A stretch of DNA of 64,000 nucleotides from Mobula hypostoma (taxonomy: Eukaryota). Below, one piece after another: positions 1 to 64,000 of the stretch. The DNA lies in contig NC_086105.1 in assembly GCF_963921235.1 (NCBI RefSeq), positions 126,666,001 through 126,730,000 on the forward strand, read 5' to 3'. Within the stretch, counting starts at the first letter, position 1, and each line of letters starts with the position of its first letter. The position numbers and the translations under genes were made by a program. The notes beneath the pieces are model-generated. The model saw only the letters and a program-made list of their open reading frames with translations. It did not search any database and was not told the origin of the DNA.

Positions 1-434
1 ACACATGGAATCTAATAGCAGACCAAAGGGTATAACAGAGTAGAACATAAAGACAGAATTGAGCCAATAGTTTAAAGGACTAAAAGAGTTTATGTAGGAG
101 CTGTCAAGACAATCAAATGGATGATTTTGTTTTTAAAATGAGCAACCATAGAACAGAAACCATTGTACTTCACCAAAAACAGGGCTGAATAGATCTTAAT
201 GTGGGATAGAATAAAACATTTAATGTGCAGAACTATGCAGAGGGCAGATGTTCAGCCAACAACCAGGAAATGTATTCAACTGACAAAGTACAACATGGAG
301 AGAATATAAACTCAGCTCAGAGCTGAATTGAATTCTGAAGCAGCAACCTCCGAAAAGAAATGTATTTGCCAGCAAGTGCAAAGTTTGCTGAGGTGGACCC
401 AAACTCTAAGTTCAATGGGAGGAAATAACTTTAC

Positions 435-458
435 CTAAAATGATTTTGGGCACGTTAT
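435..458 (-). CDS. Candidate 24-nt in-frame micro-exon of GSPT1 (D-NVPKIIL-)
   Basis: Minus strand reads ttctctactttgctgttccacAG|ATAACGTGCCCAAAATCATTTTAG|GTAAAG. Phase 1-1, matching the exon-1 donor. No homology support available. Confidence 0.3.
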   Translation of the reverse strand: MTCPKSF

Positions 459-1424
459 CTGTGGAACAGCAAAGTAGAGAAGCTGATGCTATTAACAATT
501 TTTAATGCATAACTTGGCATTTATTGATGAAATAAATCTATCTGCATTGAGCACTCACCTTTTCCAAGCACTAAAGTCATATTTAATTGAACACATGAAT
601 TGTGGAAAAGGCAGCACATAGGTGCAATGTTATTTGAATGGCAGAAAAAATAGTTTTTGGAGTTAATATCCACAGATCAATGAATACAGCAAGATAAGTG
701 GATAAAGTGGCTAAGATGATCTTTATGAAACTTGGTTTTCTTGCCAGGGGATCATGCTAAAATTATACAAAAATGGTAAAAATCACATCCAAAGAACTAT
801 GTACAATTTTATTTGAACAATACAAGAAGGCAGTGTAGCATCAGAGGACATAGAAGAGATTTATAAAGGATGTTGCCAAGACAGAAGAAATAAAATATTG
901 AGATGAGTGAGGCTGTGTACACAAAATTATAAAAGGACATTGCTGCTTTGGTAGAAAAGTTGATTAAGAGAGAATGATTAAAATTGGTAAAAGGAAAAAG
1001 CTGAATGAAAATTTTGTTCCATCAAATAATTGGGGCCTAAATTCATTGACTGATATGTTGGAGACTAGAAGTCCAACTAAATTTCAAAACAAAACCCAAA
1101 TATGGCCAGATTAAAATTAAAATTGATCCAAGTATTATAATTTTACAAACACAAGAAAACCTTGGGACCTTCATTTTACAGTCCTCTTCGTGACCTTGCC
1201 AGTTCAGCAGCTCTCTCTGGGCTGCCACTACTATCTTGGGACAGGTGACCCCAACACATTTTATCATGGTGTCCCCCAACTTGCAGCCACCTACTAACCA
1301 CGGTTCCTTTGTGTTCCTTCCTGACTCGCCAATGAACAGAACTCCCAAGCCAGGGTACAACACACACACCACCATCCAGCAAAAGATGACAAATGCCGTA
1401 ATTTTTGTTTTCTTTTATTGTTAT

Positions 1425-2560
1425 AGAACATAGAATTGTACAGCACAGGCAATTTGGCACACAATGTTGGGCTGAACTAATTAGCAAACAAATGCCCAGC
1501 TAATCCCTTTTGCCTATAGACCTTAGACCTGTGCATTCATAAACCCAACTAACAGCTTCTTAAATGCCTCTATCATATTTGCTTTTAGCACCACCCCAGG
1601 CAGCACACTCCAGGCACCCACAACTCTTTTAAAAAAAAACTTGCCCACACATCTTCTTTAAACTTACCCTCTCTCACTTCAAGTGCATGCCATCTGAGAT
1701 TATATATTTCAACCTTGGGGTAAAATATACTTGCTGTTTACTCTACCAATACCTCTCATATTATAAAACTCCATCACATCTCCCCATAACCACTGCCACT
1801 TCAGAAAAACCTACTCTGGTTTGTCCAATCTCTCCTCAAAGAACATGCCCTCCAACCCAGGGAGCATCCTGGCAAAGCTCTTTGCATCCACTCCAAAGCC
1901 TCATCGTCATTCCTATAATGGGTACACCAGAATTCAATTCAATGCAATACTACAGATGTGACCCAACTAGAGTTTCATAAAGCTACAACATAACTTCCAG
2001 AATCTTGAATTCAATTTCTCAACAAGCACGTGTAACCATTTTTCAGGGAGCTGTGAGTTGAGACCTCAAGATCCCTCTGCTCATCACTATTAAGGTTCTT
2101 GCCATTAACAGTATTCTGTCTCTTTACATTTGAAGTCTTGAATTGCAACACTATACACTTAGCTGGGTTAAGCTCTACCCCGCCCCCTGCCATCTGTAAC
2201 TTATCTACAATATAGCCTACTGTATCCCCTGCCAGTCTTCTACGTTATCCACAACGCCACCAATCCATATTTCAGCTGCAAACTTACTAAACCACCCATC
2301 TATGTTTTCATCTAGGATCTAGGTCATTTATATACATTACAAAGAGCAGAGGTTCCAGTAAGGATTCATGTGGAATATCACTAGTCATAGACCTCAAACA
2401 AGAATAGGTCCCTTCGACCACTTTCCATGGAAAGCCAATTCCAAATCTGAATAGCCAACTCACCTTGCATCCCATACATATAAAGCTTTTGGACAAGACC
2501 CTTATGTGGGACCTTGTCAGATGTCTTACAAAACTCCATGTGACCACCATCACAGCTCTA
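1425..2560 (-). mobile_element. Degenerate CR1-type LINE 3' portion
   Basis: LLFVMYINDLD, LNPAKC, EQRDLEV remnants; ATAGAACATAGAA tail at the left end. Confidence 0.7.
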
Positions 2561-5500
2561 CATACATGTACGGACCCTTCCCAGCACAATCTGACCAGAT
2601 GGGAAGACAGTTTGATTTAAATTTATCACTGAAGATCTGAATCAGCAACCTAATCAGATCTCATCAGGCTTGGTACATAATAAGCCTCAAGTGGAGGCAA
2701 AGCCCTCTTGAAATTTAAAAGCTACCCAGTGAACACTTGAGACTTAACCTACAAGGCTGCAAAGAGCTGTGAAGTGGGAGTAACACTGATAGTTTCGTTT
2801 TTGTCTCCCACAGGACATAATGGGCTGAATGCATTTTTGTGCTTTTAATTTACGAACAGAGTTGGCTAAGCTTAGAAGTCTATCCTGAAACTAAAATAGC
2901 TTCACTATGCAGGTAATGGATCAAAAACAAACAACAGCAACTCCAAGAACTACAAATACAGCAAATCAATGTTTAGCTTCCAATCCGATATTTAAAGCTA
3001 AAATCAAAAGATTTAGCACCAGTACATTATATATTAACAGCCAAATAAAATGCCTAAATTCATGGCAGTAACCCCATTTTGAAAGTAAATTAAAAGTGCC
3101 AGAGCTTACAAGCTGGATGTATATGACTTGAAACCATATAATCAAGACCAGTGACAATGGTATAAAAGAGACTCAATGCTAGCCCAGGCATATTTCAATG
3201 TTGCACAAGCACACGTGCTTCAACTTGTTTTCCAAGCTTGTTCTTCAAAGTCCCAATATTCATGCACATGTTTGTAATGCACTTCAACTCTTAAATGTAT
3301 TCAAAATAAAAATCAGTTTTGCTAAGAAAAACACAAGTTATATCTAAAGAGATGGAAAAATTTGCACTAACTTCCCTGTGATGCACTGAGAGACATTTAA
3401 CTACACTATAGTGTTACTGACACCACACTATTGTACTATATTTTCTGACTCATCATATATGATAACATGACATCACTGTCATAGAAAAGACCGGTTGATA
3501 CTCTGAGAACACTTTCACATAATGATGGCCTCTTGTTGGTCAGGAAATGGATCTGACCCGGATATGGCATCCTAACTGTCGAAGTCGATACTCAAGCTAG
3601 GACACTTACAATATGGAGAGCAAGCTGTTGCCCATGCAGCAGGCTCCGCCTCTCTACACAGCTGATGAATCCAAAGGAATGACAGAGACTGATACAGTTT
3701 AGCACCAGCGGTGTCACAGGAGTTGCCAGTCAGCAATGAACTCAACATATGACTGCCTCAGAGACTCAAGCTCCGGATTTTTCCTCAGGGTTTACTCCAG
3801 AAGCCTTCCCCTTGAGTGGGTGCAGTTGAAAGGCAGCCGAGGTTTAAGATCAGAGTTTTCCTTCTGGATGAGCTGTCAACCACAGCTGATGAACCCCATC
3901 TGCCCTAAGGGACTGGTTTTACAGGTGCCAGTAACCTGGCTTTGCCCCTTCTCCTGTCAGTCGAAACAGTTCTACTGGACTTAGCAGCTAAGGCACACAT
4001 GAATGCCAAGAGCAGAACTTGGCTGTTAGAGGCTATTTGAGACACACACCATCGGGAGCATTTGATAAGTAGTGAGAGCTTATCCCCACTACAGCCCCTC
4101 CCCTGGCAATGACAACCTTAAAGAACAAACTTATTTTATAAAAATTCCATTTTCACATAATTCATTGAAGTTATATCTTGCGCTACCTACACTTCCAACC
4201 CACAACTTCAAATCAGAAATATCTCACTCAAAATTGCAAAAATCATTCCAGGGAATAAAGACATTTTTACTCATAACCTGAATTTAGCTTGTCCAAAAAA
4301 AAAATGCTTCAAACATGGCTGGGACCACACATTTAAATGGGATTTAAATATAATTTTGCTTCCATTCCAGTATGTCTTTTGATAATAAGGCTGCCAAGGC
4401 TAATACTGGAAGATATCAGTAACCAGTCTCCTTCCTGATGTTAAGCATGTTTGAAAATCAAAATAGTTTTAAACTCCGTACCAACAAATTCCGTGTCAAC
4501 GGCTAAAATTCAAGCGAGGTGACCACTGTTATTCTAGCTGTGCCCAAGACATTGCGATAAATGAGCCAGATATCCCCACCCCCCCCACAATGGAACAGCC
4601 ATTTCCATCATAAAGTTGGCACCATTAGCTTTCAATGTTACCTTTATTTAAACTATTTGAAGCCAAGATATAAACTCAAGAATTTAACTGCTTCCTACCT
4701 CCATCTCAATTTCACATCCCTATTTAAAAACATGCCAATCTGGGCTTGCAGTGAGCACCCCCCTAAGCAGTGGGTATGTTAGACCACACAACTTAACATC
4801 TAAAAACCAGTGATTTACCCTTTACCATGCACAACTCAACTGTGAGCTTGCGCCACCTTCCAGGAACTGATCTCAAATGGGGTTTATCATATCTGTCTAT
4901 AAACAAGCACAGATCGACACAACATGGCAGGAATGCACATTTTGCAGTATGTAATAGATAAATGGATTCTGTGATGTCCAGTGAAATACAACTATAAAAG
5001 TGGTGATAGTGGGGGTGTGGGGTGGAATCCTATTACTTATGCCAGGCTATTTTCAAATTTCTGTTTCACCTTTATGGCGACTATTGTAACCATATTATTT
5101 GCACTACCAGCAATATCTCCACTGAAATCTGATAGCCTCATTTCAATTCACCATCTCTTCAGAAGTTCAAAAACCTTTGTAAATGCAAATTTGAAGAACT
5201 GTTTAAAGTGACCTCACTTCTTAGACTTGTTACAAGGTAGCTGAAGTTAAACAATTTGGGCTTCAGATCACTGAATAACTTTACAAACTATTGTATTATT
5301 TAGCTTTCACCATGAACTTACATGGAATCACAGCGAAATTGTAAAATAGGTTGACTACAATATGTTCACTTATTTGAAGAGGGAGATCACTTTTGAAAGA
5401 TTGCTACCATCCAGTGCAGCTTTCAATTGCTGAAGTAGACAGGGAACTGACACTCCAGATGTGGTTCTCAAAAGTTAGCATTTTAGCAAACAGAGGTACA

Positions 5501-5834
5501 AAAGTCTGGCAAATACCCATGTCTCTGTGCTTGATACATTATTTGCACAATACACATTTCACCTATAAAGATTTTATATGAGATGTGAAGGGAATAGTGA
5601 AACTAAATGGCAAAAGTGGGCTAGTTGATCCCTTACCTTTCTAATTCAACCTTTTAAGGTTGAAAAAGACAATTAATGTTTTACAAGTATTTGTTGGCTA
5701 GGAGTTCTATAAAGCTATTCCCAGTATAAAGCTACCTTATACCATGTTTTCTGGTATAATTACCAAGAATCATAACCGAAGTTCAATGCAGAAATCCTCT
5801 GCCCAAGAATATTTTAAGGTATGACAGGTGGAGG

Positions 5835-6632
5835 TGGAGTGAAGTTAAGATGGCAGTTAACAGCACCTCCTTTGCTTGCATCTTCAGAAACAGCTCTATT
5901 TCCATCTTTAATATCTTTATTTTCCCCTTTCAGGGTTCTTTTGAAGACCCTGACCTGGATTTACACGCTGACTTTGGTTCTTTGCGGGAACGGGACCCAT
6001 TCTCGGGGTTTCAGGACTGGCCACTGTTCAGCCTGAGAACTCAGCTCGGAACTGGAAGCCTAAGATCTCGGGGCTCTGGGGAGGATCGGTGTAAAGGCAG
6101 GAGACCCGTGTGTCGTCAGGGGAGTCAGAAAATCTACTGCCATATGCCCAAAGACCCGGGATCTTTGCAATCTTTGGGAACAGAACTCGAAAAAAAGCGA
6201 CGTAATGACAAAAATTTTAACATCGTAAACCAGCGAGTTGTTTGTTATGTCTCCCCACTCCCTGGGAAAAGAGGGACACCTCCTTCTCCTTTACGTGGGA
6301 GAGAAAGAACCTGTGGTATGTCAAATGTTGGGTGAAATGCGAAGTCTTTGGGATAACTGTAAGTCTGCGTCTTTGCTACTGCTTTGCTCACGCTTGAGTG
6401 CTCGGTGGCGGTAACGATGCTTGCTTCTTTTTGGTCAGTGGAGGGAGGAGGGATTGTTGCTTGCTGACACTTATGTGCAGGAGGGAGGGGAGCTGGGAGG
6501 ACTTTGGGGTTCTTACATTTAACTGTCATTCATTCTTTGGGGCACTTCTGTTTTCATGGATGTTTGTGAAGAAAAAGCATTTCAGGATGTATATTGTACA
6601 CATTTCTCTGACATTAATTTGGACCTTTGAAT
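5835..6632 (+). repeat. Unclassified interspersed repeat with AAGATGGC start and CTTTGAA-type tail
   Basis: Non-coding, CpG-retaining body. 3' end resembles the tails at 32060-32133, 37200-37290 and 48590-48680. Confidence 0.45.
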
Positions 6633-6794
6633 ATTTAACTTTGTGTTGAACTTTGATCTTGTGTTAATGAAGGAAATTATGAAAATGTAGGTGTTAACAT
6701 GCTTGAAATTTTGCAAGTGCTTCCTTCCACCATCTTTTTCTATCGATGGTGGTGAAGAGTTGGGAGTTGTCCAATTGTGAAATGCTAAACTTTA

Positions 6795-7060
6795 TGGCTG
6801 GTGGCGTAGTGGCATCAGCGCTGGACTTCGGGGCGAGAGGTCCCGAGTTCGAATCTGGCCAATTCCCTTGCACTCTCCATCCATGCCTGGGTTGAGTGTC
6901 AAGCTGACAACTTGACCTCGTAAAAAAAAACCTGGAGAGGGACAGCCTCCGCCAGGTTTCAGATGGCCAAGACACGCCATATGACAAGCATACCAAAAAG
7001 ATCGGTGCAAAAAGCTTGTCACGACAGCGCCCGACATCTCCACCAGGAGTTAAGGGAGCG
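6795..7060 (+). mobile_element. tRNA-derived SINE
   Basis: Pol III A box TGGCGTAGTGG and B box GAGTTCGAATC about 35 nt apart, followed by a non-tRNA body. Confidence 0.75.
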
Positions 7061-8059
7061 CACATGCACACACAAACAAACTTGCCAAAGTTTGGTATAC
7101 GGCAGAGAGAGTGAATATAGAGCCAGAGGATTGAGTAACTATCACACTGAATATTGTTATGACATTCATCCGTAGTGGGAAATGCAATCACTCTAAAGAG
7201 AAGAGTATTTCACTATATTTGTGACTTCTTCCATGTAGATGAACCTTTCCAGTACGTCAAAGAGCTCTGAAGTTAGACAGTCAAGACTATCCAGTTGGAG
7301 ATGGCAATTTCTTGGTAATTCAAGACAAAGCACCCAAATGCTTACCTCTGTAGTAGCGGGGGACATGTCTCTGAAGACAATAAATGCTCCAGACTAGCTT
7401 TACACTTAATGCTGGATACCAGCACCACAGAGGACAGCAATATTCTTCATGAGCATCCTACTCCCAAGGGTTGTTTAAAATGAGTACCCATGACAATATG
7501 TCACAGAAAAGTTTTGATCCTTGGGTTTCTGCATTGTAGCTTCACCAGGTAAATATATCCATCATGGTTTATAGTTCTGGTTGTCCACAAATGTGCTTTT
7601 CAGTTTAAAGCTATTTAAGATTTCATGAATTAATACAGCTTGAGACAACACAATGAGATGTGCTCATAACTTTGTCACAGCAGGGACTATGCTAGCATTG
7701 CTCTTGCCCAATGTGCCAGAGACTGAAACATACAACTTAAAAGGTAATATTGAAGTGAGCTTGGGAGAAGTGTTCTCCCTTCCAAATTCTACAGCAGATC
7801 CACCTGACAACATTTGGGAACTGCATCACCAACTCCTGATAGACAACGAATTCTCATTTGTTGCTTGCATCTCCCAGCATTACTTCAAAAGGCATTTACA
7901 TAGAACAATAATAATTCAGAAGATGGTAATCAGGAGATATCAATGCTGTATCTGACCAGACATTATCAGTCAGTACAAGATCCAAAGTGATCTAGCAAAT
8001 TTCAAGAACTGTGCTGCTATTTCTCTTATTCACCTTGTTGGTAAGCATATCCTTTATTC

Positions 8060-8490
8060 CACTGTCCTCTATTACTGGATTCCTCCTCCATTAGCTCACT
8101 ACTATTTCCACTCATCTGTCCTGTCAGCTTCTCATATCATTCACTCTCCCCCCATCTTCCCCTCTCAGCTGATCTTACCTACCACCTGCCAGCTTGTAAT
8201 CCTCCCCCTCCCTTCCACCTCTCATTTTGGCCCCTGTCCCTTCCTTTTCAGTCCTGATGAAGGGCCTCAGTATGAAATGTCCCGATGAAGGGTCTCGGCC
8301 TGAAACATCAACTGTACTCTTTTTCCATAGGTGGTGCCTGGCCTGCTGAGCTCCTCCAGTATTTTGTGTACGTTCCCTGGGTTTCCAACATCTGCAGATT
8401 TTCTCTTGTTTGAAACACTGACTGTTTGCTTCCCTCCATGGATGCTGCCTGATTTGCTAAGTTCCCCCGCGGGGTGTGCGTGTGTGCAGT
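8060..8490 (+). mobile_element. Older Penelope tail fragments with a tandemly duplicated, decayed hammerhead (8249-8314)
   Basis: CAGTCCTGATGAAGGGCCTCAGTATGAAATGTC followed by CCGATGAAGGGTCTCGGCCTGAAACATCAACTG and the family tail. Confidence 0.7.
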
Positions 8491-8812
8491 TCATTGATCA
8501 CGTAGTCTGGGATTCAAGGTGACAGAAAAGTTTCTGTAAATCTGTCAAATAATTCCCAGACAACTTTGTTGGACACCTCCATCAGATGTAAACCACTGGA
8601 AACCCAAAAGCAGGGCTTCACATCATTTAAGGGCACATACACGTCTAAATTTGATGCCAAGAGCTCAGTCACATGGTCTACTAGTTCCTATATATTGTCA
8701 TAGTTGTCTTGAAACAAACAAATGACACTTTCAGCAATTGTTACAAGTTAACTATGTTGATGTGGGACTAAGCTCTTGAAGACAGGTTAGGCAAAGAATT
8801 CATCCTTTAAGA

Positions 8813-9282
8813 CAGGGGCCCTTAATTTTTTTAATGCCATGGACCACTTTGGCAGTCCAGTGAAGCTTATGGACCTTTTCTCAGAATAATGTATTTAAAT
8901 ACACAAAATAAAATACATTGGGTTACAAAAGAAACTAATTACATTGACATAACAGTTCAAAATATTTTAAAAACAAATTTGTGATGTAGTAATGTATGTG
9001 CCTCTTTATTAACGCATTAAATAACAAGTAGTGATGACTGCTGTAAACAACATTGAGATATTTGTAACAGCTGTAATGTGATATGAAAATATCTGGGAAT
9101 TCTATTGGTGACAAAGTCAAAGGTACTGCTAATATTACTGTGGTTTGTTGCCTACGTCCATAATTGAAGGAAATCCTAAATATCAGATAGAGGTTGGTAA
9201 CGTAACCTCAAGTCAATATTTTCCCATCCAAGTTCACAGACTTCCTGGAATCTATCTACAGACCCCAGGTTAAGAACCTCCA
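8813..9282. mobile_element. hAT-Charlie MITE resembling mammalian Charlie4a-type elements
   Basis: TIR-like ends CAGGGGCCCTTAA / GGTTAAGAACCTC. Internal TTTGGCAGTCCAGTGAAGCTTATGGACC..TCTCAGAATAATG and TTCCCATCCAAGTTCAC recognised from the remembered consensus. Confidence 0.7.
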
Positions 9283-10949
9283 AGATCCAATGAATTCCTT
9301 TTAATTAATATGGCAGTCTAATGATCACCAATGTTTTTTTTTCCTCTTCTATTTTCCTTAATTAGCTTTAAATCATGTTGTCATGGTGAGATTTCAACGC
9401 TGATATCCAGATCATGAGTCCAAGGTTTTGCCTTAGTCCAAAAACAATCACTAAGCTTTCATTCTAAATGTTCACTGACAATACCCACTATTTGCTACTT
9501 CACTGAACATGATCTAACTGGCCCACATTCAGTAGATCAAATAATTCTATTTAACTCCACCTCAAGCAAGGTGCTGCCTCCCTCCCCCAGACCATATGCA
9601 ATCACGCTGTAGAGTCTCAGATCTATGCCTCGATAAAGAACACCCATTTCCTATTCTAGAAATGTTCTTTTTTTTTTGCACATTTGGTCCTGAAACACAG
9701 CACTCCACTGGTTGATTTTTCTTGATCCCTTATTTAATCCCAACTCATCTAAAACTACTACCCATTTCTCAAAATGCATCAACTTACATTTACCATCGTG
9801 ATCCCTACTGGCTGACAAACTGACTCCTGGTTAATCAATTACTCAATTTCAAATTCCATGATCATGAAATCCACACTTGGCCTCCCCCCCCCCCCCCGCT
9901 CCCTGGCTCTAAAACTTCCCTGACACTGAAATTTCATGTAATCATGAAATGTCATTCCAGTATTGGTGGCATGTCTTCAACTGCCAAAGTCCTGGAATCC
10001 TTTCTAAAACTGTTCTGTGCCTGTCCCTCCTTATAATCATCTCTTTTGACCATTTTTTATTAACTACCTTAGCATTTTGAAACTCACTAGCAGTTCATTT
10101 GTGTGAACAAGTTTCTGAGTATTACTATACGAACACAGGATACTGTTGGAGTATTGTTTCTGGCGAAATAAAATCCAACCTTTAGATTCAGTTTTGGCTA
10201 TTACATTGCTACTTTAATTACTATAACAGACTAACCACTAGAATCGTCATTAACTGTAGCACAAATACATACCGTCTAATAAATCCATGTGCATTAAATG
10301 CAAGCTGTTTGTAGCATGATGTCTTCAAAATGTGCTGAAAGTAGCCAACATGACAATTACCGTACAGTACTCCTAAACAGCATACCAGCATGCATCTTAG
10401 CTGTGGTTGCATATTAAAGTGCTGATTCAACAGCTAATAATTTCACCCCATGCGAATTTGAACTAAAGGTTTCTGAAATGTGCACCCACGAAGTTAAGCC
10501 ATTACTCGACAAAAGCTGAACAAAGTTTATTCTGATTTGAATCTTCAAAGAGTAAAGAACTTACATAAGAAAATAAAGGAAAATTCATAAGTTTTATTCT
10601 GTAATTCAGTACTTTAGCTCTCCTTTCTATGAAGAAATATATCATTCCGTCATTATCTCAAAAAAAGAACAGAAGCTTCACATCTAGATGAAGTGCAAAC
10701 TGACGACATATTCAGATTGACGTCGGTTTCCACATATGGGCCTCGAGCCTTTCTGTAACAAGTTCCCCGACCAACATATGGAACGTTTCGCAAGAATATA
10801 AAAAAATATATACACACACACCTTGAGAGAATTATGCTTAAAAAACTGGCGTTGAAAGCCAACTACGTTTAAAGTAATGAGGCCTAAAGTTGACATGGGT
10901 TGCAAAACAGCTTTTTACCTTTTCTTGGTCGAGACGATTAGCCGAAGAT

Positions 10950-11950
10950 AAATGCAGCGGTATTTTGGACAAACGATGGAACTCAAGCGATCAGCCTCTT
11001 TCCGCCTCGGAGCCACCTTTACCCACCCTACCGCCATAACCCTGCTGTTATGGACAAATGAACAAAGGCCCCAAGTTGCCCTACCGCTGCCGCACTCACT
11101 TTTCTCCCAGTGCTCTCCCTTCTCTCCCCCCCCCCACTCCCCCGGATAAAAAATAAAATTTATTACCTTCTGGCGACTCGGCGGCCTCATCCGAGCCCCT
11201 CAGGAACGAGGGAACGAATTCTGCTGCGTGGACATTGGGAACGAAAGGTTTGGCGTTCACGTTGAGCTTAGAAAAAGAGGAGTTCATCTGGGCCTCGACA
11301 TCCGTGTCGGCCGCCAGCTCCCAGGAATCAGGGGCGTAATCCGCCACGTCTTTCGAATCCATGGCTGTACTGAGAAATGTTGCTAGATTTAAAAATAACG
11401 TGTCTTTTCCCCTCTTCCCTTCAACTCTCTCTCCCCCCTCCGACACCGTTGACGCGCGTCTGAAGGAGGCCTCAGACCAGGGATATGGCTCCGCCGGTAA
11501 CAAGCCGAGAGCCGCCTCAACTCAGCTCGGTCCTCGTGTGTATCCCGAAAGGGCTGACGTACGCTTACGTGATAGACTGGAGATAAACGGCGGCTTCTGC
11601 GCCTGTGCGATCGGCAGGCACAGCACCGTGGGAACTGTAGTTTCACCGATCACCGACTCTGCGCGCCCTTCCGGCACTCGGAACTACATTAACCAGAGAG
11701 GCCCGCGGTAACACCCTGGATGCGTGACCTCGCCGCTAAAACTGTTGAGTGCCTATCCCGTTAGATAGATTTTGAAGAATCAGCGGTATTGTCGCGGGGG
11801 TGCAAGAAATGGAAGAGAATTAAAACGGAGTGAGGTTTTAGTGGTCACTTTATTGTTTCGTGGGCATCTGGCCTCTTACGGGCGCAATCTAAAAGCTTAA
11901 GTTTTTTTTTCCGCTGGAGTTTCAGGGCTCGGTGTGCAGAAGTGTGCGCA
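10950..11950. promoter_or_regulatory. CpG island / housekeeping promoter of GSPT1
   Basis: Locally CpG-rich against a CpG-poor background. ZNF143/THAP11-type motif GGGAACTGTAGTTT (11630-11643), NRF1-like TGCGCCTGTGC (11598-11608), ETS/GABP core CTTCCGG (~11668). Confidence 0.8.
11167..11362 (-). CDS. GSPT1: Eukaryotic peptide chain release factor GTP-binding subunit eRF3a, first coding exon; the gene continues off the left edge
   Basis: Encodes MDSKDVADYAPDSWE...SKLNVNAKPFVPNVHAAEFVPSFLRG..SPE, containing the tandem PAM2 motifs diagnostic of the eRF3 N-terminus. Kozak context acagccATGg. Phase-1 donor GAAG|GTAATA (196 nt = 65 codons + 1). Lies in a CpG island. Confidence 0.95.
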
Positions 11951-12159
11951 AGCCTGGACCTTCCCCAGTTTCAGTGCGAGTTTTATGTACAGTATGTCAT
12001 TTTATACACACTGCAGTCCTTCAGACAGGAAACAATTTACTAAAATTGAAGGGTAAATCACGTAAACTCTCAACACTAGTTCTTCGGCCTTATAGGAGTT
12101 ACCGGGTAAACGAATTGGAATACAAAATGTTATATCCCATTAAAACAATAGAATATCGG

Positions 12160-15100
12160 AACTATTCGCCTCTTTGACCATACTCTGCTAGTCAATAGGA
12201 CCGTGGATGACCTTTGACTTCAAACACCATTTTCTGCCCTCTCGCCGGTTCTCTTGATTTATTTAATATCTAGAAATCTATTGATATCAGTTTTATGCAC
12301 AATCTCCACAATTCTTCAGGGAAAAAAGAGTTCAAAGATCTCTTTTGGGTAAAGAAATTTCTCGTTGATCTACCCCTTGGTAACCGTGACCTAAGTTTAA
12401 GACTTGTTAGCCTGGGGAAGTATTCTTTCTGCATCTAATTTGTCAAGTTTGCATGTTTCCAGGAGGTCACTTCTCGTTCTACTGAGATCTAAAGCATAGC
12501 AACATTACCTCGTTAGACATCTTCTAGTGTGACAGATGTAATTCCCAGAACTAGTCTTGGGACTCTTTGCTGCACTCCTATAAGAAGTATCTTCTAAGTA
12601 AGGAGATAAAAATTTTACATATTTTCCAAGAGTAGTCTTGGCATTGCTTAAGGTTAATAGTAAGATACCTTTACACTCGTAATGAAATCCTTTTGCAATA
12701 GAGACCTTCCTAATTGCCTGCTACAACTATGCACTGGCTTCCAATGAGTTTTGTGCAAGAACACCAAGCTATCTTACAATTTCTCACCATTTAAAAATAC
12801 TCAGTGTTCCTGTACTTTTTTTTCTATTCAAGTGGATAGATAACTTGGTGCTTTTTCACTTTGTACTCCTGCCACGTTGTTGCCCATTAGCTTTTCTACA
12901 TCATCTTGAAGTCAGTATATCCTCATCATGTGTCACATTCTCATTTCATTTCATATTAGCAACAAGCCTGGAAATATTGCATTTAGCCCACACTAGTCAC
13001 AGCCTTTCAATTTAACAAGGACACATTTAATCCTAATCTTTGTTTTCCAACACTAAATTCACACCAACATATTTTCCCAATTCCACATGTTCTAACTTTG
13101 TTCATAAGGCTTTCAGATAAGGCTTGATTGAAAGTCTTCTGAAATTCCATATAAAGCACATGCACTCATTCCCATTCATCCACTGTACTTAATACATTCT
13201 CATTGCCAGAAATGATGTCTCTTTGATAAATTGCTGTTGACTGTTACTTTCTGTTTCCTGATGCAGTGTCTTTTAATAAAGAATCCAGTGGATATTTCAC
13301 ATAGAAATTACTGTACTTCATCCACTTACTGAGATATTACATCAATAACTTGTATTTATAAAGGCCTTTGCTATGATAAATATTGCTCCAAAATACTTGG
13401 GAGGGTTTTTCCATTAGAAAGTGGACAAGCCTCCTAAGTAGATATTCCAACAAGAAGTTTGGTTAAAAATGATAGATTTTAATATTTGCAGAAAGAGAAA
13501 TTTTGAAAAAGGTATTTCAGAAATTCTGGTTTTGATATCTAAATGTATGGGCAGTTATTGGCTGGTGATTGTTAAAGAATGTAGGGGTGACAGAGTTTGT
13601 AAAGACAGGAATTTTAAGATTGTGGCATTATTTAACCAAAAGCCTTTGTGTAGGTCAGAAAGCATGGGAGTGATAAGCGAGCGGAATAAGTTAGAAAATC
13701 ATCAGAAATTTGGATGATCTCAAGTTTATTAGGCTGGAAAAAATTTTATTTCATCCAATTTTTGATATTGGAAAAGCAGCCTTACAAGTTTAAATTACAC
13801 TTTATGTTAGATAAAATAGCAGAAAAGAATTATGGTCTCTATATGTTCATGTGTTACAACTGTTTAATATTCATAAGACTCAACATGTAACAAATTAAAT
13901 GCACCTTAAGAAATGCCATTTAAGTGTTTTAGCTTATATAACATTCCATTAGGAGGAGCTCATAGCCAAATCTAATTCAAAATATTTTGAACTTTTGCAT
14001 ATTACAGATTTGCCTCAGACTATTTAAATAGCTTTATACTGCCTCTGATTCTATTCTTAGGCTCAAAGACAACTTGAAAGTAGGCTATTAGTTCTGTATG
14101 CAGCTTTTATCCTTCGCATTTCTCTTTAAATTGAATAAATATTGAAATTAAAATGACTTCATTATGCTTTCTCTCAAAGCTGCCATTCCTCTTTTCCATC
14201 CCTGCAGAGATCATTTAGAACAAATAACATAGAAATATACAGCACAGTACAGGCCCTTATGTTGTGCCAACCTTTTAGCATATTCAAAGCTCAATCTAAC
14301 CCTTCCCACCTATGTAGCCTTCCATTTTTCTATCTTCCATGTGTCTATGTAAGAGTCTCCTAAATGTCCCTAATGTATCTGTCTCCACCACACCCTGGCA
14401 CCCAGCACTCTTTGTGTAAAACAAAACTTACCTCTGACCCTTTACTTTCCTCCAATCGACTTAAATTTATGTCCCCTCATATTATCCATTACTGTCTGGG
14501 AAAAAGTCTCTGGCTATCCACTTGATCTATGCCTCTTATTATCTTGTGCACTTCTATCAAGTCGCCTCTCATCCTTCTTTGCTCCAAAGGGAAAGGCCCG
14601 AGCTCGCTTAACCTAAGACATGCTCTCTAATCAAGGCAGTATCCTGGTAAATTTCCTTTGCACCCTGTCTAATTCTTGTACATAATTCCTATAAGGTGAC
14701 CAGAACTGAACACAATATTTCAATGTGGTCTAACTGAGGTTCTACAGAGCTGCAACATTCGCTTGTAGATGTTGAACTCAATCCTTTGATTAATGAAGGC
14801 CAACATACCATATGCTTTCTTAACAACCCGATCAGCTCTATTCCCTTACTGGAATTAATTACTGTGCAAGCAGCCATATATCTTGAAGTTACCTTTTTCA
14901 TTTCAAGAAGTACTAGACTGTTAAATTTCATGCCAAGCTGCCAAGAAAACACTACCACAGATATTCAGCTTCAGTAATTGAAAACCAAAAGACTGCAGAT
15001 GCTGAAAGTTGAATCAAAGCTGACAGTACAACTAATGTTTGGGTGAGATGTCAAACTGAAGTCCTGAATCCCTTACAAGTGGATATTAAAATATCTTAAT

Positions 15101-15690
15101 ACTGTTTTGCTGATGAGCAGAATGGTTATCTCCAGAATCCTAACAAGTATTTAGAGTAAAGATTTACAAGGATGTTAGCAGGATTTAGGTGACTGGGTTA
15201 TAGGGAGAGGTTAGACAGGCTGGCTCTTCGTTCATTAGAGTTCAGAAGTCAAAGCAATGATCTCATGGAGATATATAAAATCATGAGGGGCAGATTTTCC
15301 AAGATTGGGGAATCAAAATAAATAGGAACACACATAAAAATTGCCGGTGAATGCAGCAGGCTACGCAGCATCTCTAGGAAGAGGTACAGTCGATGTTTTG
15401 GGCCGAGACCCTTCGTCAGGACTAACTGAAAGAAGAGATAGTAAGAGATTTGAAAGACATGGTTTTTAGGCTGGAGGTGGCAGGGTTAACAGAAGCCTGA
15501 GGGGCAATTTTGTTACTGTATATGGAACCAACTGCTAGAGAGAGTTGTTACGCCAGGTACAATAGATTATTGAAGAAGTACGTTGGCAAGTGTATCAATG
15601 ACAAGAGTTCAGAGGGAGGTGGGCCAAGTGAGTAAGTGGATTAGCTTGAATATACGTCATGGTCAGCACAGACAAATATGGGCCAAAGGT
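12160..15690. mobile_element. Old CR1-type LINE fragments (minus ~12160-13230 and 14220-14830; plus ~15160-15690)
   Basis: Similarity to the 45352-46503 copy, e.g. GACCAGAACTGAACACAATATTTCAA and GATCTCATGGAGATATATAAAATCATGAGGGG. Confidence 0.6.
15328..15455 (-). mobile_element. Short Penelope tail with decayed hammerhead, inside a CR1 fragment
   Basis: Matches 17700-17830. Core mutated to AAAACATC on the minus strand. Confidence 0.75.
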
Positions 15691-17699
15691 CTCAAGATCA
15701 ACATCACTGAAGCAGATCGTTTGCATTTTGCTCTTAAGTAAGAACTTGCTATGTTAAGATTAACTTATTCATAGTCTGTGTGACCTGCCTTGAATTTCTT
15801 TCAAGATTATTCAAAATTATAATTTCTTTTATTATTTGTTATTATTCATTCGAGTGATGTGGTTTCACAGGCTGACCCAATGCTTAATTGTCTCCGAGAT
15901 AGTGGTGAAGCACTGCGGTACTTGCAGGTAATGTATATAGTACTTTTAATGTAGCTATGATAAAATGTCATTACATTACTTGACTTACACTATCCAAATA
16001 GATTTAAAGATACAATATTTTTAAATAATACATCAGTTGTGTTTGCTACTGATGGGTGCAACAATGTGTCTTGAGTAATCCCCTTGTCCTATGTGGGGTA
16101 GATATATTGCCTCACTCACAACGAGTTGATGAATTACATAAGCTAACATGGCTGTAGTCAATGGGGAAAATAAGATCACATTTTTTCAGAGAATGTATTA
16201 CACAGCTCAGTTTTTCCTTATCTACGTTACTGTTTCAAATTATGCTACCCTTGGTGAGTATAAATGTTCTTCTCTTCTTCAAAGATCCTCTTTGTCTAAG
16301 CTTTTAATCAGCAATTCTAATATTTTCTTTAACCTCATTTCATTGCCTTGGAATATTTCACATAGTTTAAACTGCCAAATCAGTACAGGTTTTTTTTTTC
16401 TAGGCATGATTAACATAAATGTCTTGATTTTCAAAATTCTGAAGTATTTAGATATAATTGTATTTTATGCAGTGTTTCACTAAATTTGGTTATAGTATTT
16501 GAATAGTCAGGCAAAGCACTTTTTCAGTTCTCTCTGTAATGTAATAGTTATGGTAAACAGATGAACAATACCATTTATGATTACACATAAATATATCTAA
16601 AATTATGTGCATTAAATTATTGTTGTAACTAAGAAAGCTACTGCTTTTAGGCTAAAATATGTTAAACTTGAAATTAATGGATATATATTTATGGGAAATT
16701 CAACTTGCATATTACAACTTTATTTAATTTAGGTCCTTCAAAATTAGGAAAACAAAATCTTAGGCGCTGTATTAAATTCCAATTTTGAGAGGGGAATAGA
16801 TAGTGTACTAATCTATTTTGTTACTCAGTAGCCTCAAAAAAGCGGCATTGATCCATGTTTCAGTTCTCTTAGTTACTCCAGACCATTATCTGTTAAATGC
16901 AGGCTGTTTTACTTTCTCATTTATTAATAATATAATATGCATTTCAATTTAGAACTAATTTATTTTGATCAAATGCCAAACAGAAACCTTATATTTGAGG
17001 TGAATGGTCATATTTTCAGAATGAGCATGTAAAAGTATATTTCACTAATGTGTGTCATATTAATGTTGTTTTGCCAACTAAATCCGAAGTTATAGTGGAG
17101 AGTGTACTTATGTTGAATTTGGATTCCAGCCAGCAGAGAACATAGTCAATGGTCCCTTATCAAAATTGAGGTAATATTTAAATGGTATCCCAGTTTAAGT
17201 CAGCAAGCACAGGAGTGACACATGAACAAGACATTCAGATAGGCACACAAAGTTTTGATTAGTGGGTGGAATGAGGAAGGTTGGCAGGAAGACTTTGAAA
17301 CAGTCAGAATCAAGAGGGAATAAAGGCAGCATGGGAGTTTCAGAATGAGGTGAAATAAGGATAGGGCGGAGTTTGGAAGTAGAATAGGTGATTTTCGTGA
17401 CAATATGGATATGTGGTCTGGAGCTCATCTTAGAGTCAAGTATCGTTTTGTCTGGTTTAGTTTCAGTCATACATGAGGGTGAATGATAGAATCAGAGGCT
17501 AGGGATCGGAGATTGTGATGGGAATTGAAGGTGATGCTCTTTCTAAAGTTATGTTGGAGAAAACTGTAAGCCATCCAGTGCTATATTCTAGCAAACAATC
17601 TAACAATTTAGAGGTAGTTCAGGGTTGAAGATGTGAACTAAACCTGGGTGTCACCAATATCCAAGCTATAATTTCAACCAAGGCAAAAGTTGGACTACA

Positions 17700-18360
17700 A
17701 GCAACACACATCAAAGTTGCTGGTGAACGCAGCAGGCCAGGCAGCATCTCTAGGAAGAGGTACAGTCAACGTTTCAGGCCGAGACCCTTCGTCAGGACTA
17801 ACTGAAGGAAGAACTAATAAGAGATTTGAAAGTGGGAGGGGGAGGGGGAGATCCAAAATGATAGGAAAAGACAGGAGGGGGAGGGATGGAGGCAAGAGCT
17901 GGACAGGTGATTGGCAAAAGGGATATGAGAGGATCATGGGACAGGAGGCCCAGGGAGAAGGAAAAGGGGGGGGGTAAACCCAGAGGATGGGCAAGGGGTA
18001 TAGTCAGAGGGACAGAGGGAGAAAAAGGAGAGTGAGAGAAAGAAAGTGTGTATATAAATAACGGATGGGGTACAAGGGGGAGGTGGGGCATTAGCGGAAG
18101 TTGGAGAAGTCAATGTTCATGCCATCAGGTTGGAGCCATCCCTCCCCCTCCTGTCTTTTCCTATCATTTTGGATCTCCCCCTCCCCCTCCCACTTTAAAA
18201 TCTCTTACTAGTTCTTCCTTCAGTTAGTCCTGATGAAGGGTCTCACCCTGAAACGTCGACTGTACCTCTTCCTAGAGATGCTGCCTGGCCTGCTGCGTTC
18301 ACCAGCAACTTTGATGTGTGTTGCTTGAATTTCTAGCATCTGCAGAATTCCTCGTGTTTG
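17700..18360. mobile_element. Fold-back non-autonomous Penelope-derived insertion
   Basis: Inverted arms ~17700-17890 and ~18137-18325. 12-bp TSD AGTTGGACTACA at 17688-17699 and 18361-18372. Confidence 0.88.
18225..18262 (+). ncRNA. Minimal hammerhead ribozyme motif
   Basis: TAGTC-CTGATGA-AGGG-TCTCA-CCCT-GAAAC-GTC-GACTG. Partner copy on the minus strand at 17763-17800 has a GTT triplet. Confidence 0.75.
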
Positions 18361-18614
18361 AGTTGGACTACAGTTAAGCCAAGGTTACAAAGAAACAGGT
18401 ATAATTCAGATCAAGGTATTCTCTGGGGATTGGTTTAACCGCTAACTTCATTGAAAGATAATTTGTAAATTACAAATTGAAGCAATTTTTGACTTTTTAT
18501 ATTAGCTTCATATTCACATAGGAAATGATTCCAGTGATGATTCATCAAGGGACAGCAGATTTAATTTCAAACTAGCTATTAGAGAAAGGATTTAGTTCTT
18601 TCCTGGCATATACG

Positions 18615-19300
18615 ATGCATAAACTGTTCTCGGGTTCCGGCTGGGTACAGGTGTTGATCTTAACCGATGTTTTGATGACAAATTCAACCATCTTCATCAG
18701 GGATGATGCCTAGGCACGTCTCGCCCAGTGGTGTATATACTCAACTCCCATCATCCATCCCTCCTGATAGATTAGTCCTCAACCAATCAGGTTTCCACTA
18801 TCCCACCTTGCTAAAAATTGTATTCCGGTTCTTTCTTAGAACGGGATCTTTGTCTTTCTTAAAATTCTTATTCTCTCATCTTATTTCAGTGGCCTCCTTC
18901 ACTAGGCTCTCCCAAAAGCCATTGATGTGGCACTGTAGTTTTGTGCCGTTGAAGTCAATCCTGTGGTTATTGCATATGCAGTGTTCCTCTAACACCGATT
19001 TATCTGGGTATCCCAAACGGATACACCTCCTATGCTCCTTGATGCAGTTTTCTTACGTGGCTGATATACGTTGCTCTGCATTCACAAGTAATCCTGTAAA
19101 TGCTAGCCGTCCTGAATCCCAGTTCATCTTTCACCCACATAATCTGAGATTTGAGGTTCCTTACAGGTTTGCAGGTGGTATTAATCTGAATTCAGGATCC
19201 TGGCAATCCTTCCAGAAACTGTGGAAATATAGGGAAGACAAGTGGCATCGGTGGGCTGCTCCTCATTGTTAGGCTTCCTGGTTTTTCTGTCGGCCCTCTT
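18615..19300 (-). mobile_element. Second Penelope-like family, 3' fragment (GIY-YIG remnant + hammerhead-bearing end)
   Basis: Homologous to 60240-60922. Minus strand has CTGATGA-A-GATGGTTGAATTTGTCATC-AAAAC-ATC near 18663-18705. Confidence 0.7.
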
Positions 19301-20027
19301 AAACTGTTAGAAAACTAAGTATTTGATGTAATGTTCACTGGTTGGATATGCAACACCATTGACAGAATTTTGTAAATATATTTCTTATAACCTACAGTTT
19401 TAACGAGTTTTGTCTGTGAAAACTAAAATTCATTTTCTTTAACACAAATAAAGCATTGCCACTTGAATCTTTCATGAAACTCCTCGTACGCTTGGATGAG
19501 ATGATCATGGTAACAGCTATGTCTTTAGTTCTTATTGTGATTTATCTCAACTGTTTTCTAAGTGTGAAAATAAGAAATTTGGAAGTGGGGCCATGTGCAA
19601 ATGGAAATTGTGGACAAGTAAGCTCAAGGGATCATGTGGGCCAAGAAGTGAGAAGATATTCTATAATAGTTCTCATTTGAGCTAAAATTTTGCCTGTGAT
19701 GTACTGGACCAAATCCACCACCTTTTGTAGGATTTTCTATTCAGGGGCATTGGTGTTTCCATACCAGAATGTGATGTAGCCAGTCAATACACTCTCTACT
19801 ACAAATCTATAGAAGTTTGTCAAAGTTTTAGATGTTATGCCGAACCTCTGCAGACTCCTAAGGAAGTAGAGGCATTGCTGTGTTTTCTAAGCAATTGCAC
19901 GTAAATGCTGGGCCCAGGACAGCTGATGACACTGAGGAATTTAAAGTTGTTGACCCTCTCCACCCCTGATCCTCCGATGAGGACTGACTCATGGTCCTCT
20001 GGTTTCTCTTTCCTGAAGTCTACAATC

Positions 20028-21100
20028 AGGATGCTCTTTAATGACCACAGCTTTGCATTCAATACTATCATCCCCTCAAAACTAATCAATGAGCTTCAAG
20101 TCCTTGGCCCAAGTACCTCCTTGTGCAACTGGATCTTTGATTTCCTCACTTGCAGACCCCAGTCAGTTTGGATTCGTAACAACATCTCCCCCATGGGCTC
20201 CATCAGCACAGCTGCACCACAAGGCTGTGTACTGAGTGCCCTGCTCTACTTGTTTTACACTTATGACTGTGTGGCTAAGCACAGCTCCAATGCCATATAT
20301 ATTTGCTGATGACAACACTATCATTGACCGAATCAAAGGTGGTGACGAATCAGTATATAAGAGGGAGATTGAAAATCTAGCTGAGTGGTGCCACGACAAC
20401 AACCTCTCACTCTGTCAGCAAGACAAAGGAGCTGGTTATTTGAGACGAGGAAACCAGAGGTCCTTCAGCCAATCTTCATCAGAGGATCAGAGGTGGAGAG
20501 GGTCAACAACATTAAATTCCTCAGTGTTATTATTTCAGAGGACCTGTCCTGGGCAATTACAAAGAAAGCATGGCAGCGCTTCTACTTCCACAGTAAGAAA
20601 ATTCGGCATGACATCTAAAACTTCGAAAAAATTTTATAGATATGTAGTGGAGAGTATATTGACTGGCCGTGTTACAGCCTATTATGGAAACATTAATGCC
20701 CTTGAACGGAAAATCCTACAAAAAGTAGTGGATTCTGCCCAGTCCATCAGTGGTAAAGTTCTCCGCACCATTGAGCACATCTACACAGAGCGTTATTGCA
20801 GGAAAGCGGCATCTATCATCTGGAACCACCACCAACCAAGTCAAGCTCTCTTCTCGGTGCTGCCATCAGGAAAAAGGTACAGCAGCCTCAACCTTCACAC
20901 CACCAGATTCAGGAACAGTTATTACCCTTCAACCATCAATCTCTTCAATCAGAGTGGATAACTTCATAACTTCACTCAATTTCACTTGCCCCATATCTAA
21001 ACTGTTCCCACAACCTATGAACTCACTTTCAAGGATTGTTCACCTACATGTTCTCAATAATTATTGTTTATTGATTTTATTATTATTTATTTATTTATTT
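20028..21100 (+). mobile_element. Rex1/Babar LINE fragment (RT + C-terminal domain), degenerate
   Basis: [47 protein letters not shown]. An opposite-strand fragment lies at ~19700-20025. Confidence 0.88.
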
Positions 21101-23170
21101 TCTCAGCTCAAACTGGTAAAACTTGAGGTATAAGCATAGCCAAGCACACTCATTTGTCAATTGCCAAGAACTTTCAGACTATTCTAGTGGTGTTTAGTAT
21201 GGTGAAGAATTGCATTGATATCACTATGTAACTGTTGATGAAGTTTGTCCCTGTATCATGTCATGTCAGTCTCAGGTTCCATTACTCTGTAGTATACCTG
21301 CATTGTGAATGTGTTTACTTCTAATAACCACTCCATGCATGTCATTTTTCTCTTAACTGCTTGAGTGGTCTCAGTTGTAAGTGCACTTCTCCCCTGAGAA
21401 ACTCTTGCAGCAGTTGTAGCCTGTGGGATTGGGGGCTACTATGAGTGCTGGCAGTATCTTTTTTCGTGCTTCCCAGTGCCTGCCTGCCCATTCAGCAGTG
21501 CACCACTTGCAGATCACTTACTGTTATGCCCAGCGCTAGCTCCAGGCAGCGGCTGTATCACTATTCCAAAGACTTCTCTCCATTTCTAAAGTGAAAAGGT
21601 ATTGCTTTTAATACCTACAGCCAGGTTTTAGGTTCAGCTGCCCCTAACGTGGAGAACAGACACTGGCCGGAGCATCGCCCAATCTGCTTACAGACTTGTC
21701 TGGATATTTTATTATTATTATTATGAATTCTTTTGTATTTGCACAAATTGTTGTCCACCCTGTTGGGTGTGGTTTTTCATTTAGTTTATGATGATTATTG
21801 GATTTATAGAGTATGCCCATAAGAAATCGAATCTTAGGGTGGTATATAGTGACATATATGTACTCTGATAATAAAATCACTTTAAACTTTTGAGATTTCA
21901 ACTTTTGAAATGTAGAACGAAGTCAGAGATGGGACCATGCAGGTGTGTGAAGATGAAAAACCTATGCTTCTGTTGAACATGAAACTATCTAGCCCTGAGA
22001 GAAAAGGATAACAGGAAAAAGATCCATTATGAGTGGGAGAATGAAAAGTAGCATCACAAAAGATAATTGGACCCATTGTGCCCTATCCTATTTAGTCAAT
22101 GGTATAGGCTTGCACCCCATTTTCCCATTCCATAGCAAGCAAACTATTTAGAAAAAATAAACTAAATTGCAGTCAAATTAAGAGAAATATACTCCATTCT
22201 GTAGAGAGGTTACTATCTCACCTAAAATACAAAAGGAAGTCTAAAATTATGGACAAAATCATTTCTTAGAGATCTATGAAAGAATTGGAAGAGTTTGAAC
22301 TAATTGCTGACATCCATCTTTCATGAGGGAAGTACTTGTGTGGGAACAGTTTCATGCTTAGACATGATACCTTTCCGTGAATAAATTTATTGCAATGATT
22401 TATAAATTTGTATGTGAATAATAAATTGCAGAAGTTATGCTGTAAAGTGGTTCCCCATAGAACACTTTCAAGGAGCCAACTCCTTCAACAAAGGAAACTG
22501 GCTCAACTGAAGAAAATTGTAATTGAGATCTATTTTTAGATGAAAATGTAATTTCAGAAATTATTCTAAGTTCTGAATGTTGCTTTTAATATTTCAACCT
22601 AACTGTAATGTACTTTTCACAGAAGTAAAGTAACATTGTTTTTAAAATTGTGTTAGTTGCCTCAGAGTGTTACTGGTGAATGAATGGGTCCAGGTCACCA
22701 TTCTTTCCCAATTGACAGGTGTGCAAAACTTCCCACTAGTTTCCCAAATGAACAAGTGAAAAAATTCCACCCCCTTGAAGAAACAAATTTAATATTGTTC
22801 AATGTCTTTTGATTATGAATGTTTCATATTTTGTTTCACAGAATGAGATAGGTGTTGCCATTTATCTAAAAATAAACTAACAGAATGATATATTAATTGC
22901 AGACTGCTATATTTCAGAACAAAAAGGACCTGTATTAGTGAAGAATTTTCAGAGTGTCCCAAAAAGCTTCATTACCAATGATTTTTAGGAGGGTATTATT
23001 TTTCTGAAGTATAAAATAAGGCAACCAAGAAATCAGAAGCAGGTTTAATGTCACCGGCATATGTTATGAAATCAAACAACAGGAATTCTGCAGATGCTGG
23101 AAATTCAAGCAACACACATCAAATTTGCTGGTGAACGCAGCAGGCCAAGCAGCATCTATAGGAAGAGGCG

Positions 23171-23208
23171 CAGTCGACGTTTCAGGCCGAGACCCTTCGT
23201 CAGGACTA
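23171..23208 (-). ncRNA. Minimal type I hammerhead ribozyme motif (intact core)
   Basis: Exact reverse complement of 23492-23529. Confidence 0.8.
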
Positions 23209-23491
23209 ACTGAAGGAAGAGTGAGTAAGGGATTTGAAAGCTGGAGGGGGAGGGGGAGGGGGAGATGCAAAATGATAGGAGAAGACAGGAGGGGGAGGGA
23301 TAGAGCCGAGAGCTGGACAGGTGATAGGCAAAAGGGGATACGAGAGGATCATGGGACAGGAGGTCCGGGAAGAAAGACGGGGGGGGGGTGACATGATCCT
23401 CTCGTATCCCCTTTTGCCTATCACCTGTCCAGCTCTTGGCTCTATCCCTCCCCCTCCAGCTTTCAAATCCCTTACTCACTCTTCCTTCAGT

Positions 23492-23529
23492 TAGTCCTGA
23501 CGAAGGGTCTCGGCCTGAAACGTCGACTG
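23492..23529 (+). ncRNA. Minimal type I hammerhead ribozyme motif (intact core)
   Basis: TAGTC-CTGACGA-AGGGTCTCGGCCT-GAAAC-GTC|GACTG. Conserved CUGANGA and GAAA boxes, stem I UAGUC/GACUG, short stem II, GUC cleavage triplet (predicted cut after 23524). Confidence 0.8.
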
Positions 23530-26074
23530 CGCCTCTTCCTATAGATGCTGCTTGGCCTGCTGTGTTCACCAGCAACTTTGATGTGTGTTGTTATGAAATC
23601 TGTGGTTTTGTGGCAGCAGTACAATAAAATACATAATAAATACAATAAGAAGAATATGTTAAAAATCAATTAAATAAGTAATGCAAGAAAAAATGCAAAA
23701 AATACTGAGGAAATGTTCATGGAGGCGCCATTGTCCATTCAGATATCTGATGGCTTATGGGGAAGAAGCTGTTCCTGAAACATTGAGTATGTGTCTTCAA
23801 GATCTGTACTGCTTCCTTGATGGTGGCAATGAGAAGAGAGCATGTCCTGGATGATGGGGGGGGGGGTCCTAAAAGATGGATGCCACTTTTTTGAACATTG
23901 CATTTTGAAGGTGTCTTTGATGTTGGAGAGGCTAGTGCTCACAATGAGCTGGCTGAGTTTACAACTTTCTACAGCTTTTTCTGGTCCCATGCAGTGGCCC
24001 CTCTGTTACCGTGGAGCTGATTATTAACTTCAGCAGGAGGAAATCAGAGGTACATGACCTATGAGGTGGAGAAACTAAATTCATCAGTGTTATCATTTCA
24101 TTTGGCATGATACCTAAAATGTTGACAAGCCTCTATAGATGTGTGGTGGGGAGTATATTGACTGGCTGCATCATTGGCTGATATAGAAACAGTAAGGCCC
24201 GTGAATGAAAAGTCCTACAAAAAGTAGTGGATATGGCCCAGTCTATCACAGGTAAAGCCTTCCCTACTATTGAGCACATCTGCATGGAGTGCTGTGGCAG
24301 GAAAGCAGCATCCATCATCAGGGACTCCCACCACCCAGGTCATGCTGTCTTCTTGCTGCTGCCATCAGGAAGAAGGTATAGGAGCCTCAGCACTCACACC
24401 ACCATGTTCCAGAACAGTTATTACCCCTCAGCCATCAGTTTCCTGAACCAGTGGAGATAACTTCATTAGCCCCATCACTGAACTGTTTCCACAACCTATG
24501 GACTCACTTTCAAGGACACTTAATCTCATGTTCTTGAGATGTATTGTTTGTTTATTAAGTTTTCTTATTTTTATTTGCAGTTTGTTGTCTTTTGAAGATT
24601 GGTTGTTTGTCTATCCTGTTGGGTGTGGCCTTTCATTGATTCTATTGTGTTTCTTGGACTTACTATGAATACCCACAAGAAAACAAATTTCAGAGTTGTG
24701 TATGGTGACATATATATGCTTTGATAATAAATTTACTTTGAACTTTGAACCAGACGGTGATGCAACCACTTAGAATTCTCTCCACGGTACAACTGTAGAA
24801 ATTTGAAAATGTCTTAGGTGACTTACCAATTACCGTCAAACTCCTCATGAAATATAGCTGTTGTTGTGCCTTCTTTGTCATTGCATCAATATGCTTGGCC
24901 CAGGATAGATCTTTAGCGGCGTTGACAGCCAGGAACTTGAACTGCTCACCCTTTCCACTTCTGATCCGTTGATGAGAACTGGTGTGTGTTCCCTTGACTT
25001 ACCCTAGCTGAAGTCCACAATCAATTCCTTGGTCTCACTGACGTTGAGTACAAGAAAAAGGTTGTGGCTGTGAAAGCACTCATCCAACTGATCTATCTTG
25101 CTTCTGTATGCCTCCTTGTCACCATCTGAAGTTCCGCCAACAATAGTTGTGTTGTTGGCAAATTTATAGATGGTGTTTAAGCTGTGCCTAGCCACACAGT
25201 CATAGATGCAGAGAGAGTATAGCAGTGGGCTACGCACGTGTCCTTGAGGCGCACCAGTGTTGATTGTCAGCAAGGAGGAGATGTTATTTCCGATCCATAC
25301 AGACTGTGCTCTCCTGGTGAGAAAGTCAAGGATCTAGTTTTAGAGGGAGCTACAGACCCCCAGGTTTTGGAGTTTTTTGATTAGAACTGAGGATATGATT
25401 GTACTGAACACTGAACTGTAGTCAATAAAACAGCAGCTTGACGTAGGTAGTACTATTGTCCAGGTGATCCAAGGCCAAGTGGAGATCCGGTGTGAATTTC
25501 TTACAAAGAAGAGAAAGTGAGTGCCTATAGATTAATTAATTTAGTAATCTTCTTGATAAGTTTGTGCAAATCTGTTTAAATCAGATATCTGTCTGAATCC
25601 ATGTTTTTACTGTATCATATTCTGTATAGAATTATTTTGTTAATGTAAAAACTATAGATGTATGTATCACTTCTGTCACAAACTAAAGGATTTGTGAAAA
25701 ATATCCCAAGTTATTCCCTTCCCCATGGTATCTAAGTAGTAAAAGGCTCCTTCTTGGAATCATGAGGAAAACTTGTGAGATTACTTTCATGATACTCATT
25801 ATGAAACAGTTTCTGAAAACAATAATTTATCAGTGCATACTTAGTACCACAAAGAAAACCACTGAGAAACAATCCTGAAATACTAAGGAGGAGTTGTTTT
25901 TTCTGATCTGCACAGTCTGTGTTCTCCTGGTGAGGAAGTCAAGGATCCAGTTTCAGAGGGAGGTACAGAGGCCCAGGTTTTGGAGCTTTTTGATTAGTTC
26001 TTTTACTAATTTAAATTGCACTATCAGTACTTACTGCATGAAGCTATAACTGAGAAAATTCTTTTTGAAATCAG

Positions 26075-27113
26075 CATATACTTTATACATACTTTATTGT
26101 CGCCAAACAATTGGTACTAGAACATACAATCATCACAGCGATATTTGATTCTGCGCTTCCCACTCCCTGGATTACAAATATTAAATATTAAAAATAGTAA
26201 AAAATTAGTCACAGTTATCACAGTTGGAAAGAAGCTGTTCCCAAATCTGGCCGTACGAGTCTTCAAGCTCCTGAGCCTTCTCCCGGAGGGAAGAGGGACG
26301 AAAAGTGTGTTGGCTGGGTGGGTCGTGTCCTTCATTATCCTGGCAGCACTGCTCCGACAGCGTGCGGTGTAAAGTGAGTCCACGGATGGAAGATTGGTTT
26401 GTGTGATGTGCTGCGTCGTGTTCACGATCTTCTGCAGCTTCTTTTGGTCTTGGACAGAACAACTTCCATACCAGGTTGTGATGCACCCTAGAAGAATGCT
26501 TTCTACGGTGCATCCATAAAAATTAGTGAGGGTTTTAGGGGACAGGCCAAATTTCTTTAGTTTTCTCAGGAAGTAAAGGCACTGGTGGGCCTTCTTGGCA
26601 GTGAACTCTGCTTGGTTGGACCAAGTCAGGTCATTTGTGATACTGACCCTGAGGAACTTAAAGCTTTTGACCTGTTTCACTTGCGCACCACCGATCTAAA
26701 TTGAGTCGTGCAGTCCGCTACTCCTTCTGAAGTCAACAACCAATTCCTTCATCTTGCTGACGTTGAGGGATAGGTTATTGTCTTTGCACCATGCCACCAG
26801 GTTCTTAATTTCCTCTCTGTACTCAAACTCATCATTACCCGAGATACGGCCTACAATTGTTGTGTAATCAGCAAACTTATATATTGAGTTTGATGGAAAC
26901 TTTGCTACACAATCATGGGTGTACGATGAGTACAGCAGGGGGCTGAGTACACAGCCTTGTGGGGCACCGGTGCTCAGAGTGATTGTAGAGGAGAGCTTGT
27001 CCCCTAGTTTTACAGCCTGGGTCCTGTCTGTGAGAAAGTTGAAGATCCAGCTGCAGATCTGAGTGCTAAGGCCCAGGTTCCGGAGCTTAGGAATCAGTTT
27101 ATTTGGAATGATG
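26075..27113 (-). mobile_element. Rex1/Babar LINE, younger 5'-truncated copy
   Basis: [50 protein letters not shown] in two long frames. Confidence 0.9.
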
Positions 27114-27377
27114 GTATATATATATTCATATAGCATAGAACATACAGCACAGTACAAGCTCTTTGGCCCGCAATGTTGTGCTGACCTTTTAATCTACTCT
27201 AAGATCAATCTAAATCTTCCCTCCTACATAGCCCTCTTTTGTGTAAACAACTTTGACATTCCCCCTATACTTTCCTCAAATCACCTTAAAATTATGCTGC
27301 CTTGTATTATTCATTTCCACATTGCTTAAGGAGTCTCTGACTTTGTCTATGCCTCTTATCATCTTGTACACCTTTAC

Positions 27378-27680
27378 CAGCTGGGTAGGCTGGTGCCAGT
27401 GATGCATTGGCCAATTTTGACGACGTATTGTCGAGCCTTCCTGTCCACCGCAGTGCAGTTCCCATACCCTGCAGTGATGCAGCATGTTAGGATGTTCTCT
27501 ATTGTGCATCTGCAGAATGATGTGAGTATGGATGGGCAAAGTCCAGCTCTCTTCAACCTCCTCATAAAGTTGAGGAGTTGGTGAGCTTTCTTGATTGTGT
27601 AGGATGTGTTCTGGGACCATGAGAGGTTGTGTGTGATGTGCACTCCCAGGAGTTTGAAGCTGTGCCTGCTGATGTAAAGT
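27378..27680 (-). mobile_element. Rex1/Babar LINE fragment
   Basis: LSWSQNT..IKKAHQLLNFMRRLK, CTIENILT. Confidence 0.75.
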
Positions 27681-29237
27681 GGGGGGGGGGGGCATTACTA
27701 CACAATCTCTGGTCTAACTTTACTTTTTTTTTGCATAACAATACATGACAACAAGGCATCATTGTAGGGAATTAAAAACATGACATTCTGGGGATAAAAT
27801 TATAATCAGCAAAAATGCTGCAAGGTTCCAACAGGCAATTGCTTATTCTTCTTAATTCAGTGCTTGTTTGAACAGCCTTATTGTTGCAAGAGATAGTTAA
27901 CTGTGTAGTGAAATATCTGCATGAAAAATCTAATATTCTGGGCATGAAAAACAATGTGCAAAGCTGTTCTATCATTACTTCATGCAGGTTGATTTCCATT
28001 AATGGCAGGGGAATAACTATTAAAGACAAATGAGTGTGAGCAACTATTCAGCTAGCTGTCATCATCATGTGCCATGTCATTAGATGTGGGCGATCATGGT
28101 CAATGACTGGAATTGTCCTTGGCAAATTTTTCTACAGAAGTGGTTTGCCATTGCCACCTTTTTTTGCAGTATCTTTACAAGACAGGTGACCCCAGCCATT
28201 ATCAATACTCTTCAGAGATTCTCTGCCTGGCAGCAGTGGTCGCATAACTGAGACTTGTGATATGCACCAGCTGCTCAGATGACCATCCACATGCTGATCC
28301 TATGGCTTCATGTGTCCCTGATGGGTGGAGGCAGTGGCTAAGCAGGTGCTACACCTTGCCCAAGGTTGACTTGAGGGCTAGCGGAGGAAAGGAGCGCCTT
28401 ACACCTCCTTTGTTGGAGACGTAACTCCACTCCCGCCAGTAGTGTCTTGTTCAATTTGAAGATTAGAGGCCCAAACCAATGCATAATTAAACACAAATTG
28501 ACATAATTTTGCAAAATTGCCAAAATGTAAGGGATGTAAGTATCATTTGTAGGAACCTTCCATTGCCAAAAGACAATGGAAAGTTCTTATGAAAGATATA
28601 TGCATTCTGAGGTATCCAAAGATACAGTAATTCTTTTAATAAGAAGGATCCATAACTAGTTCTCTTTCACCGAGGAAACCACATTGGTGAGTAGTTGCTT
28701 GGCCTGTGACAAATAGCATTTGTTACAAAAAGCTTCTTACCTGATATTTGATTAAAATTAACAGATCTCCAGCAAAGTCTTTGGCAGAAATCAGCATGAG
28801 GTCATACCCACTGAACAGCATTTGCAAACTTGTACAGAGCTGTATGGTAACCTAAGTATCAACCAGCTAATATGTGCAGTTTCACACATATACAGTTATC
28901 TGAGGCTTGTATTCACAGTGTTCAATAACTTGAAAATTGCATGTAATATTGAGCATTAGTAACTTTCCAAATCTATTTAACATATTTACTGTGAAGGTTT
29001 ACTGTATGCCCTCCAAAGTAAGACTCTTTGAAATAAGATATATTATTTCCAGAATTTGTGTTCTGCACTGTCACTCTCTGCCCACAAAAATCTCTATGCC
29101 AGGAACTTCTCCATCTCTGATCTCAGTGGACCCATGATATCTAGTAACCATGACATGTAGACAACATGACATAATTAAGTTGACTGAACAGTTAATCACA
29201 AAATAGTCCCAAAAGGGCAAGCAAGAAAAAAAATCTC

Positions 29238-30172
29238 AAACAGGAGAAAATCTGCAGATGCTGGAAATCCAAGCAACACACACAAAATACAGGAGGAACT
29301 CAGCAGGTCAGGCAGCATCAATGGAAAAGAGTAAACAGTTGACGTTTCAGGCCGAGACCCTTCATCAGGACTGGAGAAAAAAAGATGAGGAGTCAGAGTT
29401 AGAAGGTGGGGAGGGGAGAAACACAAGATGGTGTGTGAAACTGGGAGGGGGGACGGATGAAGTAAAGGGTTGGGATGTTGATAGGTGAAAGAGATACAGG
29501 GCTGGAGAAGGGGGATCTAATAGGAGAGAACTGAAGACCATGGAAGAAAGAAAAGAGGGAGGAGCACCAGCAGGAGGTGATGGACAGGTAAGGAGATAAG
29601 GTGAAAGAGGGAAAAGGGGATGGGGAATGGTGAGGGGGAGGGAGCATTACCAGAAGTTTGAGAAATTGATGTCAATGCCATCAGGTTGGAGTCTATCCAA
29701 ACGGAATATAAGGTTGTTGCTCCTCCAACCTGAATGTGGCTCATCGCGACAGTAGAGGAGGCCATGGACAGTCATGTCAGAATAGGAATGGGAAGTGAAA
29801 TTAAAATGGGTAGCCACTGGGAGATCCGGACTTTTTCTGGCAGACGGAGCATAGGTGCTTAGCAAAGCGGTCTCTCAATCTACGTTGGGTCTCACCAATA
29901 TACAAGAGGCCACACTGGGAGCATCGGATACAGTAGATAACCCCAACAGACCCTCAGGTGAAGTGTTGCCTCACCTGGACAGACTTTTTAGGGCTCTGAA
30001 TAGTAGTGAGGGAGGAGGTGTAGGGGCAGGTGTTACACTTATTACATTTGCAAGGGTAATTGCCAGGAGGGAAATCAGTGGGGAGGGACGAATGGACAAG
30101 GGGATCCCTGCAGAAAACAGAAAGTGGTGGGGGGGAGGGAAAGATGCGCTTGGTGGTGGGATCCTGGTGGAG
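29238..30172 (-). mobile_element. Penelope-like element 3' fragment (GIY-YIG C-terminus + tail)
   Basis: Translates to DLPVATHFN..SHSYSDM and LIFRLDRLQPDGIDINFSNF, homologous to 40379-40840. Hammerhead motif at 29336-29373. Confidence 0.85.
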
Positions 30173-30257
30173 ATGACAATAAAGGTAAAAACATCTAAAA
30201 TAGAAGTATATTCTGGTTTAAGGGTGCTGTTGAAGAATAATGATGACTTGCTGGTAG

Positions 30258-31401
30258 TGTCACGTACCCGTGATGGGTTAAAGAACCTACAGAAATGGAA
30301 AACAGTTTGGAGTCAGGTATTGCTATTCACTAATATTATTTATTAGTAACTACGCAATACAGTAATATAAATGCAGATATATCGAACAGGTTAGCAATGA
30401 TAACATGTATATAAGTGTGGAAACATAGAAACCAAGTTTCTTCAAGCCTAGGGGTGAATGGATACAGTCTTACGGTGATGAGTAAAGTTCAGTTCAGTTC
30501 ATGGTATTGAGTTGAGTAGTGATGGAGAGAGAGATATTTGTAATCTAGGGTAAACGTCGAGAGAAGGCAATTACATTGATATTCCACAGATTCCACGACA
30601 GCAATACAAAATAACTATAGTAGTAGGTTTTATCTCTGAAGTTGTTCCACTCCACACACGAAGTATCACCGACAGTGATCTTCAATGAATATCCTTTCAA
30701 CACAAGTGGTACCACACCTGAATTCAGCTACGGTTCATTCCAAAGTGGTGGCCATAGGTTTTCCCCCCACCAGAGAACCCACTCTTGTGGATTAACTACG
30801 TGACAGTCACACCATCGTATTCAAATGGAACTCAAACTCACCCTTATGGGATACTGAGAGAGAGAGAGTCCAAACAGTAACCTCTTTGTCATTCGGTTTC
30901 TTCTGTTTCAAACCTTCCTCTCCCCTCTTCTCTTCCTTTAAAGTCACCAAATGTGACCACAACAAAGGGCAATCGTCTTCTGTGCTGGAGTTATCAACCC
31001 AGGCGAAGGTTGGACACACTAATAACTCCCCACCGGTCACACCTTTTCTACACTGCGAGAGCCACTGATTGATTCTCCTGATCCACCTTTCTGTGGGCAC
31101 AACAAAGCTCGTCCAGTGTCCAAAACCATGTGTCTGTCTATCATCTGACCTTCTATTTATCTCACCATGCTGAACACCAGGTATCCATCAAGTAGCTCCT
31201 CCCTTCTCTCTCTGTAAGAACTTAGGAGCTGCCAGTGTCCTTGCAGAAGTGTAAACATGCTGCAGAGAAACCATAACACCATCTCAAAGCAGTCTTCGCC
31301 TCTCTCTCTCTTAATAACAAGGTGTCTGTGTTGGACACCTCTCTCTCTATCTTTTTAAAAGCACAGTTCATAAAAAATATGACCCCTAGGGGTACATAAC
31401 A
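30258..31401 (-). mobile_element. Solo LTR (1144 bp), probably Gypsy or ERV type
   Basis: TG...CA ends with terminal inverted repeat TGTCACGTACCC / GGGTACATAACA. 4-bp TSD GTAG (30254-30257, 31402-31405). AATAAA on the minus strand near the left end. Confidence 0.8.
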
Positions 31402-32299
31402 GTAGCAAACAAATCAAGCAAAACTATAATTTACTGTATTAATCACACTTTTACTCAGATATGATTACTGCAATCAATAGCCTCTAATTTCCCTTTTGGA
31501 ACCACCCGTATGACCTGGCATTTTCAAAACTGAAGCCTTGAAGCTGAAGGACATTTGCAGTGTGCAGTGTACGGGCTGAATGGAGGCAGCGGGCCCCAGG
31601 CCTGAGAGCAGGGAATGAGTCAATGTGTGGCCATTGCTGGAGCAGACTTGGGGGTGAATTGATCTGACAAAACTGCGGCGAGGCAGACTATAGTTGGAGG
31701 GGCCTCAACCCAAGAGTGATGAAAGACCCAAGGTTTGATCGTCTTAAGCACCGGGCTGAATTGGAAATGTCGGGGTGTTGGGGTTGGGGCTGGGGCTGGA
31801 GGTGAGGGACGGGCTAGTTCAGCTCGCTGTTCCGCGAGGTTTACTCGTTTCTGTGATGAGCTGAGGCTGTGGCCTGCAACTAACAGGATCCTGAATCAGC
31901 TGCAGTGACGACTGGCTCATGGCTGTCACTCACTTTCGTGAACTTCATTTCTGAATGTTATTTGCTTACTTTTATTGTTTGCATGATTTGTTTTGTTTTT
32001 CTGCACATTGGGTGTTTAATGGTCTTTTTTTATTGGGTTCTATCGGGTTTCTTTGTTTTGTGGCTGCTTGTCTGGAGACAAATCTCAAAGTTGTATATAG
32101 TATACATACTTTGATAATAAATGCACTTTGAACTTGCAGAATTAGTACTTTTTGTTCAAAATGGAAACATATATAACTTCCACTATGTTCTTGAAAATAT
32201 AGTGAATTTTCCTTGAATCTGGTGAAAGCTGCAAAAACAAAAAAAGAACAATCTTTGCTGGAGAGTCAAATTTTGGACTTTGGGACTTTGGGATGTTTG

Positions 32300-34600
32300 C
32301 ATGATGTATTGGTGTCAGTTTACTACTGTCACACATACCAAAATACATTGAAAAATTCAGTCTTACAAAGTGTTCACACACAGTACATTGAGGTAGAACA
32401 AGTTAAAACAATAACAATGCAGAATAATGTGTAAAAGCTATAAGAGAAAGTGCAGTGCAGATAAACAATAAAATGCAAGATCATAACATGGTAGCTTGTG
32501 AAATCAAGAGTCCTTCTTATCATACAAGAAGTTAATTCAAGAGTCTGCTAACAGAGGGATGGAAACTGTCATTGAGCCTCGTGTTACGTGCCTTCAGGCT
32601 TCTGTATCTAATGCCCAATGGGAGAGGGAATAGCAAATGTAGCTGAAGGAAGTGCAATACATACACAGTCCATAGAGAGGGAGCCTGGTTTCCGTGATGT
32701 GCTGAGCTGTGTCCACAACTCTCCGCAGTTTCTTGCAATCACACGCAGAGCATTCCTTTACTAAATCATTCTGCCAAAGTCAAGGTGGTCAAAGTAAAAC
32801 TTATTTTCAAAGTATGTATATGTTACTACATACTACCTTGGCATTCATTTTCTTGCAGACATTTACACACAAAAAAGAAATAGAATAGAATCTACGAAAC
32901 GCTGCACATAAAAAAGACTGACAAGCAATGTGCAAAAGAAGATAAATTGTGCAAATAAAACAATAATAATAATACTCAGAACATGAGTTGTAGTGTCTTT
33001 GAAAGTGAGTCTGTAGGTTGCAGAATCAAATCAGAGTTGTGCTAAGAATGAAGTTATCCACACTGGTTCAAGAACCTGATGATTGTAGGGTAACAGTTGT
33101 TTTTGAATCAGGTGGTGTGAGACCCAAGACTTCTGTACATCCTACCCCTTAGGAGGTAATAGTGAGAGAAGAGCATGGCTTGGATGGTAGGGGTTCTTGA
33201 CGAAAAGCAGGGGTTCTGCTTTTTTGTGGCAGTGATCCATGTATATGTGCTCATTGGTGGGAAGGACTTTAGCTGTGATGGACTGGGCTGTATCCACTGT
33301 TTTCTGCAGCCCGTTCCAGTCCTGGGCATTGGTGTTTCCATACCAGGCCATGATGCAACCAATTGGGATACAATCCATTATGCATCTATGGAAGTTTGTC
33401 AAAGTTTTTGGTGATATATCCAAACTTTGAAGAGAGTAGAGGTGCTATCATGCTTTCTTTGTGATGGCATTGATGTGCTGTTCCCAGGACAGATCCTCTT
33501 GATATGATGATGCCAAGGAATTTAAAATTCTGCACCTCTGATCCCCTAATGAGGACTGGTTCATGGATTTCTGGCTTCTTCTTTCCTTAGTCAATAATTA
33601 GCTCAGTCCTGATGAAGGGTCTCGGCCTGAAACGTTGTCTGTACTCTTTTCCATAGATGCTGCCTGGCCTGTTGAGTTCCTCCAGCATTTTGTGTGTGTT
33701 GCTTGGATTTCCAGCATCTGCAGATTTTCTCTTGTTTGTAATCAGCTCTTTGGTTTTGCTGATGTTGAGTGAGAAGTTGTTGTTTTGGCACCATTCAACC
33801 AGATTTTTCAATCTCCCTTCTATAAGCCAATTCATCACCACCTTTGATTTGGCTAACAACGGTGGTATCATCAACAAACTGGTATATGGCAATGGAATTG
33901 CACTTAGCCAAACAATCATAAGTATAAAGTGAGCTAATCACAGAGTATTGTGGTGTACCTGTGATGGCGATTGTGGAAAAGATGTTGCCAATCTGTAATG
34001 ACGAGGGTATGTAAGTGAGGAAATTGAGGATCCAGTTGCACAGGGAGGTATAGAGGACCTGGAGCTAGGGGATGACAATGTTGAATGCTGAGCAGTAGTC
34101 AATGAAGAGCATCCTGATGGATGCACCCAGGTGTTCCAGAGCTGAGTGAAGAGCATTGAAATGGAATCCGCTATTGATCTGTTGTGACAGTAGGCACATT
34201 GGTGCAGATCCAGGTGATTCCTCAGGCAGGAGTTGATGTGCTTCATGACCAGCCTCTCAAAGCACTTCTTCACGGTGGGTGTAAGTGCTACTGGACAATA
34301 GTCATTGATAGCATTATAATAGATTGATTCATCCAGACAGAATGCTTTCTATGGTGCATCGATAAAAATTTTTAAGTGTTGATGGGGACATGACAAATTC
34401 CTTTAGCCTCCTGAGGAAGTAGAGGTGTTGGTGAACTGTTACGGCCATGGCATCAACATTGTTGGACCAAGAAAGACTATTATCAATGTTCAATTGTATT
34501 CTTGAAACATAACCTAGGAAACTGAATTTGTCAAAGCTCTCAACCTCAATAGTGTTGATGTAGACAGGAGCATGTGCACCATGCTGAATGACCTGCAGTT
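32300..34600 (-). mobile_element. Run of degenerate Rex1/Babar LINE fragments
   Basis: KCFERLVMKHINSCL, NNFSLNISKTKELI, HLYFLRRLKEF, RYRSLKARNTRLNDSF. Confidence 0.8.
33605..33738 (+). mobile_element. 134-bp Penelope tail unit (hammerhead + 3' end) inserted in a Rex/Babar LINE
   Basis: Begins AGTCCTGATGAAGGG, ends CAGCATCTGCAGATTTTCTCTTGTTTG. Imperfect TSD TAATTAGCTC / TAATCAGCTC. Confidence 0.8.
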
Positions 34601-37600
34601 GCAAGGAATCATTTGGGACTATATACTCAAATTTGAAAACTAAGCTACAATTGTATTAAACTGCTTTAGAAAGGGTAGGAATGTCATTTCATTTCAAATA
34701 ATCCATAATGCAGAAAGGGCACAGAAGAGTCAGCTGTGAGATTGTGTAAGATTATTGACCAAAAATGTTAACTTAGTTCTTCCTGCCTGACCGGTATTTT
34801 CTGTTTTACTTCAGATTTCCATCTACAATATTTTGCTTTTGTGTCAGTAAGATGCACATGAAATACATAATCCTGTCAAGAAGAATTAATTGACTGAAGA
34901 CTCCAGAAAATAGTGCCTGTGCCTGAAAGAAAACTGAGGCAAATATTGTGCCTGGGTAAGTTTTGAATATAATTAATCAGATTTATTACGGAGCTACTTC
35001 ATACACTATCTATTACCTGCCAACTGTCCAAGGATTTTAAAAAAATACTAAATTAAGATCTCAGACTCTGTTAATTGCTGTTTTTAATACTCAGCTGTTG
35101 TTCATGGCTAGTCAGTTTGTTGAATAATTCTGTCTATTGAAGATTTGCAGCTCAAAAGCTAGGTTATCCTGACTCATGTTAATTCAGCATTTATTTTCCT
35201 GCCTTTACTTTTGAATTATGATCTTCAACTAGGACTGAGTATATAAGTTGTGGTTTGGCTTCCACCTTGGTGATTTGATAAGGTAGTAATTTCACTTACT
35301 CAAAAGGAGACAACCTAATTGAGGGCTGCTAAATTAAATGAAGTTTGATGTTAACTGATCACCATGAGATGTTTTGCTGAAGAAGAAGGAAAAGCTTCTC
35401 ATTCTACATTGGAGGATAAAATATTGTACTATTCTTTAGGAAGGAGTTACAGGAGTGAAATTATAGATTTGTCTAGTTTTTTCGGTAATGTGTGTCAGGG
35501 TACAGAGATATACCTCCCTTAAAATTTATTTTTTTCCATCCTTGATCTAACCATATTTTATGCAGTTCCAACTTGACTGATTTTATGGAGAACCTCTTGC
35601 GTCTGTATGTCTTCAGATCCTGGTTGCCTTTTAATGTCCTTTTATAACTGCTCTTGCATTCTTGAGATAGGTGTATGGGGTGTCCAGGGAAGGGTAGCAC
35701 CACTGGTGAAGGGGCTTGTCATGTCCATACTGGTACTGCTCACTCACCATTGGGTCCCAACAGACACTCAGCTCTCACCCGTGGCTCCAAGTAGCTCTTT
35801 GCACTCGTCAGCGGCCAGACTCTGGTATACTGCTTCGACAGGTGGGCTGAACCAGATGAGAGTAGATGGCAGGCCTCATACCCCAGTGAGAGAGGGACAT
35901 GCCCGTCCTAACATGTGCAATCAGCTCTAGCGGACTGGGAAGATGAGATCAACAGTGAGATCCAATGGCCAGGAAGGCGGCTCTGCAAAGCTTCATGGAG
36001 AGCGAAGGGCATGACACAGCAGAGAAGAAGTCATGGTTATCCACTGCAACCAAAGAAGACCCCAGTTTGTGATGGCTACTCATACCACTGGACCCAGATT
36101 ACTGTGGTTGAGAGAACGGAATTGCCCTAGTGCAATGGCTTTTCTACTTCAAAAACTCTCCCAAGTAGATTTCCTGGCATTGTTGGATGTGACGGATAAC
36201 CAACATCTGCCTTCTTAAATTTCTTGGTCCCTGTCCTCCAACAACCTCCACTCTGTCCTGCAGTATTCCTTGCCGTTTGCGTTTTATCTGAATTTATTAA
36301 TCATTTGCAGCCTTCAATACAACTTAATTCTTTGGGTACCTTTGTTAAATGATGTTTAAGTACAAAATGGAGGCTTTATCTTAATTACTCCTTATCTTTA
36401 GCCCAAAGTCAATCCCTCTATTCTATTGAGCATTTCATCCTCAGTAAATGGTGCATTCTTTGTGTCTGGAAAAAAAACATTTTTGCAGAAGATATAAAAT
36501 AACTTATGAAAATCTATCCATATAATTGGCATTGGATTCTCTTTAACCATGTAATTTATTCAGAAAAATGAAATCAATTATCTCCGGATTGCTTGTTATA
36601 AATCAGCACTGTTTATGATTTGCAATTTAACAACTCAAGTTTATCCACTAAAAATGTAAAATTTCACAAATAGTTTGAGCATTCAATACAGAAAATTTAG
36701 CAAATTGTGTATGTGAATGTGTTTTCTGTCAGATGAAAAACATAATGTTGATCAAAAGAGAGAGAGAAAGCTGATATGATCAGTTTTCATATTATCAGGA
36801 CGGGGTGCAAGCCAATATTTGACCCCATTTTGCCGATTAAAGCTCCCATTGTTCACCAACTAAAGCAACGAGGGTGATTGAAGTATCAAAGCGAGCGTGG
36901 AGGGTGAACACCAGGTGCCTGTCTATTGATCACTCTGCTACACTACCAGAGAGGGAAGAGCCTGCTGTTTGGGAGAATGTTGCCCAGGATTTTTCTGCAT
37001 TTTGGATGTGGGCTTGAAATATAGAATCTCTTTTACAGTCTTATAGTTTTTATATTTTGTGTTTTTTCTCCGGATCTTTTATTCATCTTTCATCTTTTAT
37101 TCTTTCATGTGGGGAGGGGGATCTAGGGGTCGATGTGCCTGATCCATTTTGTTTTATGTGCAGGAGGGGGTATTTGGGGGTTGATGATCGTGCTGCCTTT
37201 CTTTTTCTTTCTTGGTTTCATGGCTACCCAGAGAAGTGAAAAATTTTAGAGTTGTATTCTTGGATAATAAAATGAACCTTTGAACCTTTTCTTTCCAACC
37301 TCACATTGGCTAGTTTCTCTATAGCATTCAATTAATTGTCATTTAGCCAGATATGAAATCTTATGAATACAGCTAAATGAGACAGACCCTTCCTCCCCAG
37401 CCCACCGATATCATCTGTCGACTGGCCCCCAAGGCCCTCTAGGCAACACCATGGCTTTGAGGCCCAGTCCTCACATACACAAGCACATTAGTGAAAACAT
37501 AACCAGACAAATAAGTACTGTGTGTATATAGTCCAGACCCTGTGGTCCATTTTAAATCTTCAGTCCCACAACTGTGCTCCGCAACCTCTGGTTGAGTGCA

Positions 37601-39083
37601 GTGGCTTGGACGCCTCTCCTCCAGCAGCTGCAGAGCAAGTGACTCCACAGCTTGAGGCCCGAGCCCACTGAATGTCGCTAAAAAATCTGCAGTCAGCCAC
37701 AACAGAGGCTTGCCTTCTGCCGAGCGAAACCCTGGGAAGGCAGATCCAAATCTATCCTGGCCCCAGGGTGGTGCAATGGCTTCGTCCCCTCACTCCAGGC
37801 AGCTGCAAACAGGCAACACCATGGCTTCAGGCCTAGTCCTCACTATGACTGAGGACTAGTTCCCCTGTATCCACTCACACTCGCATCCAATAAATCACTG
37901 AATCGATTTTGCAGCATACCAGATTAACAATGTCCAAAGGGATCTTGCGATCACAAGAAAAGTGACCATGACAGCCACTTGCTATTTGACTGTAGTTCTC
38001 CAACAACTCAGCTTCATCAATTCAGTGAGCAACTCACTGATGGCGTAGACCTGCAGTCCTTTCAGTTCTTTACGTAGAGCATGATCTTGTGATCAGCAGA
38101 CGTACGTTTAAGTAGAAAGGTTTTGTTAGTTTTTTTATTGTTGTGGAAAGTTCATCTTTGAAAGTTTCATAATAAAGGATCAAAAGTATTTTTTTTCAAT
38201 TTGGAACTCATTTATATGGAAGCATGTCATACAGTGTCAATTCTTGTACTCAGTCTCTCAGACGTTTTGGTTTGTTTTCAAGTAACCACTACCTTTTTGT
38301 CAAGAAAAAAATAGTTATGGCAAACAAACACCTCAGACCTGTTGGTGAAATTGGGGCAGCTTGTGCTAGGATTATTTATGACCTTTTGTTGTTGATGATT
38401 TGTGGTTTGAACACGGTTTTGAATGGTAGGTGCTCCCTGTTCACTGTGGACTATTGCTTGACTGCATGGTGTTTTCCCCAGGATTCGTCACTTTCTTTCA
38501 CTGATGTGCCGGAATAGCGTCCATGTTACTGACATTTGAATTGAATACTGTTTGTTGTGTCTGGTTTAAGTGCTGTGGATGGATGTGCAGTCAGTTTGTT
38601 GCCTGTGTTTATTGAACGGAATATTGCTGGTGTGTTTTGCGAATGTACTGCGGGCAAACAAAGAGTTAGTTGTGAGTTGTGCAAAAAGAAGAAAGTACCA
38701 TGAGTAAATTGAAGCATGGAAATGATATCAGTGACCCTGAAGATGGGGCAGGCAAAAGAGGAATTAAACTTATTATGAAAGTTAAGGCCAATCGAGTTGA
38801 AGGTCTTTGAAAGGAGTATGAGACAAATGTGAACAAAATTGTGAACCACCTTTTAAGGATCTGAGGAAGAATAAAGAAAATGCCTTACAAGTGCAATCTC
38901 ATTTTGAGAACTTGACTAATCTCTGTGAAGCTGTCGCTAAGCAGCATTAAACACTATTGTTAATACTTCCCAAGGATGAACAAGCAAACAGAATGAATGT
39001 TTTTTCAAACAGAGATAGCTATAGCAGTGCATTCATAGGGATGTGAAACGATGGTTTACCAAAACATTGTATATATTGAAGGT

Positions 39084-41292
39084 AACACACATAAAATGCT
39101 GGTGGAACGGAGCAGGCCAGACAGTATCCATAGGAAGAAGCACAGTCGACATTTCGGGCCAAGACCCTTTGTCAGGACTAACTGAAAGAAGAGATAGGAA
39201 GAGATTTGAAAGTGGGAGGGGGAGGGGGAGATCTGAAATGATAGGAGAAAACAAGAGGAAGAGGGATAGAGCTAAGAGCTGGAAAGTTGATTGGCAAAAG
39301 GGATACAAGGCTGGAGAAGGGAGAGGATCATGGGACGGGAGGCCTAGGGAGAAAGAAAGGGGGAGGGGAGCACCAGAGGAAGATGAATAGCAAGCAAGGA
39401 GTAATTGTGAGAGGGACAGACAGAGAGAAAAGGAAAAAAATAAAAACTAATAAATAAATAAATAAGGGATGGGGTAAGAACCCCTTGCTCAATCCCTTCC
39501 CACCTATGTTCGTGACACTTCTCACAAAGCTCTCCGCTTCTTTTTGGATTCCAGACCAAACCAGTTCCCCTTTACCACCGCTCTCCTCCGTCTAGCAGAA
39601 TTAGTCCTTACTCTTAATAATTTCTCCTTTGGTTCCTCCCACTTCCTCCAAACTAAAGGTGTAGCAATGGGCACCCATATGGGTCCCAGCTATGCCTGCC
39701 TTTTTGTTGGTTCTGTGGAACAGTCCATGTTCCAAGCCTATACTTGTATCCGTCCCCCACTTTTCCTTCGCTACATCGACGACTGCATTGGCGTTGCTTC
39801 CTGCACACATGCGGAGCTCATTGACTTTATTAACTTTACTTCCAACTTTAACCCTGCCCTCAAATTTACCTGGTCCATTTCCGACACTTCCCTCCCCTTT
39901 CTTGATCTTTCTGTCTCTATCTCTGGAGACAGCTTATCTACTGATGTCTACTGTAAGCCTATGGATTCTCACAGCTACCTGGACTATTCCTCATCCCACC
40001 CTGTCTCTTGCAAAAATACCATCCCCTTCTCGCATTCCTCTGTCTCTGCCGCATCTGCTCTCAGAATGAGGCCTTTCATTCCAGGATGAAGGAGATGTCT
40101 TCCTTTTTTAAAGAAAGGAGCTTCCCCTCCTCCACCATCAACTCTGCTCTTAAATGCATCTCTCCCATTTCACGCACATCTGTTCTCACCCCATCCTCCC
40201 ACCACCCCACTAGGGATAGGGTTCCCCTTGTCCTCACCTACCACCCCACCAGCCTCCAGGTCCAACATATAATTCTTCGTAACTTCCGCCACCTCCAACG
40301 GGATCCCACCACCAAGCACATCTTTCCCTTCCCCCCTTCTTTCTGCTTTCTGCAAGGATTGCTCCGTACACGACTCCCTTGCCCATTCGTCCCCCCCCAT
40401 CCCTTCCCACCAATCTCCCTCCCAGCATTTATCCTTGTAAGTGGAACAAGTGCTACACATGCCATTTCACTTCCTCCCTCACCACCATTCAGGGCCCCAG
40501 ACAGTCCTTCCAGGTGAGGCGACACTTCATCTGTGAGTCGGCTGGGGTGATAAACTGTGTCCGGTGCTCCCGGTGCGGCCTTCTATATATTGGTGAGACC
40601 CGATGCAGACTGGGAGACCATTTCGCTGAACACTTACATTCTGTCCGCCAGAGAAAGCAGGATCTCCCAGTGGCCACACATTTTAATTCCACGTCCCATT
40701 CCCATTCTGATATGTCTATCCATGGCCTCCTCTACTGTCAAGATGAAGCCACACTCAGGTTGGAGGAACAACACCTTATATTCCGTCTGGGTAGCCTCCA
40801 ACCTGATGGCATGAACATTGACTTCTCCAACTTCCGCTAATGCCCCTCCTCCTGTTCTTACCCCACCCTTTATTTATTTATCTATCTCTTTCTTTATTTA
40901 TTTTTTTCCCTTTTTTCTCTCTCTCTGTCCCTCTCACAATTACTCCTTGCCTGCTCTCCATCTCCCACTGGCGCTCCCCTCCCCCTTTCTTTCTCCCGAG
41001 GCCTCCCATCCCATGATCCTCTCCCTTCTCCAGCCTTGTATCCCTTTTGCCAATCAACTTTCCAGCTCTTAGCTCCATCCCTCCCCCTCCTGTCTTCTCC
41101 TATCATTTTGGATCTCCCCCTCCCCCTCCCACTTTCAAATCCCTTACTATCTCTTCTTTCAGTTAGTCCTGACGAAGGGTCTTGGCCCGAAACGTCAACT
41201 GTGCTTCTTCCTGTGGATGCTGTCTGGCCTGCTGCATTCCACCAGCATTTTGTGTGTGTTGCTTGAATTTCCAGCATCTGCAGATTTCCTCT
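39084..41292 (+). mobile_element. Penelope-like retroelement, 5'-truncated (RT C-terminal half + GIY-YIG endonuclease, frameshifted), with an inverted copy of its 3' end at the 5' side
   Basis: RT motifs QTKGVAMGTHMGPSYACLF and FLRYIDD; GIY-YIG region CSRCGLLYIGETRCRLGDHFAEH. 39084-39480 is the reverse complement of ~40855-41260. 14-bp TSD TATATATTGAAGGT at 39070-39083 and 41293-41306. Confidence 0.92.
41164..41201 (+). ncRNA. Hammerhead motif in the 3' region of the ORF-bearing Penelope copy (sense to the ORF)
   Basis: TAGTC-CTGACGA-AGGGTCTTGGCCC-GAAAC-GTC-AACTG, with one stem I mismatch. Confidence 0.7.
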
Positions 41293-42406
41293 TATATATT
41301 GAAGGTTATGTTGTTGCAACAAGTGAATTTGTTTCTCACATTCCAAGGCATGTTTTGACTTCGCATTTAGCGGGTGACCCACGGGATGATGTGAAACTGA
41401 ATGACAGTTTGAAGTTCTGCTGCAGGAAGAAAATCTTCAGTATCTCCTACCTCCTCTGCATGCTCTAAAACAGAAGCTGATTTAGCTGCATTAATCGCAC
41501 ATCAATGATTATGGAAGGACAAATGTGCGCTGGAAGAGCAAATGGGGCAGCTACAGAAAAGGAGGGAGCAGCCTAAGTTGCAGGAAGAAATCGCCACACA
41601 TATGGCTAAAGTTAATGTGCTCGGGACTTCAAGTGTGGCGAGTGCTAAAAGTGCTTCAGCAGGACAGTCCTATAGTGAGTTCCTGTATTAAAGAGGCACA
41701 GAGAAAATAATCACATCCAATGTCAATGTTGATTCATTTGTACTTCCAGTGTCCATGAACAGAACATCAAAGAGGTAGTTCAGGGTGTTTATTCTCAGCC
41801 AGCACTGAGGCACTGTAACCCTATGCCATATCCAACAGCTCAAGGGGCTCATGGGGGCATTCACTTAAAGCATGGAAGCACTCTTATTTCAGATGATAGA
41901 GGTAAAAATAGTATTATGGATATTATGAGGAAGCAAAATGAAATAACAACCTTAATGGCACAATAACAACGCATTTCTTCTTTTCCTTAAAGAGAGATTC
42001 AAATCTTCGATGGTTATTCATTGCAGTATTATGCATTCATGAAAGCTTTTGAAAATGGCATTGAAGGCAAGACTGATAACTATTGTGACTGCCTCTATTT
42101 CCTTGAACAGTACACTAGAGGTCACCCTAGAGAACTTGTCAGAAGTTGCCTGCATGTTGACCCTAAGGATATGTAAAAGCTAAGGCTTTACTATAAGAAA
42201 TTGCATCTGCCTACATGCAAAAGGCTCTTTCTTGGGTACCTATCAAATCTGAAGACATGAAAGCTCGCCAAGACTACAGTCTTTTTCTTAGAGGCTGTTG
42301 TAATGCCATGGAAGAAGTGCAGTGCATGTGTGAGCTGGATGTGCCTGCTGATATGTTGATTGTTATAAAAAAAAATTGCCCTATACTGTATACTTAGGGA
42401 TAAATA

Positions 42407-42787
42407 CCTTGTCGTGGTGGAGAAGCTTGTGTGGTCCTGTGATCCCGAGAGCGATGCCGTCTGGAGCTATGCTCCTGGTAGTGTCACCCATGGCGGTAAG
42501 GTCGAGGGTGAGGTCCCTGACAAAGAACAATCTAACCAAAACCTCAACAGTGGAACAGGCGGATGAAGTTACGGCGGATGAAGGCTGTAACAGATCCATC
42601 AGCTCCAATCGTCATGGTTTCCATGCCATTGGAATCAGCCGGTTGATTTGTAAAGTATCATGTGCTTCCTGGAATGCAACATCAAATACACGTTAAACAA
42701 GTACACACACAGGCATCTTTGCTCTGTGGGCCACTTCTTCAAAACGAAGACCATCATCCTCGACCTCGAGGGATAGCCACAATGACG
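42407..42787 (+). mobile_element. Short insertion in Pao gag resembling an RTE-clade 5' UTR-derived element
   Basis: Interrupts gag homology. CCTTGTCGTGGTGGAGAAGCTTGTGTG...GAGCTATGC...CACCCATGGCGGTAAGGTC recalls RTE/Expander 5' ends (recognition from memory). Confidence 0.4.
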
Positions 42788-43642
42788 AAAGAGAGATCAG
42801 TGGTTGTAAACTGCTGACATTTTTGATTTTATTGAAAGGCACGTAAAGATTGCTACAGACTCAGTATTTGGGAATTGATAGGGTGTTTCATCATCTGCAA
42901 TTAGCAAAGGTGTGAACAAAACTAAGTCACAGCTATGTTCTGAGCTAAAGAAGTAGCTTTGCTACTACTATGGCTATTGCGAGAAGTAAAGCTAAAATTG
43001 AACCTCGAACCTATGGAAGGGAAATGGTTTTCTCAGCCAAAGGGGTTTGTCTGTTTTGTGAGGGAGAACACACATTGGATTTGTGCCCTCAGCTGGAAAA
43101 AAAGGTCTTGTAGTGAGAAGATTGCCTTCCTAAAAGAAAATAATGTCTGCTTAGGCTGTTTGCATACAGGACACATCAGCAAGAATTGCAGGTGGTGTCA
43201 TGCAAGGTATCTGGTGCAAGCATCCCAGCATACTTTCTGATGAAGAGGGTGCAGAGTCAAAACAAGCCATGAAAGAATCAGACACAACAGTGAGTAGTGC
43301 CTTGGTATCCAATGGCCTTACAGGGGCTGGCAATCATGATGGTAAACTTCCCATAATTCTAGTACAAGTGAAGTCTAAAAAGGGTAACAAGACAGAGTTA
43401 CTATGCTTACCTAGATGAAGGGAGTACCAGAGTGTTCTGCATAGCAGGTCTCATGAACATGCTCAACTTTACAAGAAAATAGATACAGTACTCATTCCCT
43501 TACGCATTATGGACAAGGCAAGAGAAGGTCGTGAGTAGCTACATTGTTTTAGGATTGGAAGTGGTTAGCTTAGGTAGAAAAAACTCTTGTGAGCTACTTA
43601 TCATCTATACACAGGAAAGTATACCTGTCCACAGAGGGAACT

Positions 43643-43799
43643 GTAAACACAAAATAATCTGCAGACGCTGGGATCAAAGCAACACTCACAGCAGGCTGGA
43701 GGAACTCAGCAGGTCGGGCAGCATCAGTGGAAACGTCGACTCATCGTTTCCACTGATGCTGCCCGACCTGCTGAGTTCCTCCAACGTGCTGTGAGTGTT
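43643..43799. mobile_element. Miniature Penelope-tail fold-back with 55-bp arms
   Basis: Arms 43681-43735 and 43745-43799 with ~2 mismatches and a 9-nt loop. TSD CCACAGAGGGAACT at 43629-43642 and 43800-43813. Confidence 0.85.
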
Positions 43800-44796
43800 C
43801 CACAGAGGGAACTTCTGTGTCAGGGGAATCTCTAGGGATGGTCTCACTTGAAACATGTCCACTTGCAAGAGATTGATTCAGAAATTGAACTGCTGATAGG
43901 TACAAATGTGCCTAAAGCAATGGAGCCATTGAAATGAATCGCAGTGTCAGTAATGGACCTTATGCAATCAGAACAATGTTGGTCTGGACTGTGAATGGAC
44001 CACTGAAAGGAGACAATGGTGATGGGAGAGACTGTGCACAGCTGAGCTGACAGTTAACAGGATCTCAGTTTTGAACTTGGATGGCTTTGGTAGCGACAGT
44101 TCAAGGCAGACTTCCCTGGTTTGTCAAGAGAAGACCACAGGTTAATAGAGCTGGTTATGAATTCTGCAAAACTGGCAAACTACCAGATTTGGTTAACATC
44201 CCAAGTAACAGGAAGATTACAAAACAGCATGCTCTAAATCTAAGGAAGAGGTTTAAGAAGGATTTGTCATTTCACACTGACTATATAGCTTTCATGAAGG
44301 ATGTCATCTACAAAGGTTATGCCAAAGGAGTTCTTGCAGAAGGTCTGAAATGCAGTGACGAGAATGTCTGGTATATTCCACATCATGGCGTTTATCACCC
44401 TAGAAAAGGGAAACTTTGTGTTGTGCTTGACCACAGAGTAACTTTTCAGGGAATATCACTTAATGCTCAACTTATACAGGGACAAAATATGACTAGCTCA
44501 CTGATTGGAGTCATAACCAGATTCAGAAAAGGATCAGTGGTGATCATGGCAGATATTGAATCAATGTTTCACCAGGTTTAAGTACCAGCGGGAGATACAG
44601 ATCTGCTGAGGTTTTCCTGGTAGTCGGATGGTGACCTCAGTCAAGACATGGTGATACATCTCTTTGCAGCAACTTCATCACTAAGCTGTGAAAACTTTGC
44701 TCTTAGGAAATGTGCAGAAGACAATGAAGAACAGTGTAACACACATAAAAAATGCTGGTGAACGCAGCAAGCCAGCCAGCATTTATAGGAAGAGGT

Positions 44797-44836
44797 ACAG
44801 TCGACGTTTCGGGCCGAGACCCTTCGTCAGGACTGT
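44797..44836 (-). ncRNA. Minimal type I hammerhead ribozyme motif (closest to consensus)
   Basis: Minus strand ACAGTC-CTGACGA-A-GGG-TCTCGG-CCC-GAAAC-GTC|GACTGT, with a 6-bp stem I. Part of a ~100-bp Penelope tail (44738-44836) inside the Pao RT. Confidence 0.8.
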
Positions 44837-45351
44837 GAGACAGTGGGTAAGCTTTTGCATTGCTTCTGTGTTGATGACTGCCTTGTGTCAGTGTCCTCTG
44901 AGGAAGAAGCTGTGTCTCTCTATCATGACCCTGTATTCATTTGTGCTAAAGGTGGCTTTTGACTCACAAAGTGGATAAGAGATATAGTGTGCTCGCTGTG
45001 ATACTGGAAGAGCAGAGCAAAAGACATGAAAGATTTGGATTTGGATCAAGATATACCTTCAATGGAGAGAATACTGGGTGTGCAATGGTGGATTCAGTCT
45101 GACACTTTCAAGATTAATATCACGATCCTTGATAGACCACTCACCAGAAGGGGGATCCTCTCAACAGGAAACTCCATCTATGATCCTTTAGGAGTCTTGT
45201 GTCTGGTGGTGCTCTCTGCTAAGAAGATCCTACAAGATCTATGTAGGAAAGAACTTAGCTGGGATAATGCTATAACAACATCAGTTTCTCATGAGTGGAC
45301 AAGTTGGCTGGAAGAAATCTGCCAGTTGGAAGACTTCAAGGTTGTTAGAGA

Positions 45352-46503
45352 CTATAAATAAGATACAGATGCATGGAGTCGGAGGAAGTGTATTGGCATG
45401 GATAGTGGATTGGTTAACCAATAGAAGGCAGAGAGTTGGTATAAATGGGTGTTTCTCCGGTTGGCAGTCAGTGGTGAGTGGGGTGCTGCAGGGGTTGGTG
45501 CTGGGCCTGCAGTTGTTTACCATTTACATTGATGATTTGGAAGAGGGGACTGAGTGTAGCATAGTAAAATTTGCTGATGACACTAAACTGAGTAGAAAAG
45601 CAAATTGTACAGAGGATGTGGAGAGTCTGCAGAGGGATATAGATAGGTTAAGTGAGTGGGCCAAGGCCTGGCAGATGGAATACAATGTTGGTAAATGTGA
45701 GATCATCCACTTTGGAAGGAATAATAGAAAAGCAGATTATTATTTAAATGGAGAAAGATTGCAGCATGCTGTTATGCAGAGGGACTTGGGAGCGCTTGTG
45801 CATGAATTGTAAAAAGTTGGCTTGCAGGTACAACAGGTTATTAAGAAGGCAAATGGAATATTAGCCTTCATTGCTAGAGGGGTTGAATTCAAGAGCAGGG
45901 AGGTCACGCTGCAACTATACAGGGCACTGGTGAGGCCGCACCTGGAGTACTGTGTGCAGTTCTGATCTCCATACTTGAGGAAGGATATACTGACTTTGGA
46001 GGCAGTGCAGAGGAGGTTCACCAGGTTGATTCCAGGGATGAAGGGGTTAATCTAAGAGGAGAGATTGAGTCGCCTGGGACTATACTTTGAGTTCAGAAGA
46101 ATGAGAGGGGATCTTATAGAAACATACAAAATTTTGAAAGGGATAGATAAGATAGAGGTAGAAAAGTTGTTTCCATTGGTAGGTGAGACTAGAACTAGGG
46201 GACATTGCCTCAAAATTCAGGGGAAAAAATTTAGGACGGAGATGAGGAGAAACTGTTTTTCCCAGAGAGTGGTGAATCTGTGGAACTCCCTGCCCAGGGA
46301 AACAGTTGAGGCTTCTTCACTAAATATATTTAAGAAACAGTTAGATAGGTTTTTACATAGTAAGGGAACTAAGGGCTATGGTGAAAAGGCAGGTAGATGG
46401 AGCTGAGTTTATGGACAGATCAGGCATGATCTTATTGAATGGCGGGGCAGGCTCGATGGGCTGGATGGCCTACTCCTGCTCCTATTTCTTATGTTCTTAT
46501 GTT
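45352..46503 (+). mobile_element. CR1-type LINE, 5'-truncated (RT C-terminus + 3' tail), inserted in the Pao RNase H region
   Basis: SGVLQGLVLG, IVKFADDTKL, WQMEYNVGKCE, RMRGDLIETYKI, FSQRVVNLWNSLP. Ends CTCCTATTTCTTATGTTCTTATGTT, after which the Pao sequence resumes. Confidence 0.9.
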
Positions 46504-48214
46504 GAAGCTCCTGGATTTTGGAGAAGTTACTGCTGCATAGTTACACCACTTTACAGATGCAAGCGAAAATGGCTATGGAGCAGTGATCTACCTACTGTTG
46601 CACAACATGCGCTCTCAGGTGCGCAGTGCTTTTATCATGGGAAGATCTAAGGTAGCTCTGTTGAAGTCAGTTTCCATACCTTGCATGGAGCTCACCACCA
46701 CTACGATGGCAAGCCTTGTGGACACATTGTGGAAGAAGGAGTTGCACAGGCAGCTTCATGACTCTGTTTTCATTCTGATGGTACTTCTGTGTTAAAATAT
46801 ATCAAGAATGAGACTTCCAGGTTCCACACCTTTGTTGCAAAACAGAGTTTCAGAAATTCTTAAGATCTCACAGGCATTTGAATGCAGGCTTCAAGCAACA
46901 CTGCAGATGTGACCTCCAGAGGGTTAAAGCATTCTTGAAGAATGAGACATGGGTGTCAGAGCCTCAGTATCTTCTTCAGCCTGAAAGGTAATAGCCTGTG
47001 AATCCCGAATTTTCTGGAGAACTCTTGCTAGATGATCTAGAAGTCAAGAGGAGTGTTACAATGAATGCCATGCAGATTGAAGAGGAGGTGGACACAGTTA
47101 CACATATAATCCATCACTTCTTTTCTCGGACCTGTTTGAGGAAGACAATTTTTAGAGGTCAGAGCCTGCTCTTTTTTCCTTGTCAGAAGAGAAAGCAATT
47201 GAGCATCGCTTTCTTCAGAAAGACAGATTGAGAAGGCTGAAGATCAGGTCGGCCGAGGTTGTCTCTTGGTGGGGGAGCTCAGAGAGGCTGGAATGGAGAT
47301 CATTGATCATCACTTTGCCAAAGAAGGAGATTTCCAGATGAATTCTCAAGTTTGAAAGAGGGAGAAAATATGAAAAGGAACAGCCATATTTTCAAGCTCA
47401 ATCTAGTACTTGGAGATGGTGCCTTCAGAGTCAGTTTGGCAGCCATACCTGAACATACTGTTATACTAGCAAAAGATGTTCATATCTCAGACATCATTCT
47501 GAGGTATGTACATCAAGGGGTGGGACTTGGTGGCTATAACCACATGTTATCCAGGTTGTGACAAAAATACTGGATTCCCAGTGCTAGTACATCTATAAGA
47601 AGAATCTTGTCTAAGTGTGTTGCTTGTTGACAGCTCCAGGATGCCAGCACATGGCAGATCTACCTCTGGAAAGGGTCTCTCCAGATGAACCTCTGTTTAC
47701 ATGTGTCAGAGTGGACTACTTTGAACCTTTTGAGCAGAAGAGCAGGAGTACAGTGAAGAGCTATGGGGGCATATTTACCTGTCTAGCTATACAAGCTGTT
47801 CACATTGAAATGGCATCTTCTGTAGACACTAATTCCTTGGACTTTGATGTTTTATAGCAAGTCGAGGACAGGTTTGTGAACTGTGCTCAGAAAATGTGAC
47901 AAACTTTGTTGGAGCTGAGTGTGAGTTGCTAGAAACCATTGAGAAATGGAATCATTCACGCATCAGTGATGTCCTTTTTTCAAAAGGAATTGAGCAGATT
48001 TTTAAGCCCCTTGCTGGTTCACATCATGGAGGAACATGGGAAAGATTCATCAAGTCTGCACGATAGGTCCTCAATTCCACCATGAAGGTACAGAATCTTG
48101 TCAAAGAGGGTTTCCACACAGTCCTTTGTGAAGTAGAGACTATTATTAATGGTCGTCCAATTTATAAGTTCCCCTCCAATCCCAATGATTTGGAAGCACT
48201 AACACCCAATCAAG

Positions 48215-48292
48215 GGCAGTACCGTATGGGACAAACCAATTTAGCCCAATATACGGGATGTCCCGGCTAATACGGGACAGTTGGCAACCCTA
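48215..48292 (-). mobile_element. Single terminus of a hAT-type DNA transposon at the Pao truncation point
   Basis: Minus strand TAGGGTTGCCAACTGTCCCGTATT with subterminal TACGGGA repeats. Confidence 0.55.
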
Positions 48293-49199
48293 TATCGTGG
48301 TTCTGCATTTATCGATTGGACTATCGCATTTATGGACTGTGGACTTTTTCAAACTTCTGTTTTTTTAATTCTGTTTTTTTCTAAAATTAGCCATTCCTTT
48401 TCCATTTTGTTGTGTGAGGGGAGGGCGTTTGGGGGTTGATGTTCTGTTAGTTATTTGTGTAGGGAGGGGTTGTTTGGGGAATCATTTGGGTTTCTTGTTC
48501 CATTTGTGTGGGGCTTTTTGGGGGTTGATGATCGGGATGCTGTTCTTTTTTTGTGCAGGGGGGTAGTTGATGTTTCTCTCTGAATGACTTTCATGTTCTT
48601 TCATTGTTTCGTGGCTATCTGGAGAAGGCAAATTTCAAAGTTGTACATGGATACAAGTTTTGAAAATAAATGAACCCTTGAATGAATTTTATTACTGATT
48701 CCACTTGAGCTCTGATTCCTGGCATTGCAACCTGAGCACTAACATACAAGCAGGATAACAGAAAGTCATTGCTTTGTAGGATGTGACCACTGGTAGCCCC
48801 TGTGTGATCTTCACAGCCTTTCTTCAATTGTTGAGTAAGAATAATATTTTCAGTATGTTGAGATATGTTACTGTATGAATATTTTCATGTGCCCGATTCA
48901 GGCGACCTATTGAATACCTTGAGGACTCATTTTATTTTTGTTCTGTTAGTAAGTGGAAACGAAGAAGAGAAAGAGGATGATGGATGAGCTATAAGTGAAT
49001 GAATGTGGCAGCTGAGTGGCGGATTGTGCTTCTTCGTTATAATTGTAAAATGGTGGAACATGCCCACCAGGCAAGACAAATGTGAAAAAAGAAAATCTGA
49101 GCCAAAATGATGAGGAATGGATAAAAATGGCCCGTATTGACGAAGAGGAAAAAGGTGAAATACCTCACAGCAGAGAGTTTGATTTTGAGGTTTTGGAGG

Positions 49200-50178
49200 G
49201 CGCAACGTGTCCAGCTGGAAAATGAGGTGTTCATCCATCAACCACCCACCTGCCGCCCTGTCTGCTACCTCCTGTCCCATTGTTGGAGGAACTTGCAGGT
49301 CCCACACCGCCTGATCAGTAGGAGAATTTGCGGTTTCTGCGGGACTCACAAAACCGAATTAAAACCAAAGTCATCCTTTGCCCCGATGGCCCGTCCGAGA
49401 AAGGAAAAAAAGGGATCTCCTGTACATTCGGCAGATGGCGCTGACGTTTTGGCAACATTATATGCTAAGTTTGTTTGCAAAACCTTCACCAGATGGCGAT
49501 CTTGTTAGTGAAGACATTGTGTGCAAAATCTAATTTAAAATATCTTAGTATTTAAATTAATAACCCATTACTTGCTCTGTTTGAGAAATATAACCCTTTA
49601 ATCGTAATAACAAAAGTGTTTGTTCTTGGAACTTAAGTATTCTTGAGGACGGATTCTGTTTGGGGTTGTTTATAAACAAGAGAAAATCTGCAGATGCTGG
49701 AAATCCGACTGCTTATTCTTTTCGCAAACACGAGGAAATCTGCAGATGCTGGAATTTCAAGCGACACACATAAAAATTGCTGGTGAACGCAGCAGGCCAG
49801 GCAGCAATTTTTCTGTGTGTTGCTTATTCTTTTCCATAGATGCTGCCTAGTTTTCTGAGTTCCTCCAGCATTGTGTATGTGTTGCTTGGAGTTGCTTAAA
49901 TCTGTCTCGTCGACGAATTGAAACAGTGAAATGTTTAAAGCATTTAGGGCGTCTGCCTCAAATATCATTTATGAATAGGACTGATAGACTTCGACACAAT
50001 GAAGAATATGCACGTATGATACCACATTTTTTAAAAAAAGGGAGGACAAGGGGGAAACCCCGCTGCTCTTTCGATCACGACTTCCATTGAAACTCAATTA
50101 TTTGCTCTCGTCATTTCTTCGGAACAGAAGCAGGGAAGTAGTGTGTGCTTTGTGTCATGATCAAGTCCTTTTGACTGT
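49200..50178 (+). promoter_or_regulatory. Putative TNFRSF17 promoter/upstream region
   Basis: CpG-enriched. NF-kB consensus GGGGAAACCCC at 50051-50061, ETS-type GGAAGT at ~50134, two CTCF-like cores at 49428-49443 and 49485-49500. Confidence 0.5.
49675..49890. mobile_element. Cluster of Penelope terminal fragments in both orientations, upstream of TNFRSF17
   Basis: Two tandem AAATCTGCAGATGCTGGAA units, then an oppositely oriented ATAGATGCTGCCT...TGTTGCTTGGA. Confidence 0.7.
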
Positions 50179-50302
50179 ATGGCTCGCGAGTGCTCCAAGT
50201 CTTTTTACTTTGACTTGCTGACAACCGCCTGCAAACCTTGCGAGCTCCATTGCAACAATGCCAATACGCGACCTGCCGCCTGTCAGGACTACAGCTGCAG
50301 CA
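50179..50302 (+). CDS. TNFRSF17: TNF receptor superfamily member 17 (BCMA), exon 1: single cysteine-rich domain, no signal peptide
   Basis: MARECSKSFYFDLLTTACKPCELHCNNANTRPAACQDYSCS has six Cys and the (Y/F)FDxL hairpin motif, aligning with human [25 protein letters not shown]..CQRYC. Consensus phase-1 donor CA|GTAAGT. Confidence 0.93.
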
Positions 50303-51074
50303 GTAAGTACGAGCGCGAGTTGGTCGCTGGCGACAGAGTGCGAAGTGAAACTACCGCAGCCGGTGCGCGACAGTGCCCTGTAGTAATCTGCACCAGAATC
50401 AGAATCAGGTTTATTATCACCGACACGTGTCATGAAATTTGTTAACTTAGCAGCAGCAGTTCAATGCAATACATAATATAGAAGAAAAAAGTGATAAATA
50501 AGTAAATCTATTACAGTATATGTATATTGAATAGATTAAATATCGCGGAGCCGATACGAAAAATAGTTAGTATATTACTGAAACTGCCTATATATTTTTA
50601 CGACCCAAGAATTTTGCAAGTCACGATGACTCTTTGAGGCTTCCTTAAGGGCCAAGTGCATGGCAGAGCGAATTATAATCTGAAACCTTTTCATGTCAAT
50701 TTTATTTTAACTAGTAACGAGTTGTCTGTGTAGTCAATTCAACCGCAAGTGGGGAGTCCAGCAAGTGCAAAGACTTGGGCAGATGCTTCAACTGAAACAT
50801 GCTAAGTAATATGATTACTATATTTGGGAGCTTTTTATTATGCTAATGAATTTAGTTTGGTTAATTAAAATAACATTAGTTCTTAAGCAGCCTCTCAGAT
50901 TGAGCTGGCTGGCTTCTATCCCTTTGACTGAGGTGACTGAAGAAGCCTTTCTGGAAATCACACTCTCCTGTGCAAAGGGGCACAGGGGCTGGGTGGGTTG
51001 GTTGTGAGGTGGCGTGCTCCGTTGGCAATTCATGCGGAGCTACTGTGTGCTTCCAATTCAAGAACTCTAAATTC

Positions 51075-51980
51075 CCAATTCTGTTCACCCCGCTTGCTTT
51101 CTTTGTCAAGAACCTGGATCACAAAGGCACACTTCAACAGGATGCACCACGAGACTCACCCAGGGGCGGTACACTTGCCGGCATAACCAAGTTTTCAAAC
51201 AGCTGGCATCAGTCTTGGAAGAGAGGCGAATCACCACAAATGCTCTCCCACAAACATCGGCAGGAAATGTCCACATCACGCGATTTGTACCGGCAGGCCA
51301 ACCTCCAGAGCACCATATACCATCAAAAGATGTAGGCTTTCTGCAGGTTGCTCGGGATTGGAAAATGGACATGGACTTGGGGAAAAAAAGCTTGTGTTTC
51401 TCCCAGACATTGCGGCTACAACACTCCGGCCAGACATGGTCCTATGATCCACAACAGCCAAGCTGGCATATGTTGTGGAATTGACAGTACCATGGGAAAA
51501 TGGTGTTGAAAAAGCTTATGAGAGGAAAAAGACCAAGCACTCTGAACTGGCAACTGAAGCCGCCCAGAATGGCTGGAAGACCAAGATTTTCCCTGTAGAA
51601 GTGGGATGCAGGGGATTCGTTGCCAGTCTATTGAAGGAGATGGGGGTGAGGGGTCACTCCCTCCAACAAGCAATCAAGTCCTTGTCAAATGCAGCAGAAG
51701 AAAGCAGCAATTGGATTTGGATTGAAAGGAAAGACAACAACTGGGCTGCAAGATGAAGACAGGAGGGTATGGAACTGAGGGGGGTGTATCTGGGATGCCA
51801 GGTAGCACCGTTGAGTCCTCTGGAAATATCGTGGGCTTATTAATGAAACGTCAAAGAAGGAGGGTGCTCACCTGATGACCCTGATGATGTACCTACCCTC
51901 CCTCCTTGTCACCACTCCAAGCCCACTGCCAACATCGAGAGTGCCGACTTACCATGGGGATTGAAACATCAAGTCTTAGT
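51075..51980 (+). mobile_element. R2/Hero-type non-LTR retrotransposon 3' fragment (restriction-like endonuclease), in TNFRSF17 intron 1
   Basis: QGRYTCRHNQV, LRPDMVL, VELTVPWE, YERKKTKHSEL, FPVEVGCRGF and AAEESSNWIW are motifs of the RLE domain. Frameshifted. Confidence 0.8.
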
Positions 51981-52767
51981 AGCTCTTCTACTCAGTTCTA
52001 CTGTTCCACATTGAGCAGCCAAGAAGTGAATGGGAATATTGCATTTTTTTGATGGAGACTTTGACTGTAATCCTTCAAATCTTTTCCTCTGTCCTTCTGG
52101 TAATCTCTTCCCATGACAGAACTTGGAAAAGCATGTCTGCTCAGGAGTCCTATGTGGGACTTATGGAGACATCCGTTGGAGCCATTGATTAAGCCCCAAT
52201 GCTAGAAAAGGTGGTTGATGACCCTGACTTCACCTCAATTCCCGTGAAATTGGGGAAGTGGGGGGGGGGGGGTTCCTGGAAGCAGTAATGATGTTGTCTT
52301 TCCAGTATCCTTTGCTCTGCTGCAGAAAATTTGGAAGTCAGAAACATCTAGACGGTCAGGAACCACACACTGTGAGGTTTTGTGCCAGATGTGAGGAATT
52401 TTTCCACAGACAACTAAATTTTGTAATGGAGATGGTGAGTTATGTTGTTGATAACTGCCTTTGTTGAGATATGAGAAGTGGTCCATGTTTTCTAGGTTCT
52501 TATGAACCTATATTGTCAGACAGCAGTGTTATATTGTGCGGGCCGATTGTTATGGGATTCTCGTCTTGCAAATATTGAGCGTAAAGTCCATGCTATCTTC
52601 TGCTCTCGTGAATAAAATGACATTGGTTTACAGCGTGGCTTCCAAGTGCATGTATTGTTTGCATACAGTTGCTGAAGTATAGAAGTTTGGGTGACCTAGT
52701 CACTGATGGCTGAACAATTTCCTGTGCGTTCCCAGAATCAGAATCAGGTTAAAATCACAGACATATG

Positions 52768-53290
52768 TCTGCCGGACGATGCTGAGGATGTTCTACGAGT
52801 CTGTGGTGGCCAGTGCTATCATGTTTGCTGTTGTGTGCTGGGGCAGCAGGCTGAGGGTAACAGACACCAACAGAATCAACAACCTCATTCGTAAGGCCAG
52901 TGATGTTGTGGGGATGGAACTGGACTCTCTGACGGTGGTGTCTGAAAAGAGGATGCTGTCTAAGTTGCATGCCATCTTGGTCAATGTCTCCCATCCACTA
53001 CATAATGTACTGGTTGGGCACAGGAGTACATTCAGCCAGAGACTCATTCCACCGAGATACAACACAGAGCGTCATAGGAAGTCATTCTTGCCTGTGGCCA
53101 TCAAACTTCACAACTCCTGTCTTGGAGGGTCAGATACCCCAAGCCAATAGGCTGGTCCTGGACTTATTTCCTGGCATAATTTACATATTACTATTTAACT
53201 ATTTATGGTGTTATTACTATTTATTATTTATGGTGCAACTGTAACGAAAACCAATTTCCCCCGGAATCGATAAAGTATGACTATGACTAT
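52768..53290 (+). mobile_element. Rex1-type LINE 3' end nested in an older minus-strand Rex/Babar copy (52735-54690)
   Basis: MLRMFYESVVASAIMFAVVCWGS...TERHRKSFLPVAIKL; tail TAAAGTATGACTATGACTA. The host element resumes after it. Confidence 0.85.
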
Positions 53291-53341
53291 ATGACATGAA
53301 ATGTGTTATTTTGTGGCAGCAGTACATTGCAATACATAATA

Positions 53342-54082
53342 CAGGTTGTGCAACCCTTATTCAAAATGTTTGGGGCCAGAAGTGTTTCGGATTTCAGATT
53401 TTTTTGAATTTTGGAATATTTACATCTATATAACGAGATACCTAGGGGATGGAACCCAAGTCTAAACATGAGATCGATTTACGCTACATATATAGTTCAT
53501 GTACAGCTGGTGTGAAGCTCGCAGAGTGAACAGTCCACAGCTGGAGAACAGTCTGATGTGATGCAGCTGGGTCCTCCACAGAGTGGTGGAGTTGAATGAC
53601 TATCCCTAACCCCGTCTATTACTGGGTTCCAACACTGCGACTAGCTTCATATTCACCATTGATTTAAGAAGGCCACCCTTTCCACAGAAACTATGACAGG
53701 AGTGGGGGTTAGTTTTATATAATATTTTAAATAATTTTGTGCATGAAACAATTACCTTTGATTTTCAGTTTGTCATTATAGATCCTTGCTTGTTTCATGA
53801 TCATGATACCATTAAGCAGCATATGTTCACTTCAACGCAGATGAATTCATTCTTTCAATACATGATCGAGATCTTGATTTATTTTGCTTCATGCACTAAT
53901 TTTCTATTTTTCATTAAACTCTTCATTACATATGTGAGATCACTTCTCAGAACTGTGTGTGGTGTGCAGAGACCTGTGCAACGCCTGGGAACCTTCCCAG
54001 TGCCTTGTAGAATTTTCCATTTGTGATGTCATGTCAGTGCTCAAGATAAATTTGGATTTTGGAGGTTTTTGGATTTTGGATA
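53342..54082 (+). mobile_element. TcMar-Tigger MITE resembling mammalian Tigger4/MER46
   Basis: Starts after TA with CAGGTTG..CCCTTATTCAAAATGTTTGGGGCCAGAAGTGTTTCGGATTT. Internal GGGGATGGAACCCAAGTCTAAACA and AATAATTTTGTGCATGAAACAA. Right end eroded. Confidence 0.7.
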
Positions 54083-56589
54083 AAAAAATATAAATGACAA
54101 TAATAAATATATATATATATAATAAATTTAATTAGTAGTGTAAAAAGAGAGGAAAAATAGTGAGGTTGAGTACATGGGTTCATTATCCATTCAGAAATCT
54201 GGTGGTGGAAGGGAAGAAGCTGTACCTGAAACATTGAGTGTGTGTCTTCAGGCTCCTGTACTGCCTACTTGATGGTAGCAATGCGAAGAGGTCATGTCAT
54301 GGGTAATGGAAATTCTTAATGATGTGTGCCGCCTTTTTGAGGTATTGCAATTTGAATGTATCCTCGATGCTGGGGTGACTAGTGCAGGCTACGTTTACAA
54401 CTTTCTTCAGCTTTTTACGATCCTTTGCCATGGTCCCTCCATACTAGATGGTGATACAACCAGTTCAGCTACTCTCTGCAGTATATCTGGAGATATTTGC
54501 AAGAGTCTTTGTTGACAAACTAAGTGTCCTCAAACTTGAATGAAATATAGATGCTGTTGTGCCTTCTTTGTAGTTGCATCACTAAGTCGGGCCCAGGATA
54601 GATCTTCAAAGATGTTGACACTCAGGCACTTGAAACTGCTCACCTTTTTCACTGCTCATCCCTGAATGAGGACTGATATGTGTTTCTGATATTTATCTCC
54701 ACTCCCAGAGTCAATTTGATGGAGGTGAAGTGCATCATTGCTGGAAGAATAATGAGGGGGAAATGCGCAATGGCATAGCCTAGTTTAACAGCAATATTCA
54801 CTGAGATTGGTACTTTGTAGACCTGTTGGTTAGGATAAAGACTTGCAGGCCATTCTGAAAGAGACAAAATGGAGGAGAGTTTTCCCTGGAACCTCCTGGC
54901 ATTAGTGAGATTGAGAAAGACCATGTTTAAGTGCTGATGTTGTCCTTTGAAGCTGTTGAGCAATGAAGATCTTGACCATCTGTGCTTCTTAATGTACATA
55001 ATTCACATTGCCATTTGGGGAGCAGCTATTCATTTACTGGGAGGAGGATCCCAACAATGACTTTCCCTTTGCAAACAGAATCTCTGAGATCCCTAATACA
55101 ATCCTCTTTCCAGATGTGGACAATAAGATTGTGGTTTGGCAAAAGATGTGGAATGCAGATTGGAATATGATCTACTCCTGAGGTCCTGTAGTCATATTTT
55201 GAGGTATATAGATTTCAGCATTTCTTGTCAGTCAGGAATGATGGCAAGACTGACTGCCACCAGATCAGCTAAACTGTATTAGGTACACATGTACGGTATT
55301 GCATTTGATGTATTTTCTAGAAGTGTTAGGGTTATAGTATTCCTTGGCTTTTTATTCCATTTTGCTCCTTATCATCTCTATGATATTGAACTAGTTTGTA
55401 AGTTGTTGTGTCACTTTTAACCTCAAACTGAACTTCAGACCATGTCTGGACCATTGTTGAGAACACTTTTTTCCATCACAGTAATATTGTCCAAGTGTAC
55501 CTCTTCAAAAACCACCATCTGTGCCCTTATTATGTTCAAAATCAATTATTCAAACATCAACTATTGGCTAAGTTCTATCTTGAATAACATTTAAACCATC
55601 CCAAATGCCCATCCTTTTGTTTAATTCTAGCACATGTTGCTCTGTTAATCACAGTCATTACCACCCCAACCCTCTCAGCTCTGAAATTCTGTTCCAAAAT
55701 CTTTTGATTGCTTTCTTAATTTTTAAAAATTGTTTGCCATATCTACCTCTTTGACCAATCTTTTGGTCATCTGTCCTTATGAGGCTCTGTGTGAAACTTT
55801 ATTGAGAAAGGCTCCTTAGAGTATAAAGTTACTAGAGGTCCAGAGATCTCTTTTTTAAGAACACAATACTGGTGTAATATATGACAGACTGTGCTGATAT
55901 TATGTTAGAACTTAAGTATTTAATGGTATCAGAGGGCTTGAGTAATGCAAGAAAAAAACTGTAATGCAATCATTATAGTTCCAATCATACTAGAAGAGGC
56001 CACAATCGAATCCAGTTCCTTGGTTGTCTAGCAGTCAGATATATTAGCATCCCTGGCTAGTGCAGATCAATTTCCATTTGCATCAGCGGATTCATAAGTA
56101 AGCACACGATTCCTAAAATATAAATTGCTTTAAATGAGAGTTGAGCATTCACATACGCCCATTATCCTCCATTTATTTGCATTCATTCTGATGGATTGTT
56201 CTCATGTTTATTAGGTAATAAATATATTATTTCCAAGTGTTAATAAAGCATATGGACTCTGATTGTAAATGATACTGAATGCTATCACCAAACCAAGGCT
56301 GACATAATTATTTCTAAGTTACGTGACACTCGCTTAACTATTGTTGTTGCAACCATTTTATTGTATATTTTGAGATTAATAATGTATTAATCACTGCCGG
56401 TCTTCATTCTCCCCTCTGTGACTTCTTTAATATGATTTCCATTTTATCTTCTTTCACACGTAATTTATGCCTCTGTTCATGAATTGATTGAAAAAATAAT
56501 TTTCCAAGTATTTTATGCTATTCAGAAAGATAACTACCAGGTATATAAAATCTGGAAATAAATACTCCTGATATGATACCTGGTCTACC

Positions 56590-56870
56590 TATTTATCTAT
56601 TTAGAGACACAGCATGGAATAGGCCCTTTGAGCCATGTCACCAGCAACCCAGATTTAACACTAGCCTCATCATGGAACAAGTTACAATAACCAATTAACC
56701 ATCTATTGGTATGTCTTTGGACTGTGGGAGGAAACTGGAGCACTAGGAGAAAACCCATGCATTCCACAGGGAGTTCATACAAACTCCTTCCAGAGGAGAT
56801 GGGATTGAACTCCAAACACCACGGCCCTGGGCTGTAATAGTGTAGCACTAACCACTACACCACCGTGCTT
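56590..56870 (-). mobile_element. V-domain tRNA-SINE (HE1-like)
   Basis: Minus strand A box TGTAGTGG, B box GAGTTCAATCC, V core GTGCTCCAGTTTCCTCCCACAGTCCAAAGAC. Degenerate relatives at ~58930-59070 (-) and ~62410-62605 (+). Confidence 0.75.
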
Positions 56871-58300
56871 AAAAGACGTATTCATGCAAAACAAATGTCA
56901 AGACAATGGGAGAAAGTTTCAACAAATCTGATTGTTTAGTCAGGAGCATTGGAGCCTGAGAGAGAGACTTTGATAGAAGTTTATAAAATTTTGATAGACA
57001 TAAATAGACTTTTCTCCAGAGTAGAAGTGTCAAAAACTGGAGGACATAGTTTTTAGGTGAGAGAGGGAAAGATTAAAGGAGAAGTGTGGGTAAAGTTATT
57101 TACACAGAGAGGGGTTGGTGCCTGGAACACACTGCTAGGGGTGATACTGGTGATCAGGAACAAGAACATGCAGGGAATGAAAGGATATTGATCAAGTATG
57201 GGTTAAGTAAGTTTGACATCGTCGTTGGCACCTATATCCTGTGCTGTGCCATTCTACGTTCTAAGGTGTGAGCTTTAAGCAGGGGATCCCAAACGTTGGT
57301 AAAAGGGATTGCTTTTAAAGAGGATTTGAAGTAAGGTGAAGATATGACAACATTTTGAAGGAAAAATCTACAACAGAAATCAGAAAATTAAAAAAAGGCA
57401 GGTTGGGTATGATGGGGACCACAGACCCAAGAAACCTGAGCCTGAGAAATACCAAAGTTTACAGTAATTGAAGTGTGAGAAGAATTTTAATGTTAATGTT
57501 AATGTTCTGGGGTTATTAAGGTATCTAGACATAAAAATGATAATTAAATTAGAGCAATTCTGTTGATTGATGCGCAAAACCAAGTGTGAAATTGTAGCAA
57601 CACACACAAAATGATTTCCAGCATCTGCAGATTTTCTCTTGTTTGTGAACCTGTAGCAGATCCGTGGATAAACTGAGGTTTTTGTCTGGCACATTTACAT
57701 TCTTTATTTTATTTAAGGTCACATTCATTGAAATTGACCGAGCTAAAATTGAATATGTAATTACCCTGCAGCTTAAATATCTTTCATAATCCATTTCTTT
57801 TGTTCTCTTCTGAATTTTGTCAAAAGCAGCTTCCCCATTTCAGCAGTTTCCATCTATTCATCAGCAGTTGACGTCCACGCCATTGATAAACTACAAATAT
57901 GTAGTCAAAGTACTGTAAATCCAGTTAGATAATTACGTCAATTAATGTTACTGTGCATGCCCATCAGAATTGGTGTGTTTGTGCATCTTAGACAAGCAGG
58001 ACCATACCACAATTTACTGGCGTATTATGCTCCACAAAGTAATCAGAAGAGTTTCCAATATTTCTACCTCCTCCGAGGAAAGAAATGTGTTTAACATATT
58101 TCATTGGAAGCCACTAAGAACTGTTCTAACTATGCGATTTTAAGAAAAATCGTAAATTATTCTTATGAGTTCTATTAAAAATTAGAAAATTTAATTAGCT
58201 TTAATGTGAAATTATTATTCCATGGATCTTTGAAATCAAAGGAACAAATAATCCTACAGTCTATTATATCTCCCATGTAAATATTTTTGTTTCTTACCAG

Positions 58301-58459
58301 CAGATACTCCAGTGCCTTCCGTGACCATTCCTGATGCAAGTAAAATCGCATGGATTATCATTGGATCACTTCAGCTGTTAATATTGATATTTATAGTATT
58401 TATTCTTTTCATTCGAAAATTGCATCAATGGAAAGCAAATGTACCATTTAAATCTACAG
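58301..58459 (+). CDS. TNFRSF17: TNFRSF17/BCMA exon 2: stalk and transmembrane helix
   Basis: Not in the ORF track. Acceptor tttttgtttcttacCAG|, 159 nt, phase 1-1. Encodes (T)DTPVPSVTIPDASKIAWIIIGSLQLLILIFIVFILFIRKLHQWKANVPFKST, matching human AILWTCLGL...FLLRK...FKNTG. Donor CAG|GTGATG. Confidence 0.9.
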
Positions 58460-60239
58460 GTGATGTTTAAATGTAGATTTTTCTATTATATGGTGATCTG
58501 AAATACATTTTAAAATTAAATGAGCAACAGCACCAGCTTGATTAGAAAAAGTAATGAAAAACTGGTAACACTAATTTGCAACTAAGGTTACCATTTTGAG
58601 AATTCCTAAGTATATAACCTTTTTACAAGATAAAATTTGATTGAGCCCCTTCTTTGTTTGGAGACTAAGCTTGAAAAAGATTTATTGATGTTACTTTATG
58701 TTTTATGTAATATTGTTTATGATAATGGCATTAAAATGAACTGCTCTAAAGTACTTATGGGGACACAGCAGGAGGCCATCAGTCCAACAGGCCCTGGTTG
58801 ACTCCCAGCAGAGCAATCACAGTCCCATTCTACCTGTACCCTTGCAACTCATTCCCTCTTGCATGCCCATCAATTTCCCTTCAAATATTTTAGAATTTTC
58901 TCATAATAAAAGGTATTTCATAGCAGCTAATTAACTCACTAGCACTTGTTTGGCATGTGGGAGGAAACTAGAACATTCAAAGGGGGCCCAGGTGGCCACA
59001 TGGCAATGTGTAAACACCACAGCAACTGAGTCATGAATGAACCTGGGTTCCTAAGCTGTGAGGCAACAGTACTGTCATGCCTTTCTGTGGGATGATGTTA
59101 CATGATGAAAGTTGGACCAGATTATTGTGGTGTTATAACATTGAGATACCAGTACTGTAGTTTCGTAAGAAGGCTCCATTGAAAATCTTAATATTTTAGT
59201 TCTAACCAAATTTTGTCAAATAAACTTAACTTCCTTTCTGAAAAGACCATAATTCCTTAACTAATACATATACTGTACAACACTGAATTGTATATTGGAA
59301 GATAATTTCCTCTTAAATGAATAACAAAATGGTTTTGATTGAATATATATTACTGAGCTGTTAGCGCTACAAAAATAATTGCATGTTAGCTATCAATGTG
59401 TGAATTTTCTCTCAAATATCTGATGGAAGATTCAAAAGGTTTTCAAGCAAAATGTGCTTGCTGCATGAGCTGGTAATTTATTTTAAAGGTTTGCCGTTCT
59501 CTGCATTTGAAAAACAATCTGCAAGACCCCAAATCTGGTTTCGTGCTTACACATTTTCATGAATCTGATATGAAGCCTTGTTTATTTTAAATATTTTAAT
59601 CAAAGCAGCTAAAATTCTATATTTTTCTGTACAGTATTGAGACAGTCTTTAGCAAAATAAGATGTAAAGCAGAATAACCTATGTGATCCCCCCAAAAATT
59701 ATTTATAATTTTTGTTATTTATTTTCCATAATTTAAACTTTAGTTTATAATCTTAATTTGGCATTCTATTGATACATTAACTTTAAAGCACATTTCCTGC
59801 TTTCTACATTCCGCTTTGGACTGAGTGCCTCAGTGAGGATTATTCGATCAAAACAATCAAAGAATTTCCGTGCTTACCTTCACAGTACCCCTGCAAGGTT
59901 GTTGTCCTGAAACAGGTTCATTTTCAGATTATTCAAAGTCCTGAATGAAATCTGGAGAGAATGGGCACAGAAATAAAGTAAAAGACCTAATACTAATTTT
60001 GTTATGATAAAGATTTTTAAGTTTGGTTACAATTTTTGACCTCATTAGATGGATTGTTTGTAAAAAGATAGGATTAACCACGAAATTATCCTAATATCAC
60101 CTTTCCCTTTTGCAAATGTATTAGCAGCCTCCTGTAGAAATATTTTACACACTTCTTTGAAAGTTTTCAAGCAATATATGCTTGCTGAATGAGCTGGTAA
60201 TTTGAAAAAGGATCTTGTGATTTACTGGCACATAAGGTG

Positions 60240-60922
60240 AATAAGCTCTTGGGCTTCCAGCTGGGTACAGGTATCGATTATAACCAATGTTTTGATGACA
60301 AATTCTGCCATCTTCATCAGGGAATCCTGTAAACACCAGCTGACCTGAGTCTCAGGTAATCTTTGTCCTGCATAATCTGTAATCTGAGTTTCCTTATGTG
60401 TTTGTGGATGGTTTTGATCTGGTATTTCCTCAGGATACTGGCGATCCTTCCAGAAACCAGCCTTCCAGCATTTACCCTGTAAATGCAGAGTAGCATATAT
60501 CGGCCAGAAGGGATGCATGGTGGAAACCTGCATTAAGAAGCACAGGTAGTGTATCTGTTTGTGTCACCCGGAGAAATCGGCGGTAGCAGAACATTGCATT
60601 CACAATGGCCATTGGATTGACTTTGACGGCACTAAATTACTGTGCTGCGCCAATGGCTTTTAGGACCACATGGTAGAAATAAAACTAGAGGAAAAGAATT
60701 TTAACAAAGACGAAGCTCTTGTTCTAAGTAAGAACTGGAATTCGATTGTAAACAAGGAGGGAGAGCAGAAATCCAATTGGGAGGGACGGACTATGGTGGT
60801 ATAAATACCACCAGACTAGAGATGCCCAGGTATCATCCCTGATGAAGAAGGTTGAGTTTGTCATTGAAACATTTGTTATAATCGATATTTTTACCTGTCT
60901 GGAAGCCTGAGAAGAGTTTATT
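60240..60922 (+). mobile_element. Second Penelope-like family copy with inverted termini, in TNFRSF17 intron 2
   Basis: 60240-60323 is an inverted copy of ~60836-60922. Interior translates to CKCRVAYIGQKG..ETCIKKH and SAVAEHCIHNGHWIDFDGTKLL (GIY-YIG type). Confidence 0.78.
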
Positions 60923-61047
60923 TGAGCAGGTAATTTATTTTAAAGGTTTATCATTCTCTGCATTTGAAAAAGATCTGTTGTTAAAATTATTGTTCTTCCA
61001 TTAATCTTGCATGGACATTATTTTAATATGTTACTTAAAAATTTCAG

Positions 61048-61325
61048 ATGTGATACCCAATAATAATGTCATCATTTCAAGTTTCAAGGAAACCACACTT
61101 GCCGAAGATACACATCAATTCTCTCGTGTAAGAAATCAGCAATCAGATCACTTTATGGAACCTGACATTTCCACTTGTGCAGCCCAAGGAAGTGAAATGA
61201 AGATACTGATATCATGTGGTCAGGGGGACTATGACTATGATGCCTCATTTCCTTTACCAGCTACTGAAGAAGGAGCAACAGCTCTTGTCACAACCAAAAC
61301 TGCAGAGTGCTGTGACTGTAGATAA
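61048..61325 (+). CDS. TNFRSF17: TNFRSF17/BCMA exon 3: cytoplasmic tail with TRAF-binding region and stop codon
   Basis: Acceptor atttCAG|. Contains FPLPATEEGATALVTTKT (human FPLPAMEEGATILVTTKT). Spliced CDS 124+159+278 = 561 nt = 186 aa + stop with no internal stop. Confidence 0.93.
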
Positions 61326-61849
61326 GTGTATTTTTCAGCAGTCAGGAATGCTTTTTGAAATATGATGAGCTGATATTTAGAAATTTGCAGAACGATTCCT
61401 GAAAAGATGATAATTTTGCTATTGTAAAATCTTGCCTTGTGCAATTTGACTGCCTTGCCTATGATGTGATGGCAACTATACTTCACAAATACCCGGGCTG
61501 TAATTTTGTTTTTGTAGTTTAACCAAGTTGCTGCTTCAATATGTTTCCATTTCTCTTGCTTTATTTCTTGTTGTCATGACCCTTAACCAATTTCAAAGTT
61601 TCTAATCAGTTCAAACAGCTGTGTTTTCTTCCAAGGTTTCTTTATTGCTATGTTCTGTTTTGCTCAATGTTCTGTGTTTTACCGTAGTGATATTTATAAT
61701 TTATTGCCTTAGTTTAGTTTGACAACATTTAAACTTAGTTTTATTTTCTTTGCTCTTCCTACAGCTAGCAATTTTTTTCAAATCACTTTTGCATTCTACT
61801 TTTTTGTGCTTCCTCAGTTGTATCCTATTTTTGATTTTTCTCCCCACAC

Positions 61850-62400
61850 CCCCAACACCAGCTCCATAGCCAAGAAAGCCCAGCAGCATCTCTATTTTCT
61901 GCCAAGGCTGAGAAAAGTCCACCTTCCTCCCCACATCCTCACCACATTTTACAGAGGATGTATCGAGAGCATCCTGAGCAGCTGCATCACTGCCTTGTTC
62001 GGGAATTGCACCGTCTCGGATCGCAAGACCCTGTAGCAGATAGTGAGGTCAGCTGAGAAGATCATCGGGGTCTCTCTTCCCGCTATTACAGACATTTATA
62101 ACACACACTGCACCCGCAAAGCTAACAGTATTGTGAAGGACCCCACGCACCCCTCACACAAACTCTTCTCCCTCCTGCCATCTGGCAAAAGGTACCGAAG
62201 CATTCTGGCTCTCACAACCAGACTGTGCAACAGTTTCTTCCCCCAAGCCATCAGACTCCTCAATACTCAGAGTCTAGACTGACATCTATATCATTTATTA
62301 TTATATTGTAATTTGTCCTCTACTGTGCCTATTGTCTTGTTTATTAATTATTGTACTGTCCTGCACTGTTTTGTGCACTTTATGTAGTCTTGTGCAGGTC
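61850..62400 (+). mobile_element. Rex1/Babar LINE 3' fragment
   Basis: [47 protein letters not shown]. Confidence 0.85.
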
Positions 62401-63279
62401 TGGAGTTACTGTATATGATCTTCCTCTGGGAGCTCTTGTTTTCTCTCACAGTCCAAAGACATACTAGTTGGTAGGTTGATCGGTCATTGTACAAATTGTC
62501 TTTTGATGAGGCTACTGTTAAATAGGTGGGTTGCTGGGAAGAAGCAGTCTATTGGGATGGAAGGGCCTACTTGCACTGTAAGCTCTAAATAAGTAATTAA
62601 TAAACATAACCACCTCCAGTTCTACAGTTTTTTTTTCTCAGATGTGTGTGTGTATATATATTCCAAAATCCAGCCTCTTTCACACATGGCTTCCTCCTCC
62701 CCCCACACCCTCACCAAACCAACCATCGGCAACCTTGAAACCTATTGCCTTGGTTTCATTTACACACTGCAATGGATTTTGTTTTCATGAAACACTGAAT
62801 GCGCTGAGGAGTGAGGGGTTGTATCATCAACTGATAATCTTGCATCTTTAATTCCTAGTTCCTTGGAGGAATCCCCATTCAGACTGTTGTCATTCCCCCC
62901 CCCCCAAGCTGTCATTATTTCTAGTGAAATCATCCTTTTGCACAGTACAGCAGTACACTGAATAGGCTTTATCCATACTACACCTTCATTTAGATATTGA
63001 AAATAAATTTAAAATCTACTCTGAAGGGACTGTGAAAGCTTTATCTTAAACCGCGATTCTGCAATCCACACGTATTAGGGTAGCATTTGTTACTTGGTCC
63101 AAATTTTAACATGATCAAACAGAAACCTGGGGAAACATCAGTGTCAAGAGACTGAAGTGATGTTTCTGATTTGTTGCACACCTTTCGTCAGAACACAGAA
63201 AAAGGAACAAACTCAAACAGTCACAGTTGCAGGTCTCACGTGCAGTATTTTCACGTACTTCATGAATATATATGAGCAA

Positions 63280-63700
63280 CAAAAATTCCGAACACGACTT
63301 CTACCGACCGAAGCGACGACGTATTAGATTAAAAGTCCCGTGTCAGACGCTAATCACATGCCCCGGCATATCTCCATAAACTCCGAGCATGCGGAACGAC
63401 GGGTCTGCTTTCCGCGCTCAGCCTCCGCGTTGTGCGCCTGTGCAGGAAGCCACAACAACGACATGCGCACTGGCGGGCCTGTGCCGGAAAATGTTGTAGA
63501 ATCATTGCCATCATGAAGATATTATTTACGTGTCAGCCACACGCCTGACGTGAGCTGTCTGGGGGCAAACGGCAGGAAAATGAGTGGTAAATATGCAGCT
63601 TGTGTTGACGAAAATATTTAAGTGTGTGCCCCTGGCCTGGTGGTCAGGCTGCGCCGCGGGGCCGGGGCTGGTGACAGGCGACGGGACTCGTGTCAGTCTA
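63280..63700 (+). promoter_or_regulatory. CpG-island promoter, probably of SNX29
   Basis: CpG-rich. NRF1-like TGCGCCTGTGC (63433-63443) and CATGCGCA, ETS CCGGAA (~63484), CRE-like TGACGTGA (~63546). Position downstream of TNFRSF17 matches the known vertebrate gene order. Confidence 0.7.
63580..63586 (+). CDS. SNX29: Probable 7-nt first coding segment (Met-Ser-G|) of sorting nexin 29
   Basis: aaaATG AGT G|GTAAAT within the CpG island. Human SNX29 begins MSG and follows TNFRSF17 on the same strand. Too short to identify without synteny. Confidence 0.5.
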
Positions 63701-64000
63701 CTGTTTGTTATTAATTTCATGCCAGCAGTGTGACAAACATTGAATTTTGTTTGTGTTTGATGTCTTCCTGTGTCATTTAAACTTTTTTTAAATTTTAAAG
63801 TTACTTTAAATAAAGCAATATTTTACTTTGTTGTGATTTTTGTTGTTGTTAACCTTCGGCCGGTCAGGGGTTCAGTCCACTCACCAAGGGAGTGAGATCA
63901 CTGTGGCTAAATCTGCATATATTGTTGGGAAGTTGAAATCATGAAGTGGAAGTCTTTGTCGACTGGAGATTATGGATAAAAACACACGTTCATTGAAAGA

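What the first reader, a model, noticed from the sequence alone, without database searches (positions are those of the whole stretch)
8249..44836. Dispersed family of obligate-dimer minimal hammerhead ribozymes carried by Penelope-like elements
Seen: about 11 copies of NAGTC-CTGAYGA-AGGGTCTCGGCCY-GAAAC-GTC-GACTG at 8249(+), 15387(-), 17763(-), 18225(+), 23171(-), 23492(+), 29336(-), 33604(+), 39143(-), 41164(+) and 44797(-). At least four (18225, 23171, 23492, 44797) keep the whole catalytic core and stem I. Established: CUGANGA/GAAA/NUH is the hammerhead core, and Penelope-like elements are known to carry minimal type I hammerheads that work as dimers. Inference: here stem III is reduced to the palindrome ACGU with no loop (GAA-ACGU-C), so a monomer cannot fold and cleavage would need two copies in tandem or in trans. 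At roughly one copy per 6 kb in this window, the genome could hold a very large pool of latent self-cleaving sites, including in introns. I cannot tell whether this family has been described.
Basis: partly seen in the sequence, partly recalled or inferred. Interest (0 to 1): 0.85.

Follow-up and report, generated by a model that had tools for sequence, protein, structure and literature searches.

The report
Penelope retrotransposon ends carrying minimal hammerheads
The repeated motif is real: it is the already-described minimal hammerhead ribozyme motif in the terminal repeat of Penelope-like retrotransposons, here an extremely abundant family in what looks like a ray genome, so it is an ordinary member of a known kind and no cutting could be shown.

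Summary
Observation confirmed. The window holds 12 copies of the motif, against 0 expected by chance.

Five copies pass a full minimal-hammerhead descriptor: 17768, 18230, 23176, 23497 and 44803. Chance gives 0.003 per window.

The motif has every sequence feature of the min-HHR described for Penelope-like elements (PLEs) by Cervera and de la Pena 2014:
- an unpaired base after A9;
- a G10.1-C/U11.1 pair;
- a short helix I;
- no helix III loop, with a palindromic ACGU in its place.

The carrier is a PLE. Remnants of a reverse transcriptase (YIDD), a CX4CxxC linker and a GIY-YIG endonuclease lie about 330 nt upstream of two copies. Four insertions are inverted pairs with 12-15 bp target-site duplications. 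A tail of about 38 nt sits on only one arm of each pair.

Public contigs suggest very roughly 1e5-1e6 copies per genome in several related species.

There is no direct evidence of cleavage. No compensatory covariation was seen, no Rfam hit was found, and no read-level data were available. CpG sites in the core decay like other CpG sites. Four of the five intact copies sit in long hairpins that would sequester them.

This scan has noted the same family in many other windows of this genome. Verdict: interpretation supported, kind already known, low interest.

The parts
8250..8314 (+). Degenerate hammerhead motif with an internal 28-nt tandem duplication. The cores are at 8254-8281 and 8282-8309. 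It has U4>C, a broken helix II in unit 1, and AUGU / ACAU in place of ACGU.
15387..15423 (-). Degenerate hammerhead motif (G12>A, ACAU). It lies in a 5'-truncated copy at 15324-15456 that has no tail.
17763..17799 (-). Intact min-HHR (cleavage triplet GUU), on the left arm of an inverted-pair insertion.
18226..18262 (+). Intact min-HHR with a helix II variant (GGG/CCC register), on the right arm of the same insertion.
17700..18360 (.). One PLE insertion event made of two head-to-head 5'-truncated copies. The minus arm (about 17700-18135) has no tail; the plus arm (18136-18360) has the tail. It is flanked by the 12-bp TSD AGTTGGACTACA at 17688-17699 and 18361-18372.
23171..23207 (-). Intact min-HHR, on the left arm (the arm with the tail).
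23493..23529 (+). Intact min-HHR, on the right arm (the arm without the tail). The predicted cut is after C at 23524.
23074..23588 (.). One inverted-pair PLE insertion, flanked by the 12-bp TSD TGTTATGAAATC at 23062-23073 and 23589-23600. As RNA it folds into a near-perfect long hairpin (-427 kcal/mol, z = -36) that pairs each HHR with its antisense copy.
29336..29372 (-). Hammerhead motif with an intact core (CUGAUGA) but G1.1>A next to the cleavage site. It belongs to subfamily B.
29235..30175 (-). 3' part of a PLE, subfamily B, with the tail. It is 71.5% alike over about 1 kb to 40290-41291. It holds the endonuclease C-terminal remnant ORF 29647-29865 (-), which ends ..FSNFW.
33605..33641 (+). 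Hammerhead motif with an intact core (triplet GUU) and one internal helix I mismatch.
33604..33738 (+). Solo insertion of about 135 bp. It begins exactly at helix I ((C)AGTC) and ends with the tail. It is flanked by a 10-bp TSD with one mismatch: TAATTAGCTC on the left and TAATCAGCTC on the right.
39143..39179 (-). Degenerate hammerhead motif (G8>A, AUGU), in the inverted 5' arm of the PLE insertion.
39084..41292 (.). One PLE insertion with three parts: an inverted 5'-truncated copy (39084-39481, minus, no tail); a 5'-truncated, frameshifted RT-EN body (plus); and the 3' terminal repeat (40854-41292, plus, with tail). The arms are 89.9% alike. It is flanked by the 14-bp TSD TATATATTGAAGGT at 39070-39083 and 41293-41306.
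39544..40089 (+). Reverse transcriptase remnant, with motif C in FLRYIDDCIG.
   Evidence: RVT_1, E 0.0044, below the Pfam cutoff; (nearest Atlas clusters carry RVT_1 + HTH_animal + GIY-YIG, score 0.98)
40379..40840 (+). C-terminal endonuclease remnant. It has a CX4CxxC linker (CKWNKCYTC), then GIY-YIG (GVINCV..CGLLYIGET), and ends FSNFR-stop, 328 nt upstream of the hammerhead core (CTGA at 41169).
   Evidence: Pfam and PDB sequence searches were negative.
41165..41201 (+). Hammerhead motif in the 3' terminal repeat of that PLE. The core is intact, position 11.1 is C, and G1.1>A.
44798..44834 (-). Intact min-HHR with a 6-bp helix I and a G10.1-C11.1 pair. It is a solo short copy (about 44737-44840, no tail) and the only intact copy outside an inverted pair.
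43643..43798 (.). A 156-bp inverted-pair insertion of the same family that lacks the CUGANGA half of the ribozyme. The longer arm starts within about 3 nt of the predicted cleavage site. It is flanked by the 15-bp TSD TCCACAGAGGGAACT at 43628-43642 and 43799-43813.
23074..23110 (-). An example of the optional tail of about 35-38 nt at the 3' end of the element. It is present in 6 of the 11 aligned copies and on exactly one arm of each of the three HHR-bearing inverted pairs; the HHR-less pair at 43643-43798 shows the same one-sided pattern.
   Evidence: Searches show two discrete genome-wide 3' ends, at 23073/4 and 23108-10.

Best explanation
These are copies of the 3' terminal repeat (pLTR) of an endonuclease-bearing Penelope-like retrotransposon. 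Judged by its CX4CxxC linker it is of the Neptune/Nematis type. The host is a cartilaginous fish, probably a ray.

Each copy carries the minimal type I hammerhead motif that is characteristic of metazoan PLEs. Reading 5' to 3', the motif is:
- helix I 5' strand, (Y)AGUC;
- core CUGAYGA;
- an unpaired A;
- helix II, GGGU-CUCG-GCCY;
- GAA;
- ACGU;
- C17, with the predicted cut after it;
- helix I 3' strand, GACUG.

Shown here:
- the motif matches the descriptor;
- it lies about 280-330 nt downstream of the RT/GIY-YIG ORF and 100-135 nt upstream of the element's end;
- the insertions have PLE architecture (5' truncation, head-to-head inverted copies within one TSD, a one-sided tail);
- the family is very abundant and is present in RNA-derived contigs.

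Inferred from published work on other PLE hammerheads, and not shown here: one copy cannot form helix III. Two copies pair through ACGU to build a shared 4-bp helix III and cut after C17. This is inefficient unless the copies are in tandem on one RNA or are helped by the element's protein.

The genomic copies in this window are dead-on-arrival relics that decay neutrally. Most of the intact ones are locked in long inverted-repeat hairpins.
For: The feature-by-feature match to the published min-HHR rests (PMC4209133) compared. The matched features are the bulge after A9, G10.1-C11.1, the palindromic 15.2-16.2 pair, the 4-5 bp helix I, and dual motifs on opposite strands 100-700 bp apart.

The PLE protein remnants are supported as follows:
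- YIDD RT piece, CX4CxxC linker and GIY-YIG;
- Atlas neighbours carrying PF01541 GIY-YIG and RVT_1 + HTH_animal at scores 0.96-0.98;
- 25 homologues, including stingray proteins.

The PLE insertion hallmarks listed by Craig et al. 2021 (PMC8557442) and Frangieh et al. 2024 (PMC11167929) are all seen:
- four inverted pairs, each within a 12-15 bp TSD;
- a tail of about 38 nt on only one arm;
- two discrete 3' ends about 35 nt apart with A/T-rich flanks across thousands of contigs.

Between subfamilies A and B the alignable block begins exactly at helix I. The hammerhead is its best-conserved part (loose ends at 23207).
Against: - No Rfam hammerhead model matches at any threshold. This is expected, because the models require a helix III hairpin.
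- No compensatory covariation is seen among the 11 copies. Cells are 85% paired, with 0 double changes and only two wobble-compatible one-sided changes.
- The predicted MFE of a single copy is a plain hairpin in which GACG of the core pairs with CGUC. An inactive fold is therefore favoured.
- CpG sites inside the core vary at 7-11% in genomic contigs, like other CpG sites.
- The RNA/DNA depth ratio changes 20-30 nt downstream of the predicted cut, not at it.
- Only assembled contigs were available, not reads, so ends at the cut site could not be examined.
- Pfam itself did not call GIY-YIG on the degraded ORF.
Confidence: 0.85

Rival explanations
1. The conserved 37-nt block is a cis-acting hairpin of the PLE 3' region. 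It would be bound by the RT/EN or needed for RNA stability or priming. On this reading its hammerhead likeness is vestigial or 'parasitic', and no cleavage matters to the element or the host.
For: - The MFE fold of every intact copy is a simple hairpin that pairs core nucleotides.
- The roughly 100 nt downstream is nearly as conserved as the motif.
- In the anole PLE, ribozyme mutants did not affect insertion in vitro, and no RNA-seq reads ended at the cut site (PMC11167929).
- Craig et al. note that PLE clades without hammerheads proliferate well.
Against: - All 14 core positions, the bulge, the 10.1-11.1 pair and the palindrome are kept in the exact hammerhead register. The same architecture recurs in PLEs across metazoa with unrelated stem sequences.
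- Plant, fungal and protist PLEs carry fully active hammerheads at the same place.
- The anole motif does cleave when the protein is present, with C3/G8 rescue.
Confidence: 0.1
2. Most copies are not randomly 5'-truncated PLEs. They would be a discrete short non-autonomous unit of about 105-140 nt, made of the hammerhead plus the PLE 3' end, retrozyme- or SINE-like and mobilised in trans. Its 5' end would be defined at helix I.
For: - The copy at 33604-33738 starts exactly at (C)AGTC and has a 10-bp TSD with 1 mismatch.
- The copy at 44803 starts no more than 5 nt before AGTC.
- Among genome-wide contigs, 23207 (the start of helix I) is one of the largest classes of loose ends. Its flank agreement (0.39-0.46) is as low as at the true 3' end.
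- Rare head-to-tail joints are seen in the contigs.
Against: - Other subfamilies diverge just upstream of helix I, which also produces loose ends at 23207. The loose-end consensus there resembles the sequence upstream of helix I in subfamily B.
- Other copies start 33 to over 400 nt upstream.
- There are no tandem arrays in the window.
- Only one clean TSD case was found here.
Confidence: 0.15
3. The match to the hammerhead consensus is a chance resemblance inside an ordinary repeat.
For: The copies descend from one or a few ancestral sequences, so the 12 copies are not independent trials.
Against: The descriptor matches 0.003 times per 64-kb window by chance, and nothing else in the window matches it. 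The motif sits exactly where PLE hammerheads are known to sit.
Confidence: 0.01

Closest known systems
Minimal hammerhead ribozymes (min-HHR) of metazoan Penelope-like elements (Cervera and de la Pena 2014, PMC4209133; Lunse, Weinberg and Breaker, RNA Biol 14:1499, cited in PMC6765202)
   Same: - A type I motif with the CUGANGA and GAAA boxes and a U-H cleavage site.
- An unpaired base between positions 9 and 10.1, and a G10.1-C11.1 pair.
- A helix I of 4-6 bp.
- No helix III loop, with a palindromic 15.2/16.2 pair, hence the dimer model.
- A location in the PLE terminal repeat.
- Mostly solo or opposite-strand pairs from truncated insertions, and thousands of copies per genome.
   Different: - Helix II here is only 4 bp (GGGU/GCCY with a CUCG loop). 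The Schistosoma families have 7-8 bp.
- The apparent copy number is much higher than the 4,000-9,000 reported for coelacanth and Xenopus. My estimate is rough.
- I found no paper that describes this particular family or a cartilaginous-fish example in detail.
Poseidon element PAc of Anolis carolinensis (Frangieh et al. 2024, PMC11167929)
   Same: Both are EN+ PLEs with a hammerhead motif. Both have two adjacent reverse-transcription start sites that give an optional tail of 30-40 bp. Both insert into AT-rich targets.
   Different: In PAc the hammerhead overlaps the start of the ORF. Here it lies about 330 nt after the ORF stop and 100-135 nt before the element's end. The linker here has the extra CX4CxxC motif of the Neptune/Nematis clades.
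Non-LTR retrozymes of animals (Cervera and de la Pena 2020, PMC7229834; Li et al. 2026 preprint, 10.64898/2026.07.22.740005)
   Same: Both carry dimer-dependent type I hammerheads in vertebrates. Both are related to PLE terminal repeats and are non-autonomous derivatives of them. One Chondrichthyes species was reported to have them.
   Different: Retrozymes are tandem arrays of 150-450 bp units that give circular RNAs. Their hammerheads keep a short helix III with a loop. In this window there are no tandem arrays, only dispersed truncated or inverted copies.

Membership tests
Hammerhead ribozyme, PLE minimal type I variant | Core boxes CUGANGA and GAAA, and a cleavage triplet N-U-H, at the correct spacing | tested here: met
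   Eight of 12 copies keep all the boxes, and 5 pass the whole descriptor.
Hammerhead ribozyme, PLE minimal type I variant | Helix I (4-6 bp) and helix II closed by a loop, with an unpaired base after A9 and a G10.1-C11.1 pair | tested here: met
   Helix I is 5-6 bp. Helix II is GGGU/GCCY. The bulged A is invariant. The 10.1-11.1 pair is G-U in 6 and G-C in 4 of the 10 distinct sequences (11 copies).
Hammerhead ribozyme, PLE minimal type I variant | No helix III hairpin, with positions 15.1-16.1 forming a palindrome that allows a shared intermolecular helix III | tested here: met
   ACGU is present in 8 of the 12 copies. The variants are CpG products, ACAU or AUGU.
Hammerhead ribozyme, PLE minimal type I variant | Stems supported by compensatory changes | tested here: inconclusive
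   There are 0 pairs with changes on both sides, and the copies are too alike to tell. Cells are 85% paired, against 15-51% when the partners are slid.
Hammerhead ribozyme, PLE minimal type I variant | Site-specific self-cleavage after H17 that leaves 5'-OH and 2',3'-cyclic phosphate ends | not testable with these tools
   Only assembled contigs of public runs were available. No table of molecule ends could be made.
Rfam hammerhead families (Hammerhead_1, _3, _II, HH9, HH10) | A score at or above the family's gathering threshold | tested here: not met
   There is no hammerhead hit at the gathering threshold or at E up to 10. These models include a helix III hairpin, which this variant lacks.
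Penelope-like element, EN+ (Neptune/Nematis type) | A single ORF with a reverse transcriptase followed by a C-terminal GIY-YIG endonuclease | tested here: met
   - The RT piece has YIDD (RVT_1 E 0.0044, below cutoff).
- The EN piece has the GVI..YIGET motif.
- Atlas neighbours carry PF01541 and RVT_1 + HTH_animal at 0.96-0.98.
- Pfam and PDB sequence searches on the degraded EN piece were negative.
- The ORF is frameshifted and 5'-truncated.
Penelope-like element, EN+ (Neptune/Nematis type) | A CX2-5CxxC zinc-finger-like linker between the RT and the EN | tested here: met
   CKWNKCYTC is present in ORF 40379-40840 and is conserved as CxxxxCYTC in homologues. The definition comes from PMC8557442.
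Penelope-like element, EN+ (Neptune/Nematis type) | Insertion architecture: strong 5' truncation, an adjacent inverted 5'-truncated copy, and a 30-40 bp tail at only one end | tested here: met
   Four inverted pairs each lie within one 12-15 bp TSD. The tail is on exactly one arm in all of them.
Penelope-like element, EN+ (Neptune/Nematis type) | Partial direct tandems forming pLTR-ORF-pLTR | tested here: not met
   No direct tandem is present in this window. Only rare head-to-tail joints appear among genome-wide contigs. The literature calls this feature frequent, not obligatory.
Non-LTR retrozyme | Tandem arrays of short units, each with a type I hammerhead | tested here: not met
   The copies are dispersed or inverted. 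The only tandem is a 28-nt duplication inside one degenerate motif.

The most novel reading that the evidence does not exclude
This ray-like genome may carry the densest load of hammerhead motifs known in a vertebrate, at roughly one per 5-6 kb and perhaps 1e5-1e6 copies, of which about 40% are intact. Part of that load may come from a discrete 'ribozyme-first' non-autonomous unit whose 5' end is set exactly at helix I. If so, the motif or the splice-acceptor-like sequence just before it would have a role in defining the mobile RNA.
Probability: 0.12. Interest if true: 0.5.

Novelty: new member of a known kind. Interest (0 to 1): 0.2.

Why it matters
It matters little for new biology. The motif class, its place in Penelope-like elements and the dimer model were published in 2014-2017 and have been reviewed since.

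The value here is mainly annotation. These motifs and their inverted-pair hairpins should be masked as PLE ends and not reported again as new ribozymes or microRNA-like hairpins.

The family could still be useful material for open questions about PLE hammerheads, because it is so abundant and has many TSD-bounded young insertions in several related species. Those questions are:
- whether the motifs cut in vivo;
- whether cleaved RNAs are ever reverse transcribed;
- why the 5' ends cluster at helix I.

Tried and rejected
- **Rfam.** Searches at the gathering threshold and at E up to 10 gave no hammerhead hit. The only hits were sub-threshold plant-microRNA models, caused by the inverted-repeat hairpin.
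- **RNAcofold of two copies.** It predicts a domain-swapped extended duplex through the GGCC palindrome of helix II, as for any pair of hairpins. This says nothing about the hammerhead dimer.
- **Covariation on the window's copies.** No double changes were seen, so the test is uninformative.
- **More copies for covariation.** A metagenome scan with a pattern that left the stems free found 0 loci. Fetching the stingray loci of two homologous proteins gave no DNA.
- **Pfam and PDB sequence searches on the EN and RT pieces.** These were negative or below cutoff. The Atlas feature search was used instead.
- **Looking for cleavage in public RNA runs.** All runs are kept as contigs, so molecule ends are not available. 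The RNA/DNA depth ratio drops from about 0.13 to about 0.06 at 23143-23155, which is 20-30 nt downstream of the predicted cut and is confounded by the mix of subfamilies. It was rejected as evidence of cleavage.
- **Core conservation among genomic copies.** CpG sites in the core vary at 7-11%, like other CpG sites. Non-CpG core sites are below 4%, like most flank sites, so the test does not discriminate. The variant table may have been capped at 25 rows.
- **An ORF starting at the AUG inside CUGAUGA, as in the anole element.** This was rejected, because the frames close within 15-32 codons and subfamily A has CUGACGA.
- **The RT ORF at 45291-45812.** It is unrelated to the PLE RT and is not part of the 44803 copy.

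Full report
**Observation**

The pattern CTGAYGA-N13-GAAACGTC with up to three mismatches hits 13 places against 2.07 expected. Twelve of them belong to one family. The longer 26-mer hits 11 places against 0.00 expected. The twelfth copy is a 28-nt duplicate of the core at 8254-8281, directly in front of the copy at 8282.

I wrote a descriptor for the minimal hammerhead. It requires CUGANGA, an optional bulge, a helix II of at least 3 bp, GAAA, a complementary 15.2/16.2 pair, U-H, and a helix I of at least 4 bp. Run on both strands, it finds five complete motifs: 17768-, 18230+, 23176-, 23497+ and 44803-. It finds nothing else in the window. The chance rate is 0.003 per window.

The other copies carry changes, many of them CpG transitions: G1.1>A, G8>A, G12>A, and ACGU to ACAU or AUGU. 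One carries U4>C.

**What the repeat is**

A self-comparison shows that the shared module starts about 4 nt before CUGA. It ends either about 100 nt or about 135 nt after the motif. The extra stretch of about 38 nt is present in 6 of the 11 aligned copies.

Two copies continue upstream into degraded coding sequence.
- Upstream of 41169+ lie an RT piece with FLRYIDDCIG (39544-40089) and a C-terminal piece (40379-40840). The C-terminal piece has CKWNKCYTC followed by GVINCV..CGLLYIGET, and ends 328 nt before the hammerhead core at 41169.
- Upstream of 29341- lies the matching C-terminal end (29647-29865).

Database support for these pieces is mixed.
- Pfam gives only a sub-threshold RVT_1 hit and no GIY-YIG hit on these broken pieces.
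- PDB sequences give nothing.
- The Atlas feature search places the EN piece next to clusters carrying PF01541 GIY-YIG (score 0.96, about 200 of 256 features shared). It places the RT piece next to clusters carrying RVT_1, HTH_animal and GIY-YIG (score 0.98).
- A protein search finds 25 homologues. They conserve the CxxxxCYTC and VVY..YIGET motifs, and two are proteins annotated in stingrays.

RT plus a C-terminal GIY-YIG is the defining architecture of EN+ Penelope-like elements. The CX2-5CxxC linker is the mark of the Neptune and Nematis clades (PMC8557442).

**Insertion architecture**

Four insertions are head-to-head inverted pairs, each bounded by one target-site duplication:

| Insertion | TSD length |
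|---|---|
| 17700-18360 | 12 bp |
| 23074-23588 | 12 bp |
| 39084-41292 | 14 bp |
| 43643-43798 | 15 bp |

In every pair the tail is on one arm only. This matches the description of PLE insertions by Craig et al. 2021: a high degree of 5' truncation, an inverted 5'-truncated copy at the 5' end, and a 30-40 bp tail often present at only one end. It also matches the two adjacent reverse-transcription start sites shown for the anole element (PMC11167929).

Contigs of public runs laid on one arm show the same two discrete 3' ends, at 23073/4 and 23108-10. Both have A/T-rich flanks, in hundreds of independent contigs from two species.

**Comparison with the known motif**

Cervera and de la Pena 2014 defined the min-HHR as a type I hammerhead with no helix III or loop 3 at all. 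They found it in the terminal repeats of all the PLEs they examined. The recurrent features they list are:
- a conserved G10.1-C11.1 pair;
- palindromic 15.2-16.2 positions;
- a short helix I;
- mostly single motifs, or pairs on opposite strands 100-700 bp apart.

They reported no cleavage by single motifs and weak cleavage by dimeric and trimeric constructs. A later review repeats the dimer model and cites Lunse, Weinberg and Breaker for the experimental demonstration. I could not read that paper itself.

Every listed sequence feature is present here. I found no paper that describes this particular family. A 2026 preprint reports PLEs and hammerhead retrozymes in one cartilaginous fish without giving details.

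**How it would work, and how far that is shown**

Position, sequence and context are shown. The mechanism is inferred from published work on other PLEs. In that model two copies pair through ACGU to form a shared 4-bp helix III, and each core then cuts after C17.

Several observations argue that the genomic copies in this window are mostly inert.
- A lone copy is predicted to fold as a hairpin that pairs GACG of the core with CGUC.
- A 4-bp duplex is, by my own nearest-neighbour estimate, only marginally stable (about -1 to -2 kcal/mol; not a tool result). Dimerisation in trans should therefore need tandem copies or protein. In the anole element, cleavage was seen only with the protein present.
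- Four of the five intact motifs lie in inverted-pair insertions. As RNA, 23074-23588 folds into one long hairpin of -427 kcal/mol, in which each motif is paired with its antisense copy.
- In genomic contigs the CpG sites of the core vary at 7-11% each, like other CpG sites.

There is no compensatory covariation among the window's copies and no Rfam hit. Read-level RNA ends were not available.

The positive evidence for constraint has two parts. The alignable block between the two subfamilies begins exactly at helix I. The 37-nt motif is the best-conserved part of that block.

**Abundance**

One 171-nt arm recruits about 78,000 and 57,000 distinct DNA contigs in two organisms, and 5,000-7,000 contigs in RNA-derived runs. 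Near-identical words occur in runs of more than ten coded organisms.

Summed word depth over the motif is about 13 million, against about 7-18 for contigs that look single-copy. That would mean very roughly 1e5-1e6 copies. The tool warns that summed depth is not a copy number, so this is an order-of-magnitude guess only. It agrees with the window's density of one copy per 5.3 kb. It also agrees with earlier notes of this scan, which report about ten copies per 64 kb in other windows. For comparison, the axolotl genome was reported to hold 126,247 type I motifs (PMC7229834).

**Open points**

- One solo copy (33604-33738) begins exactly at helix I and has a 10-bp TSD with one mismatch. The start of helix I is also a major class of loose ends genome-wide, with flank agreement as low as at true element ends. 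This may reflect a discrete short non-autonomous unit, or only the divergence of subfamilies upstream of the motif.
- The sequence just upstream of helix I looks like a 3' splice site in both subfamilies: a CTTAC or CTGAC, then a pyrimidine tract, then CAG. In Drosophila virilis Penelope, the known intron ends at the 5' end of helix I. I could not test splicing.

**Verdict**

This is a new member of a well-known kind, of low interest apart from its abundance.

Noticed in passing
window 43628-43813: A 156-bp insertion of the same family with a perfect 15-bp TSD (TCCACAGAGGGAACT). It is made of two inverted arms that lack the CUGANGA half of the ribozyme. The longer arm begins within about 3 nt of the predicted cleavage site (..GTC|GACT..). 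A coincidental complement (GGAAACG / CGTTTCC) makes the exact junction ambiguous.
   Followed up: partly
window 33594-33748: A solo insertion of about 135 bp begins exactly at helix I ((C)AGTC) and ends with the tail. It is bounded by TAATTAGCTC / TAATCAGCTC. Together with the loose-end peak at the start of helix I in genome-wide contigs, this hints at a discrete 'ribozyme-first' short unit.
   Followed up: partly
window, 20-40 nt upstream of each motif (e.g. 23208-23245 minus strand, 29373-29400 minus strand, 8225-8249 plus strand): Both subfamilies have a sequence like a 3' splice site ending at or in helix I: a branch-point-like CTTAC or CTGAC, then a pyrimidine tract, then CAG. In Drosophila virilis Penelope the known intron ends at the 5' end of helix I (PMC4209133). 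Splicing was not tested.
   Followed up: no
window 8254-8309; Logan contigs laid on 23065-23235: A 28-nt tandem duplication lies inside the motif at 8254/8282. Its two decayed helix III strands, AUGU and ACAU, are complementary to each other, as expected from CpG decay of a palindrome. Several rare, independent 'goes back about 26-45' joints occur at the motif in genomic contigs of two species, so short tandem duplications of the motif recur.
   Followed up: partly
window 23065-23235: In two organisms the ratio of RNA-run to DNA-run summed depth is about twice as high over the 3' 70 nt of the module as over the hammerhead and the 20 nt after the cut site. The step lies at about 23143-23155. 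This is unexplained. It may reflect the subfamily mix or a more highly expressed class that lacks the hammerhead.
   Followed up: partly
window 23269-23483: The inverted-pair insertion scores up to 103 bits (below threshold) against plant microRNA precursor models in Rfam, only because it is a long hairpin. This is a likely source of false microRNA calls in this genome.
   Followed up: yes
proteins P0023, P0025: Two annotated stingray proteins contain a stretch 82-88% identical to the PLE endonuclease remnant. They are an ATP synthase subunit C3-like isoform in Hypanus sabinus and a VKORC1-like isoform in Hemitrygon akajei. This is probably exonised or mis-annotated PLE sequence.
   Followed up: no
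window 45291-45812 (+) and 26117-26680 (-): These are other retroelement remnants unrelated to the PLE. One is an RVT_1 ORF (E 1e-10) with no similarity to the PLE RT. The other is an ORF that hits Pfam ALKBH8_N (E 2e-10).
   Followed up: partly
window 49672-49893 and 57612-57648: Further pieces of the same module without a hammerhead are present. They include a piece of about 35 nt that is tail only, and another inverted pair (49725-49806 minus, 49821-49893 plus). The family therefore has about 16-17 pieces in the window.
   Followed up: partly
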